Positions 1 to 64,000 of a stretch of DNA of 64,000 bases are shown here, piece by piece. How positions within the stretch are numbered: the first letter of the stretch is position 1; each line of letters begins with the position of its first letter. Under the pieces are notes generated by a model. That model had not been told where the DNA came from. It saw only the letters and a list, made by a program, of their open reading frames with translations, and made no database searches. Both the position numbers and the translations under genes were made by a program. The stretch is taken from positions 1-64,000 of the IMG/VR virus record IMGVR_UViG_3300042474_001185; one strand, given 5' to 3'. Source of the DNA: a virus.

Positions 1-1
1 G

Positions 2-217
2 TGGGAAAACAAAGAATTCTACAATGGATTATCGGTATTACCTTATGATGGTGGTACATACATTCAGGCACCATTTGAAGATTGTACAAAAGAGAAGTAC
101 GAAGAACTTATGAAAACATTAAACGATGTTGATTTAAGTAAGATAGTTGAAATAGAAGATATGACTGATTTAAGTGGTGAATTGGCGTGTGCTGGTGGTG
201 CATGTGAAATAAAATAA
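2..217 (+). CDS. nrdJ: Class II (B12-dependent) ribonucleotide reductase, C-terminal end (5'-truncated by window)
   Basis: Frame 2 reads WENKEFYNGLSVLPYDGGTYIQAPFEDCTKEKYEEL...LSGELACAGGACEIK*. The YxQAPFE motif and terminal CAGGAC redox pair are typical of monomeric NrdJ. Thioredoxin lies just downstream. Confidence 0.88.
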   Translation, partial: WENKEFYNGLSVLPYDGGTYIQAPFEDCTKEKYEELMKTLNDVDLSKIVEIEDMTDLSGELACAGGACEIK

Positions 218-402
218 TGAAAAGTGATAAAGAATTATATTATTTGGAAAATGGTAAAGTGGTTTTCACTCCTGAGTATCACATTGAACGAGGTAATTGC
301 TGTGGGAGTGGCTGCCGCCATTGTCCATATGAACCAAACCACATAAAAGGAAATATAGAATTAAAAGAACAATATAAAAATAAAAAAGATGGTAACAGTT
401 AA
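217..402 (+). CDS. Small Cys-rich protein (DUF5522-like)
   Basis: YYLENGKVVFTPEYHIERGNCCGSGCRHCPY motif; TAATG overlap with nrdJ. Confidence 0.75.
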   Translation: MKSDKELYYLENGKVVFTPEYHIERGNCCGSGCRHCPYEPNHIKGNIELKEQYKNKKDGNS

Positions 403-655
403 AAAATTTGGAGCAGTATGGTGTGGTCCTTGTAGAGCATTAGGACCGGTATTAGAAGGATTGAAAAATGATTTTCAAGGTAAAGCAACATTCATAGAAT
501 ATGATGTTGATAATTCGCCTGAAGAATCACAACAATATAATGTGACATCAATTCCAGTAGTAATAATTGAAAGAGATGGTGTAGTTGTTCAAAGATTTCA
601 AGGCTTATCATCTAAGATGGCATACACAAATGCTATCAACGAAGCAATAGGTTAA
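389..655 (+). CDS. trxA: Thioredoxin
   Basis: WCGPC active site, SIP cis-Pro loop, 88 aa, next to RNR. Confidence 0.93.
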   Translation: MVTVKKFGAVWCGPCRALGPVLEGLKNDFQGKATFIEYDVDNSPEESQQYNVTSIPVVIIERDGVVVQRFQGLSSKMAYTNAINEAIG

Positions 656-677
656 ATAAAAAAATAAAGGTTACATA

Positions 678-1274
678 ATGATTGATGATATTATAATAAT
701 TGATGATGTTATACCAAGACATCTTCAAGATAAGTTAGAAGATTTATTTACATCCAACAGACTTCCTTGGGTCTTTTTTAAAGATATAGCAATTCCACCA
801 GCGGAAATAAAAAGACTTGGAATTACCAAATTAACCCCTGGTATAGCTTGTTACATAAAGCAAGATAATCCTAAATTTGTAAACGAGCAATTGTTGAAAG
901 AAGTTAAGGTTATTGTTGATGAATCTTGTAAAAAGATAGGTAAAGAATGTAAAGATATTTTTAATGCACGAAGTTTTATGCATTTTCCATTGGCTACTGA
1001 ATTAAAAAAAGAATATGATAATGTACATGTTGATATAAACTATGACCACTTGGTTTGTTTATATTATGTGAACAATACAGATGGGGATACATATATTTTT
1101 GATAAAACAAAAAAGGAATTAAATCATATTTCTAAAGATACTAAACTTGGGATATTAAAACAAGTAAGTCCAAAAAAAGGAAGAGTTGTATTATTCGATG
1201 GCAGAAGATATCACTCAAGTTCAGGTCCATCTAAAAACATTAGATGCATAATAAATTTTAATGTTCAAATTTAA
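678..1274 (+). CDS. 2OG-Fe(II) oxygenase (phage family)
   Basis: HVD...H facial triad (NVHVDI; RYHSSS), LYYVNNTDGDT, PKKGRVVLFDG, terminal RCIINFN. Confidence 0.85.
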   Translation: MIDDIIIIDDVIPRHLQDKLEDLFTSNRLPWVFFKDIAIPPAEIKRLGITKLTPGIACYIKQDNPKFVNEQLLKEVKVIVDESCKKIGKECKDIFNARSFMHFPLATELKKEYDNVHVDINYDHLVCLYYVNNTDGDTYIFDKTKKELNHISKDTKLGILKQVSPKKGRVVLFDGRRYHSSSGPSKNIRCIINFNVQI

Positions 1275-1289
1275 ACAAAGGTTACATTT

Positions 1290-1493
1290 ATGGCAATTTT
1301 AAGAGGGCAATCGCACCCATCGGCAAAACTTACTGACGAGCAAGTCTTAATTATTCGTGACTTATGGAAAATGGGTCATCGTAATATCAAAGTTATAGCT
1401 CGTAACAATAAGGTATCACCATCAAATGTAATGAAGATAGTTCAACGTAAAACTTGGGCACACTTAAATCAATTTTGGTCTGGTAGTTTATGA
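1290..1493 (+). CDS. Small HTH-type DNA-binding protein (resembles the C-terminal domain of HNH homing endonucleases)
   Basis: GQSHPSAKLTDEQVLIIR...IARNNKVSPSNVMKIVQRKTW; ATGA overlap with the Mom-like gene. Confidence 0.65.
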   Translation: MAILRGQSHPSAKLTDEQVLIIRDLWKMGHRNIKVIARNNKVSPSNVMKIVQRKTWAHLNQFWSGSL

Positions 1494-2263
1494 AAGTAGA
1501 AGGTAAACAATATTGCGATACCTCTAAGTTTTCTATTAGAGAGATTAATAAAAACATAGCAAAGGATATCATTGTCAATAACCACTACAGTGGAATATGG
1601 ACGAAGGTATCCTATGCTATTGGATTATTTTACATATCCGAAGATGAACACAATTTCTTTAGTGGAGTTAATGAACAATTGGTTGGGGTTGCCTGTTATG
1701 GTGACCCGGTTGGTAGAAATGCCGGTGCATCTATTTCCGAATTACTTCCTAGAGATGGTGTATTAGAATTAACTCGTCTATTCGTATTTGATGGATATGG
1801 TACTAACATTGAGAGTTGGTTCGTTGGGCAATCTTTCGAATGGTTAAGAACTAATGTACCTCGTATTAAAGCTCTAATATCATATTCAGACCCAAATGCT
1901 GGACACTTAGGAACGGTATATCAAGCTACCAACTGGATATATCAGGGAAACAAAATCAGATGGTCAGATAGTTGGTCTTTCAAATGGAGTGAGGATGATG
2001 AATGGCATCATTCTCGGACATCTTATGTGAAGTACGGAACGAATGACCCAAAGATAATTCAGACAATGGTTACAAGCCCATTCTGGATTAAAAGAGAACC
2101 CCGTAAGCACCGATATGTGTATATTCTAACCAAAGATAAGAAGGAACGCAAAGCCCTCTTAAAATCGCTTAAACATGAGGTGTTCCCATATCCAAAGGTA
2201 GAGTTGGATATTATTGATGAGGTTCATAAAATGGACCCGATAGATTTGGTAGTTTCAGAATAA
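1490..2263 (+). CDS. Mom-family (GNAT-fold) DNA modification protein, paralog 1
   Basis: IVNNHYS, LELTRL, NIESWFV, ISYSDPNAGHLGTVYQATNWIYQG, KHRYVY: the motif series of phage Mu Mom-like proteins. Confidence 0.85.
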   Translation: MKVEGKQYCDTSKFSIREINKNIAKDIIVNNHYSGIWTKVSYAIGLFYISEDEHNFFSGVNEQLVGVACYGDPVGRNAGASISELLPRDGVLELTRLFVFDGYGTNIESWFVGQSFEWLRTNVPRIKALISYSDPNAGHLGTVYQATNWIYQGNKIRWSDSWSFKWSEDDEWHHSRTSYVKYGTNDPKIIQTMVTSPFWIKREPRKHRYVYILTKDKKERKALLKSLKHEVFPYPKVELDIIDEVHKMDPIDLVVSE

Positions 2264-2276
2264 TTTCGTATATTTG
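2245..2276 (+). promoter_or_regulatory. Bacteroidota-type sigma70 promoter (-33 TTTG, -7 TATATTTG)
   Basis: TTTG-gtagtttcagaataatttcg(20 nt)-TATATTTG, 7 nt before ATG 2284. Confidence 0.75.
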
Positions 2277-2283
2277 TAATGTT

Positions 2284-2538
2284 ATGGCAAGAGTAGAACC
2301 AAACGCTAAGGATAAACCACGTAAATTTGAACACATCTATAAGGATGATGATGGATGTGAATCAATTTGGAAATACGATTTGGATAAATTCCCAAATGGA
2401 CCTATATCAGTAGAGAACAAATATCCTGCTGGTTATGTGAAAGATTTGAAACAAAGACAAAAATTAGCAAAGGCTGAACGAAGTTTATCTATTTTAGAAA
2501 AAGCAAAACAAGCAAAAAAGAATGAAGGTAGAAGGTAA
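2284..2538 (+). CDS. Hypothetical protein; overlaps the start of Mom paralog 2
   Basis: 84-aa ORF after a promoter; basic C-terminus; 17-nt overlap with the next gene. Confidence 0.6.
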   Translation: MARVEPNAKDKPRKFEHIYKDDDGCESIWKYDLDKFPNGPISVENKYPAGYVKDLKQRQKLAKAERSLSILEKAKQAKKNEGRR

Positions 2539-3322
2539 AAATTATTGTGATACATCGAAAGTATATGTAGCACCAATAGCAAAGAGTATCGCTAAAGATA
2601 TTATTGTTAAGAAACACTATACTCACGCTTGGACAGCTTGTAGATATGCAATTGGAATATATTACAAATCAGAAGATGCCAATACCTTTGATGGTGATAA
2701 ACTTATAGGTTGTTTAATATATGGTTTTCCTGTTGGAGCAAAAGCATCCACTTCTATTTGTGAAGGATTAACCAAAGATAACATTTTAGAATTGACACGT
2801 TTGTATTGTGATGATGGATATGGTTCTAATATTGAATCATTTGCATTAGGACAATCTTTCAAATGGTTAAAGGAACATGATAAAGCAATTAAAGTATTAC
2901 TATCATACGCCGATAACGGACAAGCTCATTTAGGAGGAATATATCAAGCTACCAATTGGATTTATCAGGGATTATCTACGGATATTGCATTGATGCCAAA
3001 TTGGGGTATATCATTACACAAAGACCCGTATCAATGGATTCATAGTAGGACTGTGTTTTCAATGTGGGGTAGTGGTAACTTAGCACACTTACAAATGGAA
3101 ATCGGTAAGCAAGGATATAAAGAGTTTTGGAGAAGGGAAGAACCACCAAAGCATAGATATGTTCAGATACTTGCGCAAGATAAAAAAGAAAAGAAAGATT
3201 TGATGAAACGATTGAAACACGAAATCAGACCTTATCCAAAAGATACCGCTTCATACAATACAGAAGTAGTACATCACCTAACTACATACGAAGTGCCGGA
3301 AGGAACGGCCAATTTTTGGTAA
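2522..3322 (+). CDS. Mom-family (GNAT-fold) DNA modification protein, paralog 2
   Basis: IVKKHYT, LELTRL, NIESFAL, LSYADNGQAHLGGIYQATNWIYQG, KHRYVQ; same N-terminus (MKVEGKxYCDTSK) as paralog 1. Confidence 0.85.
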   Translation: MKVEGKNYCDTSKVYVAPIAKSIAKDIIVKKHYTHAWTACRYAIGIYYKSEDANTFDGDKLIGCLIYGFPVGAKASTSICEGLTKDNILELTRLYCDDGYGSNIESFALGQSFKWLKEHDKAIKVLLSYADNGQAHLGGIYQATNWIYQGLSTDIALMPNWGISLHKDPYQWIHSRTVFSMWGSGNLAHLQMEIGKQGYKEFWRREEPPKHRYVQILAQDKKEKKDLMKRLKHEIRPYPKDTASYNTEVVHHLTTYEVPEGTANFW

Positions 3323-3326
3323 TATA

Positions 3327-3351
3327 TAACTTATTGATAATCAATGGGTTA
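3327..3351. promoter_or_regulatory. 25-bp palindromic operator-like box
   Basis: TAACTTATTGATAATCAATGGGTTA; same box at 57937, 57987, 60318, 60343, 60370. Confidence 0.6.
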
Positions 3352-3370
3352 GAAAAAACTACCTAAAATG

Positions 3371-3402
3371 TTTGGTAGATTCGGTTATTTTTCGTATCTT
3401 TA
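3371..3402 (+). promoter_or_regulatory. Bacteroidota-type promoter
   Basis: TTTG-N20-TATCTTTA upstream of ATG 3430. Confidence 0.7.
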
Positions 3403-3429
3403 CATAGTTAAAATCATAAAATATAAAAC

Positions 3430-5274
3430 ATGCAAAAAACATTAAAAGACAGTTTAGTTGAATTTTTAAAATCAACAAAAACAAAACGAATTTTTATATC
3501 ATCTCTAAAAGATATAAGACCTTTATATAGAGCACATCAACCATTTGGTAGTCTTGTTGCTCACATATTTAATTCCGGATGGAATCGTAAACCTAAATTT
3601 GATAGTCCAATTGTTATACAAAGTAAATTGGGTTATGTATTTCGTTTGGGGTCTGGGCTTGCATCAATTAACCAAATACCAATATCATTACTATCCGATA
3701 CAGCATCTCCAATTCAAAATTTCCTATTAAAAGACAGAGGTCATATATTAGAAATTACTTGTAAATTATACGATATTCCTAATTGGAGTGTTATTGATGT
3801 AATTAAAGTAATTGATACCGAAATAAAAGAATTAGCAGAAAATACTCAACATCAAAGTTCAGATAGGAAAGATGCATTGGTTATATTAAATTCCATTAAA
3901 GAATTTATAAATGTAAAACATGGTGAGTTTTTATCAAATGGAGTAACTGAAAAATCTGAAATGAAAATTTCAATTAGAGATATAGCAGATGCAGTTCCTG
4001 CGTTTGAAAATAACTTAAATGATACTGAATTATCTGTTGAAGTTAAACGTGAAAGTGTAGCAACTCATATAAAGGAAATTTTATGGTTAAACAATCATAA
4101 CAACAAATGGTCTGATACCCAATTAGCATGGCTATCATTTTGGGCGTATTCGTTTGAAAGAGATAATAGTTCTGATTATATTGATACCGTTTTGAAATAT
4201 GATAACCTTATTGCAATATTAGATAATAGTCCAGCGTTTAATGGAACTATTAATTCTGAAAATCAATATCCATTAATATCGAACTGTATTACAAAACATT
4301 GTGCTAAACTTACCGAAGGTTCTATTATAATTCCTATAAGATTAATAGCAGCTGATCGTGGTATTGCTGATTTTTCGGAAATAGCTAAAATGCTTGAAAA
4401 GGAAAAACAACAAACGTTTGAAACACTATACAAATATCTACATACTAATAAAGTTTCTAAAGATGAATTTTTAGATTATATAGATTTGTATGAGAAGATA
4501 ATGAATCAGCCGGCTTGGGCTACATTTGTTAAAAAAATTAAAACACTATACAAAACTACATATAACAAAAAAAATAGTGTTGTTGATAGTACCAACTTAG
4601 AACATACTAATATTTTACATTCATCGTATGGCGGCCCTGCTCTTATTGCGTGTGCTAGAATTATTAATGAGATATGTGATAATAGAACTTCGGATTCTCA
4701 AATTAAAAGAGTAATTGATGATTTTTGTAATAGACTTTATAATAAAGTAGAAGAAGTGTGTAATGATGGTACATATTTTTCCGCATCTAACAAATCATCA
4801 ATGCGTGTACTTTTAACAATTTTACCTGTATTTTCTGAAATGATGAAAGGCGCTGAATCAAAGGATAAAACATTGAGTAAGCAAAAAGTTTATGAAATTC
4901 TTTTAAACGAACTTAAAGGATATCTTGATGGGCAAGTTAAGTTCAACGTTGTTAAATTAACAACAAAAGGATATAGTGGACATCCTGAAATTACTGATAT
5001 CGATTTTTCAGAATTTGAGAGAGCTAAAGCTGGATTTGATTTAGGCCAAAGAGAGCAAACTATGGGGTATTCATTAGATAATTGTATTGTTCAACAAAAA
5101 CATCATAATCGTTCTGCACATAATATTGACCATAATGTTACTAATCTTGATTATTGGAAATGGTACGCTAAAACAAACTTAGAAATTGTAACATCAAATA
5201 GACAATATTTTATTGATAACGATATGATAGAAGTTATAGCAGATGCTAAAAAACTTAATGAAAGATTTAATTAA
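3430..5274 (+). CDS. 614-aa protein; possible degenerate DUF262 (ParB-like) N-terminus plus HNH-like C-terminus (GmrSD-like architecture)
   Basis: N-terminal GWNRKPKF...NQIPI...FLLKDRGHILE loosely follows DUF262 (YQR..W...IP...DGQQRL). C-terminal DLGQREQTMGYSLDNCIVQQKHHNRS loosely follows an HNH core. The ORF is certain; the family call is weak. Confidence 0.4.
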   Translation: MQKTLKDSLVEFLKSTKTKRIFISSLKDIRPLYRAHQPFGSLVAHIFNSGWNRKPKFDSPIVIQSKLGYVFRLGSGLASINQIPISLLSDTASPIQNFLLKDRGHILEITCKLYDIPNWSVIDVIKVIDTEIKELAENTQHQSSDRKDALVILNSIKEFINVKHGEFLSNGVTEKSEMKISIRDIADAVPAFENNLNDTELSVEVKRESVATHIKEILWLNNHNNKWSDTQLAWLSFWAYSFERDNSSDYIDTVLKYDNLIAILDNSPAFNGTINSENQYPLISNCITKHCAKLTEGSIIIPIRLIAADRGIADFSEIAKMLEKEKQQTFETLYKYLHTNKVSKDEFLDYIDLYEKIMNQPAWATFVKKIKTLYKTTYNKKNSVVDSTNLEHTNILHSSYGGPALIACARIINEICDNRTSDSQIKRVIDDFCNRLYNKVEEVCNDGTYFSASNKSSMRVLLTILPVFSEMMKGAESKDKTLSKQKVYEILLNELKGYLDGQVKFNVVKLTTKGYSGHPEITDIDFSEFERAKAGFDLGQREQTMGYSLDNCIVQQKHHNRSAHNIDHNVTNLDYWKWYAKTNLEIVTSNRQYFIDNDMIEVIADAKKLNERFN

Positions 5275-5573
5275 TGAAATTCGATAAAACTAAAGCCGAA
5301 ATAGTATATCATACCCCATCATTTAAAGATGGGTGGATTACTGTTATTGCCGAAGAATGTAAAGCAAATAATCAAAGAATGGTACTAATAATACCAACTT
5401 GTAAAAAATATTCATATCAAATTAATAAATCGTTTTCTATTTTAGGAGATGATTTATTGATATATGAAATGACGATGGGGATGGGTGTGGTATTAGAATC
5501 CCGAGCAAAGAAGTATGTAGAGTACCACAAAAATAGTAAACTATATGAAAAAAATCCATTTTTTAAGTATTGA
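5274..5573 (+). CDS. Hypothetical protein
   Basis: 99-aa ORF overlapping both neighbours. Confidence 0.55.
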   Translation: MKFDKTKAEIVYHTPSFKDGWITVIAEECKANNQRMVLIIPTCKKYSYQINKSFSILGDDLLIYEMTMGMGVVLESRAKKYVEYHKNSKLYEKNPFFKY

Positions 5574-6294
5574 GACCGATACTCATTCTAACATAGAAAA
5601 GAACTTAATTGAAAGTGCTAGAATTAATAGTATTGATTTAAATATAATTGGTAGAGGACATAAGTGGGAAGGTTTTATTACAAAGTTTAAAATTTTAAAA
5701 GAATATCTTCCTACAATTGAAAGTGAATTAGTTTGCTTAACCGATTCTAGGGATGTATTATATATGTCAGATTCCAAAACAATTTATAATACATTTATAA
5801 AAAAGTTTGATAAAGATTCTATTGTATTTAACGGAGAAACTAATTGTTTTCCGGAGAAAGACTTTGCTCCATTACATCCACATCAAAATAAAAAATACAA
5901 ATATTTAAATTCTGGTTGTGTAATTGGTAACAAAAAATTACTAATTGAAGTAGTAGATAAGTGTTTGGAATTGTATGAAAATTGTAAAATAAATGATGAC
6001 CAATATTTACTTCAGGAAGTATTTCTAAGTGGTGAGTATGGTGATAAATTTACTATTGATTATAATTGCGAAATATTTCAATGTATTTGGGATGAAGAAT
6101 ATGGTAGAAGTAATAATTTTGATTTGGTATATACTAAGGAAGAAATTTTTAATAGATTGACTGATACATATCCATTAATATTTCATTATCCCGGCCCAAC
6201 CTGTACTGGTTCTCAAGTTTGGAAAATTCTTAATAGGAGATACTATAAAATTTCAAACGATTCATATTACAAACAAAAGAAAAATAAAAAATAA
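5545..6294 (+). CDS. PLOD/LH3-like GT-A glycosyltransferase
   Basis: LTDSRDV, IVFNGETNCFP, YKYLNSGCVIG, DDQYLL, IDYNCEIFQC, PLIFHYPG match the GT domain of procollagen lysyl hydroxylases. Confidence 0.75.
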   Translation: MKKIHFLSIETDTHSNIEKNLIESARINSIDLNIIGRGHKWEGFITKFKILKEYLPTIESELVCLTDSRDVLYMSDSKTIYNTFIKKFDKDSIVFNGETNCFPEKDFAPLHPHQNKKYKYLNSGCVIGNKKLLIEVVDKCLELYENCKINDDQYLLQEVFLSGEYGDKFTIDYNCEIFQCIWDEEYGRSNNFDLVYTKEEIFNRLTDTYPLIFHYPGPTCTGSQVWKILNRRYYKISNDSYYKQKKNKK

Positions 6295-7407
6295 ATGAAA
6301 GTATTAGTAATTCCTAATTACACAAACTTTGGACAAGCCAAAGATATTAATAGAGATTCATTTCTATTAGTTTTTAAATCATTTTTAGATAATACTAAAA
6401 TTGGTAAAGAATGGGAATGGGTATTGCCATATCCTGATATGGATAACCATCCTGGCATTATCAATCAATTTGAATACCCAAATGTTTCACTTCGTAAAAT
6501 GGATGGTGTGGATGCCTTTCCACCTAAAATGAGAGTAAATTATCCTCATAAATTTTTTGATAGATTGGTTGAGAAAGAACATTTTAATTTAGTATGGTCA
6601 CATTTACCTGAATGGACACATGAATTTAAAATCACTCGTATCTATAATAAGACACAACCTATCATTGGTTATTGCCATTGGTGGGAGATAAAAGATAATG
6701 GAGCTAGAGATGATAATTCATTTTGGAAAAACATTAAAGGTACATTAGATATGAAAGTATGTGGTGTAAACTCACAATGGGTTAAAGATTTAATTCTTAA
6801 AAGAGCTTCCGAAGATTTCCAACCACACATTGTAGACAAATTAAATGAAATACTTCAGCCTTGGTATTTGGGTACTGATGAATTTGTACCAACTAAAGAA
6901 TACAAAAAGAAAACTATTGTATTCAATCATAGAAATAATGGTTATACGGGCGGCGAGTGGTTCTTTGAAACTATGGATGCGTTATGGAGTGAAAGACAAG
7001 ATTTCGAAGTATGGACTACATTGGGTAATATGAAAAAACCATATACTAAATATATTGGACATGCTGATAGAGATGTTTATATGAATAAATTAGGAGAAGC
7101 GCATTTTGGAGTTGGTTGTTTTGAAACATATTCGGCGTGGAGTATGAGTACAACTGATGGTCTTAGTAGAGGTGTACCATATTTATTACCAAATAAGTTA
7201 TGTTATCCTGAAATGGTAGGTACTGATTATCCACTTCTATATAATGATAGAAAAGAATTTAAAGAAATGGTTAATATGATTTTAGATGAAAAAATAGAAA
7301 GACCAGATGTTAGTGCTCTTTCAAAAGCATTACTTTGGGAAAACTCATTAAAGAGTTGGGATGTAGAAAACAATTTTGTAAAAACAGCAAGAATATTTGA
7401 AGATTAA
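6295..7407 (+). CDS. GT-B glycosyltransferase, candidate DNA-base glycosyltransferase
   Basis: SHLPE, YCHWWE, IVFNHR, WSMSTTDG...PYLLP...YPEM (GT-B donor-binding region); ends 2 nt before the DNA polymerase start. Confidence 0.7.
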   Translation: MKVLVIPNYTNFGQAKDINRDSFLLVFKSFLDNTKIGKEWEWVLPYPDMDNHPGIINQFEYPNVSLRKMDGVDAFPPKMRVNYPHKFFDRLVEKEHFNLVWSHLPEWTHEFKITRIYNKTQPIIGYCHWWEIKDNGARDDNSFWKNIKGTLDMKVCGVNSQWVKDLILKRASEDFQPHIVDKLNEILQPWYLGTDEFVPTKEYKKKTIVFNHRNNGYTGGEWFFETMDALWSERQDFEVWTTLGNMKKPYTKYIGHADRDVYMNKLGEAHFGVGCFETYSAWSMSTTDGLSRGVPYLLPNKLCYPEMVGTDYPLLYNDRKEFKEMVNMILDEKIERPDVSALSKALLWENSLKSWDVENNFVKTARIFED

Positions 7408-7409
7408 TT

Positions 7410-9932
7410 ATGTATCAAAACGTCTATTATCAAAGAGAGAGGAATTTAGTACACTTGTGGGATGACAAGTTAGGGTATCGTTCATTCCCATATACAAGGT
7501 ACGCATATGAAAAAGCAGAAAGAGGTCAATATACTTCATTGTATGGAGATAAGTTAAGTAAGATTTTTAAATTCACAAAAGATGACCCAAATCTTTTTGA
7601 ATCTGATGTACCTGAAACAACACGTATATTGGTTGATACCTATACTGACTCAGATATCCCATCGGAAGGACACGTTATCTTAACATACGATATTGAGTGT
7701 GAAATGGATACAGGTCTGCCTGATGTTGAGAAGGCTGAGAACGAACTTACCGCAATAGGTTTACATGATTCTGCTACTGACCATTATTGGGTTCTTATTA
7801 TGGACAAAGATGGTAAGATGAAGGAAAGTAAGAATGGTAATCGTAGCGTTATTCCTTTTAGAGATGAGAGGGATATGTGTATGAAATATCTTTCACTATA
7901 CGAATATATTAATCCATCTATTGTAACTGGCTGGAACATAGACTACTTCGATACTCCATACCTTTATAATCGTATGAAAAGAATATTGGGTGTAAAGCAC
8001 GCTAATAGATTATCACCTATCGGAGAATGTTTTTGGTCACCATATCGTAAGAGATTCTTTATGGCCGGTGTATCTTATTTAGATTACATTGGATTATATA
8101 AATCATACACTTATGTTGAGATGGATAACTATCGTTTGGATACGGTAGCTATGAAAGAATTAGGTAGAGGTAAAGTTGAGTACGCTGGTAATTTGGATGA
8201 TTTATTTAAAACCGATATTGAGAAGTTTATTGAGTATAACTTAGTGGACGTACAATTGGTTGTTGATATGGAACGTAAATTACAATTCGTAGATTTATGT
8301 AGAGGTATCTGTCACGCTGGACACGTACCATATGAAGATTTCGTTTACTCATCAAAGTTCTTAGAAGGTGCGATGTTATGTTACCTTAAGAGAAAAGATA
8401 TCGTAGCTCCTAACAAACCTGCGGATAGACAAGAGATGATGCAAGCCCTAAGAGATAATGAGCAAGAGAAGTTTATTGGAGCATATGTTAAAGCACCTAT
8501 TGTCGGTAAGTATGATTGGATATATGACCTGGATTTAACTTCACTATATCCATCAATCATTATGACTACAAATATTTCACCAGAAACAAAGGTAGCAAAA
8601 ATTAGTAATTGGGATGCACAAAAGTTTATGAAAGGTGAGATTGATACTTTCTTTATTGGTGAAAAAACAATTACAAAAGAAAACTTAAGAAAGCTATTAG
8701 ATGAAAGTAAGTATACGGTATCATCCAATGGTGTATTATATACTACTGATAAAGTAGGATGTATTCCAGCTATTTTAGATTTATGGTTTGACCAAAGGGT
8801 TGAGTTCCGTAAGTTAGAGAAAAAATATGGTGAGGAAGGCGATAAAGAAAAATATGCATTCTATAAGAAAAGACAGTTGGTACAAAAAATCTTATTGAAC
8901 TCTTTATATGGAGTATTAGGATTACCTGCATTCCGTTTCTATGATGTGGATAACGCTGAGGCGGTAACACTAACAGGTCAGACGGTAATTAAATCAACTG
9001 CGGAGATGGCTAACATTAAATACAATAAAGAATTAGGTACGGTAGGAAATGATTATAACATTTACATTGATACCGATTCGGTATTCTTTTCAGCAGTTCC
9101 CTTATTAGACCATAGACATAAGAATTGGAAAGAAATGCCGGATAGTGAAGTTGCTTTATTAGTGGATGGTATTGCTGGTGAAACGCAAGATTTTTTAAAT
9201 AACTTTTACAATATACTTGCTGAAAAAATATTCAATGTACCAAAGGATAAACATAGATTCCAAATTAAAAAAGAATTTGTAAGTAGAAGTGGTATTTGGA
9301 TTGCAAAGAAAAGATACGCACAATGGATTATTGCGGAGAATGGTATTCCAACCGATAGATTAGATGTAAAAGGATTGGACGTAGTTCGTTCATCATACCC
9401 TGCACAATTCCGTAATTTTATGAGTGGTGTTTTAATTGATATTCTTAAAGGTGAAACTGAAATGGTATTAACCGATAAGATATATGATTTCAAAAAAGAC
9501 TTAGTGAATATGGACGTAACTTCTATTGCTAAAAATTCAGCAGTAAAAGAATTATCCAAATACATTCCAAAGAAAAAAGATAATAGAGCAATGTTCCAAT
9601 TTAATAGTGGAACTCCGGCGCACGTTAAGGCAGCAATTGCACATAACCAATTATTAGTTCACTTCAAATGTGCAGCTAAGCACGCTCCAATGAGAGATGG
9701 TGATAAAATTAAGTGGGTATATCTAAAACAAAACCCGTTTGGATTAGATGCAGTTGGATTCAAAGGACATGATGATCCTGATGAAATAATGGACTTGGTG
9801 AGAATGTATATCGATTATGATAAAATCTTCGAAAGGGAATTATTGAAGAAATTAGAGGACTTCTATGGGGCTTTAGGTTGGGGTGCAGTACTTTCCTCAC
9901 AAAAGACAGCTGAACAATTCTTTTCTTTCTAA
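7410..9932 (+). CDS. polB: Family B DNA polymerase (T4 gp43-like)
   Basis: Exonuclease motifs YDIE, GWNIDYFD, YNLVD; polymerase motifs DLTSLYPS, KILLNSLYG, YIDTDS, KKRYA. Confidence 0.97.
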   Translation: MYQNVYYQRERNLVHLWDDKLGYRSFPYTRYAYEKAERGQYTSLYGDKLSKIFKFTKDDPNLFESDVPETTRILVDTYTDSDIPSEGHVILTYDIECEMDTGLPDVEKAENELTAIGLHDSATDHYWVLIMDKDGKMKESKNGNRSVIPFRDERDMCMKYLSLYEYINPSIVTGWNIDYFDTPYLYNRMKRILGVKHANRLSPIGECFWSPYRKRFFMAGVSYLDYIGLYKSYTYVEMDNYRLDTVAMKELGRGKVEYAGNLDDLFKTDIEKFIEYNLVDVQLVVDMERKLQFVDLCRGICHAGHVPYEDFVYSSKFLEGAMLCYLKRKDIVAPNKPADRQEMMQALRDNEQEKFIGAYVKAPIVGKYDWIYDLDLTSLYPSIIMTTNISPETKVAKISNWDAQKFMKGEIDTFFIGEKTITKENLRKLLDESKYTVSSNGVLYTTDKVGCIPAILDLWFDQRVEFRKLEKKYGEEGDKEKYAFYKKRQLVQKILLNSLYGVLGLPAFRFYDVDNAEAVTLTGQTVIKSTAEMANIKYNKELGTVGNDYNIYIDTDSVFFSAVPLLDHRHKNWKEMPDSEVALLVDGIAGETQDFLNNFYNILAEKIFNVPKDKHRFQIKKEFVSRSGIWIAKKRYAQWIIAENGIPTDRLDVKGLDVVRSSYPAQFRNFMSGVLIDILKGETEMVLTDKIYDFKKDLVNMDVTSIAKNSAVKELSKYIPKKKDNRAMFQFNSGTPAHVKAAIAHNQLLVHFKCAAKHAPMRDGDKIKWVYLKQNPFGLDAVGFKGHDDPDEIMDLVRMYIDYDKIFERELLKKLEDFYGALGWGAVLSSQKTAEQFFSF

Positions 9933-9936
9933 AATA

Positions 9937-9968
9937 TTTGGTAGTTTCAGGTATTTTTCGTATATTTG
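9937..9968 (+). promoter_or_regulatory. Bacteroidota-type promoter
   Basis: TTTG-N20-TATATTTG upstream of the clamp gene. Confidence 0.75.
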
Positions 9969-10003
9969 TATAACAAATTAAAACATAAATTAAAATTTCA
10001 ATT

Positions 10004-10699
10004 ATGAACAAAGGCAAATTTGATGGTTTCGTTAATCGTTACAACTTAGGTGGTGAGATTGAATCCGTTATGGTAAAATCCGATGACAAGAACTTATCGG
10101 TAAGAATGATTTCAGATGACAAAACCTTATTAGGTGATGTTACAGTAGTGGGTGGTGAATTTCCAAATGGTGAATTTGGTATTTACACTACTTCACAATT
10201 AAAAAGCTTATTGAGTGTATTAGATGACACTATCACTGTAGAAGAAGTGACTGGTGCATTAAGATTCTCAGATAAGAAAACAAAGGTACAATATATGTTA
10301 GCGGCACCATCGGTGATTCCCGCAGTACCTGATTTAAAAGCATTACCTCCATTTGATACGGAAGTTGCTTTGGATGATGATTTTGTAAATACGTTTATCA
10401 AATCAAAAGGAGCATTATCTGATTCGGATACTTTTACATTTACTGTTAAGGGTGGTAACGCTGAGATTATTTTAGGTTATTCATCAATTAACTCAAACCG
10501 AATTTCAACAGCTGTTCAAGCAACTACTAAAGTTGATATTGAACCAATTGCGTTCTCAGCAAAATATTTGAAAGCTATCTTAATGGCTAACAAAGGTTCT
10601 AAAACATCTTCATTGAAAATCTCATCTAAAGGATTATCGCATCTATCATTTACTGATGGAGATTATACTTCAAACTATTACTTAGTAGAAATTAAATAA
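10004..10699 (+). CDS. DNA sliding clamp (gp45/PCNA-like)
   Basis: 231 aa, EFGIYTTSQLKSLLSV motif, two-domain beta-rich pattern; between polymerase and clamp loader. Confidence 0.8.
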   Translation: MNKGKFDGFVNRYNLGGEIESVMVKSDDKNLSVRMISDDKTLLGDVTVVGGEFPNGEFGIYTTSQLKSLLSVLDDTITVEEVTGALRFSDKKTKVQYMLAAPSVIPAVPDLKALPPFDTEVALDDDFVNTFIKSKGALSDSDTFTFTVKGGNAEIILGYSSINSNRISTAVQATTKVDIEPIAFSAKYLKAILMANKGSKTSSLKISSKGLSHLSFTDGDYTSNYYLVEIK

Positions 10700-10704
10700 T
10701 TAAT

Positions 10705-11916
10705 ATGAGCTTTTGGGATACTGAACCACAAAAACCTGTCTTTGACTTTGAATCTGAAAAGACGAAGTTAATAGAAAATATGGACTACCTTATGACAATG
10801 TCTGTTCAAGAACAAACTTTGTATAAGAAGTGGGTTGAATTGCAAGAACCTACAATGATTCAAGCGAAATCCCAAATCGCATCTTATTATGATTTACAAT
10901 GGAAACCAACTGATATCAACAATAAGGAGCTAACGATAAAAGAAATTGAATCGTTAGACCCTTACGTTGAGATTGTTGATGACCCAAAAGAATCTACTAA
11001 ATGGGCAGCGGTAAGACGTATGATTCACACAATGGATTTTACAGCAAACCCTGGTCGTAATGTGAAGATTAATGTAAAGGATAGAGTGAGTGGAAAACTA
11101 TTAGGACAGATTTCATTAGCATCCGATGTTACCGCTATGGGAGTTAGAGATAACTTCATTGGTTGGACTAAGGATAATAAATTTGTTGATGGTAAGTTAA
11201 ACAACACTACTATTGCTTCTACTATTGTATGTACTCAGCCATTAGGTTATAACTTTTTAGGTGGTAAGTTAATCGCTATGATGACAACTGTACCTGAAGT
11301 TAGAAACTATTGGAAATCAAAGTATGATAATGTTTTGATTGCCGTTGGTACAACATCTTTGTATGGTATTCACTCTCAATATAATGGTATTCCACTTTTC
11401 AAAACATTGGGTGAATCCGCTGGTAAGATTAGTTTGAAGCCGGATGATAAATTCTATGACCCTTGGCATCAATGGATTAAGGAAAATAAAAATGATTGGT
11501 ATTTGGAAAACATTACTAGAGAAAGAGCTCGTAATGGTGCTAATATGGGATATGAAGCTAACGGACCTGTTAGTGGTATCAAACAAAAAATATTAGGTCA
11601 AATCTTTAAAGAGTGTGGTATTAAGGCAACTGAATATCATCACGGATTTAAGAGAGGTGTTTATATGGCTATGATGTATGAGAACGGATGTGAGTATCTT
11701 AGAAACGAAATCACCGAAGATAAATTAATCCTTAAAGATAAATTTAAGCAAGGTACAACGTACATCAATAAATGGTGGAAGAAACATGCAATCAGTAGAT
11801 ATACAAAACTACATGATGAAGGAAGAATTAAACCCGAACACTTATTCTACATAGATGCTATTGGAATTAGTTGGGAAGAAATGAAAGCTAAATACCTATC
11901 GGAAGTAGGAAGATAA
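10705..11916 (+). CDS. DUF4338 / Druantia DruA-like protein
   Basis: PGRNVK...LLGQISLASD...RDNFIGW...QPLGYNFLGGKLIAM...TTSLYG..SQYN...LGESAG motif series. Confidence 0.75.
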   Translation: MSFWDTEPQKPVFDFESEKTKLIENMDYLMTMSVQEQTLYKKWVELQEPTMIQAKSQIASYYDLQWKPTDINNKELTIKEIESLDPYVEIVDDPKESTKWAAVRRMIHTMDFTANPGRNVKINVKDRVSGKLLGQISLASDVTAMGVRDNFIGWTKDNKFVDGKLNNTTIASTIVCTQPLGYNFLGGKLIAMMTTVPEVRNYWKSKYDNVLIAVGTTSLYGIHSQYNGIPLFKTLGESAGKISLKPDDKFYDPWHQWIKENKNDWYLENITRERARNGANMGYEANGPVSGIKQKILGQIFKECGIKATEYHHGFKRGVYMAMMYENGCEYLRNEITEDKLILKDKFKQGTTYINKWWKKHAISRYTKLHDEGRIKPEHLFYIDAIGISWEEMKAKYLSEVGR

Positions 11917-11926
11917 AAATAAAATT

Positions 11927-12283
11927 ATGGCAAAAAGTAAAAAAACAAAAAAAGTAGAAGAAGTAATTGATAATACTCAATTAGAACCAATTGGACAAAT
12001 TGGACTAGCACAAGAAAAATTAGAACAATGTGAATGGTGTTTTCAATTTGATGAAGATGAACCACAAATATTTGCTTGGACTGGTGATAATATGAATAAA
12101 GATGAAGAACCTAAAGTAATATTTACGGTATCTAATACAAAAAATTCTTATATTACATTCACTCATAAAAATGGTAAATCATTTAAATTATTTGCTAGAG
12201 AATTAAGCGATGAGGGTAGACAACTTAGAGAACAACAATTAAAAGTAAATTTAGAAAATGAAAGTACGAATAAAGAAGCTTAG
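11927..12283 (+). CDS. Hypothetical protein
   Basis: 118-aa ORF in the replication operon. Confidence 0.6.
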   Translation: MAKSKKTKKVEEVIDNTQLEPIGQIGLAQEKLEQCEWCFQFDEDEPQIFAWTGDNMNKDEEPKVIFTVSNTKNSYITFTHKNGKSFKLFARELSDEGRQLREQQLKVNLENESTNKEA

Positions 12284-12689
12284 TGAAAACGCAGTTATCC
12301 CAACTTATGCAAAAGATGGAGATGCTGGAATGGATTTAGTAGCAACATCAGTTATATCAGAAAACGATACTCAAATTACATATGGTATTGGTTTAGCATT
12401 AGAAATACCAAACGGGTTTGTGGGATTAATATTCCCTCGTTCATCGGTTAGAAAGACTAGATTAATGTTAAGTAATTGTGTTGGTGTAGTTGATAGTGGA
12501 TATAGAGGTGAACTACAAGCTACATTTAACAAAGTTAATCAGAACTCAATTGCTGAAAACGATTATAAGGTAGGTGATAGAATTGCACAAATTATGATTA
12601 TCCCACATCCGCCAATTGAGTTTGAAGAAGCTGATGAGTTATCGGATACTGAAAGAGGTGATGGTGGATTTGGTTCAACTGGAAAATAA
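12258..12689 (+). CDS. dut: Trimeric dUTPase
   Basis: AGMDL, PRSS, GVVDSGYRGE, GDRIAQ, RGDGGFGSTG motifs. Confidence 0.97.
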   Translation: MKVRIKKLSENAVIPTYAKDGDAGMDLVATSVISENDTQITYGIGLALEIPNGFVGLIFPRSSVRKTRLMLSNCVGVVDSGYRGELQATFNKVNQNSIAENDYKVGDRIAQIMIIPHPPIEFEEADELSDTERGDGGFGSTGK

Positions 12690-12699
12690 AAAATACAAT

Positions 12700-13641
12700 A
12701 TGTTTATAGAACAAACGGAAGAAAAAGTAAATAACAATTTGTGGGTAGAGAAGTATCGCCCAACAAAGCTTGTTGATTATGTAGGTAACGAACATTTAAA
12801 ATCAAAAGTAGAAGGTTATTTAGAAACAGGCGAAATTCCACATTTACTTTTATACGGAAAAGCCGGTACTGGTAAAACTACATTAGCAAAGTTAATCGTA
12901 AAATCAATTGAGTGTGATTATATGATTATTAATGCATCTTCGGAGAACAATGTGGATACGGTAAGAAATAAGGTAACTAACTTTGCATCTTCTATGGGAT
13001 TCAAACCATTTAAGATTATTATATTAGATGAGTTTGATTATATGACTCACAACGCACAAGCTATCTTAAGAAACTTAATGGAAACATTTTCAGCACATTG
13101 CCGTTTCATATTAACTTGTAACTATGTTGAGAAAGTAATTGAACCAATTCAAAGTAGATGTCAATCATTTCAGATTGTACCTCCAACTAAAAAAGATGTT
13201 GCAATGCAAATTAGTAAAATCTTAAAGAATGAGGAAGTGGAATTTGAAGTTAAGGATTTAGTTCCAATTATTGACGCAGCTTATCCTGATATTCGTAAGG
13301 TTATCAATACATGTCAACTTAATTCTAACAAAGGTAAGTTGAAAGTAGATGTACAAAATCTATTAGAGAATGATTACAAAAATAAAATTATTGATATCTT
13401 AAAATCTTCGGATGATAAGAGAAACAAATATATGAAAGTAAGACAAGCTCTTATTGATTCTAAAGTTACTGACTTTACTGATTTATATACAATGTTATAT
13501 GATAAGGTAGATGAGTATGGTGGAGAGAACACAGCTAACATCATTCTTTTATTAGGAGATGGTGTAAGTAAATCAGCAGTAGCAATTGATAAAGAAATTA
13601 TCGCAGCAGCTACATTAATTCAAATATTAAATATTATTTAA
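12700..13641 (+). CDS. Clamp loader AAA+ subunit (gp44/RFC-small-like)
   Basis: LWVEKYRP, GKAGTGKTT, LDEFD, SRC motifs; probable start is ATG 12700 (the track's 12616 start overlaps dut). Confidence 0.93.
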   Translation: MFIEQTEEKVNNNLWVEKYRPTKLVDYVGNEHLKSKVEGYLETGEIPHLLLYGKAGTGKTTLAKLIVKSIECDYMIINASSENNVDTVRNKVTNFASSMGFKPFKIIILDEFDYMTHNAQAILRNLMETFSAHCRFILTCNYVEKVIEPIQSRCQSFQIVPPTKKDVAMQISKILKNEEVEFEVKDLVPIIDAAYPDIRKVINTCQLNSNKGKLKVDVQNLLENDYKNKIIDILKSSDDKRNKYMKVRQALIDSKVTDFTDLYTMLYDKVDEYGGENTANIILLLGDGVSKSAVAIDKEIIAAATLIQILNII

Positions 13642-13642
13642 C

Positions 13643-13909
13643 ATGGCTAACATTTTAGGAGCAGGTGGACAACCAATCGGAGGAAAAGAAGAAACCCCAA
13701 TCTCATTAGAAAAAACCGAAGCAATTGCATGTAAGAAATGCGGTGGTGAGATTTTCGTACAAGGTTTTGGATTTCGTAAGATTTCAAAGTTATTAACTGG
13801 TAAAACAAAGGACGAAGTACTACCAGTAGAATTATTCCTTTGTGGAGATTGTGGTGAAGTATTAAATGATTTATTACCTCCGGGTTTAAAAGTAGAAGAA
13901 GAAGCATAA
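13643..13909 (+). CDS. Small zinc-ribbon protein
   Basis: CKKCGG ... CGDCG pairs. Confidence 0.65.
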   Translation: MANILGAGGQPIGGKEETPISLEKTEAIACKKCGGEIFVQGFGFRKISKLLTGKTKDEVLPVELFLCGDCGEVLNDLLPPGLKVEEEA

Positions 13910-13910
13910 T

Positions 13911-14360
13911 ATGGCTAAAACATTATTTGACCATCTAAACGCAATTACGGATAAGAAAGACCCAAAGTATTGGGACACACTTGATGAGAGTGATAAAAAG
14001 ACATGGAGTAACTATATGATACTCCGTTTTCTTTCTATGAAACCTGAGTGGATAGAACTAATTGCAGATATACAACCTTATATTCAGGAGGCACCTCCTA
14101 AAGCAGCATATCTTTGCCTAATTGGATTAATTCCAAAGACACGAGCATTTCTAAAATATATGAAACCAGCTTCATCTGAAAAATATGAAGATTGGATTGT
14201 TAAACTGGTAGCTCAATTTTATGAGGTATCGGAAACGGAGGCTGAGGATTATCTTAAAATCCTATATGAAACAACTGGTGGTAAATTACATATTAAAGAA
14301 ATAGCTGAATCGTATGGTACTGACCCTAAACAAATTACGAAGCTAAAATTAAAGGTTTAG
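13911..14360 (+). CDS. Clamp loader small subunit (gp62-like)
   Basis: LFDHLNAIT.KK...WSNYMILRFLSM pattern; follows the large subunit. Confidence 0.65.
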   Translation: MAKTLFDHLNAITDKKDPKYWDTLDESDKKTWSNYMILRFLSMKPEWIELIADIQPYIQEAPPKAAYLCLIGLIPKTRAFLKYMKPASSEKYEDWIVKLVAQFYEVSETEAEDYLKILYETTGGKLHIKEIAESYGTDPKQITKLKLKV

Positions 14361-14361
14361 T

Positions 14362-14393
14362 TTTGGTAATATCGGGTATTTTTCGTATCTTTA
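14362..14393 (+). promoter_or_regulatory. Bacteroidota-type promoter
   Basis: TTTG-N20-TATCTTTA upstream of ATG 14408. Confidence 0.7.
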
Positions 14394-14407
14394 TATAAAT
14401 AAAAACA

Positions 14408-15280
14408 ATGGCAAAAGTATCATTTTCGCAGTACTCTATGTGGAGTAACTGCCCGCATCAATATAAGTTAAATTACATAGATAAGTTAGGTGAAAGTTCA
14501 TCTAATATACATACAATATTCGGAACTGCTATGCACGAAACAATTCAACATTACCTTTCGGTTATGTATGGTGTTTCCAAAAAGCAAGCAGATGAAATCA
14601 ACAAAGATAAGCTCTTATTAGAAAGAATGAGAGAAGCTTACAAAACCGAAGCTGAAAAAATGAGTGAAGGAACTCCTTGTACTCAAATTGAATTAGAAGA
14701 ATTTTATGGTGATGGTAGAAGAATCTTAGCATGGTTGGATAAGCACATGCACAAATTTTATTCAAAGAGTGGATATGAATTAGTAGGTATTGAAATTCCT
14801 TTAAACGCAACTATTAAAACAGGAGTGCACTTTATTGGATTTATAGATATCGTATTAAGAGATGTGGCAGAGAATTCAATCATTATCATTGACCTTAAGA
14901 CATCTACAATGGGATGGAATCAATATCAGAAAGCCGATAAGATGAAAAACTCTCAAATTCTTTTATATAAAAAATACTATTCTGAATTATTTAATATTCC
15001 ATTATCTAAAATTAAAGTAGAGTATCAAATCCTCCGTAGGAAGTTACCCGAAGATTCAGCATTTCCAATTCCACATGTATCAAAACACGTTCCAGCTCAT
15101 GGGGCTCCATCGGTTACTAAAGTATATGATGAGTTTATGACATTTATTAATGCAGTATTTGATGATGAGGGTAAATTTAGAGATATTGAATTTCCTAAAG
15201 TACCGGGTCCAGCTAAAAAGAATTGTAAATTTTGTGAATTTGGTAATAGGGGAATATGTGATAAAAAGGCTACAAAATAA
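14408..15280 (+). CDS. PD-(D/E)XK exonuclease (RecB/Cas4-like, probable Fe-S)
   Basis: SFSQY..W..CP, FGTAMHE, GFIDIV, IIDLKTS, QILLY, C-terminal CKFCEF...C. Confidence 0.85.
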   Translation: MAKVSFSQYSMWSNCPHQYKLNYIDKLGESSSNIHTIFGTAMHETIQHYLSVMYGVSKKQADEINKDKLLLERMREAYKTEAEKMSEGTPCTQIELEEFYGDGRRILAWLDKHMHKFYSKSGYELVGIEIPLNATIKTGVHFIGFIDIVLRDVAENSIIIIDLKTSTMGWNQYQKADKMKNSQILLYKKYYSELFNIPLSKIKVEYQILRRKLPEDSAFPIPHVSKHVPAHGAPSVTKVYDEFMTFINAVFDDEGKFRDIEFPKVPGPAKKNCKFCEFGNRGICDKKATK

Positions 15281-15328
15281 ATTTTATGTTTTTTTAAATT
15301 CATTATACTTATATATATAAATATATTA

Positions 15329-15532
15329 ATGATGAATCAAGAAAACACAAAACTGACAACAGTGAAAATACTGAAAGATGTATATTCAAGTTTCAAAAAA
15401 GTTTCTTTTACATCGGATGTTACACTTCAAAAGCTGGTAAATAGAACAGTGGAAAGGTATGTTACCGATATAGAATTTAGAGAAGAAATGAACGAATACT
15501 TAAAACTACAAATTTCAGGTTCACAATTTTAA
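15329..15532 (+). CDS. Small ribbon-helix-helix-like protein
   Basis: KLTTVKILKDVYSSFKK...TLQKLVNRTVERY (beta-alpha-alpha pattern). Confidence 0.5.
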   Translation: MMNQENTKLTTVKILKDVYSSFKKVSFTSDVTLQKLVNRTVERYVTDIEFREEMNEYLKLQISGSQF

Positions 15533-15547
15533 CAACACAAATAAGTT

Positions 15548-16930
15548 ATGGCAAAAAAGAAGATTCTGTTACTTTCAGATGATTTAAGAATGGCAAGTGG
15601 TATCGCCACAATGTCAAAAGAATTGGTGCTAGGTACGGCACATAAATACGATTGGTTTCAAGTAGGAGCCGCAATTAATCACCCTGAAGCTGGAAAAGTT
15701 TTAGATGTTAGCCAAGATATCCAAGAAAGATATGGTATCGCCGATGCTAATGTAAAGATTTTACCTTGGAATGGTTATGGTAACGCTGATTTGATTAGAC
15801 AATTAATCAACACAGAAAAGCCTGATGCTATTGTACACTTTACTGACCCTCGTTATTGGACATGGTTGTATGATATTGAACATGAAATCAGACAGAATGT
15901 TCCACTTTTATTTTACGCAATTTGGGATGATTTACCAGACCCATTATATAATCGTAACTTCTATGAAAGTTGTGATTGGATTGGTTGTATCTCTAGACAA
16001 ACATATGGTATCATTAAAAGATTATCAGCTTTAGATACAAAACCAACTTGGAAAACAAAGGCAGATTGGCAAGTAGATTATGTACCACATGGTATTAATA
16101 CTGATATCTATAAACCAGCTGATGTTTCAACTGAATTCCGTAAACAAATTTTAGGAGATAAAGAATATGATTTCGTATTATATTGGAGTAATAGAAACAT
16201 TAGAAGGAAACAACCAGCTGATGTTATCGTAGCATTTAAAAAGTTTTGTGATAAGATTGGTAAAGAAAAAGCAGATAAATGTGTATTACTAATGCACACA
16301 CAACCTGTTGATGAAAATGGTACTGATTTACCGGCAGTAATTGACGCAGTTGCTCCGGATGTTAATATTATATTCTCAGATGTAAGAAGACCAGTTGAAG
16401 AATTAAATCTTATTTATAATATAGCAGATGTAACAATCAACATAGCAAACAATGAAGGATTTGGATTAGCAACGGCAGAATCAGTAATGACAGGAACTCC
16501 TATTATTGTAAACGTAACTGGTGGATTGCAAGACCAATGTGGATTTGAAGTTGATGGTAAGTTATTAACACACGAAGATTACATTAAGATTGGTTCTTTA
16601 CATGAGTGGAGAAAATGGGAAGGAAAAGCTAAGCCTGGTCCTTGGGTTAGACCTGTATGGAGTAGAGCATTAGCATTAGCAGGCTCAGTCCCGACACCTT
16701 ATATTTGGGATGATAGAGTTGATGTAGAGGAAGTTGCTGAAGCAATTGAAGAAATGTACAACACACCAAAAGAAGTCCGTAAAGCAAATGGATTGATAGG
16801 TAGAGAGGCATTTATAGGAGATATGGGATTAACACATACAAATATGTGTCAGCAATTAATAAATGGAATTGAATCAACATTTGAAAATTGGAAACCAAGA
16901 GAAAGATTCGAAGTATTTAAAATTAAATAA
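15548..16930 (+). CDS. GT4-like (GT-B) glycosyltransferase
   Basis: SDDLRMASG, NRNIRRK, NEGFGLATAE, TGGLQDQ. Confidence 0.88.
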   Translation: MAKKKILLLSDDLRMASGIATMSKELVLGTAHKYDWFQVGAAINHPEAGKVLDVSQDIQERYGIADANVKILPWNGYGNADLIRQLINTEKPDAIVHFTDPRYWTWLYDIEHEIRQNVPLLFYAIWDDLPDPLYNRNFYESCDWIGCISRQTYGIIKRLSALDTKPTWKTKADWQVDYVPHGINTDIYKPADVSTEFRKQILGDKEYDFVLYWSNRNIRRKQPADVIVAFKKFCDKIGKEKADKCVLLMHTQPVDENGTDLPAVIDAVAPDVNIIFSDVRRPVEELNLIYNIADVTINIANNEGFGLATAESVMTGTPIIVNVTGGLQDQCGFEVDGKLLTHEDYIKIGSLHEWRKWEGKAKPGPWVRPVWSRALALAGSVPTPYIWDDRVDVEEVAEAIEEMYNTPKEVRKANGLIGREAFIGDMGLTHTNMCQQLINGIESTFENWKPRERFEVFKIK

Positions 16931-16938
16931 GTTATAAA

Positions 16939-18228
16939 ATGAAACCAACATTAGTATTTCAAGGACCTATATTTACACGTAGTGGTTATGGAGACCATTG
17001 TAGAGATTTAATGAAATCTTTACGCAAGATGGATAAATACGATATTAAGATTATCCCACTTCGTTGGGGAAACACTCCACAAAATCAAGTTGATGGTGAG
17101 AGCGATTTTGGTAGATGGATGTTAGAAAGAGTTATACCTCAATTAAACTTTAAACCTGATGTATTTATGCAGGTTTCTGTAGCAAATGAATTTGAACCAA
17201 AAGGTGAATACAATATAGGAGTAACTGCTGGTGTTGAAACTACAATTGCACCTAAAGATTTTATAGATGGTTGTAATAAAATGGATTTAATTATTGTTCC
17301 ATCTAATTTTACAAAACAAAATATTGGTGGCACTGTGTATCAACAACAAGACCAAGCATCAGGACAAATAGTTGGAGAACTTAGAGTTACAAAACCTATT
17401 CAGGTTCTTTTTGAAGGAGTTGATACTGAAATATTTTCTAAGGGAACTGATAAAGATGTGTTAGCAAATGTAAAAGAAGATTTCAACTTCTTAATTGTAG
17501 GACATTGGTTGAAAGGAGATTTAGGACAAGATAGGAAGGATATTGGTATGGCAATCAAAACATTGGCAACTGTATTTCAATATCTACCAGCTGATAAAAA
17601 ACCTGGTATAATTGTTAAAACATCTCACGCTGGATTTAGTGTAATTGATAGAGAGGGAACTAGAGAAAAAATAGATGCAGTATTAAAACCATTTGGTGAT
17701 AAATGCCCATCTGTATATTTGATACATGGTGATATGGAAGAAACTGATATGAGCAATTTATACCACCATCCTAAAGTAAAAGCAATGGTTTCATTTGCTA
17801 AAGGTGAAGGATATGGTAGACCTATGGCTGAGTTTACTTTGACAGGTAAACCAATTATAGCTAGTGGTTGGAGTGGACAAATGGATTTTTTACCTGCAGA
17901 ACATGCAGTATTATTAGAAGGTTCTTTAACAGCTGTACACGAATCAGCAGCTGACCAATTTTGCATGAAAGAAGCTCAATGGTTTACTGTAAACTACTCA
18001 AATGCAGCTAATAAATTATATGATGTTTATAAAAACTATGATATTTATTTAAAACAATCCGAAGGATTAAAAGAAAATACAAAATCTAAATTTACATTAG
18101 ATAAAATGCATGATACATTTTCGGAAATATTAGATGCAAATATCAAATCTAAGCCTAAGCTTGTTCCGTTTAATATTCCTAAATTAAATAGTTCTAAAAT
18201 GCAAATACCAAAACTTAACAAAATATAA
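16939..18228 (+). CDS. GT4-like (GT-B) glycosyltransferase
   Basis: TRSGYG, DRKDIG, GEGYGRPMAE, SGWSGQMDF. Confidence 0.88.
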   Translation: MKPTLVFQGPIFTRSGYGDHCRDLMKSLRKMDKYDIKIIPLRWGNTPQNQVDGESDFGRWMLERVIPQLNFKPDVFMQVSVANEFEPKGEYNIGVTAGVETTIAPKDFIDGCNKMDLIIVPSNFTKQNIGGTVYQQQDQASGQIVGELRVTKPIQVLFEGVDTEIFSKGTDKDVLANVKEDFNFLIVGHWLKGDLGQDRKDIGMAIKTLATVFQYLPADKKPGIIVKTSHAGFSVIDREGTREKIDAVLKPFGDKCPSVYLIHGDMEETDMSNLYHHPKVKAMVSFAKGEGYGRPMAEFTLTGKPIIASGWSGQMDFLPAEHAVLLEGSLTAVHESAADQFCMKEAQWFTVNYSNAANKLYDVYKNYDIYLKQSEGLKENTKSKFTLDKMHDTFSEILDANIKSKPKLVPFNIPKLNSSKMQIPKLNKI

Positions 18229-18695
18229 TGTCATTTGCTTTACAATATAAATCTCTTATTGAAAGTGAGAAGAAGTTGGGTAAGGCTTTAATAAAGCCCG
18301 GAAATATTTATAGAATTATGGTATATAAATATGCCGATGGAATTACAAAATCATTATCAGGACCAACTTCATCTTTGATATTCGCAATTGGTATATACGA
18401 TAAACAATTATTTTGTTTAAAAATTAGTGAAATTAAACCTGAAAAGTTTTTTAAATGGCTAAAGGTAGTTTTTTTAAAAAATTTAAATGATGAGAGTTTT
18501 GATACATCTGAACATCTTATGGAATTGCTTGTAAAAGCAGATAAGTCTGGTAAAAAATTGTATTCTTCCTATGTTAAGCCATCTACAATAGCTAAAGGAC
18601 CACTAAATCCATATAGAACATATAATCTTAGTGGTATAACACTTGTTCAGGAGGTTAAGATAAAAAAGGAAATACTTAAGAAGTATTACAAATAG
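18228..18695 (+). CDS. Hypothetical protein
   Basis: 155-aa basic ORF with YRTY near the C-terminus (weak resemblance to T4 DNA end-protector-like proteins). Confidence 0.5.
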   Translation: MSFALQYKSLIESEKKLGKALIKPGNIYRIMVYKYADGITKSLSGPTSSLIFAIGIYDKQLFCLKISEIKPEKFFKWLKVVFLKNLNDESFDTSEHLMELLVKADKSGKKLYSSYVKPSTIAKGPLNPYRTYNLSGITLVQEVKIKKEILKKYYK

Positions 18696-18759
18696 TTTAT
18701 TTTCCCAATCGGTTATATTTACTGTTACAACATTACAATTATAATAGTAAATAAAGGAT

Positions 18760-20826
18760 ATGGCATTAACTAAAAGATTAAGTAAAGGTTCTCCACTTAC
18801 TGCAGCTGAGATGGATGGTAACTTAGATTTTTTACAATCTCAAATTACAGCTGGTTCATCTGGAACTAGTGGAACATCTGGGGTAAATGGTTCACAAGGA
18901 ATATCGGGAACGGGAGGTACATCTGGTACATCAGGTACTTCTGGAACATCTGGTGTAAAGGGTGATTTGTTTACATCCACATCAAATAATAATCATGATA
19001 TTTCATTAGGTTCAAAGACATTTACAATAGCAGGGGGTCTGTCTTGGACACCTGGTCAACAAACTATTATATCTCAAAATGGTAGTAACTACATGACCGC
19101 TACAGTAACATCTTACAATAGTGGTACAGGTCAATTTATTGTAAATGTGGTGTCTGTTGTTGGTAGTGGTACTGGTATAACATCTTGGTTTATAAATACC
19201 GCAGGTGCAACTGGACAGGCTGGTTCTTCAGGCTCATCCGGAACTTCTGGAACTTCTGGAACATCGGGAACTTCTGGAACATCAGGAACTTCTGGAACTA
19301 GCGGAACATCGGGAACTTCTGGGATTAATGGTACATCCGGAACATCAGGAACGTCTGGAACTAGCGGAACATCGGGTACATCTGGTACATCTGGTACATC
19401 AGGAACTTCTGGAACATCTGGAACATCTGGTATAAATGGTAATGATGGAACATTTTTTGGTTCATCTGGAACTTCTGGAGAAAGTGGAACATCTGGAGTG
19501 AATGGTACATCCGGAGTTAATGGAACTTCTGGTGTAAACGGAACATCTGGAACAAGTGGAACAAGCGGTACATCCGGAACATCTGGTATAAATGGTGTGG
19601 CTGGTAGTAGTGGTACATCGGGTACATCTGGAACATCTGGTACATCTGGGACAACTTTTAATTTAAGTGGAACAACCGATAATGGTGTTATTACATCAAA
19701 TAATGGTACAGCCGGTACTGTAGAATCTAATTTATTATTTGATGGAACTCTATTAACAATTAGAGGAAATCTTTCAGCATCTGGAGCATTTACATCATCA
19801 TTAAGACAAGGATATGTTTTAGTTGGTGGTGCTGGTAATGTAACTACGTTAGTAGCAACATCATCATTTGGTGGCGCAGGTACTACAACAACCGATGGGA
19901 TATTCAGAGCAACTGGTTCAATCGTAGCAACAACAAACAATTTACAAATTACAGGTTCTTTGGATATATTAGGACCTATTACGGCATCATTAAGAACGGG
20001 ATATGTTTGGGTTGGTGATAATAGTAGAAGTACAAGACAAGTAGCAACATCATCATTTGGAGCAACTTTGACTGTAGAAGATGGTACTCCTACAATAGTA
20101 CCTAATGTAACTAAAATAATATTTAGTGGAGCATCTGTTACTAATAATGGTAGTGGTCAAATTACTGTAACTGTTACCGGTGGAGGTGGTGGTGGTACAT
20201 CTGGTACATCGGGAACATCTGGCGCCTCTGGTGTAGCTGGTACATCTGGTTCATCTGGTACATCTGGTGCTAATGGTAAAGATGGTACGATGGGTACATC
20301 CGGTACATCTGGTATTAGTGGTGGTGTTAGTTCGGCCGGCTCATCGGGAACTTCTGGAACATCTGGTACATCTGGTTCTAACGGATTTGGTACAAGTGGT
20401 ACAAGTGGTACAAGTGGTATAAATGGTACTTCTGGTGCTAGTGGATTGAATGGAGATGCTGGTACGTCTGGTTCATCTGGAACTAGCGGTACATCTGGTG
20501 TAACTGGTGGAGCATCTACTGGAGGTACGTCTGGAACTTCTGGTACATCTGGTAATTTAACTTTAAGTGGTACAACAAATGATGGTATTTTAACATTTGA
20601 TGGAGGTCTTGTTCAGGGTATAGTTGAATCCGACTTTACATTTAACGCAAGTAGTAAAATTTTAACTGTAAGTGGATCTGTATTAGCATATACATCAGTT
20701 ACATTAAGACCGGTTGATACCCTACCGGCAGGCGCAGTTGGTAAATTAGCATCATATGCTCCGGTATCACCAGCATCGGCATCTTTATATTTCCATAATG
20801 GTTCAGATTGGGTTAAGGTAGTTTAA
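18760..20826 (+). CDS. Collagen-like (Gly-Thr-Ser)n fibre / virion surface protein
   Basis: N-terminal KGSPLTAAEMDGNLDFL anchor motif of phage fibres; three long G-X-Y blocks dominated by GTS; duplicated non-repeat modules (LSGTT..G..T...VES; LR.GYV.VG...VATSSFG). Confidence 0.8.
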   Translation: MALTKRLSKGSPLTAAEMDGNLDFLQSQITAGSSGTSGTSGVNGSQGISGTGGTSGTSGTSGTSGVKGDLFTSTSNNNHDISLGSKTFTIAGGLSWTPGQQTIISQNGSNYMTATVTSYNSGTGQFIVNVVSVVGSGTGITSWFINTAGATGQAGSSGSSGTSGTSGTSGTSGTSGTSGTSGTSGTSGINGTSGTSGTSGTSGTSGTSGTSGTSGTSGTSGTSGINGNDGTFFGSSGTSGESGTSGVNGTSGVNGTSGVNGTSGTSGTSGTSGTSGINGVAGSSGTSGTSGTSGTSGTTFNLSGTTDNGVITSNNGTAGTVESNLLFDGTLLTIRGNLSASGAFTSSLRQGYVLVGGAGNVTTLVATSSFGGAGTTTTDGIFRATGSIVATTNNLQITGSLDILGPITASLRTGYVWVGDNSRSTRQVATSSFGATLTVEDGTPTIVPNVTKIIFSGASVTNNGSGQITVTVTGGGGGGTSGTSGTSGASGVAGTSGSSGTSGANGKDGTMGTSGTSGISGGVSSAGSSGTSGTSGTSGSNGFGTSGTSGTSGINGTSGASGLNGDAGTSGSSGTSGTSGVTGGASTGGTSGTSGTSGNLTLSGTTNDGILTFDGGLVQGIVESDFTFNASSKILTVSGSVLAYTSVTLRPVDTLPAGAVGKLASYAPVSPASASLYFHNGSDWVKVV
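19201..19650 (+). repeat. 9-bp-period coding repeat (GGW ACW TCW / GTS), main block; further blocks near 18850-18960 and 20180-20555
   Basis: Tandem ggaacttct/ggaacatct/ggtacatct units with synonymous variation. Confidence 0.9.
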
Positions 20827-20841
20827 AAATAAATTAAAAAT

Positions 20842-20878
20842 AAAAATGGGTAATTCTAAAAAAGTTACCCATTTTTTT
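20842..20878 (+). terminator. Rho-independent terminator
   Basis: AAAAATGGGTAA-loop-TTACCCATTTTTTT after the collagen-like gene. Confidence 0.85.
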
Positions 20879-20933
20879 ATGCTTTACTTGAAAATTGTAT
20901 ATTTATATCTATATATACATATACAAAGATATA

Positions 20934-20965
20934 TTTGGAAAATATAATAAATTGTTGTATATTTG
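20934..20965 (+). promoter_or_regulatory. Bacteroidota-type promoter
   Basis: TTTG-N20-TATATTTG upstream of ATG 20983. Confidence 0.7.
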
Positions 20966-20982
20966 TATTCAAATAAAATATT

Positions 20983-21618
20983 ATGGCAATAAATGTAACA
21001 TATGCAATTACCGTTTGTAATGAGCATGAAGAAATTATGAAATTGATAAATTTCTTACACCCTAGAATTAAAAAAGATGATGAAATATTAATCCAATATG
21101 ATGAGGATTCTGTAACACCACAGGTTAAAGATTATCTAAATGTTATACACCAATTACATTCATCTAATATAAAGGTTATAGGATTTCCCTTAAATAATGA
21201 TTTTGCTTCGTATAAAAATAATTTAAAAAATCATGCAAAAGGTATTTTTATTTTTCAAATAGATGCTGATGAAATTCCATCGGAGTATATGGTAGAAAAT
21301 CTTTCTGATTTTTTATTAGCAAATAAAGATGTGGATTTATTCTTTGTACCACGTATAAATACAGTAGAAGGACTTACCCAAGAGCACATTAAAAAATGGG
21401 GATGGCAAGTTAATGAAAATGGTTGGGTAAATTTCCCCGATTATCAAACAAGATTATATAGAAGGACATCCGATATTGAATGGGAAGGTAAAGTACATGA
21501 AAGAATAAAAGGATATAACACTCTATCGGTTTTACCAGCAGATGCAGATTATTGTTTAACTCATCATAAGCAAATTGAAAGACAAGAAAAACAAAACGCT
21601 TACTATGATACAATCTAA
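20983..21618 (+). CDS. GT2-family glycosyltransferase
   Basis: ITVCNE, DFASYKN, IFQIDADE, PDYQTR, VHERI. Confidence 0.88.
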   Translation: MAINVTYAITVCNEHEEIMKLINFLHPRIKKDDEILIQYDEDSVTPQVKDYLNVIHQLHSSNIKVIGFPLNNDFASYKNNLKNHAKGIFIFQIDADEIPSEYMVENLSDFLLANKDVDLFFVPRINTVEGLTQEHIKKWGWQVNENGWVNFPDYQTRLYRRTSDIEWEGKVHERIKGYNTLSVLPADADYCLTHHKQIERQEKQNAYYDTI

Positions 21619-22606
21619 GATAGCTTTCCTTACTGAAATGGGATTTGTTGGCAAAGTTCCAGCAAATCATCCAAATATGAGAACGGAGTTTGCTTGGATG
21701 CATGCTTTAGATGCTGACCATTTTAATATTCATTTGTTTGGTGCAGATAAAAATTTGACAGGTTATGACCATGTCTTTATTATATTTCCAAAAGGTAAAC
21801 CATTTTTAAATTCAACTGCGGTAGAATTGATAAAAGGTATTAATCCAATATCAGAATTACTTCAGCAAGATATTGTTGGTAGAATAAAAGAAAAAGGAAA
21901 TACAAATGTACATTATGTGCAAGAAGGACCTCATTGGTTTCAAAATGATTATAGTGTAGAAGACCAAATTTACTTCTATAACTTTTTACAATCTTGCGAT
22001 TCAATCTTTACTCACAATGATTCTGATGTATATTATTACAAAGGATTATTTCCCAATAAAAAAGTGAGACCAATTGGTACACTAATGATTGATGAATTAG
22101 TTAAAGATATCGTACCTACAAAAGAAGATAAAGTAATTATAGGTGGTAACTTTGCAAGATGGTATGGTGGATTTGAAAGTTATATGATAGCTGATAATTT
22201 TGGAGTTCCTGTTTGGGCACAAACATCACATGCTATGAGAGAAAACGAAGGTATGGGTGGTGTATTAAATCACTTACCAAGAATGATGTGGAGTGAATGG
22301 ATGGCAGTATTATCAACATTCAAATATGCAGTACATATGATGCCAACGGTAGCCGCTGGTACATTTGCTTTGAATTGTGCATACTTTGGGATACCATGTA
22401 TTGGAAATCAAGATGTGGATACTCAATTACTATGTCACCCATCGTTATCCGTAGCAGTAAATGATTTGGAAGGAGCAAGAGAATTAGCAATACAATTGAG
22501 AGATGATAAAGAGTTTTATAATCAATGTTCTGAAATAGCAAAGAATAATTATGAAGCTTGTTTTTCAAAAGAACTTTGGTTAAGAAATATAAAAAGAGAA
22601 TTATAA
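21605..22606 (+). CDS. GT-B-like glycosyltransferase
   Basis: C-terminal AGTFALNCAYFGIPCIG donor-binding-like segment; start taken as ATG 21605. Confidence 0.6.
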   Translation: MIQSKIAFLTEMGFVGKVPANHPNMRTEFAWMHALDADHFNIHLFGADKNLTGYDHVFIIFPKGKPFLNSTAVELIKGINPISELLQQDIVGRIKEKGNTNVHYVQEGPHWFQNDYSVEDQIYFYNFLQSCDSIFTHNDSDVYYYKGLFPNKKVRPIGTLMIDELVKDIVPTKEDKVIIGGNFARWYGGFESYMIADNFGVPVWAQTSHAMRENEGMGGVLNHLPRMMWSEWMAVLSTFKYAVHMMPTVAAGTFALNCAYFGIPCIGNQDVDTQLLCHPSLSVAVNDLEGARELAIQLRDDKEFYNQCSEIAKNNYEACFSKELWLRNIKREL

Positions 22607-22607
22607 T

Positions 22608-23324
22608 ATGGATTTTGAAATTAAAGGAACTAAGTTGGTAGAGATACCTTATTTGGAAAGAGAATTATCAGAACAAAAAGAATCTGATAAAGTATTGATT
22701 GTTGGTGAACGAATTGCAACGGAAGGTATATTACAAGCCGTATTAAAAAGACCCTTCACATCATGCTTATGTACCGACATTATGCCAATGGGACCTGGCT
22801 CTACATTGGAAAGAATAATAGATGCTGATAAAAGAGTTACATTTGTTCAGCAAGATTTTATATTAGCTGAAGAAGAAACAAAATACGATTATATTATTTG
22901 TATTAATGTATTGGAACACTTTGGTATGAACTTCGCTGAATTCTCTGGATTTGCAGGGGAATATGCTGGGGATGATTATATTAGATGGAATCACGATTTG
23001 AGAGCAATTGAAAAAATGATTACATTATTAAATAAAGATGGAAAAATAATTATCACAGTACCAGCTGGTCAACCTATATTGTCTGGAGATATTAATCCCG
23101 GAAATAAAATGCCATTCCTTCGTAGATATGATGAAATGCGAATTAAGTTAATTGAAGATTTATCAGTTAAAAATGCAATGAAAATTGAAAATACATTTTT
23201 CTATTCAGAAAATTTTAATGATTGGTTTGAGAGTGATATAACAATAACATCTCCACAATATACTCAGGCAAATAATCCATATACTCCTAATATGATATGG
23301 GCATTTACATTGAAACAAAAATAA
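22608..23324 (+). CDS. SAM-dependent methyltransferase (DUF268-like)
   Basis: YDYIICINVLEHFG, DLRAIEKM...LNKDGKIIITVP. Confidence 0.7.
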   Translation: MDFEIKGTKLVEIPYLERELSEQKESDKVLIVGERIATEGILQAVLKRPFTSCLCTDIMPMGPGSTLERIIDADKRVTFVQQDFILAEEETKYDYIICINVLEHFGMNFAEFSGFAGEYAGDDYIRWNHDLRAIEKMITLLNKDGKIIITVPAGQPILSGDINPGNKMPFLRRYDEMRIKLIEDLSVKNAMKIENTFFYSENFNDWFESDITITSPQYTQANNPYTPNMIWAFTLKQK

Positions 23325-23325
23325 A

Positions 23326-24093
23326 ATGATAACAGTTATATTAAATGGTTATAAGAGACCTGAAAATCTTAATGAACAATTAGAGGCATTAAAAAATCAA
23401 ACATTACCACCTGATGAAATACTTTTTTGGTATAATAATCCGGGTGATAATGATTTAATTAATTACGATATTGGAACTGAAATAGCTGGTGCTTATTGTA
23501 ATTACAATTTTGGTGTGTGGGCTAGATTTGCATTTGCACTTAACGCAAAAAACGATTATGTATGTGTATTTGATGATGATACAATTCCTGGTAAGAAATG
23601 GTTAGAGAATTGTATGAACACTATGAATGAGAAAGAAGGTCTATTGGGTACGGTAGGATTATTATATCCAGCACCATTACCACCTCAACATTCATCTTAC
23701 TACGAACATTATTTAAGATTTGGATGGCCTGAAAGTGGTAACAATGATAGGACTGTAGAAGTTGATTTAGTAGGACACAGCTGGTTCTTTAAAAAGGAAT
23801 GGTTATCTCATATGTTTAGAGAATTACCAGACCCTAAATATAATACCTGTGGTGAGGATATGCACTTCTCATATATGTTACAAAAGTATGCTGGTATTAA
23901 AACATATGTACCACCACATCCTCGTTCTGATATGGAAATGTGGGGAAGTATTAAAGGTGCATACGGAGGAGATTCTGCTTCACTTTGGGAATCAAATCAA
24001 GCTGGTATAGATGGTACTCCATTTAAGCAATTGATGAACGATTATTTTCACAAACAAAGAGTAAAAGGATGGAGGTTAGTAAATGAAAAATAA
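23326..24093 (+). CDS. GT2-like glycosyltransferase
   Basis: ITVILNGYKR, VFDDDTIPG, GEDMHFS. Confidence 0.8.
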   Translation: MITVILNGYKRPENLNEQLEALKNQTLPPDEILFWYNNPGDNDLINYDIGTEIAGAYCNYNFGVWARFAFALNAKNDYVCVFDDDTIPGKKWLENCMNTMNEKEGLLGTVGLLYPAPLPPQHSSYYEHYLRFGWPESGNNDRTVEVDLVGHSWFFKKEWLSHMFRELPDPKYNTCGEDMHFSYMLQKYAGIKTYVPPHPRSDMEMWGSIKGAYGGDSASLWESNQAGIDGTPFKQLMNDYFHKQRVKGWRLVNEK

Positions 24094-25084
24094 ATTACCA
24101 ATATTAATATGTTTCGGAACTAGACCGGAATGGTTAAAGATAAAGCCTTTAATTAAAATAATGGACCGTAGTGAGTATAAATTATTCTTTACAGGTCAGC
24201 ATGAAGATTTACTTAAAGAAGTTGATGTTGATTATAAAGCAACTATCAAAGAAGGTTCTAATAGATTGGATGAAGTGGTAAAAGGATGTTTAGATTTGCC
24301 GGAAGGTGAGTTTAGAGGTGTATTGGTACAAGGTGATACCGCATCTGCTTTCGCTTGTGCCATTGGGGCATATCATAGAGGATTGAGAATCTATTATTTA
24401 GAAGCTGGACTTAGAAGTAAGAGTTTAAAACATCCATACCCTGAAGAAGGTTATAGACAAATGATATCTCGTATTGCTGATGTAAGTTTTTCACCAACAC
24501 ATTTATCACTTACTAACTTATTTAATGAAAATACATTAGGTGATGCTTGGTTAGTTGGTAACACTGTGTTAGATAACTTAGTTGATTTACCTAAACCAAC
24601 ATACGGAAACAAAATATTAGTTACATTACATCGTAGAGAGAATCATCCTATAATGCATGAATGGTTTAGAGAGGTGAATGATTTAGCAATACAATATCCA
24701 GAGTTAGAGTTTATACTTCCAATACATCCAAATCCAAATGTACAAATTCATAGAAACTTACTAACAAACGTTAAAGTAGTAGAACCACTTTCACATGATG
24801 AATTGATAGCTATACTATTAGAATGTAAGTTAGTAATAAGTGATAGTGGCGGAATACAGGAAGAAGCATCTTTCCTTAATAAGAAAGTAATTGTATGTAG
24901 AGAAAAAACGGAAAGACCTGAAGCGATTTATACGGGACATTTGCATCTTTGTAAATCTACTGATAAATTAAAAGATTTATTTGTTACTTTGGAAAAAGAT
25001 TCGTATATTTGTAAAGATTCACCATATGGGGATGGGTACGCAGCGGAAAAAATTAAAAAGATATTAGATGCAGAAAAACTTTAG
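24083..25084 (+). CDS. wecB: UDP-N-acetylglucosamine 2-epimerase
   Basis: GTRPE, TGQH, VQGDT, EAGLRS, PEE, TLHRREN, SDSGGIQEEA, TERPE, PYGDG. Confidence 0.95.
   Translation: MKNKLPILICFGTRPEWLKIKPLIKIMDRSEYKLFFTGQHEDLLKEVDVDYKATIKEGSNRLDEVVKGCLDLPEGEFRGVLVQGDTASAFACAIGAYHRGLRIYYLEAGLRSKSLKHPYPEEGYRQMISRIADVSFSPTHLSLTNLFNENTLGDAWLVGNTVLDNLVDLPKPTYGNKILVTLHRRENHPIMHEWFREVNDLAIQYPELEFILPIHPNPNVQIHRNLLTNVKVVEPLSHDELIAILLECKLVISDSGGIQEEASFLNKKVIVCREKTERPEAIYTGHLHLCKSTDKLKDLFVTLEKDSYICKDSPYGDGYAAEKIKKILDAEKL
24980..25011 (+). promoter_or_regulatory. Bacteroidota-type promoter embedded in the 3' end of wecB
   Basis: TTTG-N20-TATATTTG with the same TTCG extension as the intergenic copies. Confidence 0.55.
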
Positions 25085-25847
25085 AGAACATTTTATTAAG
25101 TTTACGGAAATGATTCGTAATAATCACCATTTTGGATTTGCAAGATATTCGGATGGTGAAATGTATATTCTTCAAAATAAAGAATCTAAATTAGATGAAG
25201 GTCTAATTCAAATTGGAGACCATAAGCAAGGTGGATTTTATCAACCACTTGATTTTAAACATTTTGACCCAAAACAACATCAATGGTTTTTAGAAAAATT
25301 AATAGAGGCTTATAAACATAAACAACCAAATTATTACAAAGGTATTAGCTGTAGTTGTTGTGTTGGTAAGGAAAATTTTGATTGGCAAATAAATTTACAC
25401 GGTGGTGATGATGAAAGTTTGACTTGGGCAAATTTATGGGTTAATGGTAATTACCCACTATTCATTATGAATACACTTCCAATACTTTATAGTAAGGATT
25501 GTGTATTTGTTGGTCATGAAAAAGCTGATATATCAAAATTACCATTTATAGTAAAAGATTTTAGAGTGGGATATAATGCATTTGTAAACGATTATGACAA
25601 GATTGAAACAATTAGACAATGGATTAAAGAGAATAACATTGAAAATCATGTATTCTTATTTTCAGCTTCAACGTTTTCTAATTTGGCAATATACGAACTA
25701 TTCAAAGAGTTTCCAAATAATTCCTATATTGATATCGGAACGTGTCTTACTCCAATGATGAACATGCCAACTGAAAGAGATTACTTAAAAGGATTTTGGA
25801 GTTATAAAGGTTCGCAAAGTTTAAGTCAAATGTGTATATGGAATTAA
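25068..25847 (+). CDS. GT-D fold (DUF1792-like) glycosyltransferase-like protein
   Basis: FARYSDGE near the N-terminus, YIDIG near the C-terminus. Confidence 0.6.
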   Translation: MQKNFREHFIKFTEMIRNNHHFGFARYSDGEMYILQNKESKLDEGLIQIGDHKQGGFYQPLDFKHFDPKQHQWFLEKLIEAYKHKQPNYYKGISCSCCVGKENFDWQINLHGGDDESLTWANLWVNGNYPLFIMNTLPILYSKDCVFVGHEKADISKLPFIVKDFRVGYNAFVNDYDKIETIRQWIKENNIENHVFLFSASTFSNLAIYELFKEFPNNSYIDIGTCLTPMMNMPTERDYLKGFWSYKGSQSLSQMCIWN

Positions 25848-25859
25848 TAAAATAAAAAA

Positions 25860-26093
25860 ATGACAAACCCAAATTTAAAATCATCAATAACAAAAAAAGG
25901 AAGATATGTTTCTCAAATACTTCATTTTATCAATGGAGAGAAAAGAACGTTTGAGGGAGTTGATTCATATTCAATTAAGCAAGGTCAATTTACTAAGTTT
26001 GAAACCATAGATGGAAGATTAGTGATGGTAAATGATAAAAATATACTTTGTATTGAAATAATAGGACAAGAAAATTCAGAAATTAAAAAATAA
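25860..26093 (+). CDS. Hypothetical protein
   Basis: 77-aa ORF. Confidence 0.55.
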   Translation: MTNPNLKSSITKKGRYVSQILHFINGEKRTFEGVDSYSIKQGQFTKFETIDGRLVMVNDKNILCIEIIGQENSEIKK

Positions 26094-26099
26094 TTAATT

Positions 26100-26732
26100 A
26101 TGCCAATGTTACACAATCCGTACAAAATCGTTAGAATGTTTGAAGAAGAAATAGCAGCTTATACGGGAGCTCCTTACGCTATTTCGGTTGATAGTTGCAC
26201 TAATGCACTATTCTTAATGTGTAAGTACTTAGAAGTTAAAGAGGTAACCATTCCATCTAAAACTTATTTATCAGTACCGCAATCAATTATACACGCTGGT
26301 GGTGAAGTTATCTTTGATAAAAGACCTGAAACAAATCATTGGGTGGGTGCATATCAATTAAAACCATATCCAATTTGGGATGCGGCTAAAAGATTAACAA
26401 AAGGTATGTATCAACCTGGAACTTATATGGGATTATCATTCCATATTAAAAAGCAATTACCAATTTGGAAAGGTGGTATGATTCTAACTGATGATGCTAA
26501 AGCAGCTGAATGGTTTAAGAAAGCTCGTTACGAAGGTAGAAGTGAGAAGTATTACAAAGATGATAATATTGAGTTTTGTGGTTGGAATATGTATATGACT
26601 CCACAGCAAGCGGCGCAAGGATTAGCAATGTTTCAAAACTATCCTGAACATAATGCAGATTTGGGTGAATTGAATGGTTATAGAGATTTAACTGAGTTCA
26701 CTGTTTTTAAAAATAATAAAGTAATCGAATAA
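26100..26732 (+). CDS. DegT/DnrJ/EryC1 PLP aminotransferase, compact 210-aa form
   Basis: FEEEIAAYTGAPYAISVDSCTNAL, DAA, SFHIKKQL (PLP lysine), GGMILTDD, GWNMYM. Confidence 0.85.
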   Translation: MPMLHNPYKIVRMFEEEIAAYTGAPYAISVDSCTNALFLMCKYLEVKEVTIPSKTYLSVPQSIIHAGGEVIFDKRPETNHWVGAYQLKPYPIWDAAKRLTKGMYQPGTYMGLSFHIKKQLPIWKGGMILTDDAKAAEWFKKARYEGRSEKYYKDDNIEFCGWNMYMTPQQAAQGLAMFQNYPEHNADLGELNGYRDLTEFTVFKNNKVIE

Positions 26733-26733
26733 T

Positions 26734-26952
26734 ATGGAATTGTTACAAATAATAAATAAAGTATTGGAAAACAATGGTTACCAAACAATATCAGACTTAA
26801 ATGATGATATGAATTTAAAAAATGATATTGGATTTGATAGCTTTATGTTAGCTGAATTGACAGTTGAAATTGAAGAAGCTTGTAATATTGATATTTTCAA
26901 AGATAGCTTGATTTTTACTATTGGTGATATTAAAAAGAAGCTAAATGGATAA
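26734..26952 (+). CDS. Acyl carrier protein
   Basis: 72 aa, acidic, DIGFDSFMLAEL phosphopantetheine-serine motif. Confidence 0.85.
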   Translation: MELLQIINKVLENNGYQTISDLNDDMNLKNDIGFDSFMLAELTVEIEEACNIDIFKDSLIFTIGDIKKKLNG

Positions 26953-28045
26953 TATATTTTTTATAGATGAGAATGTGATAACCTACGCACAACTAATTTC
27001 AGAATTAAATGAGCCAAACACTATTTGCAATCTATCGGAAATAGAAAAATCAATTATTAATGTAATTAGAGCATTAATTTCAGATACTATAATTGATTAT
27101 AATCATTTAATTGAAAATATAAAAACAACAAATAGTATAATACAATTAAAAACATCTGGAACAACTGCAGAACCAAAGACTATTAATCATACCTTTGAAA
27201 GTATCACACGTAATATAAAAGTTTCTAATAATAGAATTGATGATGTTTGGGGGTTTACATACAATCCAACAAAAATGGCAGGGTATCAAGTATTATTTCA
27301 ATCAATATTAAATAAAAATACTTTAGTTAATTTGTTTAAATGCAGTTATACAAATACATCCAATAGAATAAAAAAATATAATATAACTCATATATCAGCA
27401 ACTCCAACATTTTATAAAATTTTAACATCTGAAAAAATAACATATCCAAATGTAAAACATATATCATTAGGAGGTGAGGGCTCTAATGGTGAATTTCAAA
27501 ATAAATTAAAAGTAAGTTTTCCAAATGCAAGAATAAAAAATATATATGCATCAACTGAAGTTAGTTCTTTATTTGCAACAGAAGGTGATACTTTTAAAAT
27601 ACCTGCGAAATATAAAAATTTAATACGATTTAATTCTGGTAAATTAATTGTACATAAAAGTTTAGTTGGTAGTTCGGATAATATAGTTTTTGATGGTGAT
27701 TGGTATGATACTGGTGATTTGATTGAATTAATTGATGCTAGTACTTTTAAAATAATTGGACGTGATGGATTTTTAGTAAATGTGGGCGGATACCAAATCA
27801 ATCCAATATACATTGAACAAAAGATAACAGAATTGGATTATGTTAAATTGTGTAAAGTATATTCAAAATCAAATTCACTTCTTGGCAACATTATAATTTG
27901 TGATTTGGTATTATTTAATGATGTTAGTATATTTGAAATAAAAACTGATATGAAAACTATTTTAAATGAGTATGAGATACCAGCAAAGATAAACATAGTT
28001 GATGAAATAATAATAAATGAAAATGGAAAAATCTCAAGAAAATAA
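26945..28045 (+). CDS. AMP-forming acyl ligase (ANL superfamily, N-terminally short)
   Basis: TSGTTAEPK, LGGE, YASTE, WYDTGD, IIGR, NVGG...P..IE, NGKI. Confidence 0.85.
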   Translation: MDNIFFIDENVITYAQLISELNEPNTICNLSEIEKSIINVIRALISDTIIDYNHLIENIKTTNSIIQLKTSGTTAEPKTINHTFESITRNIKVSNNRIDDVWGFTYNPTKMAGYQVLFQSILNKNTLVNLFKCSYTNTSNRIKKYNITHISATPTFYKILTSEKITYPNVKHISLGGEGSNGEFQNKLKVSFPNARIKNIYASTEVSSLFATEGDTFKIPAKYKNLIRFNSGKLIVHKSLVGSSDNIVFDGDWYDTGDLIELIDASTFKIIGRDGFLVNVGGYQINPIYIEQKITELDYVKLCKVYSKSNSLLGNIIICDLVLFNDVSIFEIKTDMKTILNEYEIPAKINIVDEIIINENGKISRK

Positions 28046-28748
28046 AAATATTTTAATAACTGGAATTTCTAAAGGTCTTGGATTTGAAATTTCTAAATTG
28101 TTATTATCTAAATCATATAATGTATATGGTTTGGGTAGAAATTCCAATTCTGAATTAGAAAAATTTGATAACTTCAAATTTATTAATATCGATTTAGTAA
28201 ATATTGACACATTGGAATCCGACCTAAAAAATTTAATCGGAAATACTATAAAATTGCATGGATTTGTAAATAACGCAGCAGTTGCATATGATGATATTAT
28301 TACTAATATGAATTTGGATAGGTTAGAAAGTATGTACAAAGTAAATGTATTCTCACCATTATTAATAACTAAATTTGCTATTAGAAATATGATATACAAT
28401 AAAGTTGCCGGTTGTATTATACACATATCAAGTATAAGTGTACATACTGGTTACAATGGATTGTCTATGTACGCATCAAGTAAAGGCGCATTAGAGGCAT
28501 TTTCAAAAAATACTGCTAGGGAGTGGGGACGGAAAGGAATTCGTTCAAATTGTATTGTTGCTGGTTTTATGGAAACTGATATGAGTAGTACATTAACGGA
28601 CGAGCAAAAAGATAGAATATATAATAGAACATCCTTAAAGAAACCAACTAACAAACAGTCGGTGGCCAGTACAGTAGAATTTTTATTATCAGATAATTCT
28701 TATTCAATAACAGGTCAACTAATAAATGTAGATAACGGAACTATATAA
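28017..28748 (+). CDS. SDR oxidoreductase (FabG-like ketoacyl reductase)
   Basis: TGISKGLG, NNAA, YASSK, GFMETDM, ITGQ. Confidence 0.88.
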   Translation: MKMEKSQENKNILITGISKGLGFEISKLLLSKSYNVYGLGRNSNSELEKFDNFKFINIDLVNIDTLESDLKNLIGNTIKLHGFVNNAAVAYDDIITNMNLDRLESMYKVNVFSPLLITKFAIRNMIYNKVAGCIIHISSISVHTGYNGLSMYASSKGALEAFSKNTAREWGRKGIRSNCIVAGFMETDMSSTLTDEQKDRIYNRTSLKKPTNKQSVASTVEFLLSDNSYSITGQLINVDNGTI

Positions 28749-28749
28749 T

Positions 28750-29523
28750 ATGCAAACTATAAAAATAAACGATTCAAATTATATTTCATTTGATAATACT
28801 GAATGGAATTCTAGAGCATTGGGCTATCTTACCAATGAAATATATGATATACAATTTGATTCAATAGAATTGGCAAATGAATTATTTAATCAATTTGAAA
28901 CTAATTGCTTAAATAACAATATAGTATATACTTCACTAAGAATTAATCCAGACTCTAAAATTAAAAAAGAAATATTAGAAAGATTTGGATTTATCAATGT
29001 TGAAACTAGTATTCTAGTCAATGGTTCTTTAAAAAATGTAAAAGAAAATAAAATACTGAGTAAGTTTAAATTTACATTACGAAAGTGTGAAGATACTGAT
29101 GTTAATACTGTCAAACAAATAGCATCAAATGATTTTAATCATGGTAGATTTTTTGAAGACCATATGATTGATGCCGATGTTGCCAAATTGAGAAATTCAA
29201 ATTGGATAGATGATTTAAGAAAAAAATCAAAAGTATTAGTTGGTGAATATGATGGGATTGTTTTTGGATTTATGGCACTCAAAACTAATAATCTTATTGT
29301 TAATTTGGAATTGGGTGGTGTTGATTCCAAATATTCTCATCTAGCTTATTCATTTTGGTATAAAATTTTTGAGTATCTAAAGAATGAAAACAACTTAAGT
29401 GTGAACGCATTAATTAGTGCACATAATATTAGTGTAATAAATTTGTATTCTTTTTTTGATTTTAAATTTAAAGAATCGTACATAGGATACAGAAAATTAA
29501 GAAAAACAAATTTTAAATTATAA
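28750..29523 (+). CDS. GNAT acyltransferase (WecD-like)
   Basis: WNSRALG N-terminus, FNHGRFFED, HNISVINLY..F.F GNAT motif B. Confidence 0.65.
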   Translation: MQTIKINDSNYISFDNTEWNSRALGYLTNEIYDIQFDSIELANELFNQFETNCLNNNIVYTSLRINPDSKIKKEILERFGFINVETSILVNGSLKNVKENKILSKFKFTLRKCEDTDVNTVKQIASNDFNHGRFFEDHMIDADVAKLRNSNWIDDLRKKSKVLVGEYDGIVFGFMALKTNNLIVNLELGGVDSKYSHLAYSFWYKIFEYLKNENNLSVNALISAHNISVINLYSFFDFKFKESYIGYRKLRKTNFKL

Positions 29524-29526
29524 ATT

Positions 29527-30612
29527 ATGCAAAACGAAGAATGTGATATTTTGTATGTTAGTGGTATTTTTGATTATGGTGAATCTGTTAGCGGTAGTTA
29601 TATATTGTACAAAATACTTAAAAAACTTAATTTTACTTTAAAAGTATTACCAATGTTTGATGGTACAAATCACCCCATTGATACCAAAGACTTTTTACCT
29701 TATATTCACCCATATACACAAAACGCTTTAGAAGTACTTTTAAATACAATACCAAACCATAAAATATTAATAGCATCGGGTAACGATTTTAATGTTGAGT
29801 TAATTGAGTATATATGTAAAAAATTTGACAGCAAATTTGTACTTATAACAGGTACACATTGGATGTATGGTAATAATAGTGAGTATCCTGAATTAGATGG
29901 TGCATTTTATGGTGATGTGATTAGTAAGAGAGCTGAAATATATAAATCCATACATTCTTATTTAATTCCCGGCTCAACTCATTCTGTAAATGTACATAAT
30001 CAAAGTTTACTAAAAGATATACCATATGAATTGATACCATTTCCATTTGATGAAATTGAAATTGACGATTCTCCAAAAAATCAGCAAACTAAAAAAGTAA
30101 TACTATGGGGAACAACTCAACCAAATCAACCTAGAAAAGGAAAAGATTATTTTGAAAATATATTAGAATGGTTATATAAAAAAGTTGATAATCCAGAAGA
30201 AATTCTTATAAAAACGATAGGTCCTAAAGCAGAATTAAAAACTAAATTTAACGTTGAATATTTAGGAGTTATTCCGAATAGAACTGAATTATCAAAAATT
30301 TATAAAAATGTAAAAGTGTTTGCATTAACAACAATCGCTGATGCTGGTCCTATGATGGCTACGGAATGTGTTAAAAATAGTACACCCTTAGTATCCTTTT
30401 CAACTAACATAGCAGCTGATTTTGTAAAAGATGGTAAAAATGGTTATATAGTAAATGGTACTGAAGAATATGCGGACAGACTTATAGATATTTTATACAA
30501 CGATAAATTTCACATAGATTTGGATTATGTAAAACAATTTAATTCAGAAGAAATTGTTGTAAACAAATATAATAACTTTTTTAAAAAAATTATAAATGAT
30601 AACATTTCATAA
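29527..30612 (+). CDS. GT4-like glycosyltransferase
   Basis: PRKG, DAGPMMATE, DFVKDGKNGYIV. Confidence 0.8.
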   Translation: MQNEECDILYVSGIFDYGESVSGSYILYKILKKLNFTLKVLPMFDGTNHPIDTKDFLPYIHPYTQNALEVLLNTIPNHKILIASGNDFNVELIEYICKKFDSKFVLITGTHWMYGNNSEYPELDGAFYGDVISKRAEIYKSIHSYLIPGSTHSVNVHNQSLLKDIPYELIPFPFDEIEIDDSPKNQQTKKVILWGTTQPNQPRKGKDYFENILEWLYKKVDNPEEILIKTIGPKAELKTKFNVEYLGVIPNRTELSKIYKNVKVFALTTIADAGPMMATECVKNSTPLVSFSTNIAADFVKDGKNGYIVNGTEEYADRLIDILYNDKFHIDLDYVKQFNSEEIVVNKYNNFFKKIINDNIS

Positions 30613-31453
30613 ATTGGGAGAGTTAGGAAGATTGGGAAATCAATTGTTCCAATATGCAGCGTTAAAGGGATTGGCATTAAAAAATGGATATGAAGTAAAA
30701 ATACCAAATCCACAAACAATGAGCTGGCATGGACAAACTTCTTTGTTAGATAAATTTAATATTGAGTGTGAATATGCTACTCAAGATGATATGAATACCT
30801 TACAAAATTTATATGAAGAGCCAACATGGCAAAAGTATGATGATAAATTCTTTAATGTTCCAGACAATACAACATTACAAGGATTCTTTCAAAGTACATT
30901 TTATTTTGAGCACATTGAATCTCAAATTAAAAAAGAACTTACTCCTAAAGATGAGTATTTAAACAAAGGTAAAGAATACATTCAATCTTTGAAAGATGAG
31001 CATAATTGTGAAATAGTAAGTGTGCATGTTAGACGTGGTGATAATATGACAAACGGACAAACTGAACTTATACAGGCATTTGAACCCGGTGGTTTATATG
31101 AACAATATTTTACAAATGCTAAAAAAGTGTTTGACGGTAAAAAAATGAAGTTTTTAATATTCACCGGTGGTCAAAGATTTAATGAAGATAATTCAACTGA
31201 TGTGGAGTGGTGCAAGAACTTCTTTAAGGGAGATGAGTTTTTGTTTTCAGAAGGTCAAACACAAATAGATGATTTTTGCAGAATTATGTTATGTGACCAT
31301 AATATACTTTCGCATGCTAGTAGTTTTGGATGGTGGGCAGCATATATAAACCCAAATCCAAATAAAATAGTAGTTGCACCGGAATATTACTCACCGGATT
31401 CTCCAACTTTAAAAAGAGAAAAATTTTATCCAAAAGAATACATTTTAAAATAA
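30596..31453 (+). CDS. GT11 alpha-1,2-fucosyltransferase-like
   Basis: GRLGNQLFQYA, GFFQS..YF, SVHVRRGD, SSFGWWAAY. Confidence 0.92.
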   Translation: MITFHKLGELGRLGNQLFQYAALKGLALKNGYEVKIPNPQTMSWHGQTSLLDKFNIECEYATQDDMNTLQNLYEEPTWQKYDDKFFNVPDNTTLQGFFQSTFYFEHIESQIKKELTPKDEYLNKGKEYIQSLKDEHNCEIVSVHVRRGDNMTNGQTELIQAFEPGGLYEQYFTNAKKVFDGKKMKFLIFTGGQRFNEDNSTDVEWCKNFFKGDEFLFSEGQTQIDDFCRIMLCDHNILSHASSFGWWAAYINPNPNKIVVAPEYYSPDSPTLKREKFYPKEYILK

Positions 31454-31458
31454 ATAAT

Positions 31459-32160
31459 ATGAATTTAATATTTGACATCGGCTTTAATGTTGGGGAGTTT
31501 ACACAAACTTGTTTCAACAAATACAAAAATTGTAATGTAATAGCTGTAGAGGCTAATCCAACACTGTGTAATTCAGTATCACAACACTTTTTTACAAATT
31601 ACAATTTTACATTACATAATAATTTAGTTTCACATACAGAAGGGGAAGAAATTGATTTTTATGTATCCCCATATGCAACCGGAGTGTCTACCGCTTCTAC
31701 TGAATTTATGCAAAACTCTAGATTTACAAAAGGTAGTAAACATCTTCCTGAAAATTCTATTAAATGGAACGAACCAATTAAAATACAATCAATAACAATT
31801 GATAGTATGATTGAAAGATATGGTATGCCTGATTTAATTAAAATAGATGTTGAGGGATACGAGTATAATGTATTAAGTGGATTAACTCAAAAAGCTAATG
31901 ATATTTGCTTTGAATGGCATGAGGAAGAAAGTGAAAGTTTGTATAAAATATTACAACACTTACAAAATATAGGATATACTCAATTTGGAGTAATTGGTTG
32001 GTTTGATGAAGGTGATGTTTTTCCAAAAGCAACATTTTCAGATAAAGGTGACCCATACTTAGAATATCCTAAAAACTTTTATACTTTAGATGAATTAGAA
32101 TTGGATAGACTATTAAATCCAACACGTAGGATAAATTACGGAATGTTTTTTGCAAAATAA
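31459..32160 (+). CDS. FkbM-family methyltransferase
   Basis: FDIGFNVG, VEANP, IKIDVEGYE. Confidence 0.9.
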   Translation: MNLIFDIGFNVGEFTQTCFNKYKNCNVIAVEANPTLCNSVSQHFFTNYNFTLHNNLVSHTEGEEIDFYVSPYATGVSTASTEFMQNSRFTKGSKHLPENSIKWNEPIKIQSITIDSMIERYGMPDLIKIDVEGYEYNVLSGLTQKANDICFEWHEEESESLYKILQHLQNIGYTQFGVIGWFDEGDVFPKATFSDKGDPYLEYPKNFYTLDELELDRLLNPTRRINYGMFFAK

Positions 32161-32166
32161 AAAATT

Positions 32167-33120
32167 ATGAATATAGAACAATTTAAAAACAAAAAGATTT
32201 TAATCACCGGAGCTAGTGGTTTCGTTGGTAAAAATTTAGTAGAAGAACTACAATCAAAAGGATTTACGAATCTTTTAACACCAACATCAACTGAAGCTGA
32301 TTTGACTGTTGAGGCCGATGTAAAAAAGTACTTTGAGGAAAACAAACCTGAAGTTGTATTACACATAGCTGGTTTGGTTGGTGGAATTGCTGCTAATAAA
32401 GCAAGACCGGGTGATTTCTTTTATAAGAACGCAATGATGAGTGTATTAATCAATCATTACTCTTATATCAATGGTGTTGAGAAATTAGTATCATTAGCAG
32501 CAGGATGTGGATATCCAAAAGATATTCCTGTACCATTTTCAGAAGATGACTTTTGGAACGGATTGCCTGATATGAATTCGTATGGTTATTCATTAGCTAA
32601 GAAAAACTTAGTAATTGGTGGATGGGCATATAGAGAGCAATATGGTTTCAATACAACGGTATTATTACCAGCTAATCTTTACGGACCTTATGATAACTTT
32701 CATTTAGAAAATTCGCATGTAATTCCTGCATTGATTAGAAAGTTCATCGCAGCTAAAGAATCAAATTCACCAACCGTTGAAGTTTGGGGAACTGGTGTAG
32801 CAACTAGAGAATTTTTATATGTTGGTGATACTGTTAAAGCAATCATAGATGCTATGGCTTGTAATGAAACAGGTCCTTTCAATTTAGGAACTGGTGTGGA
32901 AACATCCATTAAAGAATTGAATGAAGCTATTGCTAAATTGGTAGGATATGAAGGTGAGATTGTTTGGGATACAACTAGACCAGATGGACAACCTAAGAGA
33001 TTCTACGATATGAGTAAGTTCAAAGAAACATTTGGTTATGTACCAAACACAACTTTAGAAGATGGATTGAGAGAAACAATTGAGTGGTATTCAAACAACA
33101 AAGAAACAGCAAGATTATAA
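32167..33120 (+). CDS. fcl: GDP-L-fucose synthase-like epimerase/reductase
   Basis: GASGFVG, VGGIAAN, YSLAK, PANLYGP, SHVIPALIRKF, VWGTG..TREF. Confidence 0.88.
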   Translation: MNIEQFKNKKILITGASGFVGKNLVEELQSKGFTNLLTPTSTEADLTVEADVKKYFEENKPEVVLHIAGLVGGIAANKARPGDFFYKNAMMSVLINHYSYINGVEKLVSLAAGCGYPKDIPVPFSEDDFWNGLPDMNSYGYSLAKKNLVIGGWAYREQYGFNTTVLLPANLYGPYDNFHLENSHVIPALIRKFIAAKESNSPTVEVWGTGVATREFLYVGDTVKAIIDAMACNETGPFNLGTGVETSIKELNEAIAKLVGYEGEIVWDTTRPDGQPKRFYDMSKFKETFGYVPNTTLEDGLRETIEWYSNNKETARL

Positions 33121-34094
33121 TGAAAAAAATATTAGTTACAGGCGGTGCCGGATTCATAGGTTCTCATTTAGTTAAGAGATTAGTTAAGCAAGGACATGAC
33201 ATTACGGTAATTGATAATTTGGAAAGAGGTAAGATAGAATTTTTATCAGATATTATTACTGATATTAAAATGGTTCATACTGATTTAACTGATTATGATG
33301 AATGTAGTAGATATTTTATTGGTAAAGATATGGTAATTCACTTAGCATCTAAAGTGGGTGGTATTGGTACTTACCTATCCAAACCATATGATGTGATGAA
33401 CTCAAATATGAAAATGGATAGTAATGTATTGAGGGGTATCATTGAAAACAAAATAGATACATACTTCTACGCATCATCGGCACACATTTATCCAAAGGAA
33501 TTACAAACACTAGCAGATTCTCCAATGATTAAAGAATCAGATGCTTACCCAGCTAATCCTGAACTATCATATGGTTGGGCAAAGTTGATTGGTGAGAAAG
33601 CAATTGAATCAGCAGTAGTTGAGAATGACTGGATGAAAGTAGCAATAGCAAGATTCATTGGCATCTACGGACCAAATCAGGACTTTAAGTTAGAGAGTGG
33701 TTCGGTTATTCCTGTATTCTCACATAGAGCAATCAAATATCCTGAAGTAGCATTTAGTGTATGGGGAACTGGAAAGGAAACTCGTTCTTATTGTTTCATT
33801 GATGATGCATTAGATTGTATTGAGAAGATGATTAAAGCAATGGATACTAAACAAATCGTTGGACCATATAATGTTGGTAAGGGTGAAAGATGTACCATTG
33901 AAGATATAGCAAACACTGTTGTTGAGATTAGTGGTAAGGATATTAACATTGAATGGGATACAACAAAGAACACAGTCATTTGGGGACAATGGTGTGATTG
34001 TAGTTTAGCAAAAAAAGAATTAGGTTGGGAAGCACAAACATCTTTAAGAGATGGATTAACAATAGTATATAACGATATAAAACAAAGAGTATGA
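33120..34094 (+). CDS. NAD-dependent epimerase (GDP-mannose 3,5-epimerase-like)
   Basis: GGAGFIG, VGGIG, YASSAHIYP, KESDAYPANPELSYGWAK, TRSYCFIDD; start taken as ATG 33120. Confidence 0.85.
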   Translation: MKKILVTGGAGFIGSHLVKRLVKQGHDITVIDNLERGKIEFLSDIITDIKMVHTDLTDYDECSRYFIGKDMVIHLASKVGGIGTYLSKPYDVMNSNMKMDSNVLRGIIENKIDTYFYASSAHIYPKELQTLADSPMIKESDAYPANPELSYGWAKLIGEKAIESAVVENDWMKVAIARFIGIYGPNQDFKLESGSVIPVFSHRAIKYPEVAFSVWGTGKETRSYCFIDDALDCIEKMIKAMDTKQIVGPYNVGKGERCTIEDIANTVVEISGKDINIEWDTTKNTVIWGQWCDCSLAKKELGWEAQTSLRDGLTIVYNDIKQRV

Positions 34095-35026
34095 AAGTAT
34101 TAATTACGGGAGGAGCTGGTTATTTAGGTTCAAATTTAACTAGACATTTATTAGAGGTAGGTTACTCTGTTACGGTATTGGACAATTTAATGTATGACCA
34201 AGTAACTTTATTACATTTATTTGGCAATCCTAAATTTCAATTTGAATTAGGTGATGTAATAGATAAAAAACTTTTACAAGAGTTAGTAGGATTAAATGAT
34301 GTGATTATTCCATTAGCAGCAATTGTGGGTATGCCTGCATGTAAAGCTAATCCGGAATTAACGGTAGCTGTAAATTATCAGCAAGTAGCTGATATTGTTG
34401 AGGTATTAAGAGATGACCAAAAATTAATCCTACCTAATACTAACTCACAATATGGTTCATCTGATTCAATTATTACGGAAGAATCACCATTCAATCCATT
34501 ATCACTTTACGCTAAAACTAAATGTGATGCGGAGAACATTATGTTAGAAAATGGAAATGGAGTATCATTAAGATTAGCAACTGTATTTGGTGTATCGCCA
34601 CGTATGAGAACTGATTTATTAGTAAACGATTTCGTATATAAGAGTGTAGTGGATGGATACTTAGTATTATTTGAAGCACACTTTAAAAGAAACTACATTC
34701 ATGTTCAGGATATAGCTCGTACATTCCAATTTATTATTGAGAATTATGATAAGTGCAAAGGACACGCATTCAATGTAGGTTTATCAACTGCTAACTTAAG
34801 CAAATTAGAATTAGCAGAAAAAATTAAATCACACATTCCATCATTGGTGATTAAGCAAGATGATTTTAAAGAAGATTTTGATAAGAGAAACTATATTGTA
34901 TCAAATGAGAAGTTAGAATCTTTAGGATGGAAACCAATTTATGATTTAGATTACGGAATCAAACAGTTGATATCAGCTTACAAAATAGTAATAAATAAAA
35001 ACAATCAAAATTTTACAAACCTTTAA
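34091..35026 (+). CDS. NAD-dependent SDR resembling Campylobacter Cj1427 (GDP-heptose C4 dehydrogenase)
   Basis: IIPLAAIVG.P.C, PNTNS.YG, RLATVFG.SPRMR.DLLVNDF, LFE.HF.RNYIHV.D, N.GLS.ANL.K, DKR.Y.VSN.KLE. Confidence 0.8.
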   Translation: MKVLITGGAGYLGSNLTRHLLEVGYSVTVLDNLMYDQVTLLHLFGNPKFQFELGDVIDKKLLQELVGLNDVIIPLAAIVGMPACKANPELTVAVNYQQVADIVEVLRDDQKLILPNTNSQYGSSDSIITEESPFNPLSLYAKTKCDAENIMLENGNGVSLRLATVFGVSPRMRTDLLVNDFVYKSVVDGYLVLFEAHFKRNYIHVQDIARTFQFIIENYDKCKGHAFNVGLSTANLSKLELAEKIKSHIPSLVIKQDDFKEDFDKRNYIVSNEKLESLGWKPIYDLDYGIKQLISAYKIVINKNNQNFTNL

Positions 35027-35028
35027 TT

Positions 35029-35433
35029 ATGGCAGATAGAAAGTACTTACCAACATTGAGTGAATTAGTAGATAGATTATCTATCGTACAATTGAAAGAA
35101 GTGTTTATTGCTGAACACAAAGCAGAATATGCAGAAGAGATTAACGCAATTGTACATGATATTCAATTATATTTGGATGAGAGTAAAGAACCAATTACAG
35201 CAGAAACAATCAGAGCAATTGTAGTGTTATCACAAATGAACTTACATATTTGGCATAATGAATCAAACTATCGTAAGGGAATCAAAGATGGTAACAATTT
35301 AGAATTAACACACGGATTGAATGGTATCCGTAACGTAGCTAAGAATAAGATTCAAGAAGTTATGGGTGGTAGAAAGGATTATAAAATTGATTGCTTAGCA
35401 GCCGATTTTAAAGATTGGGAAATAAGTTGGTAA
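35029..35433 (+). CDS. Helical hypothetical protein typical of glycan loci (DUF4254/DUF6165-like)
   Basis: TLSELVDRLSIVQLK...NLHIWHNE...LNGIRN..KNKI. Confidence 0.5.
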   Translation: MADRKYLPTLSELVDRLSIVQLKEVFIAEHKAEYAEEINAIVHDIQLYLDESKEPITAETIRAIVVLSQMNLHIWHNESNYRKGIKDGNNLELTHGLNGIRNVAKNKIQEVMGGRKDYKIDCLAADFKDWEISW

Positions 35434-35444
35434 AATAAAAATTT

Positions 35445-36200
35445 ATGAAAATATTAGTTATAGGAGATAGTTGTAAAGATGTATTCATCTATGGTACAGC
35501 CAATAGGTTGTGTCCTGAAGCTCCTGTGCCTGTATTCATTCCTAAAAGAAAAACGGAAACAGGTGGTATGGCAGCTAATGTATATGAGAATATAGAATCA
35601 CTAAATGTTGAAGTTGATTTGATAACAAATTCAGAACCTATCACAAAGACAAGATATGTTGAGGAAAAAACAAATCACCAAATTATTAGAGTTGATTCAG
35701 ATGCAACAAAATCACAAAGAGTTGAAGGATTGGAACATATACCATATTCAAACTATTGTGCCGTAATTATATCAGATTACAACAAAGGGTTTTTGGAGTA
35801 TGATGATATTGAATACATTTGTTCAAAGCATGATACGGTATTCATTGATACTAAAAAGATTGTGAATGAAAAAATGTTGGGAGCTAAGTTCATTAAAATA
35901 AATGAACATGAGTATGAAAACAATATCGCAGCTGGGCAATACTTCAAAGAATTCTACGATAAGTTAATTGTAACTATGAGTGGTAAGGGATGCAAGTATA
36001 TGGAGAAAGAGTTCAATGTTGACGAAGTGGAAGTGAGAGATAATAGTGGAGCAGGTGATTCATTCATATCAGCATTAACAATTGAATATTGTAGAAGTAA
36101 GAATATTGATAAAGCTATTGTGTATGCTAATGAATGTGCTACAATCGCAGTTCAACACAAAGGAGTAACGAAGGTTGGTAATCATATTAAAATTTACTAA
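35445..36200 (+). CDS. PfkB-family kinase, HldE/RfaE heptose-7-phosphate kinase-like
   Basis: LVIGDSCKD, RLCPEAPVPV, GGMAANV, TKTR, IIRVD, SDYNKG, DNSGAGD. Confidence 0.85.
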   Translation: MKILVIGDSCKDVFIYGTANRLCPEAPVPVFIPKRKTETGGMAANVYENIESLNVEVDLITNSEPITKTRYVEEKTNHQIIRVDSDATKSQRVEGLEHIPYSNYCAVIISDYNKGFLEYDDIEYICSKHDTVFIDTKKIVNEKMLGAKFIKINEHEYENNIAAGQYFKEFYDKLIVTMSGKGCKYMEKEFNVDEVEVRDNSGAGDSFISALTIEYCRSKNIDKAIVYANECATIAVQHKGVTKVGNHIKIY

Positions 36201-37564
36201 TGACAAAATTAATTATCTTTGACTTGGATGGTGTGCTGGTTGAAGCAAAGCAAATACACTATGATACATTAAATCAAGCTCTAAGAGAAATAGATGAAAA
36301 ATATATAATATCTGAAGCTGAGCATCTATCCACATATGATGGATTAAAGACAACACAAAAGTTAGAGTTACTTACTAAAAACAAAGGATTACATCCTGAA
36401 TTTTATGATGATATTTGGTATAGAAAGCAACATCTAACTATTGAAGCTATTTCACAATTACAACCAGATTCACAAAAAATTGAATTGTTTAAAGAGTTGA
36501 GAGATGGGGGATATAAGTTAGCATGTGCTTCAAACTCAATTAGAAGGTCTGTGTTAGTTATGTTAGCAAAGATAGGTATAATTGAGTATATGGACTTAAT
36601 CATCTCCAATGAGGACGTAAAGAACTCTAAACCGCATCCTGAGATGTATTGGAAGGCAATGAGTATGATGAGTGTGTTGCCGGAAGAAACCCTAATTGTA
36701 GAAGATTCACCACATGGTTTATTGGCGGCAAGTAGAAGTAGAGCAAATGTATTGAGAGTAGATAATCCAAAAGATTTGGTAATTTCAAAAATTATTCGTA
36801 AATTAGAACAAACTAAAAAAGTTATGAGCATACCAAAATGGCAAGGTGGTAAGATGAATGTACTTATCCCAATGGCCGGAGCTGGAAGTAGATTCCAACA
36901 AGCAGGTTATACATTTCCAAAACCACTAATTGATGTGGAAGGTAAACCAATGATTCAGGTTGTAGTAGATAACCTAAACATAGAAGCTACATACATTTAT
37001 GTAGTTCAAAAAGAACATAGAGAGAAGTACAACTTAGATACTCTATTAAACTTAATAACTCCTAATTGTAAGATTGTGGAAGTTGATGGTTTGACAGAGG
37101 GAGCTGCTTGTACAACTCTATTAGCTAAGGAACATATTGATAATGATGCTCCTTTAGTTATGGCAAACTCTGACCAATTCGTAGAATGGGATAGTAATGA
37201 GTTTATGTATAAGATGATTGAACAAAAAGTAGATGGTGGTATCTTAACATTTACAGCAACACATCCTAAATGGTCATTTGCTAAAGTAGATGAGTATGGA
37301 TATGTAACGGAAGTAGCAGAGAAGAATCCAATTTCAGATATTGCAACTGTTGGAGTTTACTATTGGGCTAAAGGTTCTGATTATGTAAAGTATGCAGAAC
37401 AAATGATTGAAAAGAATATCAGAACTAACAATGAGTTTTATACTTGCCCAACTTTTAACGAAGCAATTGCGGATGGTAAAAAAATAAAAACATTTAACAT
37501 TGATAAGATGTGGGGATTGGGAACGCCAGAAGATTTAAAATATTACTTAGAAAACAAAAAATAA
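36200..37564 (+). CDS. HAD phosphatase fused to a sugar-phosphate nucleotidyltransferase
   Basis: N-terminal DLDGVLV, KPHPE, IVEDS; C-terminal IPMAGAGSRF...PKPLI, EGAACT, NSDQ, AEK, GLGTPEDL. Confidence 0.88.
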   Translation: MTKLIIFDLDGVLVEAKQIHYDTLNQALREIDEKYIISEAEHLSTYDGLKTTQKLELLTKNKGLHPEFYDDIWYRKQHLTIEAISQLQPDSQKIELFKELRDGGYKLACASNSIRRSVLVMLAKIGIIEYMDLIISNEDVKNSKPHPEMYWKAMSMMSVLPEETLIVEDSPHGLLAASRSRANVLRVDNPKDLVISKIIRKLEQTKKVMSIPKWQGGKMNVLIPMAGAGSRFQQAGYTFPKPLIDVEGKPMIQVVVDNLNIEATYIYVVQKEHREKYNLDTLLNLITPNCKIVEVDGLTEGAACTTLLAKEHIDNDAPLVMANSDQFVEWDSNEFMYKMIEQKVDGGILTFTATHPKWSFAKVDEYGYVTEVAEKNPISDIATVGVYYWAKGSDYVKYAEQMIEKNIRTNNEFYTCPTFNEAIADGKKIKTFNIDKMWGLGTPEDLKYYLENKK

Positions 37565-38790
37565 TGACACAAAATCAACCGGTTACATTTATAATTCCTT
37601 GTAGAAATAATCTAAAGTATTTGCAGCAAGCAGTTCAAAGTATAGAAACTCATTATGGAGAATATCATCATATTGTTATATTAGATGATGCTTCAACCGA
37701 TGGTACTAATGATTGGGTAAGTTCAATAAATAAACCAAATATTATATCATATAGAAATGGTGGACCTGATAGAGTGGGACATACTGTGTTATATGATATT
37801 GGTATTAAATTAGCAACAACTCCCATAGTTACAATTCTACATTCAGATATGATTGTAACACAAAACTATGTTGGTAATATGTTAAAGCATTTAAAACCAT
37901 TGACTGTAGTTTCTGCTACTCGTATTGAACCACCATTACATCCACCGGGTCCTGAAAAGTATGTTAAGGATTTTGGTATGGAGCCTGAAACATTTGATAA
38001 TTCGTCTTTTCAAAAGTTTGTATATGAAACGGAATATACAACGGAGGGAAAAACCACAAAAGGTATCTTTGCACCTTGGATGTTATATAAAGAAGATTTT
38101 GCACAAATAGGTGGACATGATTTATTATTTGCACCAATGGAGTTAGAAGATTCGGATATATTCAATAGATTCCATTTACAGCAATATGAATTAATACAAA
38201 GTAGAGATGCTTTTGTATATCATATGACTTGTAGAGGTAGTAGATTTAAAGATGGTATTGAAATTGAAAGAGAGATACCATTACCAGACGGAACTATTTG
38301 GTATAAACCTAAAGATTCGGAAGAATATACAAAATTAAGAAATAATAAATTTAGAGAATGGTGGAGAAAATGGCATACTGATGTATTGCATGATGACCTT
38401 ATGATGCCAATAGTTCCAAATAGATATACTACTTCATTTGTAGTTCATAATTGTAATCCACATCTTTTGGGAGTATTGGAACCTTGGTGCGATGACATAT
38501 ATATTGATTGTGATTTTGGAAGTTATGTAGCTAGTGAGGAAAATGAATCAATGTTTAAGATAACGGATAAAGTACATAATATTGGGGATGTTATGAAAAA
38601 TGATGTGCAAATATTATTTGATGGTAGTAAACTAACAAATGAACATTATACACAATTCATAAAAAACATACCATTTATAGTTCAGCAAACTGATTCAATT
38701 GGAAGTTTTGAATGGGATATATTCCAACTTCACATACTTAATTTAAGAACAAAAGATATGGTACAGCCATTCTTCAAAAATATATTTTAA
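37564..38790 (+). CDS. GT2-family glycosyltransferase
   Basis: FIIPCRNN, DDASTDGT, HSDM, GGHD, EDSD; start taken as ATG 37564. Confidence 0.85.
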   Translation: MTQNQPVTFIIPCRNNLKYLQQAVQSIETHYGEYHHIVILDDASTDGTNDWVSSINKPNIISYRNGGPDRVGHTVLYDIGIKLATTPIVTILHSDMIVTQNYVGNMLKHLKPLTVVSATRIEPPLHPPGPEKYVKDFGMEPETFDNSSFQKFVYETEYTTEGKTTKGIFAPWMLYKEDFAQIGGHDLLFAPMELEDSDIFNRFHLQQYELIQSRDAFVYHMTCRGSRFKDGIEIEREIPLPDGTIWYKPKDSEEYTKLRNNKFREWWRKWHTDVLHDDLMMPIVPNRYTTSFVVHNCNPHLLGVLEPWCDDIYIDCDFGSYVASEENESMFKITDKVHNIGDVMKNDVQILFDGSKLTNEHYTQFIKNIPFIVQQTDSIGSFEWDIFQLHILNLRTKDMVQPFFKNIF

Positions 38791-39680
38791 TGAAAAAAAG
38801 AACACTAATTTGCATACATGTTATGCCATCCGAAATTGAAATGTTTGAAAGACAAATAGTTCAAATGAAAAAAGCATTCATGTATTTGGATGAAAGAGAT
38901 GATGTTACATTAAAAGTAACATTAAACCTAAACCCAGAATTAACTGATTGGGAAAATAGTGAATTAAAAAATGGCCACTTCATATCTCGTTTTGCAATAT
39001 TATTTAATGGAATGAAAAATATAAATGAAATTATATTGGATACTCAATGTTGGGGAACTACTCAACAAAAGAGAGAAGCTATTAAATTAGATTATGACCA
39101 ATTTATATTTTGTGATACCGATATAATTTTCCACGAGCATATGTTAAGATATCAATTAGATGTATCTTACCAAATGGAAGGTATGTATATTGTTTCACCA
39201 TCATTAGCAAAGTTTTGGGACACTAGTTGGGATGTATTATGTCATTCTGATTATATGGATAAGCATATAGGATATTCAACGGAAAGAGAAGCCATAGAAA
39301 ATACAACTGTACAAAAAGTAGAATCTATTACAGTAAAAAGAGTACCTGTTATTAAGTTTGGATGTGGGATGCATACTTTATATTCTAAATCATTTTGGGA
39401 GTTTGTTGGTATACCTGAATCATTTGGTGGGTATGGTCCTGAAGATACATACGCAATGTCAGCCGCTGAAATAGCAATTAAATTAGGACATGATATAGTT
39501 CAAGTATATATGGATGGTATTTACATTACGGAAGATTATATAAACAGACAGCCATCATTTGATGGAAAGATTAAACCAATTGATAAAAAAACAGAATTTT
39601 GGCAAAAAGCATTTAATCTTGGCCAAGAGGAAATTACAAAGTTTGCAACAAAATTAATCAAAAATAAATCAAATCCATAA
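38790..39680 (+). CDS. GT-A-like glycosyltransferase
   Basis: FIFCDTD (DxD), FGGYGPED. Confidence 0.6.
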   Translation: MKKRTLICIHVMPSEIEMFERQIVQMKKAFMYLDERDDVTLKVTLNLNPELTDWENSELKNGHFISRFAILFNGMKNINEIILDTQCWGTTQQKREAIKLDYDQFIFCDTDIIFHEHMLRYQLDVSYQMEGMYIVSPSLAKFWDTSWDVLCHSDYMDKHIGYSTEREAIENTTVQKVESITVKRVPVIKFGCGMHTLYSKSFWEFVGIPESFGGYGPEDTYAMSAAEIAIKLGHDIVQVYMDGIYITEDYINRQPSFDGKIKPIDKKTEFWQKAFNLGQEEITKFATKLIKNKSNP

Positions 39681-39713
39681 ATCTTTATATTTATATTGGT
39701 AAATACGAATATA

Positions 39714-40316
39714 ATGAAGCTTAGTCAATTAAAAGAGCAAATACGTTCTGTAATTAGAGAACAATTTATAGATGAGATGTCACAAAACGATATCCATTTT
39801 AAAGCAATAATGAAATTCTACGATAAGGGAACTTCAAATGCTAAGAAAGCAATATCTTTATATTGTTGCGCTAAACCAAATGCAAATAGACAACAAATTG
39901 TTAAAGAATTGATGGATATGGATTATAATGATATCCAAGACTTACAAAAGCATTTCAAAATTAAAGAATACGTTGACAAGAAAGGTGTTGAGCATGTTGC
40001 AGCAGCGTTACCTCAAACGGAAGAAGAACCTGTAAACGAAGCAAAAGTAATTGATATTGTAGATAGATTCCATGATTTGAAATTACCAAATATAGTTTAT
40101 TTAAACAAAAAGCCATATACTGGAAATGCTTTTGTTATGAATGGATATAATGGTTATACATCATCTAGTACTGATGGTTGGGTATATGATTCCAAAACAA
40201 GAAAACCATTAACTGATAAGCAAGGGAGTACATTGAGGGCAACTACACATAGGGGAGCTAAATGGAATTTTAAAAATGGTATAAAAGAATCGGTAAACGA
40301 ATGTAAAACTTGTTAA
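39714..40316 (+). CDS. Hypothetical protein, possibly a head-internal protein
   Basis: Probable start ATG 39714 (MKLSQLKEQIRSVIREQ); preceded by the ATATTTATA motif. Confidence 0.5.
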   Translation: MKLSQLKEQIRSVIREQFIDEMSQNDIHFKAIMKFYDKGTSNAKKAISLYCCAKPNANRQQIVKELMDMDYNDIQDLQKHFKIKEYVDKKGVEHVAAALPQTEEEPVNEAKVIDIVDRFHDLKLPNIVYLNKKPYTGNAFVMNGYNGYTSSSTDGWVYDSKTRKPLTDKQGSTLRATTHRGAKWNFKNGIKESVNECKTC

Positions 40317-40318
40317 GT

Positions 40319-40633
40319 ATGGAAAATATGTATTCAGTAATAATCACAGCTATCACCGTATTGGGTGGAACAGGAGCTTGGAGATATTACGAAAAGAGAG
40401 CACTAAATAAAGAAAGAGATGATGAGTTTATCAGACACGATTGTAAAGATAGAATCTCTAAATTAGAAGCCTTATTAGAAAATAGTTCAAAAGAGAAAGA
40501 TGAACTTCGTAGTATGGTATTAGAACTTACAAAAGAAGTAGCAGCATTGGGTGTTAAAGTTGAGTTCCTTACAAAAGAAAACGATAAGTTAGAAAAAGCA
40601 CTCCCAAAGACTAAGAGACAAATAAACGGATAA
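40319..40633 (+). CDS. Single-TM protein with coiled-coil (holin-like)
   Basis: N-terminal SVIITAITVLGGTGAW followed by a heptad-rich tail. Confidence 0.5.
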   Translation: MENMYSVIITAITVLGGTGAWRYYEKRALNKERDDEFIRHDCKDRISKLEALLENSSKEKDELRSMVLELTKEVAALGVKVEFLTKENDKLEKALPKTKRQING

Positions 40634-40634
40634 G

Positions 40635-41162
40635 ATGCCATTAGCAAGAGCTCTATTTACAGAAGATAGGAAATTAAGAATATTTGATTTTGATGATACA
40701 CTTGTCAAAACAAATTCATTCATATATGTAACGCATAAGGATGGCAAGAAATCAAAACTAACTCCTGGTCAATATGCGGTTTACAAAGAAAGACCGGGTG
40801 ATGAATTTGATTATAAAGATTTTCAACAAGTAACAAATCCTCAAATTATAAAGGGGTATGTTGAATTATTAAGAAGAATGGTTAATAGTGGTGGAAGCAG
40901 AGAAGTATTCATCTTAACAGCTCGTTCCGCAGAAAGACCAGTATCCCAATTCATAAAAGACTTAGGTATAAAGGGAGTAACAGTAGTAGCATTGGGTGAT
41001 AATAACCCTGAAAAGAAAGCTGACTGGATTGAAGATAAAGTAAAGGATGGATTTGATGATGTTTACTTTGTAGATGATTCCCCTAAAAACGTAGATGCGG
41101 TCCGCAAAAGACTAAGTAATTACAATATAAAGAAAAAAATCCAACAAGTTAAACACTTCTAA
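40635..41162 (+). CDS. HAD-superfamily phosphatase
   Basis: FDFDDTLV, ILTARS, YFVDDSPKN. Confidence 0.8.
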   Translation: MPLARALFTEDRKLRIFDFDDTLVKTNSFIYVTHKDGKKSKLTPGQYAVYKERPGDEFDYKDFQQVTNPQIIKGYVELLRRMVNSGGSREVFILTARSAERPVSQFIKDLGIKGVTVVALGDNNPEKKADWIEDKVKDGFDDVYFVDDSPKNVDAVRKRLSNYNIKKKIQQVKHF

Positions 41163-41238
41163 CTTGTAGTAGTAGTTTATTTAAATTTTTCAATATTTAT
41201 AAGAGTTAAATACTAACTTTACGAAACAATATTGAGAA

Positions 41239-43356
41239 ATGGCAAATAAAAAGATAACCGAATTACCTTATATTACAGGAATATCGGGCTCTACGATAGC
41301 GGATAATCCACTAATTAACACTGTGGTTCCTGTGGTTTTATATGGTACTACGAATCAAATAAATATTGAGAATTTCTCAAGGTTTATGAATTTGTACACT
41401 GCTACAACTGGTTCTGCTGGTAATATATTTGTAGGTCCTCAAACTATTAATAATAATGTAACTATTAATGGAAATCAAGCGGTAAATGGAAATGTTAGTA
41501 TTAGTGGTAGATTAACAGTTAATGAAGTTGTTGCTCAATATGAAACGGCATCGATATTATTTTCAACGGGTTCTACAAAATTAGGTGACCAAATAACCGA
41601 TAAGCACGAATTTACTGGTTCAACAAATATAACTGGTTCACTTATTATAAATGGTGTAAACTTTACCGATTTTAGCGCATCTAATTCAACTGTATTTACA
41701 AACTTCAGTAGTTCAAACTCAACTGTATTTACAAACTTTAGTAGTTCTAATTCAACATTATTTACAAATACCAGTAGTTCTATAAACACTACTCTATTTG
41801 CAGTAAGTAGTTCTATAAACACTACTTTATTTGCATTGAGTAGTTCAAACTCAACTGTATTTACAAACTTTAGTAGTTCAAACTCAACTGTATTTACAAA
41901 TTATAGTTCATCGAATTCAATTGTATTTACAAACTTTAGTAGTTCAAACTCAACTGTATTTACAAATTATAGTTCATCGAATTCAACTTTAATAACAAAT
42001 TATAGTAGCTCAATTAATACTACTATATACACAATAAGTGCTTCGATAGATACCACAATATACACAATAAGTGCTTCAATAGATGATACTTTATTTGCGG
42101 TAAGTGCTTCAATAGATTCTACTATTAAGGCTAATTTGGGAGCAACTAATGATGTAGTATTTAGAATTCAACAAGCAACAGCATCAATACAAGAATATAC
42201 TGCATCTTTAAAAACAGCAATATTACCTAATGGTACTAATTTAGATGTTATTGGTAATTTAAGAGTTAGTGGTTCTACTACTTTGGGTGATACTAATACT
42301 GATAAGGTTGAAGTAACTGGTTCGGTTAATGTAACTGGATATGTATCAGCATCTGGTATTAATATCTATTCAACTGGTACTCCTGAAATTCTATCTACAA
42401 ACAATTTAAGATTAACGGCAGATAGCTCGGTTGTAATTACTACTGATAATTCTGGAACAGCAAAGGTATGGGATTTTGATAATGGTGGTACAATAAATTT
42501 ACCGGGCGGAGCTACAATATCAACACCAAATACTGTGGATGTGATTGTTGCAGCTGGTTCGGCTGGGGCAGCTCAATTAGCAAACTTTAATAAGGGTAAC
42601 TACTTTGCAATAAATGATACTCTTGCAACAATTAATGTGGATGCTGGGGCTACAAATAAGGTATGGCAATTTACAAATGTTGGTAGTATTAATTTACCGG
42701 GTTCAATTATTAAACCTGATGGGGGAGAGTATTCAGCATCATTAACATTGACATCTTCATTCCATGCATTTACCGCATCAATAGGTTCTACATCAAATGA
42801 TTATAGAATTGAATTAAATAGTATTGAAGCTTACACTGCATCTTTAAAAACTGCAGCAATTGTATCATCTTCAACGCAAGTTCAAAACTATGACCTATTC
42901 GCATTAAACTCTAACTTATATATTGGTACTGGTTCATTACAAGCACAACTTAATGGTTTAATGGGATTCACTGCATCATTGGATAATACATACGCAACTG
43001 ATGCACAATTACTTCCAATATTACAGGCAACTCGTTCATTGGAATTACATAGTGGTTCAATGATTGGTATTACAAATGAATTGATGAGTTACACCGCATC
43101 ACTTAAAGCAGCAGCAATTGTATCTTCTTCACAACAGGTACAAAACTACTTCGCATTTGCATTAACTTCATCTAATAATAGTTTCTTTGGTGAAAGTACA
43201 TTTACAAATAAAGTTACGCATACAAATGGTTATGTAGTATTATCGCAAGTTTCAGCAAGTTTAAATTTTGTGGATGATGCCGCAGCAGCAATTGGTGGTG
43301 TACCTTTGGGTGGATTATATAGAAACGGAAACTTTATAGTAATTAGAATAGCATAA
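41239..43356 (+). CDS. Tail-fibre-like virion protein with 11-aa repeat stalk
   Basis: MANKKITELP start, GSTKLGDQITDKHEFTGS, 14 x 11-aa repeats, repeated YTASLK, C-terminal DDAAAAIGGVPLGGLYRNG. Confidence 0.75.
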   Translation: MANKKITELPYITGISGSTIADNPLINTVVPVVLYGTTNQINIENFSRFMNLYTATTGSAGNIFVGPQTINNNVTINGNQAVNGNVSISGRLTVNEVVAQYETASILFSTGSTKLGDQITDKHEFTGSTNITGSLIINGVNFTDFSASNSTVFTNFSSSNSTVFTNFSSSNSTLFTNTSSSINTTLFAVSSSINTTLFALSSSNSTVFTNFSSSNSTVFTNYSSSNSIVFTNFSSSNSTVFTNYSSSNSTLITNYSSSINTTIYTISASIDTTIYTISASIDDTLFAVSASIDSTIKANLGATNDVVFRIQQATASIQEYTASLKTAILPNGTNLDVIGNLRVSGSTTLGDTNTDKVEVTGSVNVTGYVSASGINIYSTGTPEILSTNNLRLTADSSVVITTDNSGTAKVWDFDNGGTINLPGGATISTPNTVDVIVAAGSAGAAQLANFNKGNYFAINDTLATINVDAGATNKVWQFTNVGSINLPGSIIKPDGGEYSASLTLTSSFHAFTASIGSTSNDYRIELNSIEAYTASLKTAAIVSSSTQVQNYDLFALNSNLYIGTGSLQAQLNGLMGFTASLDNTYATDAQLLPILQATRSLELHSGSMIGITNELMSYTASLKAAAIVSSSQQVQNYFAFALTSSNNSFFGESTFTNKVTHTNGYVVLSQVSASLNFVDDAAAAIGGVPLGGLYRNGNFIVIRIA
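41671..42132 (+). repeat. 14 tandem 33-bp (11-aa) coding repeats
   Basis: FSSSNSTVFTN-type units grading into ISASIDTTIYT-type units. Confidence 0.9.
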
Positions 43357-43368
43357 AACAATAAACAA

Positions 43369-44484
43369 ATGGCATTAGAATTATCGGGTTCAATAAATAT
43401 AAGTGGTTCAATGACCGCAACAACAATAATAGTATCTGCGCCAGGAGCACCTGGTATGGTATCATCTTCAAATCAATTAGTAGAATTAAATACTGCTACG
43501 GGTTCTTTAATAGGAATCACAAATGATTTGACGGCATATACGGCATCATTAAAAGGAGCAATTGAAGTAAGTGGACAAAATGTAAATGTATTAGGTACTC
43601 TAACCGCACAAGAAATATATACAACTTATGTAACATCTTCAATACTGTTTAAAAGTGGGTCAACTAAATTTGGCGATGATACCGGTGATATACATCAATT
43701 TACAGGTTCATTAAGAACACGTTTTGGTACTAATGAAAACTTACATATTTTCAGTCTTGGTTCTGGTGATATGAGATTATCAGCATTAAATGACACTGCA
43801 AATTCTAATGTTCAATTATCTGTTCAAGCTTATCCATTAATATTTAAAACCGCTGGTGGTCTTGATGTAATACGAATAACAACTGGCAGTATATCTAGTG
43901 GTAGAACTGAAATTACTGGTTCATTTAATGTTAATGGTGAAATTAGAATGGATGGCTCTACATTATTTAGAGGGATGAGTAGTAATACTTTACAATTATG
44001 TGGTGGTACTTCAAGTTCTAATATTAAAATTAATGGTGCAACAGAAGTTATAACACTGGATACCAATGGCGCAACAAGAGTTACCGTCGCCTCATCCGGA
44101 ACAACAACATTTGGTGGTGCAATTGATACTTCCGAAAATTTAATATATTCCAAAAGAACTTCACCTTCTAATGTAACTACTGGTGCAACAACTGTATTTA
44201 CTATAACACAAAAGAGTGGTGAGTTTCAATCAACTTATATGATATCTATTATAGGTCTATATGATTCGGGTGGAGCTAATCAAAATGGATACTATACCGG
44301 AATTGCATCATTCTTTAATGATGGAGCTGTTGCACAGGCAGCTATATCAGGATTACATTCCAACGGATGGTCGGCATCTGCGGCCGCAACATTGGGAGGG
44401 TCTTTTACGGTAACCTTTACAAATGCTGCAGCAACAACAATGACTAATATTAGAATTACTGCGTTAAAAATAAACGCAACTTAA
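43369..44484 (+). CDS. Tail-fibre-like virion protein
   Basis: Shares YTASLK and GSTKFGDD..D.H.FTGS modules with the upstream fibre; Gly/Ser/Thr-rich beta pattern. Confidence 0.7.
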   Translation: MALELSGSINISGSMTATTIIVSAPGAPGMVSSSNQLVELNTATGSLIGITNDLTAYTASLKGAIEVSGQNVNVLGTLTAQEIYTTYVTSSILFKSGSTKFGDDTGDIHQFTGSLRTRFGTNENLHIFSLGSGDMRLSALNDTANSNVQLSVQAYPLIFKTAGGLDVIRITTGSISSGRTEITGSFNVNGEIRMDGSTLFRGMSSNTLQLCGGTSSSNIKINGATEVITLDTNGATRVTVASSGTTTFGGAIDTSENLIYSKRTSPSNVTTGATTVFTITQKSGEFQSTYMISIIGLYDSGGANQNGYYTGIASFFNDGAVAQAAISGLHSNGWSASAAATLGGSFTVTFTNAAATTMTNIRITALKINAT

Positions 44485-44499
44485 TTCAAATAATAACTA

Positions 44500-46083
44500 A
44501 TGAAACAATACAACGTTATTTTAAAAAAGGATGTAGACTATGATTCTTTTTGGAATGATATTGAAAGTGATACCGATGGTGGTAAACTTTATATTCCAAA
44601 TAGAGCAGTAGAATTTACAAACGAAAGATTAGCTTCACTTCGTCAATGTTGGTATTTGCTGACAGATGAAGAAGCAGAATTACTTAGACAGGATGATAGA
44701 GTTTTGGGAGTAGAGATACCGCCAGAGTATAGAGATGATATTGTGATGTTACCTAGAGCAACTCAAACTGGAAATTTTACAAAGACAACATCTGATAGTG
44801 GTACATTTCTTAATTGGGGATTGATTCGTTCATCAAACCCAACTAACGTTTATGGTACTGGTACAACTACCGCATTAAATTATGAATATACCTTAGATGG
44901 AACTGGTGTTGATGTGGTAATTCAAGATAGTGGATTACAGGTAGACCATCCTGAATTTCAAGATGGAAGCGGTAATACAAGAGTTCAACAAATAGATTGG
45001 AGTGATTATAGTGCTGGTTTTGTACAAAGTGCAAATCATTATAGAGATTTTGATGGACATGGTACACATGTAGCTGGTATTGCTTGTGGTAAAACATATG
45101 GTTGGGCAAAAGAAGCAAGAGTATATTCTCAAAAATTAAGTGGTTTGGAAGGTAGTGGGGATAGTGGTACTGGTATTAGTATTACTTACGCATTTGATGC
45201 TATTAAAACTTGGCATACATCTAAAGCAGGTAGTAGACCGACAGTAGTCAATATGAGTTGGGGATATGGAACTTATTATAATACTGTAACATCATTAACT
45301 TATAGAGGAGTAACATATTCCGATGGTAGTACTACTGGAAACGCATCATATAGATTTTCAAACTATGGATTAAATTCATCTTCTGGTTCTCCTGTTGCAA
45401 CTTATATTGCTAATGTAAGAATTGCTTCGGTGGATACTGATATAGAAGAAATGATTGATGCTGGCGTTGTAGTTTGCATAGCAGCCGGTAATAGAGGAAC
45501 TAAAATAGATGTGTTCGGAGGATTAGATTATAATAATTTTGTGACAACTAACTCTGGAATTAAATATTATCATAGAGGAAGTTCTCCATATTCAGATAGA
45601 GCATTAATGGTAGGTTCAATTGATAGTACGGTATATGATGTGAACAATGACCAAAAAGCTACATATTCCGAAACAGGACCTGGAGTTAGTATTTGGGCGC
45701 CTGGCACAAACATTATGAGTGCATGTTCTAATACAAACGCATTTGGTGCACAATCATATTATTTGAATGCATCATTTAAGCAAGTTAATATTAGTGGTAC
45801 TTCAATGGCTGCACCGCAAGTTGCAGGAGTTGCTGCATTAGCATTACAATTAAATCCAACATATACACCAACGCAAGTTAAATCATCTTTAGTAGAAAAT
45901 GCTTCGGATGATATATATACTACTGGAAATACTACGGATTATTCTAACACAAGAAGTTTATTAGGGTCTGGTATAAAAATGTTATATAGCAGTTTTACAC
46001 AGGCACCGATATCTGGTGGTCCTACAGCGTTAGTAGTAAAAGGTGGGGGATTGAGAATAACTGCGGATATAAGAATGGTATAA
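44500..46083 (+). CDS. Subtilisin-like (S8) serine protease
   Basis: Catalytic triad VDVVIQDSG, HGTHVAG, GTSMAAPQVAG; oxyanion AAGN; N-terminal prodomain-like region; no signal peptide. Confidence 0.93.
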   Translation: MKQYNVILKKDVDYDSFWNDIESDTDGGKLYIPNRAVEFTNERLASLRQCWYLLTDEEAELLRQDDRVLGVEIPPEYRDDIVMLPRATQTGNFTKTTSDSGTFLNWGLIRSSNPTNVYGTGTTTALNYEYTLDGTGVDVVIQDSGLQVDHPEFQDGSGNTRVQQIDWSDYSAGFVQSANHYRDFDGHGTHVAGIACGKTYGWAKEARVYSQKLSGLEGSGDSGTGISITYAFDAIKTWHTSKAGSRPTVVNMSWGYGTYYNTVTSLTYRGVTYSDGSTTGNASYRFSNYGLNSSSGSPVATYIANVRIASVDTDIEEMIDAGVVVCIAAGNRGTKIDVFGGLDYNNFVTTNSGIKYYHRGSSPYSDRALMVGSIDSTVYDVNNDQKATYSETGPGVSIWAPGTNIMSACSNTNAFGAQSYYLNASFKQVNISGTSMAAPQVAGVAALALQLNPTYTPTQVKSSLVENASDDIYTTGNTTDYSNTRSLLGSGIKMLYSSFTQAPISGGPTALVVKGGGLRITADIRMV

Positions 46084-46096
46084 AAATAAAAAAGTT

Positions 46097-47542
46097 ATGG
46101 CTAGTGGATATGTTAGTTGGACAACACCTGATGGTAATTCACCTAACCCAGTTTATATAGATGATACAAATAAAAGTGTAGAATTTTCTGCAAGAGAAGA
46201 TGTAGCACCTTATACAATCACTAGGCCAGTCGGTTCAGTAATTTACACATTATCAAATTTAGGAATTATTAATGGTTTTCAATGTTATAGATATGCGGTA
46301 TATGTAACAGCAACTACAACAACTACAACAACTACAACTGAACCACCTGAAATAACTTTAACTACTGTTGGTAGTTGTACTGGTATTGGAATAGAGGGTA
46401 CTGGTAGAGTAGTAGCAAGTGGATTTAGTGGCGGTAGTGGTACATACTCTACTATAAGAATTGGTACATCTATGGAAAACGCATTTGATGCAACTCCAAT
46501 TAATTTAAGTGGAGCTACGTCATACCAATTTGATAATTTAAATAGTGCGGTATGGTTTGTATTAGTAACAGATAGTGCTGGTTATCAGGGATATGCTAGA
46601 CAGATTATAAATTGTACAAACACAACAACAACAGCTGGGCCAACATCAACTACTACTGAAGCATCAACAACAACTACAACATCTACATCAACAACATCTA
46701 CATCAACTACAACAACTACGGGAGCACCGCTATCATTTAATCTTGCATTTGATGCTAGTTCAGGTACAACCGCATGTAGTAATTATCCTGCAACTAATAC
46801 GGCTCTTAGATACGCATATTATACTGCAACTTTAGGAAATGGAATACAATTATTTACATCTACTGCACTAAGTACTGCTGTTGCAAACGGATACTATTCA
46901 AATGGTACGAACTATTGGTTAGCTACATCTGGTATATTGAATTCTCAAGTATCTTGTACTAACCCTTGTGGATTTAATGGAGGAACTGCTGTATATACGG
47001 CACCAACAACTACAACTACTACAACCGCAGCACCAACAACAACAACTGCAGCACCAACAACAACTACTGCAGCACCAACAACAACTACTGCAGCACCAAC
47101 AACTACAACCGCAGCACCAACAACAACTACTGCGGCTCCAACTACAACTACTGCGGCTCCAACTACAACTACTGCAGCACCAACAACAACTACTGCAGCA
47201 CCAACAACAACTACGGCAGCACCAACTACAACTACTGCAGCACCAACAACTACAACCGCAGCACCATCGTTTACAACATACAATATAGGACCAGATTACG
47301 CAAATGCTACATCAGCTTGTACTTCGTTTTCTATGGATTTCCATACAGAAGTATATGCAGCGGAAGCTGCTCCAGCTTTAGTTACACGATTCTACACAGA
47401 TACTGCATTGACAGTAGGATTTGTGGGTTCATCAGACTTTTATGCATGGGCTTTAGCGCCAGAAAGTACAACACCATTTGTTAATGGACAAGTTAGCTCA
47501 TTAGGAAATGTAAGTAATATCACAGGATGTGCTGGTATCTAA
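46097..47542 (+). CDS. Mucin-like Thr/Pro/Ala-rich modular protein 1
   Basis: Three Thr-rich linkers, including 11 x AAPTTTT, separating Cys-bracketed globular modules. Confidence 0.75.
   Translation: MASGYVSWTTPDGNSPNPVYIDDTNKSVEFSAREDVAPYTITRPVGSVIYTLSNLGIINGFQCYRYAVYVTATTTTTTTTTEPPEITLTTVGSCTGIGIEGTGRVVASGFSGGSGTYSTIRIGTSMENAFDATPINLSGATSYQFDNLNSAVWFVLVTDSAGYQGYARQIINCTNTTTTAGPTSTTTEASTTTTTSTSTTSTSTTTTTGAPLSFNLAFDASSGTTACSNYPATNTALRYAYYTATLGNGIQLFTSTALSTAVANGYYSNGTNYWLATSGILNSQVSCTNPCGFNGGTAVYTAPTTTTTTTAAPTTTTAAPTTTTAAPTTTTAAPTTTTAAPTTTTAAPTTTTAAPTTTTAAPTTTTAAPTTTTAAPTTTTAAPTTTTAAPSFTTYNIGPDYANATSACTSFSMDFHTEVYAAEAAPALVTRFYTDTALTVGFVGSSDFYAWALAPESTTPFVNGQVSSLGNVSNITGCAGI
47027..47266 (+). 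repeat. 11 tandem 21-bp coding repeats (AAPTTTT)
   Basis: gcagcaccaacaacaactact-type units with synonymous variation. Confidence 0.92.
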
Positions 47543-47602
47543 TAATGATTGTTATTACACATGTAGTATATAAAATAAAAAATGAAATAATTATAAAATA
47601 GA

Positions 47603-48472
47603 ATGAATGTAACGATAACATATACTTCACTTGGTGTGGATTCTGGATTTAATTATAATCTAACAGCAAATGTAGGTTCAGTAACACCATCAACTGCAAC
47701 AAAAACGGAATTGTTAGCTGGTAAACTTGTGACTGTTGATGATACTGCTACTAATGTTACTATTACATCTACGGGAACTTGTACTAACGCAAGTACGTTA
47801 AGTATAACAGGTATCCCAACAACTACTACAACCACAACTACAACAACGACAACAACTACAACAACTACAACAACTACGGCAGCACCAACTACAACAACCG
47901 CCGCACCAACAACTACAACCGCAGCACCAACAACAACTACTGCAGCACCAACTACTACAACGGCAGCTCCATTAAATCAAGTAAACTATGGATATGATGC
48001 TTCCGATCCTGATGTGGCTTGTACAAATTTTGAAACCTTTACTTTTTTCGCATTGTTTAATAATAATAATGACCCTTCTGCAAATGGTGTAATTGTGTGG
48101 ACAAATAACAACGGAACTGGAACTCCTGCTAATGGATATTATGCTAGAGGTGGTAATGTATGGTATATGACTGGTGGAGTATTAGGAAGTCAAGCAGTAT
48201 GTTATAGTGGAACACCTACAACTACTACAACCGCAGCTCCAACTACAACCGCAGCACCACCACAAGATTATTATGATTATGAAAGATGTGTTAATCCAAA
48301 TGCATATGAGGGTGGAATTTATAGTATTGGCTTAAATTCGGGAGATTCGCCACCATCAACAATTTTAGTGAGTGGAGATTGTCATAGTATAGTATCATAC
48401 ACACCATCGGCATTTGCTAGTTATACAACCCCTGTATATAGCATACCATCACCTGCGTGTGCTTGTATATAA
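47603..48472 (+). CDS. Mucin-like Thr/Pro/Ala-rich modular protein 2
   Basis: Run of 20 Thr then 4 x AAPTTTT; has the same AC...NGYY...C module as protein 1. Confidence 0.75.
   Translation: MNVTITYTSLGVDSGFNYNLTANVGSVTPSTATKTELLAGKLVTVDDTATNVTITSTGTCTNASTLSITGIPTTTTTTTTTTTTTTTTTTTTAAPTTTTAAPTTTTAAPTTTTAAPTTTTAAPLNQVNYGYDASDPDVACTNFETFTFFALFNNNNDPSANGVIVWTNNNGTGTPANGYYARGGNVWYMTGGVLGSQAVCYSGTPTTTTTAAPTTTAAPPQDYYDYERCVNPNAYEGGIYSIGLNSGDSPPSTILVSGDCHSIVSYTPSAFASYTTPVYSIPSPACACI
47819..47971 (+). repeat. Poly-Thr (ACN)20 plus 4 x 21-bp AAPTTTT repeat
   Basis: Read directly from the sequence. Confidence 0.9.
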
Positions 48473-48518
48473 AATTAAAAATATTAATATAAGATAATTA
48501 TATATACAAATAAAGGTT

Positions 48519-49463
48519 ATGAAGAATTTACGTTTCGTATGTGCTCAACCCGCAATTCCATATTACACTTGGCAGGTTGAAGTAATGATACACAATTTTA
48601 TTGAAATGGGAGTTAATCCAAACAATATGGATATAGTTTGTTATGCGGCAAATGGAATAGTACCTCCTGATTGGAGAAAGTTAGCAGACAAATACAACTA
48701 TGTTAGATTTTTCTTTTATGATGATACAAGACGAAATAGAGGATATACATCATCCATAAGACCTAATATATTAAAACAACATTGGAAAGCTAGACCTGAA
48801 ATACATGATGATGTAATTTTTTATCATGATTGTGATATTGCCTTCACAAAACCAATTGGAGAATGGATAACGGACGAAATGATTAATGATAATAATTGGT
48901 ATGGTTCGGATTGTAGATGGTACATATCTTATTCTTATATAAAATCAAAAGGAAATGATGTATTAAGTGCTATGTGTTCACTAATGGAAATTGATGAAAA
49001 GGTTGTTGAAGATAATGAACTAAATGGAATTGGTGCACAATATATAATGAAAGGTATATCCGAAAAATATTGGGAAACAATAGAAATGGATTGTGAAAAG
49101 TTATTTGTTAATATTACAGAGTTAAATAGAATTAAAGTAGAACAAGACCCAACACACCATTCATTACAAATATGGTGTGCTGATATGTGGGCTGTTTTAT
49201 GGAACGCTTGGAAGATGGGATATAAAACAATATGTCATCCTAATTTAGAATTCAGCTGGGCAACATCTCCTGAAAATTTATGGGATAAATGTAATATATT
49301 TCATAACGCAGGTGCTACAACTTCAAAGGATGGATTGTTTTACAAAGCAGAATATATGAACAAATTACCATATAATGAAAATTTAAATATTAAAGAAGGA
49401 ACTACTTCATATGAGTATTGGAAACTAATACAAAAAACAGCAAAAAAATCAGTATTGATATGA
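48519..49463 (+). CDS. GT-A glycosyltransferase resembling peptidyl O-glycosyltransferases (plant SGT1/HPAT, GT96/GT95-like)
   Basis: YYTWQVEVMIHNF, SIRPNILKQHW, YHDCDIAFTKP (DxD), IGAQYIM, WCADMWA, IFHNAG. Confidence 0.6.
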   Translation: MKNLRFVCAQPAIPYYTWQVEVMIHNFIEMGVNPNNMDIVCYAANGIVPPDWRKLADKYNYVRFFFYDDTRRNRGYTSSIRPNILKQHWKARPEIHDDVIFYHDCDIAFTKPIGEWITDEMINDNNWYGSDCRWYISYSYIKSKGNDVLSAMCSLMEIDEKVVEDNELNGIGAQYIMKGISEKYWETIEMDCEKLFVNITELNRIKVEQDPTHHSLQIWCADMWAVLWNAWKMGYKTICHPNLEFSWATSPENLWDKCNIFHNAGATTSKDGLFYKAEYMNKLPYNENLNIKEGTTSYEYWKLIQKTAKKSVLI

Positions 49464-50425
49464 GTAAATCTTATAGTGTATTTGTTGATGATAAATATTA
49501 TTATGACTTTGTAGCATTATATAATAGTTGGAAATATTATGAAAGTAAAATCCCAATTAAAGTTTATATTGCTGGCGATTTGAGTGAAGAAAGAAGAATC
49601 GCTTTGGAAAAAATAGTAAAAGTTATTAACGTAAGTAGTGATGGTTATGGATATCCGCACTTTAAAGGAAAGTACTTATTTAAATGGATTGGCTTATCAA
49701 AGTATATGGATGATTATGAAATACTATTAGATGCCGATACATTATTTTTATCTAATATTGATTTTCTATTTGATGAATTGGAAAAAGGAAAATTTATAGG
49801 AGCTAGAGAGCATGTAGATGTTATACACAATTCATATGTAACCAATGATGAATGGCCAGATGAATGTATGAGAATAAGAAATCAATTGAAAAAATATATA
49901 GGCGATGTGGCTGATAATTATGTAGAAGATTTAATAACACCAACATATAATGCAGGACTTATTGGATTTAGTAAAGTTCATCATAAATTTTTATTAGATA
50001 AATCCATAGAAATATTAACAAGTGATTTTCACACTGATAAAAATCCAATATCACACTTAGAGCAATATATGATGAATTTATTATTACAATTATATTCAAT
50101 AGATATTCATATTTTACCTCAATTAGAATGGATGAATACATGGCATTGGCATCTTAATCCAAAAAAGATACTAAAAATAGAAGATAGTAAATTTGCATTG
50201 TATAATGATGGAGGTAATAAAATAAATTTTTATCATTTTACAGGAGGTATTGGTTTAGTTGACCCGATTGATAAGATAATGAAACCATGCAGAATGCATC
50301 AGATATACGAATCTCAAGTCTACGAATCTCAATTTAAACGAGACGATGTTGAGAAACTTTGGTATAGTAGATATCAAAATCCAGTAATTTTATTATACGA
50401 ACACTTTGCAAATAAAGGGTTATAA
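49460..50425 (+). CDS. GT8-like glycosyltransferase
   Basis: LLDADTLF, YNAGLI, EQYMMN, FYHFTG; start taken as ATG 49460. Confidence 0.75.
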   Translation: MSKSYSVFVDDKYYYDFVALYNSWKYYESKIPIKVYIAGDLSEERRIALEKIVKVINVSSDGYGYPHFKGKYLFKWIGLSKYMDDYEILLDADTLFLSNIDFLFDELEKGKFIGAREHVDVIHNSYVTNDEWPDECMRIRNQLKKYIGDVADNYVEDLITPTYNAGLIGFSKVHHKFLLDKSIEILTSDFHTDKNPISHLEQYMMNLLLQLYSIDIHILPQLEWMNTWHWHLNPKKILKIEDSKFALYNDGGNKINFYHFTGGIGLVDPIDKIMKPCRMHQIYESQVYESQFKRDDVEKLWYSRYQNPVILLYEHFANKGL

Positions 50426-50436
50426 AACAAAAACAT

Positions 50437-51465
50437 ATGACAATAAAAGAACAATTTCAAACTTACAAAATTCATCAATTACAATTAGACCCATATGGTG
50501 TATGTAATGCTAGATGCTGGTTCTGTCCAGTAAAATATAAAGGAAACCCAGCGGAAGGGAAAGAAGTGATGAGTGTTGAATTATTAGAAAAAATAATTAA
50601 AAATCTTATTGATGAAAGAGATAGAGAAGATGGTTTAGTACATAAACATTTTGGAGGATTTTATACAGCACATTATAACGAAATTCTTTTATATCCACAC
50701 TTTGAACAATTATTACAAATCTGCCAAAAATATAGATTATGTTTTATGGTATTATCCAATGGAGTTCCTTTGACTCCTGACAAGGTTGATTTAATTGTAA
50801 AATACAAAGGTGTTGTAAATGGTATATGTCTAAATATTCCAGCATTTGAACCTGAAGTTTGGAGTTTAAGAAGTGGTATAAACATAAAGCAATTTGATAA
50901 ACTAATATCTAATGTAAAATATGCTATGGAACAACTACCTGATATGGTACAAAACAAATCATTCTCAATTCAAATAAATGGTTCTAGTGAACATTCTTTT
51001 AGTGATAAGGGTGGTTGGTTAGATAAGGGTATTGAATTTCCAACTGATATAGATTTGGACCCAGTTACTGGTGAGTTAGCTAAGCAAACCCAAATAGCTA
51101 AAAATTTATTTGAAGGTTTACAAATATATCCATGTGCATCTTTAATTGATAGAGCTGGTTTGTTGGACCATATAATGACTAATAAAGAAGCAATAAAAAG
51201 AAACTTACAGCATGGAGATGAAACTAAAAAAGTTATTGGATGTGGTAATGGTAGAGAAGTAGGTGGTAGACCTGTTGGTTGGATTCATGTAAACGCAGCG
51301 GGTAAAGTATTCCTTTGTTGTAATGACTATGATATGGAAGTTCAGTTTGGAGATTTTAAAACGCAAGAATTAAGTGAATTCTGGGGAAGTACAGAGCACC
51401 AAAGAAAAGTGCAAAAATCATACGATACGATTTGTAGAGGATGTGCTTCGGCTATTTTTGAATAA
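50437..51465 (+). CDS. Radical SAM enzyme with SPASM/twitch domain
   Basis: CNARCWFC; C-terminal C...G.VFLCCND...G...C..C. Confidence 0.88.
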   Translation: MTIKEQFQTYKIHQLQLDPYGVCNARCWFCPVKYKGNPAEGKEVMSVELLEKIIKNLIDERDREDGLVHKHFGGFYTAHYNEILLYPHFEQLLQICQKYRLCFMVLSNGVPLTPDKVDLIVKYKGVVNGICLNIPAFEPEVWSLRSGINIKQFDKLISNVKYAMEQLPDMVQNKSFSIQINGSSEHSFSDKGGWLDKGIEFPTDIDLDPVTGELAKQTQIAKNLFEGLQIYPCASLIDRAGLLDHIMTNKEAIKRNLQHGDETKKVIGCGNGREVGGRPVGWIHVNAAGKVFLCCNDYDMEVQFGDFKTQELSEFWGSTEHQRKVQKSYDTICRGCASAIFE

Positions 51466-51497
51466 TTAAAAAAATAATACTTATAAAAAACTAAGTT

Positions 51498-51968
51498 ATG
51501 ATATATTGGTTTACGGGTCAACCCGGTGCAGGTAAGACGGTATTAGGTACTAAGTTAAAAGACTTTTTACAAACCGAAAAGAGAAATTGGAGAAAGGATG
51601 TATTCCATATTGACGGAGATGATTTAAGAGAATTGACTCTTAATAAAGATTACACAGAACAAGGTAGAATTCAAAACATTAAGAATGCACAATTATTAGC
51701 ATATTTCCTACAAGCTAATGAGTGTGATGTTGTTGTTTCTTTAGTCGCACCATATAAAGAATTAAGAGAGGAATTTAAAAAAATATGTGCGGATAATATA
51801 ATTGAAATTTATGTTCATACTAATCGTAAAAGACAAAGAGAACAATTTAAAGTAGAGGGATACGAAGCACCTGAAACGAACTTCTTTGATATGGATACAA
51901 CATCTGATAATCCAACACAATCTTTTACAAAATTAATACATCACTTAAGAGAAATAGATAAATTATAA
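51498..51968 (+). CDS. cysC: Adenylyl-sulfate (APS) kinase
   Basis: IYWFTGQPGAGKT, IDGDDLR, VSLVAPY...RE, EIYV, YEAPE. Confidence 0.88.
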   Translation: MIYWFTGQPGAGKTVLGTKLKDFLQTEKRNWRKDVFHIDGDDLRELTLNKDYTEQGRIQNIKNAQLLAYFLQANECDVVVSLVAPYKELREEFKKICADNIIEIYVHTNRKRQREQFKVEGYEAPETNFFDMDTTSDNPTQSFTKLIHHLREIDKL

Positions 51969-51972
51969 AGTT

Positions 51973-52332
51973 ATGAAAAAATACGCAATGTACATTGGAA
52001 GATGGCAAAATTGGCACAAAGGACATGAGTGGTTAATAAACCAACAATTAGAAAAAGGTAAAAACGTTTGGGTAGCAATTAGAGATGTTCAGCAAGATGA
52101 GAACAATCCAAAGACGGCTCAACAAATCCTAAAAGAATTATCAGCAGAACCATTTTTTACAAACAATTTTGATAAGATTTTGTTATCTATTATTCCTGAT
52201 ATTGAATCGGTGAACTATGGCAGAGGTGTAGGATATGATGTAATTTATCACGAACCACCTGCAGATGTAGCTGTAATTAGTGGTACTGCTATCCGTAATG
52301 GAGAAATGAAATCAGATGGTAGTTCAACGTAA
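51973..52332 (+). CDS. Minimal HxGH nucleotidyltransferase (cytidylyltransferase-like)
   Basis: IGRWQNWHKGH, YGRGVGY, ISGTAIR. Confidence 0.8.
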   Translation: MKKYAMYIGRWQNWHKGHEWLINQQLEKGKNVWVAIRDVQQDENNPKTAQQILKELSAEPFFTNNFDKILLSIIPDIESVNYGRGVGYDVIYHEPPADVAVISGTAIRNGEMKSDGSST

Positions 52333-52525
52333 GAGACATATAGCTAAGACCATCTCATATCGTATTTTAAGTACGCTTATAGGGTTTTGTATAATGTGGT
52401 GGGTAAGTGGTTCAATCAAAGTTGGAGCGGCATTTGGGGTAGCAGAATTGATTTATAAACCCATCCAATACTACATTCACGAAAGAATTTGGTATAAGTG
52501 GATAAAATATGGATTGAAAAAATAA
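52316..52525 (+). CDS. DUF2061-like small membrane protein
   Basis: RHIAKTISYR...YYIHERIW. Confidence 0.8.
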   Translation: MVVQRKRHIAKTISYRILSTLIGFCIMWWVSGSIKVGAAFGVAELIYKPIQYYIHERIWYKWIKYGLKK

Positions 52526-52570
52526 AATTGATATACTTATATGTAGAAATACAAAATAGTATATCAATTT
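52525..52570. promoter_or_regulatory. 13-bp perfect inverted repeat overlapping an ATACTTATA motif, ending 6 nt before ATG 52577
   Basis: AAATTGATATACT (52525-52537) / AGTATATCAATTT (52558-52570). Confidence 0.65.
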
Positions 52571-52576
52571 AGTTAT

Positions 52577-53137
52577 ATGGAAGATGAAGAAGTAAAAGGG
52601 TTTCCTAATTTTGACCCAACGAAAGATTTATCATTAGCACCTCAAAAGAGAACAAAGAGAGGATTGGGTGCTAGACCTTTATTAGAAAGTGAAATAAAGG
52701 CTATACAAAAGAAAGCCCGTTCAGCGGCTGAAGCAGCAAGATTATTAGGTGTATCGTACAACACATACAAAAAGTACGCAAGAGAATATAAAGTATTTGA
52801 TGATTTAAAGAATCCATCTGGTATTGGTATTCGTAAAGGTACTCAAACTAGTGGTGGATTCCATGCATTGGATGATGTATTAAATGGAAAATATCCGAAT
52901 TACCCAGTTTGGAAATTAAAAAAGAGATTATTACTTAATTCATATATGGAAGAAAAGTGTAATAATTGTGGATTTTGTGAAAGGAGGGTAACAGACCATA
53001 GAGTTCCATTGATTTTGGACTTTTTGGATGGAAATCGTAAGAATTTCGCATATGAAAACCTTAGAATGTTATGTTTTAACTGTTCGTTCCTAATAAATGG
53101 AAATCTTACAGGTCCTAGAAAAGAATATGAGTATTAA
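52577..53137 (+). CDS. HTH plus degenerate HNH zinc-finger protein
   Basis: SAAEAARLLGVSYNTYKKYA (HTH); CNNC...LDFLDGNRKN...NLRMLCFNCS (HNH scaffold lacking both His). Confidence 0.7.
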   Translation: MEDEEVKGFPNFDPTKDLSLAPQKRTKRGLGARPLLESEIKAIQKKARSAAEAARLLGVSYNTYKKYAREYKVFDDLKNPSGIGIRKGTQTSGGFHALDDVLNGKYPNYPVWKLKKRLLLNSYMEEKCNNCGFCERRVTDHRVPLILDFLDGNRKNFAYENLRMLCFNCSFLINGNLTGPRKEYEY

Positions 53138-53169
53138 TTTGGTAGATTCAGAAAATTATCGTATATTTA
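53138..53169 (+). promoter_or_regulatory. Bacteroidota-type promoter
   Basis: TTTG-N20-TATATTTA upstream of ATG 53197. Confidence 0.7.
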
Positions 53170-53196
53170 CATAAATCAAATTTAAAACAATAAATT

Positions 53197-53418
53197 ATGG
53201 CAAAGTATTTTGAAGTTACAGTGACCGTTCAACACGAAGTAGATGGCGGCAAAGGTGGTACAAAAATTAAGAAAGTAAAAGAAAGTTATTTAGTAGATGC
53301 TATGACCGTTACGGAAGCAGAAGCTAGAGTAGTTAAAGAATTCGAATCAGCAGGTGTAAGCTTAGAGTATGAAGTATCAGCTGCAAGAGAATCTAAAATC
53401 TTACAAGTAATTCAATAA
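53197..53418 (+). CDS. DUF4494-like protein (Bacteroidota-associated)
   Basis: KKVKESYLVDAMTVTEAEARV motif. Confidence 0.75.
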   Translation: MAKYFEVTVTVQHEVDGGKGGTKIKKVKESYLVDAMTVTEAEARVVKEFESAGVSLEYEVSAARESKILQVIQ

Positions 53419-53675
53419 TGGGAATCGAAACAAAAATCGAAGAAGTTAAAGAAGTAATAATGAAAAGAGTTCCACCGGGTGATAGATGGTCACCTGTGGA
53501 TTCTCCTTCTGTTACTTTGGATAGTTTGACTGATGCATTGGAATATCATTTCCAAAACACAGGCCAAACTGAATTTTTCTTGTCTGCTAGAAAGGGTACT
53601 GTAGAGGTTATCCACAAACAAGAAGTTAAATTTGAGAAACCTGTTAAAAGGTATTCTCTATATGATGAGGATTAA
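53418..53675 (+). CDS. Hypothetical protein
   Basis: 85-aa ORF with TAATG overlap. Confidence 0.55.
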   Translation: MGIETKIEEVKEVIMKRVPPGDRWSPVDSPSVTLDSLTDALEYHFQNTGQTEFFLSARKGTVEVIHKQEVKFEKPVKRYSLYDED

Positions 53676-53736
53676 AAATCGTTATGTTTACTAAAAAACA
53701 TAATACTTATATAAATAACATAAAAAACAAACAATT

Positions 53737-53988
53737 ATGAGTACATTCGCTATCGTAGTATTGGTTATCGCAATCGGTGCCGTTGCTACATTTATCGCTA
53801 TGAAAAAGGGTACAATCGCAGACGCAAACAACAACAACATTCCAGATGCAATTGAAGAAAAAGTTGCTGAAGTAAAAGAAGTTGCTAAGAAAGTAAAAGC
53901 AGTTGCTGAAAAAGCTACTAAAGTTGCAAAGACCGTTGTAGTAGAAAAGAAAGCTACAAAGAAGCCAGCAGCTAAGAAAACAAAATAG
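53737..53988 (+). CDS. Small membrane-anchored protein with Lys/Ala-rich tail
   Basis: N-terminal TM, DANNNNIPD, tail KKATKKPAAKKTK. Confidence 0.65.
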   Translation: MSTFAIVVLVIAIGAVATFIAMKKGTIADANNNNIPDAIEEKVAEVKEVAKKVKAVAEKATKVAKTVVVEKKATKKPAAKKTK

Positions 53989-54045
53989 TATAGAAATATA
54001 CGTCAATATGTTACGTTACACTTTACAACAAAAATGTAACAACAA

Positions 54046-54174
54046 ATGGCAAAGTCAGTAGGTTCAGCAAACAAAGTATCTTTCGGTAAAAGAAAGACTG
54101 GAAAGATTAATGGTAGAAAATCATACGGCCCTAAATCACAAGCACCTAAGAGGTACAAAGGACAGGGGAAGTAA
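54046..54174 (+). CDS. 42-aa basic protein (below the ORF-track cutoff)
   Basis: MAKSVGSANKVSFGKRKTGKINGRKSYGPKSQAPKRYKGQGK*; the K.Y.GQG ending recurs in small basic proteins of T4-like phages. Confidence 0.6.
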   Translation: MAKSVGSANKVSFGKRKTGKINGRKSYGPKSQAPKRYKGQGK

Positions 54175-54190
54175 TTAAAATAAAGAAGTT

Positions 54191-54601
54191 ATGAAAATTT
54201 GGTTATGGAGATTACTCGGACTATTGTTCGTAGGTTGCGCATACATCGGAGCTATTGTTCCTGGCGTACCTATGACAACATTTGTAATCTTAGCAGCATG
54301 GGCATTCGCTAAGAGTTCACCAAAGTTAAATCATTGGTTGCATACTCACCCAACATTCTCACCATATCTTATTAGATGGGAGGAAAAAAGCATTTATCCA
54401 ACGAAAGTTAAATGGATAATGGCTATTACTATGGTTGTAAGTTATTCCATTTTACTATTCACATTACATAAACCAGCAGCACTTATTGGTATTGGTTGCT
54501 TTATGTTATTTTGGGTAGTATGGGCTTGGAGATATCCGGGTTCAGAAGAAGAATATGAGCGTAGAAAGAAAGCTGGAGAGAAAATTGGTTGGACAAAATA
54601 G
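54191..54601 (+). CDS. ybaN: YbaN/DUF454 inner-membrane protein
   Basis: IGAIVPGVPMTTFVILAAWAFAKSSPKLNHWL..HP.F. Confidence 0.85.
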   Translation: MKIWLWRLLGLLFVGCAYIGAIVPGVPMTTFVILAAWAFAKSSPKLNHWLHTHPTFSPYLIRWEEKSIYPTKVKWIMAITMVVSYSILLFTLHKPAALIGIGCFMLFWVVWAWRYPGSEEEYERRKKAGEKIGWTK

Positions 54602-54612
54602 TTTAATCTAAT

Positions 54613-55380
54613 ATGGAAGATGTTACACTTATCATTCAAGGAAGATTGACACAAGAAACATATGATTTTTATCTAAAGACTTGTACCAATTTTCCTGTTC
54701 TTATTTCCACATGGGTGGATTGTAAAATAGATTTCTCTAGTTTACCACCTAATTTTTTAGTAATATTATCACAAATTCCTGAAGAGCCTGGTGCTCAAAA
54801 TTTTCATTATCAAACTGTTTCTACTTTAACTGCATTAGAAAGAATAAAAACAAAGTATGCAATTAAAGTGAGAGGTGATGAATTTTATTCAAATTTGCAA
54901 TATATTCATAATGTATTAAGAGTAGATCCCGATAAAATACATTCTGCTCCGGTATTTTTTAGAGCGTGGCAGTACTCGGAATATCATATATCAGACCATG
55001 TTATAGCTGGTACAACTGAAAATCTATTGATTATGTTTAGAGCATGTAAGCACAACTTTGATACTGGTAAGATGAATGTTTCAAAATGGAAAATTGATGG
55101 AAACTTTCATAAATACGTTACAACTCATGCACCCGAAGAACGAATAACTAAATCTTATTTAGATGCTAAAGCTCCTGATAAGTTTGAAAGAGTTGATGGT
55201 AGAATATTAATGAAAGAATATTTTGATATATTAGATTTAAATTTATTAAAACCATACAAAGTAAAAGCAAATTTATTTAGAGTAGAATGGTATGATAACT
55301 TCCTTCCAGAAGCAAATTATAGTATATCAACCATAGACCAATTATTTAGTGATGACCCATATAAAATACCAAACCAATGA
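54613..55380 (+). CDS. WavE-like polysaccharide biosynthesis protein
   Basis: VTLIIQG, LISTW, NFHYQTVST..AL, YAIKVRGD, YHISDH, PEE. Confidence 0.7.
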   Translation: MEDVTLIIQGRLTQETYDFYLKTCTNFPVLISTWVDCKIDFSSLPPNFLVILSQIPEEPGAQNFHYQTVSTLTALERIKTKYAIKVRGDEFYSNLQYIHNVLRVDPDKIHSAPVFFRAWQYSEYHISDHVIAGTTENLLIMFRACKHNFDTGKMNVSKWKIDGNFHKYVTTHAPEERITKSYLDAKAPDKFERVDGRILMKEYFDILDLNLLKPYKVKANLFRVEWYDNFLPEANYSISTIDQLFSDDPYKIPNQ

Positions 55381-55802
55381 TACTAATATCGCATAGAGGA
55401 AACATAGATGGTAAAATACCTGAATACGAAAACAATCCAAATTATATACAAGCTGCATTAGAGTTAGGTTACGATGTAGAAGTTGATGTATGGTTTGTTG
55501 ATGGTAAGTTTATGTTAGGACATGATGAACCGCAATACGAAACTGATTATAAGTTTTTGATGAACGAAAAGTTATGGTGTCATGCTAAACACTTGGATGC
55601 ATTGTTTGAAATGAAAAAATATGCAATTCATTACTTTTGGCATGAAACTGATACCGTAGCACTTACATCTAAAAATTATGTTTGGGCATATCCTGGTAAG
55701 CAACCAATCAAAGGAAGTATAGCTTGTATGCCTGAATTGGAAAATGATAATGTACTACTTTGTAAAGGTATTTGTTCTGATTATATAAAAAGGTATAGGT
55801 AA
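55377..55802 (+). CDS. Small GDPD/PLC-like phosphodiesterase
   Basis: ISHRGN, ENNP, GYDVEVDVW, LGHD, WCHAK, GICSD. Confidence 0.75.
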   Translation: MILISHRGNIDGKIPEYENNPNYIQAALELGYDVEVDVWFVDGKFMLGHDEPQYETDYKFLMNEKLWCHAKHLDALFEMKKYAIHYFWHETDTVALTSKNYVWAYPGKQPIKGSIACMPELENDNVLLCKGICSDYIKRYR

Positions 55803-56204
55803 ATGAATATATATCCTCCAGCTAAAGTTTATATAGCAAAAAGTAGTGTTCATGGCTGGGGTGTTTTTGCCAAAGAAATAATCTATGAAGGGGAGGTAAT
55901 AGAAGAAACCCCGTTATTAGACCTAAAGATTGAGAAAGGGTCACCATCATCGGTTTTATTAGATTATAGATTCAATTGGCCGCAAGGAAGTGGTAACAAT
56001 TGGGAAAAACAAGTTATACCTTGGGGATATGGTTGTTTATATAATCATTCCAACGAAGCTAATGCATATTGGCGCTCAAATTTGGAAAATGAAACTTTTG
56101 AATTTGTAGCAAATAGAGATATAGAAATTGATGACGAAATATTTACCTATTATGGTGGTGTTGAGTATTGGGAAGATGGTAGAACTAAAACAAATGTAGT
56201 ATAA
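55803..56204 (+). CDS. Stand-alone SET-domain methyltransferase
   Basis: HGWGVFAKE.I..GEVIE, YNHS...N, A.RDI...EIFTYY. Confidence 0.9.
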   Translation: MNIYPPAKVYIAKSSVHGWGVFAKEIIYEGEVIEETPLLDLKIEKGSPSSVLLDYRFNWPQGSGNNWEKQVIPWGYGCLYNHSNEANAYWRSNLENETFEFVANRDIEIDDEIFTYYGGVEYWEDGRTKTNVV

Positions 56205-57016
56205 TGAAAATAGCACTTTGTTTTTCTGGATTTATTAGAGATTTAGATGAAACTAAAAACTTTTGGACAGAACTTATAGAAAAACATAAGATAGATGTGT
56301 ATGCCTCTTTTTGGGATACTGAAAAACCTGAATTGAATGATACTATAAACAATTTCTTAACAATATATACTCCTAAAAAATATGAAGTTGAGAATTATAA
56401 AATATTCAAAGAAACAACGCAAGATTTTGCTTCAATGAATATAGCATCTCCACAAAACTTACTTCCACATTTACAAGATACCTCAAAAGCATTTGGGCAA
56501 CTATCAATGTATTATAAAGTTTGGAAATGTAATATGCTTACTAAGCAATTGGGTATAGAGTATGATTTAGTTATAAGAGCTAGAACCGATGTTATTTTAG
56601 ATGAGCATTTTGAAATAGTTGAAAATGATATGTTAAATATACCAATGGGATGGATGAGTTGTTTTTCATATCCGCACTCCGATGGTATAAATGATTGCTT
56701 TGCATACGGAAGACCAAAGATAATGGATTATTATAGTTTTATATATCTTAGAATGATGGAATATCTAAATGTAGGACATTATGTATTCCCACCAGAACAT
56801 TTCTTAGCTGTACATTTTAGTAAGATTCATATTCAAATGAGATACTTTCCAAACTATATGATAATAACAAGAATATCAAAAGGTACACCACATGATGTTT
56901 ACAATTCTTTTATAACAAAACCATACGAAGATATAAGATGGAGTGATTGGAATGATTTTATTCCGGATGAAAGGTGGACATTTAAGAAATCAATAAAAGA
57001 TGATTTTATCGTTTAA
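56204..57016 (+). CDS. Glycosyltransferase-like protein (KIALCFSG family)
   Basis: MKIALCFSG..R, SMYYK, YDLVIRARTD, NDCFAYG, PE. Confidence 0.6.
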   Translation: MKIALCFSGFIRDLDETKNFWTELIEKHKIDVYASFWDTEKPELNDTINNFLTIYTPKKYEVENYKIFKETTQDFASMNIASPQNLLPHLQDTSKAFGQLSMYYKVWKCNMLTKQLGIEYDLVIRARTDVILDEHFEIVENDMLNIPMGWMSCFSYPHSDGINDCFAYGRPKIMDYYSFIYLRMMEYLNVGHYVFPPEHFLAVHFSKIHIQMRYFPNYMIITRISKGTPHDVYNSFITKPYEDIRWSDWNDFIPDERWTFKKSIKDDFIV

Positions 57017-57052
57017 ATGTATAATGTTATATTTAATAAAAAATAAAGCATT

Positions 57053-57220
57053 ATGAATGTAGAAAACAAAATCAAAGACATTATAGATATGTTAGAAGAT
57101 GCTATCTCATTTGAAGATTGGAATAGAGTTGAGGAAGCACAAAAAGAACTAACATTTATATATGAAGAAATGCAATCATCATTTCCTCTAGATGAGTGGG
57201 ATGAGAATGATATAGATTAA
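57053..57220 (+). CDS. Small acidic hypothetical protein (55 aa)
   Basis: ATG with A-rich leader; open to TAA 57220; fills the intergenic gap. Confidence 0.5.
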   Translation: MNVENKIKDIIDMLEDAISFEDWNRVEEAQKELTFIYEEMQSSFPLDEWDENDID

Positions 57221-57227
57221 TAAAAAT

Positions 57228-57947
57228 ATGGTAAAAAAAATACTGGTTACGGGATTCCCCCATAGTGGGACTACTATACTTCGTGCTAAAATTGGAGAAT
57301 GTAAAAACATATATGAGGCTCAATATGAATGTGTAGACCCACCAAACTTCTACCCAGCTATGCCATATGATTTTTATGTATGGAAGCATCCTTTTTTGGA
57401 TACGCCATTTAGAAATCATACGTTTGCAATAAAGCCTGACAGTAAATACGTTGATACAATTGTTATTCCAATTATTAGAAATCCTTGGAATATATTTTCA
57501 TCCTTACATAAGAGAGGTACACAAAGTGGAGAATTTTCAATATATGATAGTAGACAGGGACATTCTTTACCTTGGTATGAAAATACATGCGAAGTTATAT
57601 TTGATGCATTTCAAAAAAATTATAAAGATGTATATCCAATAAAATACGAAGAAATGTTTGATAATAATTTTGAAAAGCTTAGAAATATTTTTGATAGTAT
57701 TGGATTGGAATATGATGATGATATATTTGAAAAAAGAACCAAAGAATTTAGTCATGGTGATGCTATGTATGTAGAAGATTATGATAAAAACGGAAAGTAT
57801 GATGGTGGTTTGAGAGCTTGGCAAATAAACCAACCTTTTAAAAATATGAATGGAGATATTAATTTACCCGATGATTTTTCTCAAATGTTAGCAAATTCAC
57901 CAAGCATTCAAAAATTAGGGTATTCGGACCCTCGTATAACTGATTGA
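57228..57947 (+). CDS. Sulfotransferase-family protein
   Basis: VTGFPHSGTTIL (5'-PSB loop), IIRNP...SS (3'-PB), IKYEEM. Confidence 0.8.
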   Translation: MVKKILVTGFPHSGTTILRAKIGECKNIYEAQYECVDPPNFYPAMPYDFYVWKHPFLDTPFRNHTFAIKPDSKYVDTIVIPIIRNPWNIFSSLHKRGTQSGEFSIYDSRQGHSLPWYENTCEVIFDAFQKNYKDVYPIKYEEMFDNNFEKLRNIFDSIGLEYDDDIFEKRTKEFSHGDAMYVEDYDKNGKYDGGLRAWQINQPFKNMNGDINLPDDFSQMLANSPSIQKLGYSDPRITD

Positions 57948-58011
57948 TTTTCAATAGGTTAGACATATAATAAAAAAATATATCTGTAAAGCGTTGATTC
58001 TCAAGAAACAA
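57937..58011. promoter_or_regulatory. Two palindromic operator-like boxes
   Basis: TAACTGATTGATTTTCAATAGGTTA (57937-57961) and TAAAGCGTTGATTCTCAAGAAACAA (57987-58011). Confidence 0.6.
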
Positions 58012-58025
58012 TTTTTGGGATAAAA

Positions 58026-58057
58026 TTTGGTAGTCTCAAATAATTGTTGTATATTTA
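58026..58057 (+). promoter_or_regulatory. Bacteroidota-type promoter
   Basis: TTTG-N20-TATATTTA upstream of ATG 58088. Confidence 0.7.
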
Positions 58058-58087
58058 CATATAATTAATTCACAAAAACCCCTTTAT

Positions 58088-60313
58088 ATGAGTTGGTACA
58101 ACGATTTCAAAACAGGTACAAAGGATTATCTAACAAAAGGTAATTCAAAACAATCAAAGACTTATAGTAAGTATGGTAGCTCCTCTTGGTGGATGAGTGA
58201 TTGGGATGACACAGGTTATTCTAATTCGTTCACTACTACACAAGTTAAATCAAAGAACTTGTATAAGATGGCAGCTCATCGTAGAGCAATCGCTAACTTC
58301 GTAAGTATTGTAACAGGTAAAGCTATACCTGTAAAATTTAACACCAAAGGTAATTCATACACCGATGGTACTACAGTAGTAATTTCATCCAAAGTAGCAG
58401 AACCAAATGAGTTTGACCCGGCAGTAGGGTTGGCATTGCATGAAGGTTCACACATTAAGTTATCCAATTTTAAGTTATTGGCTGATATGTACCAATCTAT
58501 TCAAAAAGTAGTTGGACCGGCTAAATTAAAAGAATGGCAGGAAACCGCTAAAAAGAAAAACATTGATGATATTATCTATACCATTAAGGATATTCTTAAC
58601 TGGGTAGAGGATAGACGTATTGACCAATTCATATTTGATGGTGCACCGGGTTATAGAGATTACTATCGTTCAATGTATGATAAGTACTTTAATGACCCTG
58701 CTATTGATAAGGGTATGCAATCCGATGAATTCAAAACGGAAACAATGGATGCTTATATGTTCCGTTTGATTAACTTACATTCTAAGTTCAGTAAAGCAAA
58801 CGCACTTAAAGGTTTGAGTGAGATTACAAAGATAGCTAAGTTATCAGATATCAATCGTTTAAAAACTACGGATGATGCCTTAGTAGTTGCTTGTGATATC
58901 TTTGAGGTTATTCTTAACAACATAGATGCCGAAGAACAAAAAGCTGAGAACAAAGCTAATGGTAAGAAACAAAAAGGTAATGGTAACGGACAAGGACAAG
59001 CTCAGCAAGCAGGTGAGGGCGAAGAAGAAGCTGGTGAAGATGATATTGAAGTAGAGATGGGTGATGGTGGTAGTGAAGGTATGGGTGATGATGGTGAAGA
59101 TTTTGATGAGGCTGGTGATAATGGACCTGCTGAACCCGGTAAAGGTGTGGTAGGTAAGATTAAAGCAGTATTAGGTGGTAAGGGTAAAGGTAAACCTGCC
59201 GATGGTAAGTTATCCCAAAGGCAAATGGATATCCTTAAAAAGAAAATTGAAAAGCAAAAAGAATTCCTAAGAGGTGAAGTTAAGAAAGGTAGTGTAAGTA
59301 GTAGTGAAAATAAATCATTAGATACCATTGACCAATCTGGTACTGAATTAAAGAAGGTAGGTGAGGAATTGGCAAATGGTAAGGTAGTAACGAAAGGTAT
59401 TGATTGTATTGTTGTTAAGAAGATGACACAAACCTTATTAGAATCGCATGATTTCCCATTATCATCTTTACGATACAACGCCAAAGAAGGTGAGCATCAG
59501 TGTCAATCACAATGTGCTAGTGAGGTAGCTGAAGGCATTCGTATTGGTACGGTATTGGGTAAGAAGTTGCAAGTTCGTAGTGAGAGTAGAGAAACAATCT
59601 TCAATCGCCAATTGGTTGGTAGAATGGATAAGAGAATGATTTCATCTTTGGGTTTTGGAAATGAGCATGTGTTCTATACAAAAGAGATTGATGCATATAA
59701 GAAAGCTAACTTACATATTTCAGTAGATGCCTCTGGTTCTATGAGTGGTACGAAATGGAGAAAGACTATGACTAACGTTGTAGCATTGGCTAAGGCAGTT
59801 AGTATGATTCCTAATTTAGAAATTCAAATTAGTTTCCGTACTACGTCTGGTGAGTTACCTTATATCGTAGTTGCTTATGATAGTAGAGTTGATAAGTTTA
59901 TCAAAGTAAAAACTTTGTTCCAATACTTACAGCCGGGTGGTACAACGCCGGAAGGATTGGCATTTGAAGGTGTGATGAAACAAATGGTGGGTAGTACTAC
60001 TGATGTTGATAGTTACTTCTTAAATATATCCGATGGTGAACCTTACTTTCACGGTAAAGGTTACAACTATCACGGTTATTACGCTAGTAAGCATACCCGT
60101 AAGATGGTAGATAAGATTGAGGCTATGGGTATCAAAGTAATGAGTTACTTTGTTAGTGATTATAGTGGTGATATGGATTCTACATCTGGTAGTGGTAAAG
60201 TATTCAAAGATTGTTATGGTAAAGCAGCTCATTATATCAATGTAACAAATGTAAACGAAGTAGTTCGCACAATGAATAAATTGTTTATGAATAAGCCCGC
60301 TGGTATTGAATAA
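58088..60313 (+). CDS. VWA-domain protein with N-terminal HExxH metallopeptidase-like domain (CobT-like MoxR partner)
   Basis: LALHEGSH and NWVEDRRID; acidic Gly-rich linker; MIDAS residues DASGS, GGTTP, ISDGEP. Confidence 0.85.
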   Translation: MSWYNDFKTGTKDYLTKGNSKQSKTYSKYGSSSWWMSDWDDTGYSNSFTTTQVKSKNLYKMAAHRRAIANFVSIVTGKAIPVKFNTKGNSYTDGTTVVISSKVAEPNEFDPAVGLALHEGSHIKLSNFKLLADMYQSIQKVVGPAKLKEWQETAKKKNIDDIIYTIKDILNWVEDRRIDQFIFDGAPGYRDYYRSMYDKYFNDPAIDKGMQSDEFKTETMDAYMFRLINLHSKFSKANALKGLSEITKIAKLSDINRLKTTDDALVVACDIFEVILNNIDAEEQKAENKANGKKQKGNGNGQGQAQQAGEGEEEAGEDDIEVEMGDGGSEGMGDDGEDFDEAGDNGPAEPGKGVVGKIKAVLGGKGKGKPADGKLSQRQMDILKKKIEKQKEFLRGEVKKGSVSSSENKSLDTIDQSGTELKKVGEELANGKVVTKGIDCIVVKKMTQTLLESHDFPLSSLRYNAKEGEHQCQSQCASEVAEGIRIGTVLGKKLQVRSESRETIFNRQLVGRMDKRMISSLGFGNEHVFYTKEIDAYKKANLHISVDASGSMSGTKWRKTMTNVVALAKAVSMIPNLEIQISFRTTSGELPYIVVAYDSRVDKFIKVKTLFQYLQPGGTTPEGLAFEGVMKQMVGSTTDVDSYFLNISDGEPYFHGKGYNYHGYYASKHTRKMVDKIEAMGIKVMSYFVSDYSGDMDSTSGSGKVFKDCYGKAAHYINVTNVNEVVRTMNKLFMNKPAGIE

Positions 60314-60317
60314 TTCA

Positions 60318-60394
60318 TAACTTGTTGAGAATCAATGGATTATAACTGGTTGAAAATCAATCACTTATGTAACTCATTGATTCTCAATAAACAA
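60318..60394. promoter_or_regulatory. Three tandem palindromic operator-like boxes
   Basis: TAACTTGTTGAGAATCAATGGATTA, TAACTGGTTGAAAATCAATCACTTA, TAACTCATTGATTCTCAATAAACAA. Confidence 0.65.
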
Positions 60395-60417
60395 TCTTTT
60401 TAAGTAAGCAAAATAAA

Positions 60418-60449
60418 TTAGGTAATCTCAGGAAAGTTTCGTATCTTTA
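60418..60449 (+). promoter_or_regulatory. Bacteroidota-type promoter (variant -33 TTAG)
   Basis: TTAG-N20-TATCTTTA upstream of ATG 60494. Confidence 0.6.
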
Positions 60450-60493
60450 CGAAGTAAAGTTGATAAATTATATAAACATTAAATAACCCCGTT

Positions 60494-61699
60494 ATGGTAA
60501 AGTCTAAAAAAGACAAAGTAAGTAACCAAATTTACAAAGTTGTAAAAGTTGGTACACATTTTAAGTTGGCAAATACAGCCGGTACAATTGTAGGTACGAA
60601 TGGTATAAACACAGGTACTCGTAAGAAAGCTTATGAGACTAAGAAAGCTCTTAGAGAGGTAGTAGGTAAAGGTGGAAAAATTTCATATCGTTTAGTTGAT
60701 ATGAAAGAATATTCGGATTTAGTTGCTCCATTAAAGAGTAACGCTGAAGTGAATAACGAAGTGAGTAGTGCGCATGAAGATATCAAAAACTTCATACACA
60801 ATGATTCAGTAGCATTAAAGCCTGAATCAATCGTAATGACTGACCTTAAGTGGAAGTACTTAATTCGTTCAGCAGTTAGAGCAAAAAATATTATGATGAC
60901 TGGACCTGCTGGTTGTGGTAAAACAATGGCAGCTAAAGCATTAACTAAAGGTTTAAATCGTCCTGATTTCTACTTTAACTTAGGTGCTACGCAGGATGCT
61001 AGAGCAACCTTAATTGGTAACACACACTTTGATAGTAAGAAGGGTACATTCTTTAGTGAATCTGCTTTCGTAAAAGCTATCAGTACTAAAAACGCTGTTA
61101 TCTTATTGGATGAGTTGAGTAGAGCACATCCGGACGCTTGGAATATCTTAATGACAGTATTGGACCAGGGCCAAAGGTACTTAAGATTGGATGAGGCTGT
61201 TAATTCTCCAATTGTGAATGTGGCTGAAGGTGTAACCTTTATCGCTACCGCTAATATCGGGGGTGAATACACGTCAACACGTGTTATTGATAGAGCAATT
61301 ATGGACCGTTTCACTACAATTGAAATGGATGTGTTGAATGATGAGCAAGAATTTGGATTATTGAAATATATGTACCCAGCGGTGAATGAAGAAGATTTGA
61401 AAGCAGTAGCTGAAATCGCTCATCACACTCGTGAGGTAAGTAAGGGTGGTGATGGTAAGTTGAGTACAATGGTATCAACTCGTGCTAGTGTTGAAGTAGC
61501 TGGGTTGTTGTATGATGGATTCAATTTGTTTGAAGCAGCTGAGATTGGTATTTTCCCATTCTTTAGTAACGATGGTGGAGCAGATAGTGAAAGAACTTAT
61601 GTGAAGCAATTAGTTCAGAAGTATGTGAAGGACGAGAAGGCTGATGAGAAATTATTCACCGAACCAACCGAAGAAGATAGTGAAACTATTGTTTGGTAG
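60494..61699 (+). CDS. MoxR/CbbQ/CobS-family AAA+ ATPase
   Basis: GPAGCGKT, ILLDELSR, ATANIG..Y, DRAIMDRF, STR. Confidence 0.9.
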   Translation: MVKSKKDKVSNQIYKVVKVGTHFKLANTAGTIVGTNGINTGTRKKAYETKKALREVVGKGGKISYRLVDMKEYSDLVAPLKSNAEVNNEVSSAHEDIKNFIHNDSVALKPESIVMTDLKWKYLIRSAVRAKNIMMTGPAGCGKTMAAKALTKGLNRPDFYFNLGATQDARATLIGNTHFDSKKGTFFSESAFVKAISTKNAVILLDELSRAHPDAWNILMTVLDQGQRYLRLDEAVNSPIVNVAEGVTFIATANIGGEYTSTRVIDRAIMDRFTTIEMDVLNDEQEFGLLKYMYPAVNEEDLKAVAEIAHHTREVSKGGDGKLSTMVSTRASVEVAGLLYDGFNLFEAAEIGIFPFFSNDGGADSERTYVKQLVQKYVKDEKADEKLFTEPTEEDSETIVW

Positions 61700-61727
61700 T
61701 GTTAAGGGGTTAGCCTCCAAACATAAC

Positions 61728-61755
61728 GGGAGGGCTTCGGTCCTCCCATTTTTTT
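61728..61755 (+). terminator. Rho-independent terminator with cUUCGg tetraloop
   Basis: GGGAGGGC-TTCG-GTCCTCCC-ATTTTTTT. Confidence 0.9.
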
Positions 61756-61775
61756 AACCCTATAAAATTTAAATT

Positions 61776-61952
61776 ATGAAAGAAAATTATTTTAATTATT
61801 GGTATAAAAAATTCATCAAAGATGGATTGAAGGCATGTAAAACAATTGTTGGATTAGGTATCGCAGTAGGATTATGGTATTCGGTTAATTTACCAATTGG
61901 TATTATGTTCTTTGGTTGGGTATTGATAGAAGCATTAATAGATAGAAATTAA
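61776..61952 (+). CDS. Small membrane protein (58 aa)
   Basis: MKENYFNYWYKK...IVGLGIAVGLWYSVNLPIGIMFFGWVLIEAL; below the track cutoff. Confidence 0.5.
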   Translation: MKENYFNYWYKKFIKDGLKACKTIVGLGIAVGLWYSVNLPIGIMFFGWVLIEALIDRN

Positions 61953-61963
61953 AAAAAACAAAA

Positions 61964-62137
61964 ATGAAAAAATTTAGTGTAAGCGAAATGCTTATTTTGG
62001 TGGTATGTGTAGTGTGTATATTCGTAAGTGAATACATCTACTTAGTTCAAGACAATATATTAAAAGCAATCTTTATAGGTTTATGGCCACCAACCATATT
62101 GGGATTGTTAAACTTTATTAATATCAAAAGAAAGTAA
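61964..62137 (+). CDS. Small membrane protein (57 aa)
   Basis: MLILVVCVVCIFVS...AIFIGLWPPTILGL; two hydrophobic segments. Confidence 0.55.
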   Translation: MKKFSVSEMLILVVCVVCIFVSEYIYLVQDNILKAIFIGLWPPTILGLLNFINIKRK

Positions 62138-62138
62138 A

Positions 62139-62516
62139 ATGGAAAATTTAGATATAATAATTCTTACATCTATTGTTTCAACATTATTCATTGTATTTGG
62201 TATTGTTATGTATAAGGAATTCAAAAATGCATCTGACCAAAGTGATGATTTGTATGATAACGGCCCTAGAGCAAATATGATTAGGTTCATTGGTTCTATG
62301 TTTGATAGTGAATCAACACGTAAGATGACAAAGAAAGAAAAGGTAGCGGTATATAACGCAGTTAAACGAACTATATCGGATATGGAAAGTGATGGTGTAT
62401 ATTTTCCTGAAGATGTTAAACAGGAGCTTGAAAAGAAAAGAGAAGAATTACATTGTGAATATAGTGGGCTACCATCAGTAAAAGCATATGAATCAGTTAA
62501 TAATATTATTAAATAA
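62139..62516 (+). CDS. Hypothetical protein with N-terminal TM
   Basis: IIILTSIVSTLFIVFGIVM. Confidence 0.6.
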   Translation: MENLDIIILTSIVSTLFIVFGIVMYKEFKNASDQSDDLYDNGPRANMIRFIGSMFDSESTRKMTKKEKVAVYNAVKRTISDMESDGVYFPEDVKQELEKKREELHCEYSGLPSVKAYESVNNIIK

Positions 62517-62521
62517 ATTAT

Positions 62522-63148
62522 ATGTTAAGTAAAGCAAACGGAAACGAAGTAATAGATAAGTTTGAAAAGAGTAAACGATTGGATTCGGCAGCTAAATACT
62601 ATGGCCTGTTTTTAGAATCATTGGGATTTGATTACGAATCTGACCCTCAAACAATAGATACCCCTAAGAGAGTAGCTAAGGCTTGGTTGGATGATTTGAT
62701 TAAAGGTAGTATAACAAAGGAACCTGATATCACTGTGTTCCCAAATGAGGAGCATTACAATGGTGTGGTTATTCAGACGGGTATCAAAGTTAATTCAATG
62801 TGTGCTCATCATAACTTACCTTTCTATGGATATGCAGCTGTTGCTTACATACCTAAAGAAAATGTAATTGGATTGAGTAAGTTGAATAGAATTGTAGAAT
62901 GGTTTAGTAGGAGACCTCAAATGCAGGAATCCCTAACGGCTCAAATACATAAATTCGTTAGTGATAAATTGCAGTGTGATGATGTGGCTGTATCAATTAG
63001 TGGACATCACCTTTGTTGTGGTATGAGGGGAGTACAACATCCCGATAGTGTAATGACCACCAACAAATTTAGTGGGGCATTTGTGGAGAAAGATAACTTA
63101 GTAAGACAGGAATTTCTACATGCAATTAAAATGAATAATTTAAAATAA
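62522..63148 (+). CDS. folE: GTP cyclohydrolase I
   Basis: DTPKRVAK, SMCAHH.LPF.G, GLSKLNR, RPQMQE, H.C..MRG. Confidence 0.95.
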   Translation: MLSKANGNEVIDKFEKSKRLDSAAKYYGLFLESLGFDYESDPQTIDTPKRVAKAWLDDLIKGSITKEPDITVFPNEEHYNGVVIQTGIKVNSMCAHHNLPFYGYAAVAYIPKENVIGLSKLNRIVEWFSRRPQMQESLTAQIHKFVSDKLQCDDVAVSISGHHLCCGMRGVQHPDSVMTTNKFSGAFVEKDNLVRQEFLHAIKMNNLK

Positions 63149-63153
63149 ACGTT

Positions 63154-63315
63154 ATGAGTAATCAAACAAACAATTGGATGGAGAAATTAGCAAAGAGCTA
63201 TAAGTTACCAACCGAACAACCGATAGTAAATAAAGAGAAAGTATCACTCCTAAAAGAATCTCAATTGAAGATTATAATGGGGAGGGATAAAAAAGATTTG
63301 GTAAATAAGAAATAA
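63154..63315 (+). CDS. Small hypothetical protein (53 aa)
   Basis: ATG 63154 open to TAA 63315. Confidence 0.4.
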   Translation: MSNQTNNWMEKLAKSYKLPTEQPIVNKEKVSLLKESQLKIIMGRDKKDLVNKK

Positions 63316-63328
63316 TTTCGTATATTTG
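63297..63328 (+). promoter_or_regulatory. Bacteroidota-type promoter
   Basis: TTTG-N20-TATATTTG upstream of ATG 63346. Confidence 0.75.
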
Positions 63329-63345
63329 TATAAATAAAATTAGTT

Positions 63346-63609
63346 ATGAAAACATTTAAAGACTTAGAATTCATTGAACATCCTAGTCATATGGGAGGTG
63401 TTCAATCTCGTATCCAATTTGATAATGGATATGGTGCTAGTGTAGTTAAAACTCCTTATACCTATGGAGGTGATAAAGGTTTGTATGAATTAGCAGTATT
63501 AGATAGTGAAGGGCATTTAACATACGCTACTTCGGTTACGAATGATGTGATTGGATATTTAAGACCGGAAGATGTAACTGATGTATTGGCTAAAATTCAA
63601 CAACTATAA
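63346..63609 (+). CDS. Conserved phage hypothetical protein
   Basis: FDNGYGASVV...YGG..GLYELAVL...DVIGYL motif common in phage early regions. Confidence 0.7.
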   Translation: MKTFKDLEFIEHPSHMGGVQSRIQFDNGYGASVVKTPYTYGGDKGLYELAVLDSEGHLTYATSVTNDVIGYLRPEDVTDVLAKIQQL

Positions 63610-63610
63610 T

Positions 63611-64000
63611 ATGATAGCTAATATACTAAGAGGTACAAAGAGAAATCCATATTCAGCATCCAAAGTAAGAAAGATGCGTAGTGATAGATTACTTACTAAG
63701 GCTAAGAAGGATGGAGTTAGTAATGACCAAGTCCAATTTTATTTAGGTAAGTTACAGGCTGCGGGACATATGAGACTAAATAATATGAGTAATTTTGATG
63801 TTCAGATTGAAGCCGGAGTAAACCCTGGCCAAGCACTAAAAGAAACTAGAATAACATTCGCTACTTTTATAGAGAAGGGAATGGGTGAAAAACCGCATAT
63901 GACTGGTTATTTGACATCGGCTAGTGATAATGATAAACAATATAAATTAAAGGGTTGGTTTAATGAGGATGGAACATTCCGAATTGAACTTGTAAACTAA
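63611..64000 (+). CDS. Hypothetical protein
   Basis: Probable start ATG 63611; stop TAA 63998-64000. Confidence 0.55.
   Translation: MIANILRGTKRNPYSASKVRKMRSDRLLTKAKKDGVSNDQVQFYLGKLQAAGHMRLNNMSNFDVQIEAGVNPGQALKETRITFATFIEKGMGEKPHMTGYLTSASDNDKQYKLKGWFNEDGTFRIELVN

Follow-up and report, generated by a model that had tools for sequence, protein, structure and literature searches.

In an uncultured T4-like myophage lineage of fresh and marine waters, two Mom-family genes, a glycosyltransferase (GT) gene of the GT-B fold and a DruA-family gene form a real, conserved module around the genes for the polymerase and clamp. The window that we analyzed is a 64,000-nt stretch (positions 1-64,000 of IMG/VR record IMGVR_UViG_3300042474_001185), and the block studied here spans positions 1290-11916, with all genes on the plus strand at the coordinates first assigned to them (Table 1). 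Mom-type adenine modification is the likely function of this module, and a glycosylated base is possible, if unproven. We see an even chance that the region as a whole is one conserved, co-inherited DNA-modification module interleaved with the polymerase and clamp genes. The initial annotation had read the block as a candidate hypermodification locus; a conserved module is borne out, but the PLOD-like GT and the 614-aa ORF do not belong to its core. Contigs from two lake-water runs cross the interval between MomB and the GT-B gene without a single difference, so the gene arrangement is not an assembly accident.

Table 1. Features of the block, in window coordinates.
Feature	Coordinates	Strand	Description and matches
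o67	1290..1493	+	67-aa basic HTH-like mini-protein, pI 11.5
MomA	1490..2263	+	Mom-family GNAT, orthogroup A; PF25680 E 1.6e-43, phrog_1384 E 2.8e-47
o84	2284..2538	+	84-aa basic ORF, overlaps MomB start by 17 nt
MomB	2522..3322	+	Mom-family GNAT, orthogroup B; PF25680 E 2.6e-44, also phrog_1384
GGTATTTTTCGTATMTTT-family motif	3384..3401	+	Promoter-like conserved intergenic motif ahead of the o614-to-PolB gene run
o614	3430..5274	+	614-aa hypervariable slot occupant; weakly ParB/DUF262-like N-domain
o99	5274..5573	+	99-aa ORF, two-gene cassette with the PLOD-like GT
PLOD/R699-type GT-A	5545..6294	+	249 aa; PF25342 E 7.6e-29
GT370	6295..7407	+	GT4-like GT-B glycosyltransferase, core gene; AlphaFold2 pLDDT 92.4 and Foldseek
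PolB	7410..9932	+	Family-B DNA polymerase, T4 gp43 type; PF00136, PF03104, phrog_262 E 1.6e-180
Clamp	10004..10699	+	Sliding clamp, gp45 type; phrog_223 E 1.1e-11
DruA	10705..11916	+	DruA/DUF4338-family protein, core gene; PF14236 E 2e-17, phrog_19197 E 2.7e-28, PADLOC DruA E 1.9e-15

About 60 IMG/VR contigs keep the arrangement o67-MomA-MomB-[variable slot]-GT-B-PolB-clamp-DruA, including the linkage of the GT-B gene (6295-7407) to polB; this synteny lies entirely within one viral lineage and does not amount to independent evidence. The gene order is Mom-Mom-slot-GT-B-PolB-clamp-DruA in clade I and Mom-Mom-slot-GT-B-DruA-PolB-clamp in clade II, and the module survives this change. In the most distant relatives, PolB is less conserved than the Moms, GT-B and DruA. 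Identities in the most distant clade-I relatives are 74% for GT-B, 67% for both MomA and DruA, 54% for gp44 and 38% for gp62, at a PolB median of 54%; the corresponding clade II values are 77% (MomA), 73% (MomB), 66% (DruA) and 60% (PolB). The nearest cultured relative of PolB is that of Microcystis phage Mel-JY01 (51%). The clamp, syntenic in all relatives, and the DUF4338-like gene were correctly placed after PolB by the initial annotation.

Both genes originally called Mom-like belong to the Mom family (PF25680, E about 1e-44), and both match the crystal structure of Mu Mom (PDB 8bv8) directly (MomA, E 3.7e-11 over residues 22-236; MomB, E 4e-6). Mu Mom carries out a tRNA-dependent glycyl transfer to N6 of adenine, followed by rearrangement to N6-carbamoylmethyl-dA, and takes its glycine from Gly-tRNA(Gly) (PMC13219725); this corrects the earlier description of base-acylating enzymes, in that Mom is not a plain acyl-CoA enzyme. 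MomA and MomB are 51% identical, with 16 group-specific positions, most within residues 159-215. Across 28 unique sequences per orthogroup, MomA always keeps H58, Y59, R111, S124, D149 and Y159 (28/28; Mu numbering). In MomB, R111, S124 and Y159 are invariant (28/28), H58 and Y59 are present in all 26 sequences covering those columns, and the D149 position holds D in 21 sequences and N in seven. Both orthogroups are present wherever a locus has enough upstream sequence, always side by side, and each of four 90-100% complete relatives carries two Mom copies, or three in one case. Judged by sequence, MomA and MomB represent an ancient duplication that kept the residues needed for Mu Mom catalysis in both orthogroups, as against the single gene of Mu. 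We are fairly confident that these putative enzymes modify phage DNA.

Other positions differ from Mu. The residue equivalent to R151 is N or K in the 28 MomA orthologs and G, F or E in MomB, the R154 position is an invariant His, and the Mu dimer residue W48 is lost in both paralogs. The absence of R151, essential in Mu, from both groups and the D149-to-N change in 7/28 MomB sequences speak against a DNA-modification role. MomB could also be a partly degenerate heterodimer partner of MomA and no enzyme in its own right, giving one enzyme and one product. Mu Mom is active only as a dimer, its W48A monomer being nearly inactive (PMC13219725), and the loss of W48, the constant adjacency of the two genes and the N-bearing MomB sequences would fit such a pairing. 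MomB nevertheless retains R111, S124, H58, Y59 and Y159 wherever covered, and D149 in three of every four sequences, and we regard the pairing as quite unlikely.

As com does on mom in Mu, a small ORF overlaps the start of each Mom gene from upstream, the o67 stop reaching 4 nt into MomA. Nearly all related loci carry o67 ahead of MomA (55-97% identity), and a weak PADLOC match (E 5e-3) links it to the DNA-binding portion of a homing endonuclease. o84 is limited to closer relatives (49-99% identity) and has no family match in Pfam, PADLOC or further family searches. These HTH-like and basic proteins differ from Mu's Com zinc finger, which is ruled out as a model for o67 because o67 contains no Cys. 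The setting differs too: here the Mom genes share the replication operon of a lytic T4-like phage with GT-B and DruA, whereas Mu mom is located at the end of a transposable prophage.

The GT-B gene, GT370, ends 2 nt before PolB, as initially annotated, with a 'TT' spacer between its stop (7407) and the PolB start (7410). Sequence searches of Pfam, NCBIfam, the PDB and 50,697 phage records found no match to it; its 398 homologs are metagenomic. Identities are 70-90% within clade I and 53-56% for clade II. Foldseek returned GT-B/GT4 enzymes with E 1e-11 to 1e-8 and probability 1.00, so the GT-B label is right. PDB matches include 7qsg (E 3.4e-11), PimB' (E 8e-11) and, at rank 3, the phage HY126 glycosyltransferase 9ir0 (E 2.7e-10). 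HY126 makes arabinosylated 5-hydroxycytosine, and GT4-like GT-B enzymes therefore do act on DNA (PMC13326640); phage DNA glycosyltransferases have also been reported adjoining DNA polymerase and ParB-like genes (10.1101/2023.12.21.572611). The T-even phages (glucosyl-hmC) and RB69/HY126 (arabinosyl-5-hydroxycytosine) use GT-B enzymes on DNA, encoded in clusters near gp43 in Straboviridae. GT370 resembles these systems in adjoining the replicative polymerase of a T4-like phage and in having 9ir0 among its three best structural matches, and the optional second GT upstream of it is reminiscent of the T2 and T6 enzymes that add a second sugar. In contrast to them, its lineage has no universal matching ThyA-type hydroxylase or hydroxymethylase and no C5-methylase or TET was found; nor are their enzymes related to GT370 at the sequence level.

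The window was initially described as free of hydroxymethylases and cytosine methylases, and this held: its Pfam-scanned ORFs gave no ThyA-type hydroxymethylase and the 79.8-kb contig no C5-methylase or TET/JBP match, the TET negative being weak because the model matched no control genome either. In four near-complete (90-100%) relatives, too, the C5-methylase and TET searches were negative; two of these four carry ThyA, which occurs in three of the five genomes searched. With ThyA this patchy, the Moms are the only base activators recognizable from sequence in the four near-complete relatives.

GT370 may instead act on proteins or glycans. The window holds a very large glycan locus and Ser/Thr-rich fiber genes as possible users of these GTs; between 15.5 and 40 kb it encodes at least 10 more GTs, along with sugar-nucleotide enzymes and a Ser/Thr-rich collagen-like protein. 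Only the Moms might then act on DNA, with GT-B and the PLOD-type GT being protein/glycan GTs of this downstream locus that sit beside PolB merely through inherited gene order, and DruA a separate replication-module gene. Collagen-repeat giants in 5/5 relatives searched point this way, as does the mildly acidic GT370 (pI 5.98), whose nearest viral structural neighbors outside its own family are Arthrobacter-phage glycosyltransferases of unknown target. GT-B relatives (48-50% identity) also stand alone, on the strand opposite to their neighbors, in complete phages of ~30 kb that lack Mom, ThyA, DruA and collagen genes; the GT-B family therefore needs no Mom product, which counts against a Mom-to-sugar pathway. 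Against this division of labor, GT-B stays between Mom and PolB or DruA despite the gene-order change, and its conservation exceeds that of PolB among the most distant clade-I relatives. The remaining GT genes all form a cluster no closer than 8 kb, the next beginning at 15548, 8.1 kb downstream, in line with the distance from the main glycan locus first described. Overall, we consider a restriction of DNA modification to the Moms a substantial but doubtful possibility, and we tentatively place action of GT-B on DNA a little short of even; that GT-B glycosylates the Mom product is unlikely.

The PLOD-like GT at 5545-6294 was likewise identified correctly, by its PF25342 match. Its best solved relative is mimivirus R699 (9dyt, E 4e-17), a collagen glucosyltransferase (PMC12279948), a likeness that also favors a role in the glycan/fiber locus; human LH3 matches at E about 1e-7. 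R699 and the LH3 GT domain are collagen galactosylhydroxylysyl glucosyltransferases, adding glucose to an already attached sugar. Unlike these, the window's GT has no recognized lysyl hydroxylase partner, and the local collagen-like protein is almost without Lys: the 294 residues of its repeats include 2 Lys and no Pro and therefore do not offer the known Gal-hydroxylysine acceptor. The gene, found in about 6/50 loci, is joined not to collagen genes but to GT-B, occurring in relatives only directly upstream of it. It never sits near collagen genes and does not track them: G001, G006 and G007 have it, but G002 and G003, which do have collagen genes, lack it. This distribution and the missing acceptor count against a role in the glycan/fiber locus. 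o99, without a family match in Pfam, PADLOC or further family searches, accompanies it only in the window, L012, L017/L050 and L031; the pair is thus a rare optional cassette.

DruA matches the Pfam and PADLOC models of DruA (DUF4338) from type I Druantia over about 250 residues. The phage gene differs in having no DruB-E neighbors and in lying between the clamp and clamp-loader genes, and its product falls in a large phage branch shared with pelagiphages and cyanophages. The family comprises 955 cluster representatives at E<=1e-3. Ten long homologs include three ParB_N fusions and one UDG fusion, and DUF3102 fusions were also found; the ParB_N and UDG fusions point to DNA as the probable target of DruA-family proteins. 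Action of this DruA on DNA is, in our estimate, evenly balanced. DruA-like genes also occur near clamp-loader genes in Pelagibacter myophages and about 25 T4-like cyanophages. No Mom adjoins them in the two replication-region neighborhoods inspected (HTVC008M and S-CAM9), and DruA therefore need not work with Mom, as would be expected of a separate replication gene. The DruA domain has been called GNAT (PMC10853773); profile comparison of DruA with Mom was not significant.

Between MomB and the GT-B gene, most relatives carry a single 500-672-aa ORF, 15-85% identical to o614. Ahead of o614 lies the GGTATTTTTCGTATMTTT-family motif, for which we only infer a promoter-like function; the window contains 5 matches where 0.6 would be expected, the rest being at 9950 (before the clamp), 14375 and 60431 and one on the minus strand. 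Sequence searches of Pfam, NCBIfam, PADLOC and the PDB gave no match to o614. By VIA, the o614 model (AlphaFold2 pLDDT 87.5) aligns over about 95 residues with ParB N-domains (Z 6.0-6.5, rmsd about 3.1 Å) and scores Z 5.3-5.5 against BrxU/SspE, values that common folds can reach by chance; Foldseek gave SspE at E 8e-3. Of the DUF262/HNH-like label initially given to 3430-5274, the N-domain part is thus weakly supported by modeled structure, and the HNH part is a motif reading only.

Slot proteins share the motifs FNSxWNR, KDRGH and a C-terminal DLG(H/Q)..N..Q..HNR that may be a His-Me finger. They resemble the DUF262-DUF1524 modification-dependent nucleases GmrSD, BrxU and SspE in length, in the ParB-like N-domain and in this possible finger, and differ in having no model-level sequence match, in carrying KDRGH in place of DGQQR, and in being phage-encoded and extremely variable. 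The slot protein could accordingly be a nuclease or NTPase-nuclease of this kind directed at host or rival-phage DNA, with Mom (plus GT-B and DruA) shielding the phage's own, as in a restriction-modification pair. Its fixed position, with identity down to 15-37% beside neighbors at 55-90%, is an arms-race pattern that would suit such a role, as would the motifs, the N-domain likeness and the ParB_N-DruA fusions. Beyond the missing family match and chance-range scores, however, the window's copy has Q where others have H in DLGH, and the slot is empty in seven loci (L002-L004, L006-L008, L043) that keep all modification genes, so modification does not serve only for protection against the slot protein. 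We give this pairing a slim chance.

In the mechanism that we propose, MomA and MomB would each, after replication, accept an aminoacyl group (glycine in Mu) from a charged tRNA and place it on N6 of adenines in double-stranded DNA, where the product would rearrange to a carbamoylmethyl-type adduct and block host restriction. The paralogs would differ mainly in the segment matching Mu Mom's DNA-contacting insertion, and probably serve distinct sequence contexts or draw on distinct aminoacyl-tRNAs. GT-B, whose gene runs on into the polymerase gene, and the DruA-type enzyme would be further DNA-directed modifiers, and a second sugar would come from the o99-PLOD cassette in those phages that have it. 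The slot protein, hypervariable and ParB/DUF262-like, would be a fast-evolving DNA-handling partner that may distinguish modified from unmodified DNA. Together, twin Moms, a sugar-transferring enzyme and a DruA-type enzyme around the polymerase suggest a new multi-enzyme disguise of phage DNA.

The initial annotation had proposed a candidate DNA hypermodification block built into a replisome operon, and we found all of its noted elements at 1290-11916 on the + strand (Table), including a gap of 2 nt between the stop codon of the GT-B gene and the start of PolB. The window has a GC content of 32%, with coding on a single strand, and is part of a 79.8-kb viral contig with an estimated completeness of 37% (CheckV). 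Using GT-B as bait, we fetched 51 related viral loci and a further 12 from a deeper branch. Among the first 51, every locus with sufficient flanks showed the order o67-MomA-MomB-[slot]-GT-B-PolB-clamp-DruA-clamp loader, where o67 is a small upstream ORF and the slot is a variable position. The order in the deeper branch (clade II) is MomA-MomB-[slot]-GT-B-DruA-PolB-clamp: DruA lies on the other side of the polymerase, yet still with GT-B and the Moms. The linkage of GT-B to polB holds across related viral loci, with GT-B kept beside PolB, or beside DruA and then PolB.

Clade-I relatives whose PolB is 54% identical to that of the window share 74% identity in GT-B, 67% in MomA, 67% in DruA, and 54% and 38% in the clamp-loader proteins. 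PolB, at 60% in the deeper branch, is exceeded there by the Moms (77% and 73%) and by DruA (66%). Judged by these sequence comparisons, the module is real, conserved and lineage-wide, and the Moms, GT-B and DruA belong to its constrained core and are no drifting passengers. The stretch was found in at least 17 lake-water metagenome runs, and contigs from two such runs span MomB to GT-B with 0 differences. Contig depth, which is no measure for ranking genes, drops over 3420-7680 relative to the genes for Mom, PolB and DruA; RNA runs contain just 5-8% of sampled words and give no basis for a claim of expression. The block had no megablast match among 50,697 phage records, and the nearest cultured phage, Mel-JY01 (PolB 51%), carries no Mom, GT-B or DruA at its polB locus. 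Downstream of the block, the dUTPase and gp44-like clamp-loader ORFs overlap by 74 nt if the latter begins at a TTG at 12616; its true start is probably further downstream.

Table. Coordinates of the module, associated motifs and neighboring features. Positions are those of the window unless a relative is named.
Feature	Position	Remarks
o67		67-aa basic HTH-like ORF, first in block order
MomA	1490-2263	Mom family
o84		84-aa basic ORF
MomB	2522-3322	Mom family
o614	3430-5274	variable-slot ORF, 614 aa
o99	5274-5573	optional cassette
PLOD-type GT	5545-6294	GT-A; optional cassette
GT-B	6295-7407	370 aa
PolB	7410-9932	DNA polymerase
Sliding clamp	10004-10699	
DruA/DUF4338	10705-11916	
GGTATTTTTCGTATMTTT motif	3384-3401	before o614
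GGTATTTTTCGTATMTTT motif	9950-9967	before clamp
GGTATTTTTCGTATMTTT motif	14375-14392	before PD-(D/E)XK nuclease gene
GGTATTTTTCGTATMTTT motif	60431-60448	before ORF starting 60494
GGTATTTTTCGTATMTTT motif, partial copy	2264-2283	
2OG-Fe(II) oxygenase, weak match	678-1274	between o389 and o67
dUTPase ORF	12258-12689	
gp44-like clamp-loader ORF	12616-13641	
Glycan locus	15548-39680	GT4, GT2 and GT11 genes; WecB-type epimerase; DegT aminotransferase; AMP-binding enzyme; SDRs; three NAD-dependent epimerase/dehydratases of GDP-mannose-dehydratase kind; FkbM and other methyltransferases
Collagen-repeat protein	18760-20826	mostly G-S/T-S/T
Third Mom-like genes in relatives	G004:C1:130525-131100; L045 14594-15226; L033 12953-13330	between PolB and clamp, or between clamp-loader genes
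DruA-family fusions	P0146, P0147, P0154, P0169, P0156 (protein homologs)	N-terminal ParB_N, UDG or DUF3102

The two Mom proteins score 149.2 and 151.8 bits against PF25680 (curated cut-off 27.1), are 51% identical to one another, and each directly match the Mu Mom crystal structure at the sequence level. This family is present in two copies in each of four genomes (G000-G003) and in three copies in a fifth (G004). The 60 unique Mom sequences from the loci separate cleanly into two orthogroups with 28 members apiece, leaving four outliers: two third copies at other sites within the replication operons of relatives, one re-fetch of one of these, and one Polaribacter phage Mom. It follows from these orthogroups that the duplication is older than the clade split. 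In some relatives a third Mom-like gene is present, which is divergent and shares 24-34% identity with MomA and MomB (Table). We considered whether a Com-like zinc finger precedes mom and rejected this, as neither o67 nor o84 contains Cys pairs.

In Mu Mom numbering, no variation occurs at R111, S124 or Y159 in any of the 60 sequences, or at H58 or Y59 in the 58 that cover these columns. The position of R151, essential in Mu, is occupied by Asn or Lys in MomA and by Gly, Phe or Glu in MomB, and that of W48, a Mu dimer contact, by Asn or Ser; both assignments come from a HMMER/MAFFT alignment in which a local shift is possible. Three residues beyond R151, at the position of Mu R154, both groups have an invariant His. 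The two Mom genes belong to the Mom system by family membership, with the secondary features R151 and W48 not kept. Sixteen positions are fixed differently between the groups, mostly within residues 159-215, the stretch aligned to the HTH-like insertion of Mu Mom for which DNA contact has been proposed (PMC13219725). The simplest reading of these sequences is that MomA and MomB are two active enzymes that differ in DNA context or aminoacyl donor. D149 is an Asp in 28/28 MomA and 21/28 MomB sequences, and an Asn in the other 7/28 MomB; a heterodimer in which MomB is partly degenerate is a live alternative to two active enzymes. Aminoacyl-tRNA-dependent transfer to adenine N6 in double-stranded DNA is established for Mu Mom alone (PMC13219725), and we consider it likely that the two paralogs here carry out Mom-type adenine modification.

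GT-B is predicted (pLDDT 92.4) to fold into two Rossmann-like domains, a structure that matches those of solved GT4 enzymes. Foldseek returned 7qsg, 3oka, 9ir0, 3mbo and 3c4q with probability 1.00, E-values of 3e-11 to 1e-8 and TM-scores of 0.6-0.7, and the top matches among solved structures are retaining transferases of the GT4 type; language-model likeness to GT4 clusters was 0.97. Third in the Foldseek list is 9ir0, a glycosyltransferase of phage HY126, whose DNA is reported to carry arabinosylated 5-hydroxycytosine (PMC13326640). At the sequence level, GT-B matched no model in Pfam or NCBIfam (E≤0.01 and 0.1), including Glycos_transf_1 and Glyco_trans_1_4, had no tblastn match in 50,697 phage records, and gave chance rows only against the PDB. 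A third GT-B branch, at 48-50% identity, occurs as a lone gene in two ~30-kb phages (L056 and L057; genomes G008 and G009) rated 100% complete by CheckV, G009 having direct terminal repeats. In the annotated one (L057), the gene lies on the strand opposite to its neighbors, between terminase/HNH and protease/structural genes. Neither phage showed a match to Mom, ThyA, DruA or collagen; the GT-B family can therefore work in the absence of Mom. Three further observations count against a pathway from Mom to sugar: GT-B is mildly acidic, its closest viral structural neighbors are actinophage transferases, and the window holds a very large glycan locus. A role of GT-B directed at DNA is plausible, and we give it somewhat less than even weight. 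Complex prediction of GT-B with DruA scored 0.00, which is evidence neither way.

Within the glycan locus, a PfkB kinase adjoins a HAD-nucleotidyltransferase fusion, and the two resemble a pair for sugar activation. The intergenic motif GGTATTTTTCGTATMTTT is conserved and often has TTTGGTA ahead of it; it has five matches in the window against 0.6 expected, and probably serves the phage as an early or middle promoter. The T4 late-promoter motif TATAAATA was set aside as not enriched, with 12 occurrences against 19 expected and none in the block.

The slot between MomB and GT-B is empty in seven loci (gap of 6-51 nt) and in most others holds one ORF of 500-672 aa, to which a few loci add o99 and the PLOD-type GT. 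Most of these long ORFs are homologous to o614 and share the motifs FNSxWNR, KDRGH, NNxxNKW and a C-terminal DLG(H/Q)..N..Q..HNR, while BLAST linked neither a second set (L021, L039, L044) nor two singletons to o614. The homologs are 15-37% identical, against 55-90% for the slot-flanking genes, a divergence that looks like the pattern of an arms-race gene. The initial label of "DUF262/HNH-like" is weak for o614: it draws on the shared motifs and on a middling structural match of the N-domain to ParB-N (Z 6.0-6.5) and to BrxU and SspE (Z 5.3-5.5). Foldseek gave a weak match to SspE (E 8e-3) and language-model likeness to GmrSD-type nucleases was 0.82; o614 had no match to GmrSD_N, DUF1524 or HNH in Pfam, NCBIfam or PADLOC, and chance rows only in a PDB sequence search. 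We find that the slot protein is not assignable to GmrSD.

The PLOD-type GT scores 101.1 bits against PF25342 (cut-off 27), and its sequence matches the solved structures of the mimivirus collagen glucosyltransferase R699 (E 4e-17, the best) and LH3 (E 9e-8). No further copy was found elsewhere in the genomes that have it. Its presence does not follow that of collagen genes, and it is missing from two near-complete relatives in which giant proteins with collagen repeats are nonetheless encoded. The collagen-like protein of the window has two Lys and no Pro in 294 G-X-Y repeat residues. A role in glycosylating collagen hydroxylysine is weakened by these Lys-poor repeats, by the lack of an LH-like oxygenase and by the lack of co-occurrence with collagen genes. 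Given the two Lys, the missing Pro and the two collagen-bearing relatives without the GT, the known acceptor of R699, Gal-hydroxylysine in collagen, is unlikely here, with other acceptors possible. R699-type enzymes lengthen an already attached sugar, and by this analogy we infer that the PLOD-type GT would be consistent with an optional step adding a second sugar after GT-B. Collagen-repeat ORFs of 2,000-3,760 aa occur in four relatives (G001, G002, G006 and G007). Separately, a weak 2OG-Fe(II) oxygenase match (PF13640, E 6e-4) is inserted upstream of o67; it shows no likeness to lysyl hydroxylase, and none of the 51 related loci has an oxygenase at this place.

DruA matches PF14236 with 63.7 bits (cut-off 27) and the PADLOC model PDLC00002 with E 1.9e-15, and all 43 aligned homologs match. 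The family comprises 955 cluster representatives, and its members in cultured phages come from Pelagibacter myophages and from about 25 T4-like cyanophages; in S-CAM9 the homolog lies between the two clamp-loader genes. Here its neighbors are the clamp, dUTPase and clamp-loader genes, in the same order in about 60 loci, with no DruB-DruE (type I Druantia) context, and the module is not a Druantia system. Among long homologs, 3/10 have an N-terminal ParB_N domain and 1/10 a UDG domain, and DUF3102 also occurs there; these fusions argue that the domain works on DNA. DUF4338 has been termed a GNAT (PMC10853773), and a cyanophage homolog is annotated as "methylcarbamoylase mom" in one GenBank record. 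Aligning the DruA and Mom alignments with hhalign gave a non-significant probability of 1.7%, profile and sequence searches of the PDB with DruA found nothing, and no weak GNAT Pfam match recurred among the 43 homologs. We regard a DNA-directed role for DruA as plausible, at about even odds.

We then considered which enzymes could prepare an acceptor base. C5-methylase (PF00145) had no match in G000-G004, four of which are relatives 90-100% complete, nor did TET (PF12851), a model also silent in every control genome. ThyA is found in only two of the four 90-100% complete relatives, with no match in G001 (97% complete) or G004 (94% complete), and was rejected as a universal acceptor-maker because it is missing from these two. 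If GT-B acts on DNA, the Moms and perhaps DruA would thus be the sole visible acceptor makers. In such a scheme, one or both Mom paralogs would draw on an aminoacyl-tRNA that carries another amino acid in place of glycine, such as Ser or Thr, and a Mom-type rearrangement would then leave a hydroxyl-bearing side chain on adenine N6. GT-B would glycosylate this side chain, the R699-like GT would add a second sugar where the cassette is present, and the DruA-type enzyme would be a third DNA-directed transferase beside Mom and GT-B. We judge this full chain improbable, and a glycosylated Mom adduct is likewise a minority reading with little weight. We found no paper connecting Mom homologs to glycosyltransferases: the term is absent from the 2026 Mom paper (PMC13219725), and a survey of phage DNA glycosyltransferases mentions neither Mom nor adenine (10.1101/2023.12.21.572611).

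With the T-even and RB69/HY126 systems, the module has only its layout in common (a GT-B gene beside the polymerase and an optional second GT), and it is not a member of these systems because the acceptor pathway is missing. For phage DNA glycosyltransferases acting on hydroxylated pyrimidines (T4/RB69/TET-linked), the expected partner is a ThyA homolog or a C5-methylase plus TET; in this lineage ThyA is not universal, and the other two had no match in G000-G004.

That Mom works with aminoacyl-tRNA as its donor was established only in 2026 (PMC13219725), and the lineage offers a natural test case for the amino acid donors of Mom relatives and for further processing of their products. It combines two long-separated Mom orthogroups with a GT and a DruA-family enzyme kept through a change in gene order, no C5-methylase or TET was found, and two near-complete relatives are without ThyA. 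The lineage is common in lake metagenomes, and many further viral contigs of IMG/VR contain relatives. Should the sugar step exist, phage DNA glycosylation would extend from pyrimidines to adenine; viral DNA would then have its first known glycosylated purine hypermodification, the product of a pathway that joins a tRNA-dependent GNAT to a glycosyltransferase, and there would be a biochemical lead for the DruA of type I Druantia. Even without the sugar step, the conserved twin-Mom arrangement stands, as do the ParB_N and UDG fusions of the DruA family and its place in marine T4-like replication operons, which are a lead on the role of DruA in type I Druantia.

Follow-up and report, generated by a model that had tools for sequence, protein, structure and literature searches.

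A glycan-gene island interleaved with Ser/Thr-rich protein genes in an uncultured T4-like phage: a candidate system for virion glycosylation

What does a phage make with about 40 kb of glycan genes, and on which acceptor would it place the product? The question is raised by IMG/VR record IMGVR_UViG_3300042474_001185, a contig covering ~37% of one uncultured, lake-type T4-like phage, of which we analysed the first 64,000 nucleotides (the window). The glycan genes lie at 15.5-58 kb of the window (Table 1), and every sizeable ORF is on the + strand. From gene content and comparison, we consider it about an even call that this is a glycan-biosynthesis island conserved within one aquatic T4-like myovirus lineage, with which the phage would glycosylate its own Ser/Thr-rich virion proteins in the cytoplasm. 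For this, phage enzymes would activate sugars in the cytoplasm of the host, giving GDP-linked 6-deoxyhexoses or heptoses, a ManNAc-type sugar and possibly an N-acylated amino sugar, and would supply PAPS for sulfation. O-linked glycans would next be assembled by soluble glycosyltransferases (GTs) straight onto Ser/Thr-rich phage proteins of the same compartment, and these proteins would become fibres of the virion, either as integral parts or by attachment.

Gene content and lineage of the island

The backbone is T4-like, and the closest cultured relative is Microcystis phage Mel-JY01 (PolB 51% identity, syntenic), in which GT genes span only ~6 kb at the corresponding site. The island lies immediately downstream of PolB/clamp-loader/nuclease genes, and further glycan genes follow beyond 57947 (GT31-like at contig 69258, epimerase at contig 71565). 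For comparison we used two near-complete relatives, G001 (207 kb, CheckV 100%) and G002 (188 kb, 97%). The island is syntenic in G001, with a core of ~30 genes at 60-93% identity, and is found in many metagenomic contigs as well; the genes of 37510..41162 are all kept in relatives. Missing from G001 are the acyl cassette, the HAD-nucleotidyltransferase, the mucin cassette and the whole 54.6-57.9 kb block from 54613 onward. No photosystem genes were found in the complete relatives. The first-pass annotation had suggested mimicry of polysaccharides bound by Bacteroidota SusCD systems; since Mel-JY01 is the closest cultured relative, nothing points to Bacteroidota.

Table 1. Features of the glycan-gene island (+ strand; numbers within a row are gene starts; firm, GT with Pfam or PHROGs support)
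Position	Strand	Feature	Evidence or remark
15548..16930	+	GT4, GT-B type (firm)	Pfam Glycos_transf_1
16939..18228	+	GT, GT-B type (firm)	phrog_2170 glycosyltransferase
18228..18695	+	155-aa protein between GTs and fibre gene	G001 homologue 50% identity
18760..20826	+	Collagen-like (Gly-Thr-Ser)n fibre, 688 aa	S+T 0.37; Pfam Collagen E 4e-34
20842..20876	+	Intrinsic-terminator-like hairpin, 14-bp stem and T run	Strong; ends GT-GT-fibre unit
20935..20964	+	Sigma-70-like promoter motif, TTGGTA-N15-YGTATMTTT class	1 mismatch; precedes long GT/sugar block
20983..24093	+	GT2 20983 (firm); GT1-like 21575 (weaker); methyltransferase 22608; GT2 23326 (firm)	Pfam; for 21575, GT1-type look-alikes by language model
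24083..26732	+	WecB-type UDP-GlcNAc 2-epimerase 24083; 259-aa protein 25068, then 77-aa ORF; DegT/PseC/LegC-like aminotransferase 26100	24083, Pfam Epimerase_2 E 2e-56; 26100, DegT E 2e-22
26734..29523	+	Acyl cassette: ACP 26734; AMP-dependent ligase 26945; FabG-like SDR reductase 28017; 257-aa protein	257-aa protein, faint GNAT/N-acyltransferase signal
29527..32160	+	GT4 29527 (firm); GT11 fucosyltransferase-family 30596 (firm); FkbM methyltransferase 31459	Pfam
32167..37564	+	Nucleotide-sugar block: GDP-fucose-synthase-like reductase 32167; GDP-mannose-3,5-epimerase-like SDR 33084; SDR 34091; 134-aa protein; PfkB kinase 35445; HAD + sugar-1-P nucleotidyltransferase 36200	PDB matches: 32167, E 2e-62; 33084, E 3e-41; 34091, close homologue of 6vo6, E 1.6e-102; 35445 (also Pfam), heptose-7-P kinase E 3e-10; 36200 (also Pfam), NDP-sugar pyrophosphorylase E 5e-20; 134-aa protein between 34091 and 35445
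37510..41162	+	GT2 37510 (firm); proteins 38790, 39696, 40310; HAD hydrolase 40635	37510, Pfam/PHROGs
41239..44484	+	Two S/T-rich fibre-like proteins, 705 and 371 aa	S+T 0.28 and 0.27; sequence repeats
44500..46083	+	Subtilase (S8)-domain protein	Pfam S8 E 9e-35; phrog_9158 E 2e-76
46097..48472	+	Two mucin-like proteins	Poly-Thr and (AAPTTTT)n linkers; repeated ~80-aa Cys-containing domain
48519..49463	+	Soluble GT-A, candidate poly-Thr O-glycosyltransferase (weaker)	phrog_4417 E 3e-60, full-length
49418..51465	+	GT8-like 49418 (weaker); radical SAM/SPASM enzyme 50437	49418, Mannosyl_trans3 E 3e-4 (under cut-off), glycogenin motif E 0.05
51498..52332	+	APS kinase 51498 (APS to PAPS); 119-aa kinase/cytidylyltransferase-like ORF
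54191..57947	+	DUF454 small membrane protein, 136 aa; WavE-family GT 54613 (firm); 141-aa protein; SET-domain protein; 270-aa protein; sulfotransferase 57228	54613, Pfam/PHROGs

Eight GTs in the island have Pfam or PHROGs support and three more are weaker. About 14 had been counted before, including a GT-D-like gene; GT-D (DUF1792) had no match in the window, while the earlier calls of three GT2 genes, a GT11 and a WavE-like gene are backed by Pfam/PHROGs. Likewise, the WecB gene, the Fcl-like gene and two further SDR epimerases (matched in PDB/Pfam), the sugar kinase, the HAD-nucleotidyltransferase, two methyltransferases and the acyl-transfer and sulfation genes were all recovered. The protein called an aminotransferase is DegT-like and retains the PLP-lysine motif, but it is short (210 aa), and its NCBIfam PseC/LegC matches fall well under cut-off.

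A close PDB homologue of the SDR 34091 is 6vo6, which we take to be Cj1427. In Campylobacter jejuni, capsular GDP-heptose is modified by the C4-dehydrogenase Cj1427, a C3/C5-epimerase and a C4-reductase (PMC10680097). Similarly, 34091 is accompanied here by an Fcl-like reductase, a heptose-7-P-kinase-like PfkB protein and a nucleotidyltransferase, and GDP-mannose 4,6-dehydratase was not recognised in Pfam and PDB scans of the ORFs, as would suit a route to heptose better than one to fucose. Unlike in C. jejuni, GmhA isomerase and the cupin-type epimerase were not recognised, and the kinase is of PfkB rather than GHMP type. On these matches, the substrate may be a heptose.

The promoter motif class before the central block had 14 matches against 1.75 expected, and its remaining intergenic copies lie ahead of replication and DNA-modification genes. 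Being shared with replication genes, the motif suits transcription early in infection, as would be required for modifying the host surface or DNA as well. This, and the lack of enrichment of the T4 late motif TATAAATA, weigh against virion glycosylation.

Pairing of glycosyltransferases with fibre-like and poly-Thr proteins

Five Ser/Thr-rich proteins are interleaved with the glycan genes, as the first-pass annotation had noted: the collagen-like fibre, two fibre-like proteins and two poly-Thr mucins. Their S+T fractions are 0.27-0.37, against ~0.1 in neighbours, and none of the five has a hydrophobic N-terminus. Such a composition is also frequent in beta-structured fibres without glycosylation.

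At the left end, the GTs 15548 and 16939 share 49% and 40% identity with Mel-JY01 genes and 81-85% with G001; the best PDB match of 15548 is the chlorovirus GT B736L (E 5e-10). The 155-aa protein that follows had no Pfam or PHROG match, while the fibre matches PHROG tail-fibre families. A collagen-like ORF (332-971 aa) stands downstream of a GT in 48 of 51 lineage loci, which are phylogenetically non-independent, and G001 likewise has one after the two GTs. Across loci, the C-terminal 110 aa of the fibre are 30-48% identical while the adjacent GT is 80-97% identical; a tip far more variable than the GTs is expected of an exposed, host-facing part. That the two GTs, the 155-aa protein and the fibre form an enzyme-acceptor module is reasonably supported.

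The two fibre-like proteins farther right had no Pfam or PHROG match; their N-terminal ~145 aa are kept in relatives and the remainder is divergent, so that alignment to G001 and other loci is limited to the N-terminal part. Homologues of the neighbouring S8 subtilase are located within the tail-fibre/baseplate clusters of the cyanomyoviruses S-CREM1 and P-SSM2, which marks 41-46 kb as a fibre module. The mucin-like proteins have no signal peptide, and their Thr codons are a mixture of ACA and ACT, like the genome at large.

Directly after the mucins stands the phrog_4417 GT 48519. It had no Pfam match; its AlphaFold model (pLDDT 95) has a GT-A fold, and the Foldseek matches (GT8/GT24-like, TM ~0.5) point to a fold, not to an acceptor. 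The ORF directly upstream of the phrog_4417 GT is Thr-rich in 44 of 73 related, phylogenetically non-independent loci, compared with 41 of 557 background ORFs, and the same pairing is seen in 9 of the 11 clusters that the GTs form at 70% identity. A radical SAM gene follows the GT in 14 of the 73 loci. The mucins, the GT and the radical SAM gene are missing as a single block in G001 and G002, where the subtilase gene directly adjoins the APS kinase gene, and G001 encodes no poly-Thr protein anywhere.

In cultured phages, phrog_4417 GT homologues lie within head/tail modules next to proteins with poly-Thr ends: the capsid protein and the protein upstream of the GT in Lactococcus P1046, the capsid protein in Enterococcus 4995_1, the major tail protein in Enterococcus VPE25, gp18 and gp11 in Clostridium phiCTP1, and two proteins in Chryseobacterium MA9V-3. 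As in the small Firmicutes phages, 48519 adjoins poly-Thr proteins, here directly upstream and lost jointly with it in relatives. In those phages, however, capsid and tail proteins would themselves serve as acceptors, whereas here the candidates are dedicated modular mucin-like proteins, and the GT comes with another GT-A protein, a radical SAM/SPASM enzyme and a sugar-supply island of very large size. From this independent comparative evidence, poly-Thr phage proteins seem to be the substrate of one GT or more, and a second enzyme-acceptor module, comprising the mucins, the phrog_4417 GT, the GT8-like protein and the radical SAM enzyme, is likewise reasonably supported.

Export machinery and competing readings

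Searches for Bac_transf, WecA/MraY-type, Wzx, Wzy/ligase, ABC-2, GtrA, PMT_2 and STT3 gave no match here, in G001 or in G002, and the positive controls were detected every time; GT-C enzymes were likewise lacking in all three. Since TM segments are predicted in none of the GTs, a synthase-type exporter is improbable as well. Within the span, the DUF454 protein is the sole multi-pass membrane protein; in G001 there is a 950-aa protein for which 8 TM segments are predicted and no family was matched, a point against the virion reading. The earlier statement that flippase, Wzy, ABC exporter and initiating transferase are lacking therefore extends to the contig, and export genes elsewhere in the genome, which would have spoken against a phage acceptor, are not found in the near-complete relatives as far as can be read from their genomes. 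With export genes missing and sugar genes mixed with fibre genes, the phage probably sugar-coats parts of its own particle. The proposal of a cytoplasmic phage protein as acceptor thus gains from the phrog_4417/poly-Thr pairing and the export-gene absence. Virion glycosylation appears the likeliest reading for the collagen-fibre and mucin modules, in which the conserved pairings would unite enzyme and substrate; the central 20-kb sugar/GT block may supply the same acceptors, with products located on the virion. For the whole island the proposal is unproven, as are a single acylated, methylated and sulfated glycan as its product, the place of this glycan on virions and the two mucins as virion parts.

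In O-antigen and capsule loci, the acceptors of such soluble GTs are lipid-linked intermediates, and the phage could draw on its host for an initiating enzyme, a flippase and a ligase. The island might accordingly alter LPS O-antigen, core or capsule at the cytoplasmic face while relying on the host for initiation, flipping and ligation, likely to block superinfection or prevent progeny from adsorbing to debris. WecB, the Fcl-like gene, GT11, GT2, GT4, WavE, FkbM, the acyl cassette and the heptose-type pathway are typical O-antigen/capsule content, the promoter before the central block is of early type, and the 'LPS clusters' of P-SSM2, S-SCSM1 and S-SCSM2R are usually read as host LPS/cell-wall synthesis and modification (PMC12801897). 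Yet neither near-complete relative has an initiating transferase, flippase, polymerase, ligase, ABC exporter or GtrA-type gene, the embedded fibre and mucin genes co-vary with the GTs, and the poly-Thr pairing across unrelated phages would be left unexplained; we regard host-surface remodelling as rather unlikely.

We hold it still less probable that the region is a hyperplastic patchwork of unrelated modules (virion O-glycosylation, host-glycan or metabolite, perhaps DNA-sugar) with no single product. The segments missing from G001, GC swings from 0.265 to 0.384 (lowest in the acyl cassette, 0.265-0.275), interruption by an HNH endonuclease (Pfam) and small ORFs, and the short GT stretch of Mel-JY01 would suit it; the syntenic ~30-gene core, however, points to a maintained set of genes that function together, not to random accumulation. 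Very improbable, in our judgement, is that some or many of the GTs put sugars on modified phage DNA bases to evade restriction. The adjoining replisome region is rich in DNA modification (two Mom paralogues, a PLOD-type GT, a DruA-like gene, GTP cyclohydrolase I), and phage GTs that build glycans on DNA are on record (Pyle et al. 2024, as cited in PMC12619734). But the phrog_4417 family occurs in small siphophage head/tail modules beside poly-Thr tails, and the island's GTs are interleaved with fibre genes. Moreover, we know of no DNA modification for which ten or more GTs would be needed along with chemistry of the fucose or heptose, acyl, methyl and sulfate types.

Precedents for virion glycans and phage glycan clusters

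Glycosylated collagen-like filaments are known from BclA of the Bacillus exosporium and from Mimivirus fibrils, the latter with virus-encoded glycan clusters; in both, the protein is glycosylated within the cell that makes it, no lipid carrier is involved, and the product is displayed as a nap on the particle. Here, too, a Thr-rich Gly-X-Y collagen-like protein is encoded beside GTs and sugar-synthesis genes, but the sequence homology shown does not go beyond the collagen repeat, which is a Pro-free Gly-Thr-Ser repeat and only presumably glycosylated. Mycobacteriophage capsid and tail-tube proteins carry C-terminal glycans (Freeman et al. 2023, as cited in PMC12619734). As described there, Che8, Corndog and Myrna likewise combine soluble phage GTs with Ser/Thr-rich structural tracts in the cytoplasm, where export is unneeded. 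They have 1-4 GTs, compared with ten or more plus full sugar-activation pathways here, and their acceptors are capsid/tail-tube C-terminal tails, whereas the candidates here are separate fibre and mucin proteins.

The clusters of large cyanomyoviruses resemble the island at a smaller size; that of S-SCSM2R has 13 GTs and 22 LPS-cluster-type genes (PMC12801897). They share with the island a T4-like backbone and GT2/GT4/GT11 genes on one strand, together with methyltransferases and several nucleotide-sugar epimerases. In P-SSM2 the cluster is 12 kb long (193-205 kb) and lies ~9 kb upstream of tail-fibre genes including the S8-subtilase homologue; the island here is ~3x as long and adjoins replisome genes. 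Beyond the cyanomyovirus content, it has an ACP/acyl-ligase cassette, a heptose-type pathway, APS kinase and a sulfotransferase, and the candidate acceptors, the collagen-like fibre and the mucins, are encoded inside it.

Phage lineage and gene content of the glycan island

The 64 kb analysed here are the first part of a 79,837-bp IMG/VR-type virus contig that is 37% complete by CheckV. In the window, all sizeable ORFs are on the plus strand and the GC content is about 0.32-0.34. The DNA polymerase (PolB) shares 51% identity with its counterpart in the 190-kb Microcystis phage Mel-JY01, and about 33% with the polymerases of T4-like cyanophages. Mel-JY01 also has the same gene order of PolB, clamp loader and nuclease, followed by a GT (glycosyltransferase) island of about 6 kb, in which three GTs are homologous to genes 15548, 16939 and 20983 (genes are named by their starts in the window). 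By PolB identity and gene order, the phage is therefore an aquatic T4-like myovirus. The link to Bacteroidota SusCD systems suggested in the first-pass annotation found no support, as the backbone is T4-like and, among cultured phages, nearest to that of Mel-JY01, for which Microcystis is the host. The first 20 kb had no megablast match among GenBank phages, a Photo_RC (psbA/psbD) search of the complete relatives gave no photosystem gene, and a literature search for Mel-JY01 returned no paper. The Fcl-like gene 32167 was considered as a pointer to the host and rejected: its best genome matches (77% and 63% identity) are on short MAG contigs of discordant taxonomy, probably phage DNA. These two contigs, L101 and L102, are labelled Proteobacteria and Thaumarchaeota, and are probably mis-binned phage DNA from related lineages.

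Features of the window, the adjoining contig and one relative (gene starts or spans)
Feature	Position	Strand	Basis or remark
Two Mom paralogues, PLOD-type GT, family-B DNA polymerase, DruA-like protein, clamp-loader subunits, PD-(D/E)XK nuclease	upstream of island		
GT4	15548, 29527	+	profile
phrog_2170 GT	16939	+	profile
GT2	20983, 23326, 37510	+	profile
GT11	30596	+	profile
WavE	54613	+	profile
Weaker GT	48519	+	predicted fold
Weaker GT	21575	+	language-model look-alikes only
Weaker GT	49418	+	profile match below threshold
UDP-GlcNAc 2-epimerase	24083	+	
DegT-like protein	26100	+	short but conserved, PLP-lysine motif kept
Acyl carrier protein, AMP-dependent ligase, FabG-like reductase	26734-28748	+	
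Acyl cassette as a whole	26734-29523		
Methyltransferases (two)	22608, 31459	+	
Three extended SDR enzymes, PfkB kinase, HAD-nucleotidyltransferase fusion, second HAD protein			present in island
APS kinase	51498	+	
Sulfotransferase	57228	+	
Collagen-like fibre	18760	+	Pro-free (Gly-Thr-Ser)n; matches PHROG tail-fibre families
Fibre-like proteins	41239, 43369	+	repeat-rich
Mucin-like proteins	46097, 47603	+	poly-Thr and (AAPTTTT)n linkers
Radical SAM/SPASM enzyme	50437-51465		
HNH_3-type homing-endonuclease-like gene	52577-53137		weak, below Pfam cut-off
SET-domain gene	55803-56204		protein lysine methyltransferase-type
VWA protein and MoxR-type ATPase	58088-61699		
Sigma-70-like motif copies	2246, 3372, 9938, 14363, 20935, 53139, 58027, 60419, 63298	+	
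TerC-family membrane protein, GT31-like, fifth NAD-dependent sugar epimerase	L002 (downstream locus) 3347-4000, 5258-6016, 7565-8419; contig 67347-72419		beyond window
Eight-TM protein of G001	L095 (G001 locus) 5064-7916	-	950 aa

Profile searches of the island ORFs confirmed eight GTs. The first-pass observation is confirmed, with fewer GTs: the earlier count of about 14 comes down to eight plus three weaker candidates, and we could assign the GT-D-like fold claimed among them to none of the ORFs. The same searches bore out the epimerase, SDR, aminotransferase-like, kinase, HAD-nucleotidyltransferase, methyltransferase, acyl and sulfation classes. Six ORFs (25068, 35029, 38790, 39696, 55377 and 56204) received no assignment from Pfam (E up to 5), PHROGs or NCBIfam, and GT 16939 had no match among PDB sequences. 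A GT31-like gene and another sugar epimerase lie at 69-72 kb of the contig, past the flagged end, therefore the glycan genes run beyond the originally delimited span.

The island is syntenic, at about 60-93% amino-acid identity, in the relative G001 (207 kb, 100% complete by CheckV), and a second relative, G002 (188 kb, 97% complete), shares it too. The lineage is frequent in lake-water metagenomes, with 149 loci in IMG/VR. Its core is conserved, and four cassettes present here have no counterpart in G001: the acyl, HAD-nucleotidyltransferase and mucin cassettes and the 54.6-57.9 kb block of WavE, SET and sulfotransferase genes. By this gene comparison, the island is a conserved core with swappable add-ons. 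The acyl cassette (ACP, AMP-ligase, FabG-like SDR and a faint GNAT) looks like a recent add-on, perhaps N-acylating an amino sugar, because it is missing in G001 and has the lowest GC of the island (0.265-0.275). The SET-domain gene, which has the WavE-type GT on one side and the sulfotransferase on the other, occurs in G002 and not in G001.

Searches against PDB sequences indicated that 32167 is GDP-fucose-synthase-like (E 2e-62), that 33084 is GDP-mannose-3,5-epimerase-like (E 3e-41), and that 34091 matches 6vo6 (E 1.6e-102), which we take to be the C. jejuni GDP-heptose C4-dehydrogenase Cj1427. Because of these matches, and because the ORF scans revealed no GDP-mannose 4,6-dehydratase, a GDP-heptose-type pathway is a reasonable but putative assignment. 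Candidates for the C4-dehydrogenase, C4-reductase and epimerase of a C. jejuni-type pathway are 34091, the Fcl-like reductase and the GME-like epimerase. For the heptose-1-P supply, the sole PDB match of the PfkB kinase, to a heptose-7-phosphate kinase, is weak, as is the HddC-like match, and no GmhA or cupin epimerase was recognised.

Poly-Thr proteins and the phrog_4417 glycosyltransferase

The first-pass annotation had reported five Ser/Thr-rich proteins within the island, and these are real: their Ser+Thr fraction is 0.27-0.37, compared with about 0.1 in the neighbours. None of the five has a signal-peptide-like N-terminus. The two mucin-like members, for which profile searches gave no structural annotation, are directly upstream of GT 48519. 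This GT matches phrog_4417, a family without assigned function, at E 3e-60 over residues 5-307 of its 314 aa. Its AlphaFold model (pLDDT 95, from a 27-sequence alignment) was placed by Foldseek among GT-A enzymes of the GT8/GT24 type (WbbM, UGGT, LgtC and glycogenin) with TM-scores of about 0.5, and such scores for a predicted structure say nothing on the acceptor; PDB sequence searches gave noise only.

IMG/VR contains 314 relatives of GT 48519, and the pairing was counted at 73 loci with enough upstream sequence. A Thr-rich partner was defined as an ORF that ends just before the GT and contains, anywhere along its length, a 20-aa window with 12 or more Thr. Such an ORF was present at 44 of the 73 loci, compared with 41 of 557 other same-strand ORFs used as background, and when the GTs were clustered at 70% identity, the pairing was found in 9 of 11 assessable clusters. 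The partner proteins are about 190-2,230 aa long and mostly unrelated to one another. In G001 and G002, the subtilase gene directly adjoins the APS kinase gene downstream of it, and a single block comprising the mucin genes, the two GT-A genes and the radical SAM gene is absent. G001, the one complete genome without the GT that was examined, has no poly-Thr protein (at most 9 Thr per 20-aa window).

In cultured phages, homologues of GT 48519 (29-35% identity, at least 91% coverage) are inside head/tail modules, and proteins with Thr-rich tracts adjoin the GT in six of them. In Lactococcus phage P1046, both the capsid protein and the product of the gene upstream of the GT have poly-Thr ends; so do the capsid protein of Enterococcus phage 4995_1, the major tail protein of VPE25, gp18 and gp11 of Clostridium phage phiCTP1, and two proteins of Chryseobacterium phage MA9V-3. 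In Lactobacillus phage 521B, an Ig-like protein ends in a Pro/Thr-rich (PTTVA)n repeat, not pure poly-Thr. What the present locus has in common with this pairing is a full-length GT homologue, adjoining poly-Thr proteins, and tracts that are missing where the GT is missing. The poly-Thr ends on capsid and tail proteins beside the GT also resemble the mycobacteriophage system, where C-terminal glycans on capsid and tail-tube proteins are the only case shown by experiment (Freeman et al. 2023, as cited in PMC12619734). Our literature search returned no paper tying the phrog_4417 GT family to poly-Thr tails.

The mucin-like proteins also contain a repeated domain of about 80 aa with conserved Cys, and have Cys-rich tails at their ends. 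Since an HMM of this domain matched in only about 10 loci, we rejected it as a general trait of the Thr-rich partners. A radical SAM/SPASM enzyme follows the GT here and at 14 of the 73 related loci; a role in peptide cross-linking or maturation is conceivable.

The collagen-like fibre and the two adjacent glycosyltransferases

Gene 18760 (18760-20826) encodes a protein in which Pfam Collagen matches in five stretches, with Gly-X-Y runs at residues 32-70, 149-299 and 479-600, so that non-collagen N- and C-terminal domains flank a long Thr-containing Gly-X-Y region. The order GT4, GT, 155-aa ORF and collagen-like fibre is kept in 48 of 51 lineage loci, and in G001 the corresponding place is occupied by a (Gly-Thr-Ser)n homologue of 341 aa. 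The fibre itself is hypervariable inside this conserved operon: its length varies from 332 to 971 aa across the lineage loci, even between near-identical phages (loci L106-L185). The C-terminal 110 aa are 30-48% identical among loci where the flanking GT is 80-97% identical, a divergence of the kind expected where a fibre tip is exposed and faces the host.

Collagen helices poor in Pro are stabilised when their Thr is glycosylated, and in BclA the GPT repeats carry glycans. The position of the fibre next to two GTs is therefore suggestive, and not more than suggestive, of Thr O-glycosylation. Like a BclA-type filament, the fibre has a Thr-containing Gly-X-Y repeat with non-collagen ends; for O-glycosylation of the repeat Thr, what the sequence shows is the gene adjacency to the two GTs.

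The other two fibre-like proteins, 41239 and 43369, keep their N-terminus in relatives and are divergent in the remainder, as is usual for fibres. The S8-subtilase protein of the island has homologues in S-CREM1 and P-SSM2, where they are encoded within clusters of tail-fibre and baseplate genes; by this synteny, it is virion-associated. BLASTP of 43369 and 46097 against the S-CREM1 subtilase neighbours revealed no similarity, and tblastn of 41239 and the collagen-like fibre against cultured phages gave no match.

Export genes, expression and the likely acceptor

Because the contig holds only about one third of the genome, export and initiation genes were searched for in the contig, G001, G002 and two partial relatives, with positive controls matched in each search. 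Bac_transf (PF02397), Glycos_transf_4 (PF00953, WecA/MraY type), Polysacc_synt (PF01943, Wzx), ABC2_membrane (PF01061), Wzy_C (PF04932), GtrA (PF04138), PMT_2 and STT3 were absent from all of them. By hydropathy alone, the span has no multi-pass membrane protein except a 136-aa DUF454 protein, and no GT has a predicted TM segment. A caveat to the absence of exporters is a 950-aa protein of G001, the only multi-pass membrane protein of this complete relative for which no family match accounts. The island is similar to Wzx/Wzy-, ABC- or synthase-dependent surface-polysaccharide loci in that GTs are clustered with genes for nucleotide-sugar synthesis and modification. It differs from them in that these searches recognised no initiating phosphoglycosyl transferase, flippase, ABC-2 exporter, membrane synthase or polymerase/ligase. 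Both the complete relatives and the pairing of the GT with poly-Thr proteins add weight to the earlier argument that a locus without export genes points to a protein acceptor.

The main rival is host-surface remodelling, in which the phage enzymes would borrow the machinery of the host. This has been the default guess for the "LPS" clusters of large aquatic T4-like phages, which have been unexplained since the sequencing of P-SSM2, and the cyanomyovirus LPS/CWSM clusters share with the island a T4-like backbone and clustered GT2, GT4 and GT11 genes, epimerases and methyltransferases (PMC12801897). With 13 GTs, S-SCSM2R is described as possibly the marine phage richest in them, and its authors read these GTs as host-surface or DNA modification (PMC12801897). 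The P-SSM2 cluster (about 12 kb, with about seven GTs, four epimerases and one methyltransferase) is about 9 kb upstream of tail-fibre and subtilase genes. Those clusters are smaller, whereas the present island is larger and chemically richer, with candidate acceptors embedded in it. Expression does not separate the readings. A sigma-70-like motif, TTGGTA-N15-YGTATMTTT(ACATA), occurs 14 times against 1.75 expected, and the copies between genes stand ahead of the second Mom unit, a 614-aa orphan, the gene that follows PolB, the PD-(D/E)XK nuclease, GT2 20983 (one mismatch), VWA and MoxR. The central sugar/GT block (21-41 kb) may be expressed early, since the motif before 20983 is shared with replication and DNA-modification genes, and early expression fits precursor supply, host-surface modification or DNA modification equally well. 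The T4 late motif TATAAATA lies just upstream of the small ORF heading the GT-GT-fibre unit; it showed no enrichment overall in the scan, and therefore gives no inference on timing. In generic scans for promoters and terminators, matches were no more frequent than by chance, except for one strong terminator, which closes the GT-GT-fibre unit.

For the mucin cassette taken alone, glycosylation of the virion or of phage proteins is the probable function; that it is the main function of the island is evenly balanced in our judgement. We hold it doubtful that the whole island is one cytoplasmic factory that places a complex heteroglycan on the collagen-like and mucin-like fibres of the phage. If so, a heteroglycan of deoxyhexose or heptose and ManNAc-type sugars, acylated, methylated and sulfated, would be built wholly in the host cytoplasm, and the virion would gain a glycocalyx like the fibrils of Mimivirus or the nap of the Bacillus exosporium. 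The "LPS clusters" that other large aquatic T4-like phages carry would then, by extension, have virion glycosylation as their role and not host-surface remodelling. The present lineage offers a testable alternative, with candidate acceptors inside the cluster and a GT family that genome comparisons connect with poly-Thr tracts on proteins of phage particles. Virion glycosylation at such a scale would bear on host adsorption, on sticking to particles or mucus, on resistance to proteases and grazers, and on the reading of proteomes and cryo-EM maps. It would also provide soluble enzymes that O-glycosylate proteins independently of lipid carriers, together with defined peptide tags.

Three further observations concern other genes. 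In the 950-aa protein of G001, the eight predicted TM segments all fall in the C-terminal third; Pfam gave no match for it, and it matches, in part, only a hypothetical protein of Mel-JY01. The HNH_3-like gene is inside the island, with the sulfation genes on one side and small ORFs on the other, and is kept in relatives. Downstream of the island, the VWA protein, which matches CobT_C faintly, forms a pair with an AAA_5/CbbQ_C MoxR-type ATPase, each with its own copy of the promoter motif, and aquatic T4-like phages typically have such a CobT/CobS-like pair.

Follow-up and report, generated by a model that had tools for sequence, protein, structure and literature searches.

Probable glycosylation of repeat proteins by dedicated enzymes

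Virion glycosylation has been described for the mycobacteriophages Che8, Corndog and Myrna (Freeman et al. 2023, Cell Host Microbe 31:1216; via PMC12363180, PMC12619734). As the system is presented in the latter two sources, the phage supplies glycosyltransferases that modify its own structural proteins inside the infected cell, and the glycans are attached to the C-terminal ends of capsid and tail-tube proteins. Outside the phages, the Gram-positive serine-rich-repeat adhesins carry long hydroxy-amino-acid repeats that are glycosylated in the cytoplasm by soluble dedicated enzymes encoded beside the substrate gene, with initiation by GtfA/GtfB and extension by variable glycosyltransferases that include GT8 enzymes such as GlyE. 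The locus analysed here lies in a window of 64,000 nucleotides (positions 1 to 64,000 of the IMG/VR virus record IMGVR_UViG_3300042474_001185) and combines two proteins with mucin-like Thr linkers, muc1 and muc2, with a soluble glycosyltransferase of an unnamed family, GTx. A literature search found no publication describing this pairing. We consider it probable that the locus is a phage-encoded cytoplasmic protein O-glycosylation module, in which GTx primes the Thr linkers of muc1 and muc2 and the enzymes encoded downstream tailor the product.

The mucin-like proteins and their upstream neighbours

All the ORFs of the locus were found at the coordinates given below, on the plus strand. The first candidate acceptor, muc1 (46097..47542, 481 aa), carries 11 perfect AAPTTTT units, and its segment map is that of beads on a string, in which Thr-rich linkers connect four folded domains of about 75-100 aa each. 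The main mucin-like linker is encoded by a 21-nt tandem repeat (47033..47266, plus strand; Tandem Repeats Finder: period 21, 11.1 copies, 90% matches) that is translated as (PTTTTAA)x11; other Thr/Ser tracts of the protein include T9 and T7. All 11 units read PTTTTAA in the protein with synonymous sites varying, and close muc1 orthologues have between 0 and 11 AAPTTTT copies, so the tract behaves as a selected linker. The second candidate acceptor, muc2 (47603..48472, 289 aa), has a T20 tract followed by four AAPTTTT units; the repeat counts in the preliminary description of this DNA are exact for both proteins. The two share a Cys-bounded domain of about 79 aa (muc1 209-301 against muc2 122-215: 34% identity, E 6e-12), and their folded pieces gave zero Pfam matches and match no known family. 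In the whole 79.8-kb record, poly-Thr tracts occur only in muc1 and muc2, besides a single T4 in a 688-aa ORF (18760-20826). Hydropathy analysis agreed with the proposed absence of signal peptides: in neither protein was a hydrophobic segment seen at the N-terminus, or any membrane-like stretch (maximum Kyte-Doolittle 19-residue mean <=1.03).

Fibre and protease genes had been noted ahead of the Thr-linker proteins, and fibre-like and protease genes were found there. Immediately upstream lies an S8 subtilisin-like protease (44500..46083; Pfam Peptidase_S8 9e-35; phrog_9158 2e-76), preceded by two repeat-rich fibre-like ORFs. The nearer, fib2 (43369..44484, 371 aa), matches over residues 11-115 a protein of Microcystis phage Mel-JY01 annotated as 'structural protein' (38% identity, E 1e-6). 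The farther, fib1 (41239..43356, 705 aa), is rich in Ser, Thr and Asn with SSSNSTVFTNF-type repeats; it has no PHROG match and no significant Pfam match (Bactofilin, E 0.087, is below threshold), it has orthologues at the equivalent place in related loci, and it may have a structural role. The S8 protease is probably particle-associated. Its homologues occur in T4-like cyanophages (Synechococcus and Prochlorococcus myoviruses), the copy in S-SCSM1 is annotated as 'virion structural protein', and the orthologue in one related locus (L006) bears a poly-Thr tract itself. The phage had been ascribed to a Bacteroidota host, an assignment that was not supported: the nearest cultured relatives are cyanophages, the PolB of the record has a nucleotide match to a Microcystis phage, and the S8 homologues lie in Synechococcus and Prochlorococcus myoviruses.

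GTx, a glycosyltransferase of an unnamed family

GTx (48519..49463), the proposed initiating poly-Thr O-glycosyltransferase, belongs to phrog_4417 (3e-60). Pfam and NCBIfam models gave no match, its sequence matched none of the solved or curated glycosyltransferase families, and no membrane segment was found. Its AF2 model (pLDDT 97.3, pTM 0.93) allows it to be classed with confidence as a GT-A glycosyltransferase. Foldseek and VIA placed the model among GT-A enzymes, nearest to the retaining GT8/GT24 group, with LgtC and glycogenin (Z 14.1) and the Skp1 alpha-galactosyltransferase (13.8) as best VIA matches, followed by WbbM (13.7), the UGGT catalytic domain (13.6) and GlyE (12.9); the likeness to GT8 is moderate (TM ~0.5, rmsd ~3.8 A). 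Several of the enzymes among these matches glycosylate proteins or protein-bound glycans.

The motifs reported for GTx are all present (Y15..W18Q19...M23.H25.F27, D104-C-D106 and W219-C-A-D-M-W224), and most of them are conserved across a set of 52 homologues that reaches down to about 30% identity. In this set W18, D106, G172, Q174, M223 and H262 are invariant and Y15, Q19, D104, A173, W219 and W224 are at least 90% conserved; M23, H25 and F27 fall outside the conserved columns. The conservation, which is of a catalytic type, recurs in a 12-sequence set that includes homologues from cultured phages. Fusions of family members with other domains also occur, the partners being GT6, GT2 plus Gly_transf_sug, GT2/GT7C-like domains, a methyltransferase and radical SAM/SPASM.

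The same motifs had been taken as a sign of kinship with the plant and algal Hyp/Ser O-glycosyltransferases (HPAT, GT95; SGT1/SERGT1, GT96), in which case GTx would be a true homologue that, by the same mechanism, transfers a first sugar of the arabinose or galactose type. The plant enzymes, like the proposed GTx, place the first sugar on hydroxy-amino acids of repetitive peptides, and such repetitive tracts are what both would act on. The motif layout advanced earlier for HPAT/SGT1 is present in GTx, with an order loosely similar to that attributed to the plant enzymes; a rank-2 ESM Atlas cluster (score 0.97) bears the HPAT model PF23452 on 10% of its members, and this model matches one of the 52 family members at E 0.23. 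Against this, PF23452 is silent in the genome at E up to 10, the other 51 members have no match at E up to 1, and the structural comparison put GTx nearest to solved folds of GT8/GT24/GT77 type, GT95 and GT96 having no solved structure among the matches. The plant proteins are, moreover, Golgi membrane proteins, whereas GTx is soluble and undetected by the Pfam HPAT model. Homology to the plant enzymes is quite unlikely.

Genes downstream of GTx

The preliminary description placed two GT-A genes and a radical SAM gene behind the Thr-linker proteins. GTx is confidently a GT-A enzyme and the radical SAM gene is identified by Pfam; the GT8-like identity of the second glycosyltransferase is suggested by weak but consistent sequence matches. 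This ORF (49460..50425), a candidate glycan extender, matches Pfam Mannosyl_trans3 at 2.8e-4, the DxD region of glycogenin-2 at E 0.04 and GT8-named ESM Atlas clusters at 0.97. The genes of the module are tightly packed, and the stop of GTx and the start of the GT8-like ORF overlap in ATGA, as read directly. That a GT8 enzyme extends the glycan is only plausible: a minority of related loci carry such a gene, and elsewhere GTx is followed by genes for GT2, GT25 or FkbM methyltransferase, which are glycan-tailoring enzymes. The radical SAM/SPASM enzyme (50437..51465; Pfam Radical_SAM 7e-11, SPASM 3e-8) is a conserved partner of GTx. It has an invariant C23-x3-C27-x2-C30 motif, and its AF2 model (pLDDT 80) has DesII, anSME, SuiB, BlsE and BtrN as nearest folds. 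Of 31 loci, 25 have a radical SAM gene shortly after GTx, in some with an intervening GT8 gene; in one further locus (L110) the order is reversed, with GTx downstream, and in P0128 the two are fused. Its substrate may be a sugar or a peptide. Further downstream, a P-loop kinase (APS-kinase-like; 51498-51968; Pfam APS_kinase 4e-16) and a small HxGH-type nucleotidyltransferase (51973-52332; NCBIfam matches 1.6e-5 and weaker) match the two halves of phrog_10255 and are syntenic in several related loci. They possibly form a sugar or substituent activation pair, weakly linked to the module.

Conservation of the GTx/poly-Thr adjacency

Conservation of the adjacency in related phages had been named as a check, and it was found from both sides. 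IMG/VR loci of GTx were clustered at 90% identity into 45 clusters, 42 of them with enough upstream DNA, and an ORF was called Thr-rich when it had at least 15 Thr in 30 aa. Such an ORF lies immediately upstream of GTx in 33 of the 42 non-redundant clusters, a count that overstates independence because related loci share ancestry; of the 343 ORFs downstream of GTx, one is Thr-rich. For the substrate side, a folded muc1 domain alone served to find loci, and GTx lies 0.4-2.4 kb downstream in all five that extend far enough. The adjacency is not universal, since in about 8 of the 45 clusters no poly-Thr tract occurs within 8 kb on either side.

In the nine cultured phages inspected, the GTx homologue and a poly-Thr protein are always in the same gene block, and in seven GTx stands directly behind the poly-Thr protein or tract. 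It follows a poly-Thr major tail or tail-like protein in phiFL1A, phiCTP1 and P1046, a poly-Thr Ig-like or 'major tail' protein in 521B and Semele, and an upstream poly-Thr protein in Chryseobacterium MA9V-3. In Staphylococcus SA2 it follows a short poly-Thr ORF that overlaps the end of the major tail gene; the product of that gene also ends in poly-Thr. In VPE25 and Planchet, GTx comes after a major capsid gene whose product has no poly-Thr end; in these two it is the major tail protein, encoded about 1.7 kb downstream, that has the poly-Thr tail, and the gap between capsid and GTx is filled by a poly-Thr tract in an alternative frame. The tracts of these unrelated phages are on capsid, tail-tube or Ig-like proteins. 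Because GTx stands behind poly-Thr particle proteins in many unrelated phages, it probably glycosylates those proteins.

Glycosyltransferase clusters of related large T4-like cyanomyoviruses have been interpreted as modifying the host cell wall or DNA (PMC12801897). The glycosyltransferases of this locus, GTx included, could act on host envelope glycans (LPS, S-layer, cell-wall polymers) or phage DNA, the adjacency being synteny inherited within a large 'glycan factory'; envelope modification would then block superinfection or alter grazing. The clusters that have no poly-Thr tract nearby fit such non-protein targets, which we nevertheless regard as very unlikely. What the GTx neighbourhoods of T4-like aquatic phages, Firmicutes siphoviruses, Herelleviridae and the Chryseobacterium phage have in common is solely a structural-type protein with a poly-Thr tract, and in small siphoviruses GTx is the only glycosyltransferase, inside the head or tail operon. 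Envelope-glycan transferases that use lipid carriers are mostly membrane-associated, and GTx has no membrane segment.

Another alternative accepts that GTx glycosylates muc1 and muc2 and takes these as non-virion proteins, namely soluble or host-surface-directed glycoproteins released at lysis (decoys, adhesins, matrix) or intracellular actors. Neither protein has homology to any known virion protein, their modular, shuffled domain content and hypervariable repeat number are adhesin-like, and the record is a 37%-complete fragment in which capsid or tail genes that would anchor a structural module are absent nearby. A non-virion role is unlikely, however, since both follow fibre-like genes, one of which matches an annotated structural protein, and a protease with cyanophage homologues annotated as virion structural proteins; in cultured phages it is the major capsid and tail-tube proteins that are the presumed acceptors, and the Thr-rich tracts of relatives are parts of proteins 1,500-2,200 aa long, of which two have a Gly_rich_2 domain. 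The fibre-like neighbours, the S8 annotations and the Cys-bounded domains suggest instead that muc1 and muc2 are virion proteins.

A model for the module

In the O-glycosylation module that we favour, GTx would be a soluble, metal-dependent, GT8-like GT-A enzyme, probably retaining, that transfers the first sugar from a nucleotide sugar to the poly-Thr and AAPTTTT hydroxyls of muc1 and muc2; in relatives it probably also modifies other particle proteins with poly-Thr, the S8 protease orthologue being one example. The glycan would then be extended or tailored by a variable set of downstream enzymes, here the GT8-like transferase and the radical SAM/SPASM enzyme, with the kinase and nucleotidyltransferase pair possibly feeding these two steps. 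The resulting linker, a bottle-brush between small folded domains bounded by Cys, would be stiff and resistant to proteases, and it would be carried by the fibre-like or decoration proteins of an aquatic, T4-like phage. A cytoplasmic setting, as previously suggested, fits because the proteins have no signal peptide or membrane segment. The original idea of a cassette of substrate and initiating enzyme is therefore kept on the GT-A fold, the adjacency seen from both sides and the unrelated cultured phages, and its plant kinship and Bacteroidota host are dropped.

Comparison with known glycosylation systems

As far as the mycobacteriophage system is presented in the sources cited above, its glycosylated C-termini are the same site as the presumed tracts of the Firmicutes relatives of GTx. 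In the present locus, by contrast, the acceptors would be long internal poly-Thr/AAPTTTT linkers in modular proteins rather than short capsid or tube tails. GTx differs further in having no curated family, in its radical SAM partner, in its hosts (aquatic T4-like, Firmicutes and Bacteroidota phages) and in that glycosylation is predicted from genes.

With the retaining enzymes of the GT8 clan, LgtC (1g9r), glycogenin (1zcu, 3u2t), the UGGT catalytic domain (GT24, 6fsn), the Skp1 alpha-galactosyltransferase (6mw8) and GlyE (5gvv), GTx shares a whole-chain GT-A fold (Z 12.9-14.1 over 215-243 aligned residues), a DxD after the fourth strand and a conserved late His. Several clan members work in the cytoplasm or the ER lumen, where they glycosylate proteins or glycans bound to proteins. 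GTx departs from them in an identity of only 6-12%, in giving no Pfam Glyco_transf_8 match and in extra helical insertions at about residues 182-232.

The adhesin system, to which GlyE belongs, initiates with a GT-B enzyme (GT4) and a chaperone-like partner, whereas a GT-A enzyme is found here; its repeats are Ser-rich rather than Thr-rich, and its products leave by the accessory Sec system, the export genes of which are absent here. The likeness would lie in soluble dedicated enzymes beside the substrate gene, cytoplasmic glycosylation of long repeats and variable extenders.

Compared with the GT27 polypeptide GalNAc-transferases of animal mucin-type glycosylation, which act on tandem repeats of Pro/Thr/Ser, GTx, with zero Pfam matches, lacks both the catalytic signature of GT2 type and a lectin domain of ricin type. 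The repeats here are almost pure Thr, and the reaction would take place in the cytoplasm, as no secretory pathway is available. As in animal mucins, tandem repeats of variable copy number, here of Pro/Thr/Ala, stand between folded Cys-containing domains, and the expected product in both cases is a bottle-brush linker.

Gene order and lineage

The glycosyltransferase GTx (48519-49463) lies in an uninterrupted series of + strand genes that occupies 41.2-52.3 kb of the window. The series opens with two repeat-rich fibre-like ORFs, fib1 (41239-43356) and fib2 (43369-44484), followed by S8, a subtilisin-like protease (44500-46083; Pfam subtilase, 9e-35), and by the two Thr-linker proteins muc1 (46097-47542) and muc2 (47603-48472). 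GTx comes next, and the order of the ORFs thus agrees with the setting after fibre-like, protease and Thr-linker genes that had been proposed for it. Downstream of GTx lie a GT8-like ORF (49460-50425), whose start overlaps the GTx stop as ATGA and whose assignment is weak but consistent, and the radical SAM/SPASM gene rSAM (50437-51465; Pfam PF04055, 7e-11, and PF13186, 3e-8). A P-loop kinase resembling APS kinase (51498-51968) and a small HxGH-type nucleotidyltransferase of 119 aa (51973-52332) complete the series. A scan for sigma-70 promoters and terminators and for the T4 late-promoter motif TATAAATA detected no enrichment.

The kinase and the nucleotidyltransferase (51498-52332) correspond to the two halves of a single family, phrog_10255, and are therefore apparently one fused protein in other phages. 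The substrate that the pair activates could be a sugar or some other substituent. Synthesis of PAPS proper seems unlikely in view of the small size of the nucleotidyltransferase.

The 79.8-kb record from which the window derives is estimated to be 37% complete, that is, a fragment. Megablast of an 8.5-kb stretch against cultured phages returned zero matches, and the sole nucleotide-level match to a cultured phage was the PolB gene of Microcystis phage Mel-JY01 (66% over 942 nt, within window positions 4001-12000). The N-terminus of fib2 matches an annotated structural protein of the same phage. Further, S8 has homologues in T4-like cyanophages, one of which, in S-SCSM1, is annotated as 'virion structural protein'. 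The PolB, S8 and fib2 matches point to T4-like cyanophage relatives, as far as gene similarity can indicate, and the two Mel-JY01 matches make a cyanobacterial host more likely than a Bacteroidota one. On the same three lines of evidence, the preliminary description, which had placed the virus among the Bacteroidota phages, was rejected in this respect.

Thr-repeat proteins as candidate acceptors

The repeat architecture first reported for the two candidate acceptors proved to be exact. The muc1 protein carries 11 AAPTTTT units, which Tandem Repeats Finder places at 47033-47266 with a period of 21 and 11.1 copies; all 11 units read PTTTTAA and vary at synonymous positions. In muc2, a run of 20 Thr precedes four AAPTTTT units. 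Neither protein contains a signal-peptide-like hydrophobic stretch, as had also been noted, or a membrane-like one. In the 79.8-kb record, poly-Thr tracts are confined to muc1 and muc2, apart from a single T4 in one other ORF.

Along the muc1 protein, Thr-rich linkers separate four folded segments, each about 75-100 aa long, in a beads-on-a-string organisation. One domain of about 79 aa, bounded by Cys residues, is common to muc1 and muc2 (34% identity, E 6e-12). This domain (46724-46996 and 47966-48247) has the pattern ANGYY...W...G.L.SQ..C and is shuffled among the Thr-linker proteins of related loci. Pfam gave nothing for seven separate folded pieces of the two proteins, the Cys-bounded domain included, and Pfam and NCBIfam gave nothing for either whole protein. 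Close orthologues of muc1 (P0391-P0417) have folded parts that are 74-99% identical and between 0 and 11 copies of AAPTTTT. The linker shows VNTR-like length variation and evolves rapidly. With a variable copy number and a position between folded domains, it has the features that define a PTS tandem repeat. Mucin-type PTS proteins, in contrast, have a secretion signal and a GT27-type initiator, neither of which was detected for muc1, muc2 or GTx.

The proposed placement of muc1 and muc2 on the particle, for which the basis is context, is the weakest link of the reading. The structural annotations of the phage protein matched by fib2 and of an S8 homologue belong to this context. Cys-bounded folded domains would be expected in proteins that work outside the cell. 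In related loci, Thr-rich ORFs reach 1,500-2,200 aa, with a Gly_rich_2 domain in two of them. In one related locus (L006, 4634-6526) the S8 orthologue itself has an added poly-Thr tract and may therefore be a glycosylated protease borne on the particle.

A divergent GT-A glycosyltransferase without a curated family

An AlphaFold2 model of GTx, built from a 52-sequence alignment, reached a pLDDT of 97.3 and a pTM of 0.93, and the predicted fold is that of a GT-A glycosyltransferase. Foldseek matched the model to WbbM, the catalytic domain of UGGT, glycogenin, a GT8 protein, LgtC and LARGE1, with E values of about 1e-7 to 1e-5 (best 2.5e-7) and TM of about 0.5. In VIA, which is independent of Foldseek, LgtC and glycogenin scored highest, with a Z of 14.1 across 235-242 residues; the Skp1 alpha-galactosyltransferase reached 13.8, WbbM 13.7, UGGT 13.6 and GlyE 12.9. 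A Z of at least 8 was obtained for 97 chains, and the top 23 listed are glycosyltransferases throughout. GTx is thus a soluble and divergent enzyme whose nearest structures are those of the retaining GT8/GT24/GT77 group. No signal-peptide-like or membrane-like hydrophobic stretch occurs in GTx.

Metal-dependent enzymes of the GT8 type have a layout consisting of a DxD motif and a late His. Among 52 homologues of GTx, five residues (D106, G172, Q174, M223 and H262) are invariant and four more (D104, A173, W219 and W224) are at least 90% conserved; the conservation was repeated with the homologues from cultured phages. The DxD motif corresponds to D104-C-D106, and H262 lies within an HNAG motif.

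Searches with sequence, as opposed to structure, yielded little. GTx has no match in Pfam (E up to 0.1) or NCBIfam, and its only match is phrog_4417, annotated 'unknown function'. PF01501 (Glyco_transf_8), searched at E up to 1, matched no family member among the 52, Pfam detected no GT2/GT27-type or ricin-type domain in GTx, and PDB sequence searches with GTx, as a single sequence or as a 52-sequence profile, returned noise only (MotB, TALE repeats). At this level GTx is a member of no curated family. Its own family is large and has no curated name; grouping at 90% identity gave 2,626 clusters (E up to 1e-3), and grouping at 50% gave 868 representatives. Fusions of GTx join it to GT6, to GT2 plus Gly_transf_sug, to a GT2/Glyco_transf_7C-like domain, to a methyltransferase and to radical SAM/SPASM. 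Among the 50%-identity representatives listed (P0163-P0268), about one in three is a two-domain protein of 480-600 aa; some of these have a GT2/Glyco_transf_7C-like or GT6 domain as their C-terminal half, and in others, such as P0163, P0164 and P0124, that half matches no Pfam family.

The motifs of GTx had initially been likened to those of the plant enzymes HPAT and SGT1. This kinship is unsupported at the sequence level: with E values up to 10 allowed, PF23452 matches nothing in the record from which the window derives, and it matches one of the 52 family members at E 0.23. Entries of GT95 and GT96 were absent from the structure matches of GTx in the libraries searched. In one ESM Atlas neighbour cluster of GTx, 10% of the members carry an HPAT label, which is a lead only.

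Pairing with poly-Thr proteins in environmental and cultured phages

Conservation of the neighbourhood was evaluated in 80 IMG/VR loci collected through GTx, in which ORFs were called and which formed 45 clusters when grouped by GTx at 90% identity. An ORF was scored as Thr-rich when a stretch of 30 aa held 15 Thr or more. Upstream DNA was long enough in 42 clusters, and of these the ORF immediately upstream of GTx was Thr-rich in 33, and at least one of the three upstream ORFs was Thr-rich in 35; on the downstream side, only 1 of 343 ORFs was Thr-rich. About 8 of the 45 clusters had no poly-Thr tract within 8 kb on either side. When a folded muc1 domain was the sole query, GTx was found 0.4-2.4 kb downstream in all five loci that extended far enough. 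The expected adjacency of mucin-like gene and glycosyltransferase is thus borne out in related phages from both directions. The genes that follow GTx vary among related loci and encode an FkbM methyltransferase or a GT25, GT2 or GT8-like enzyme. A constant enzyme beside the acceptor gene, with variable extenders behind it, would correspond by analogy to the usual layout of protein-glycosylation loci. This layout and the fusions of GTx to second transferase or tailoring domains suggest that GTx would be the enzyme that initiates the glycan.

Because these loci share ancestry, the decisive point is the recurrence of the pairing in unrelated phages. A tblastn search with GTx found matches in 77 cultured phage records, mostly from phages of Firmicutes and none from Mycobacterium phages. 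In each of the nine cultured phages inspected, the gene block that holds the GTx homologue also encodes a poly-Thr protein, and in seven of them GTx lies directly behind it. GTx is the next gene after a major tail protein with a terminal run of about 20 Thr/Ser in phiFL1A, after gp18 with a poly-Thr end in phiCTP1, after a tail-like protein that, like the capsid protein, has a T8-T10 end in Lactococcus P1046, and after an Ig-like protein with (TTVKP/TTVAP)n in Lactobacillus 521B. It likewise follows gp074 and gp075, both with poly-Thr tracts, in Lactobacillus Semele and a protein with an internal T-rich tract in Chryseobacterium MA9V-3. In Staphylococcus SA2, the major tail protein has a T8 end, and a short overlapping poly-Thr ORF precedes GTx. 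The arrangement differs in VPE25 and Planchet: the gene before GTx encodes a major capsid protein that lacks a poly-Thr end, and it is the major tail protein, encoded about 1.7 kb downstream, that has the poly-Thr tail. In small cultured phages GTx is located inside the head or tail operon.

In the Enterococcus phages VPE25 (L089:2750-2980) and Planchet (L084:2780-2990), the 230-nt gap between capsid gene and GTx contains a long poly-Thr tract in an alternative frame, and the overlapping ORF after the major tail gene of SA2 (L088:2667-2930) is also in an alternative frame. These tracts look like programmed-frameshift extensions, which would place a poly-Thr tail on a fraction of the subunits.

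A radical SAM partner

The product of 50437-51465 contains the cluster motif, the core and the C-terminal Cys-rich domain of radical SAM/SPASM proteins. Its invariant residues comprise a CX3CX2C motif (C23, C27, C30) and C269, C294, C295, C333 and C336 in the C-terminal part. An rSAM search of IMG/VR recovered 31 loci, in 25 of which GTx lies just upstream, sometimes with GT8 between; in one further locus (L110) GTx lies downstream of rSAM. The pairing is kept while both proteins fall to 44-49% identity with the window copies, and one database protein, P0128, is a fusion of GTx and radical SAM. No homologue of rSAM was found in cultured phage records, and rSAM is the GTx-associated feature most specific to the lineage of the window. 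Distant homologues (40-53%) without GTx adjoin ORFs that by eye look GT2-like (L116:3805-6730, L119:4096-5966), and an association of radical SAM proteins with glycosyltransferases may extend beyond GTx.

The rSAM model (pLDDT 80) is about equally similar, with TM of about 0.5 throughout, to the sugar-acting enzymes DesII, BlsE and BtrN and to the peptide-acting enzymes anSME, SuiB, CteB and EpeE. The enzyme would tailor either a sugar or a glycopeptide. A speculative and rather unlikely proposal starts from the adjacency in 25 of 31 loci, the pairing maintained through divergence and the single fusion. In this proposal GTx and rSAM form a two-enzyme unit, which would equip poly-Thr tracts with a sugar tailored by radical chemistry or with an altered linkage between Thr and sugar. 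If it were true, it would constitute a RiPP-like radical maturation step acting on large structural glycoproteins of phages, and we know of no virus for which such a post-translational modification has been described.

Implications and comparison with known systems

GTx is probably the enzyme that glycosylates poly-Thr linkers in proteins associated with the phage particle. In the preliminary description the genes were read as a cassette of substrate plus enzyme; this putative cassette has good support from comparative genomics and from structure prediction, and the plant kinship and the host assignment attached to it are not supported. GTx almost always occurs together with poly-Thr tracts, and its partners include capsid, tail-tube, Ig-like and fibre-type proteins, and its carriers are Firmicutes phages, a Chryseobacterium phage and abundant freshwater T4-like phages. 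Large cyanomyoviruses encode many glycosyltransferases, which have been read as agents of host cell-wall or DNA modification (PMC12801897). Glycosylation of the particle is an alternative reading for at least the present sub-cluster of glycosyltransferases. Full-text literature searches found no description of the GTx family or of a phage poly-Thr and glycosyltransferase pairing, and no virion glycan data for any GTx-bearing phage.

If glycosylation by GTx is confirmed, sugar-coated phage particles would be common and not exceptional, part of the "glycan factories" of aquatic myoviruses would serve particle decoration, and a poly-Thr tract beside GTx would be a simple sequence signature that predicts glycosylated virion proteins. 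Therapeutic and dairy phages that carry GTx (Enterococcus, Staphylococcus, Lactococcus, Lactobacillus) may then have glycan shields, which may alter antibody recognition, stability and adsorption. Moreover, a soluble enzyme and a short, genetically encodable tag that work in the bacterial cytoplasm would provide a glyco-engineering tool.

To our knowledge, phage-encoded glycosylation of virions has been shown only for mycobacteriophages. It is described for Che8, Corndog and Myrna, in which capsid and tail-tube subunits bear glycans at their C-termini (PMC12619734, PMC12363180). GTx is likewise phage-encoded and co-located with structural genes. By analogy, the GTx module would work like that system, and also like the cytoplasmic glycosylation of Ser-rich-repeat adhesins and like mucin-type O-glycosylation. 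It differs from the mycobacteriophage, Ser-rich-repeat and mucin systems in its unnamed enzyme family, in a long and nearly pure Thr acceptor, in its radical SAM partner and in its occurrence in other groups of phages.
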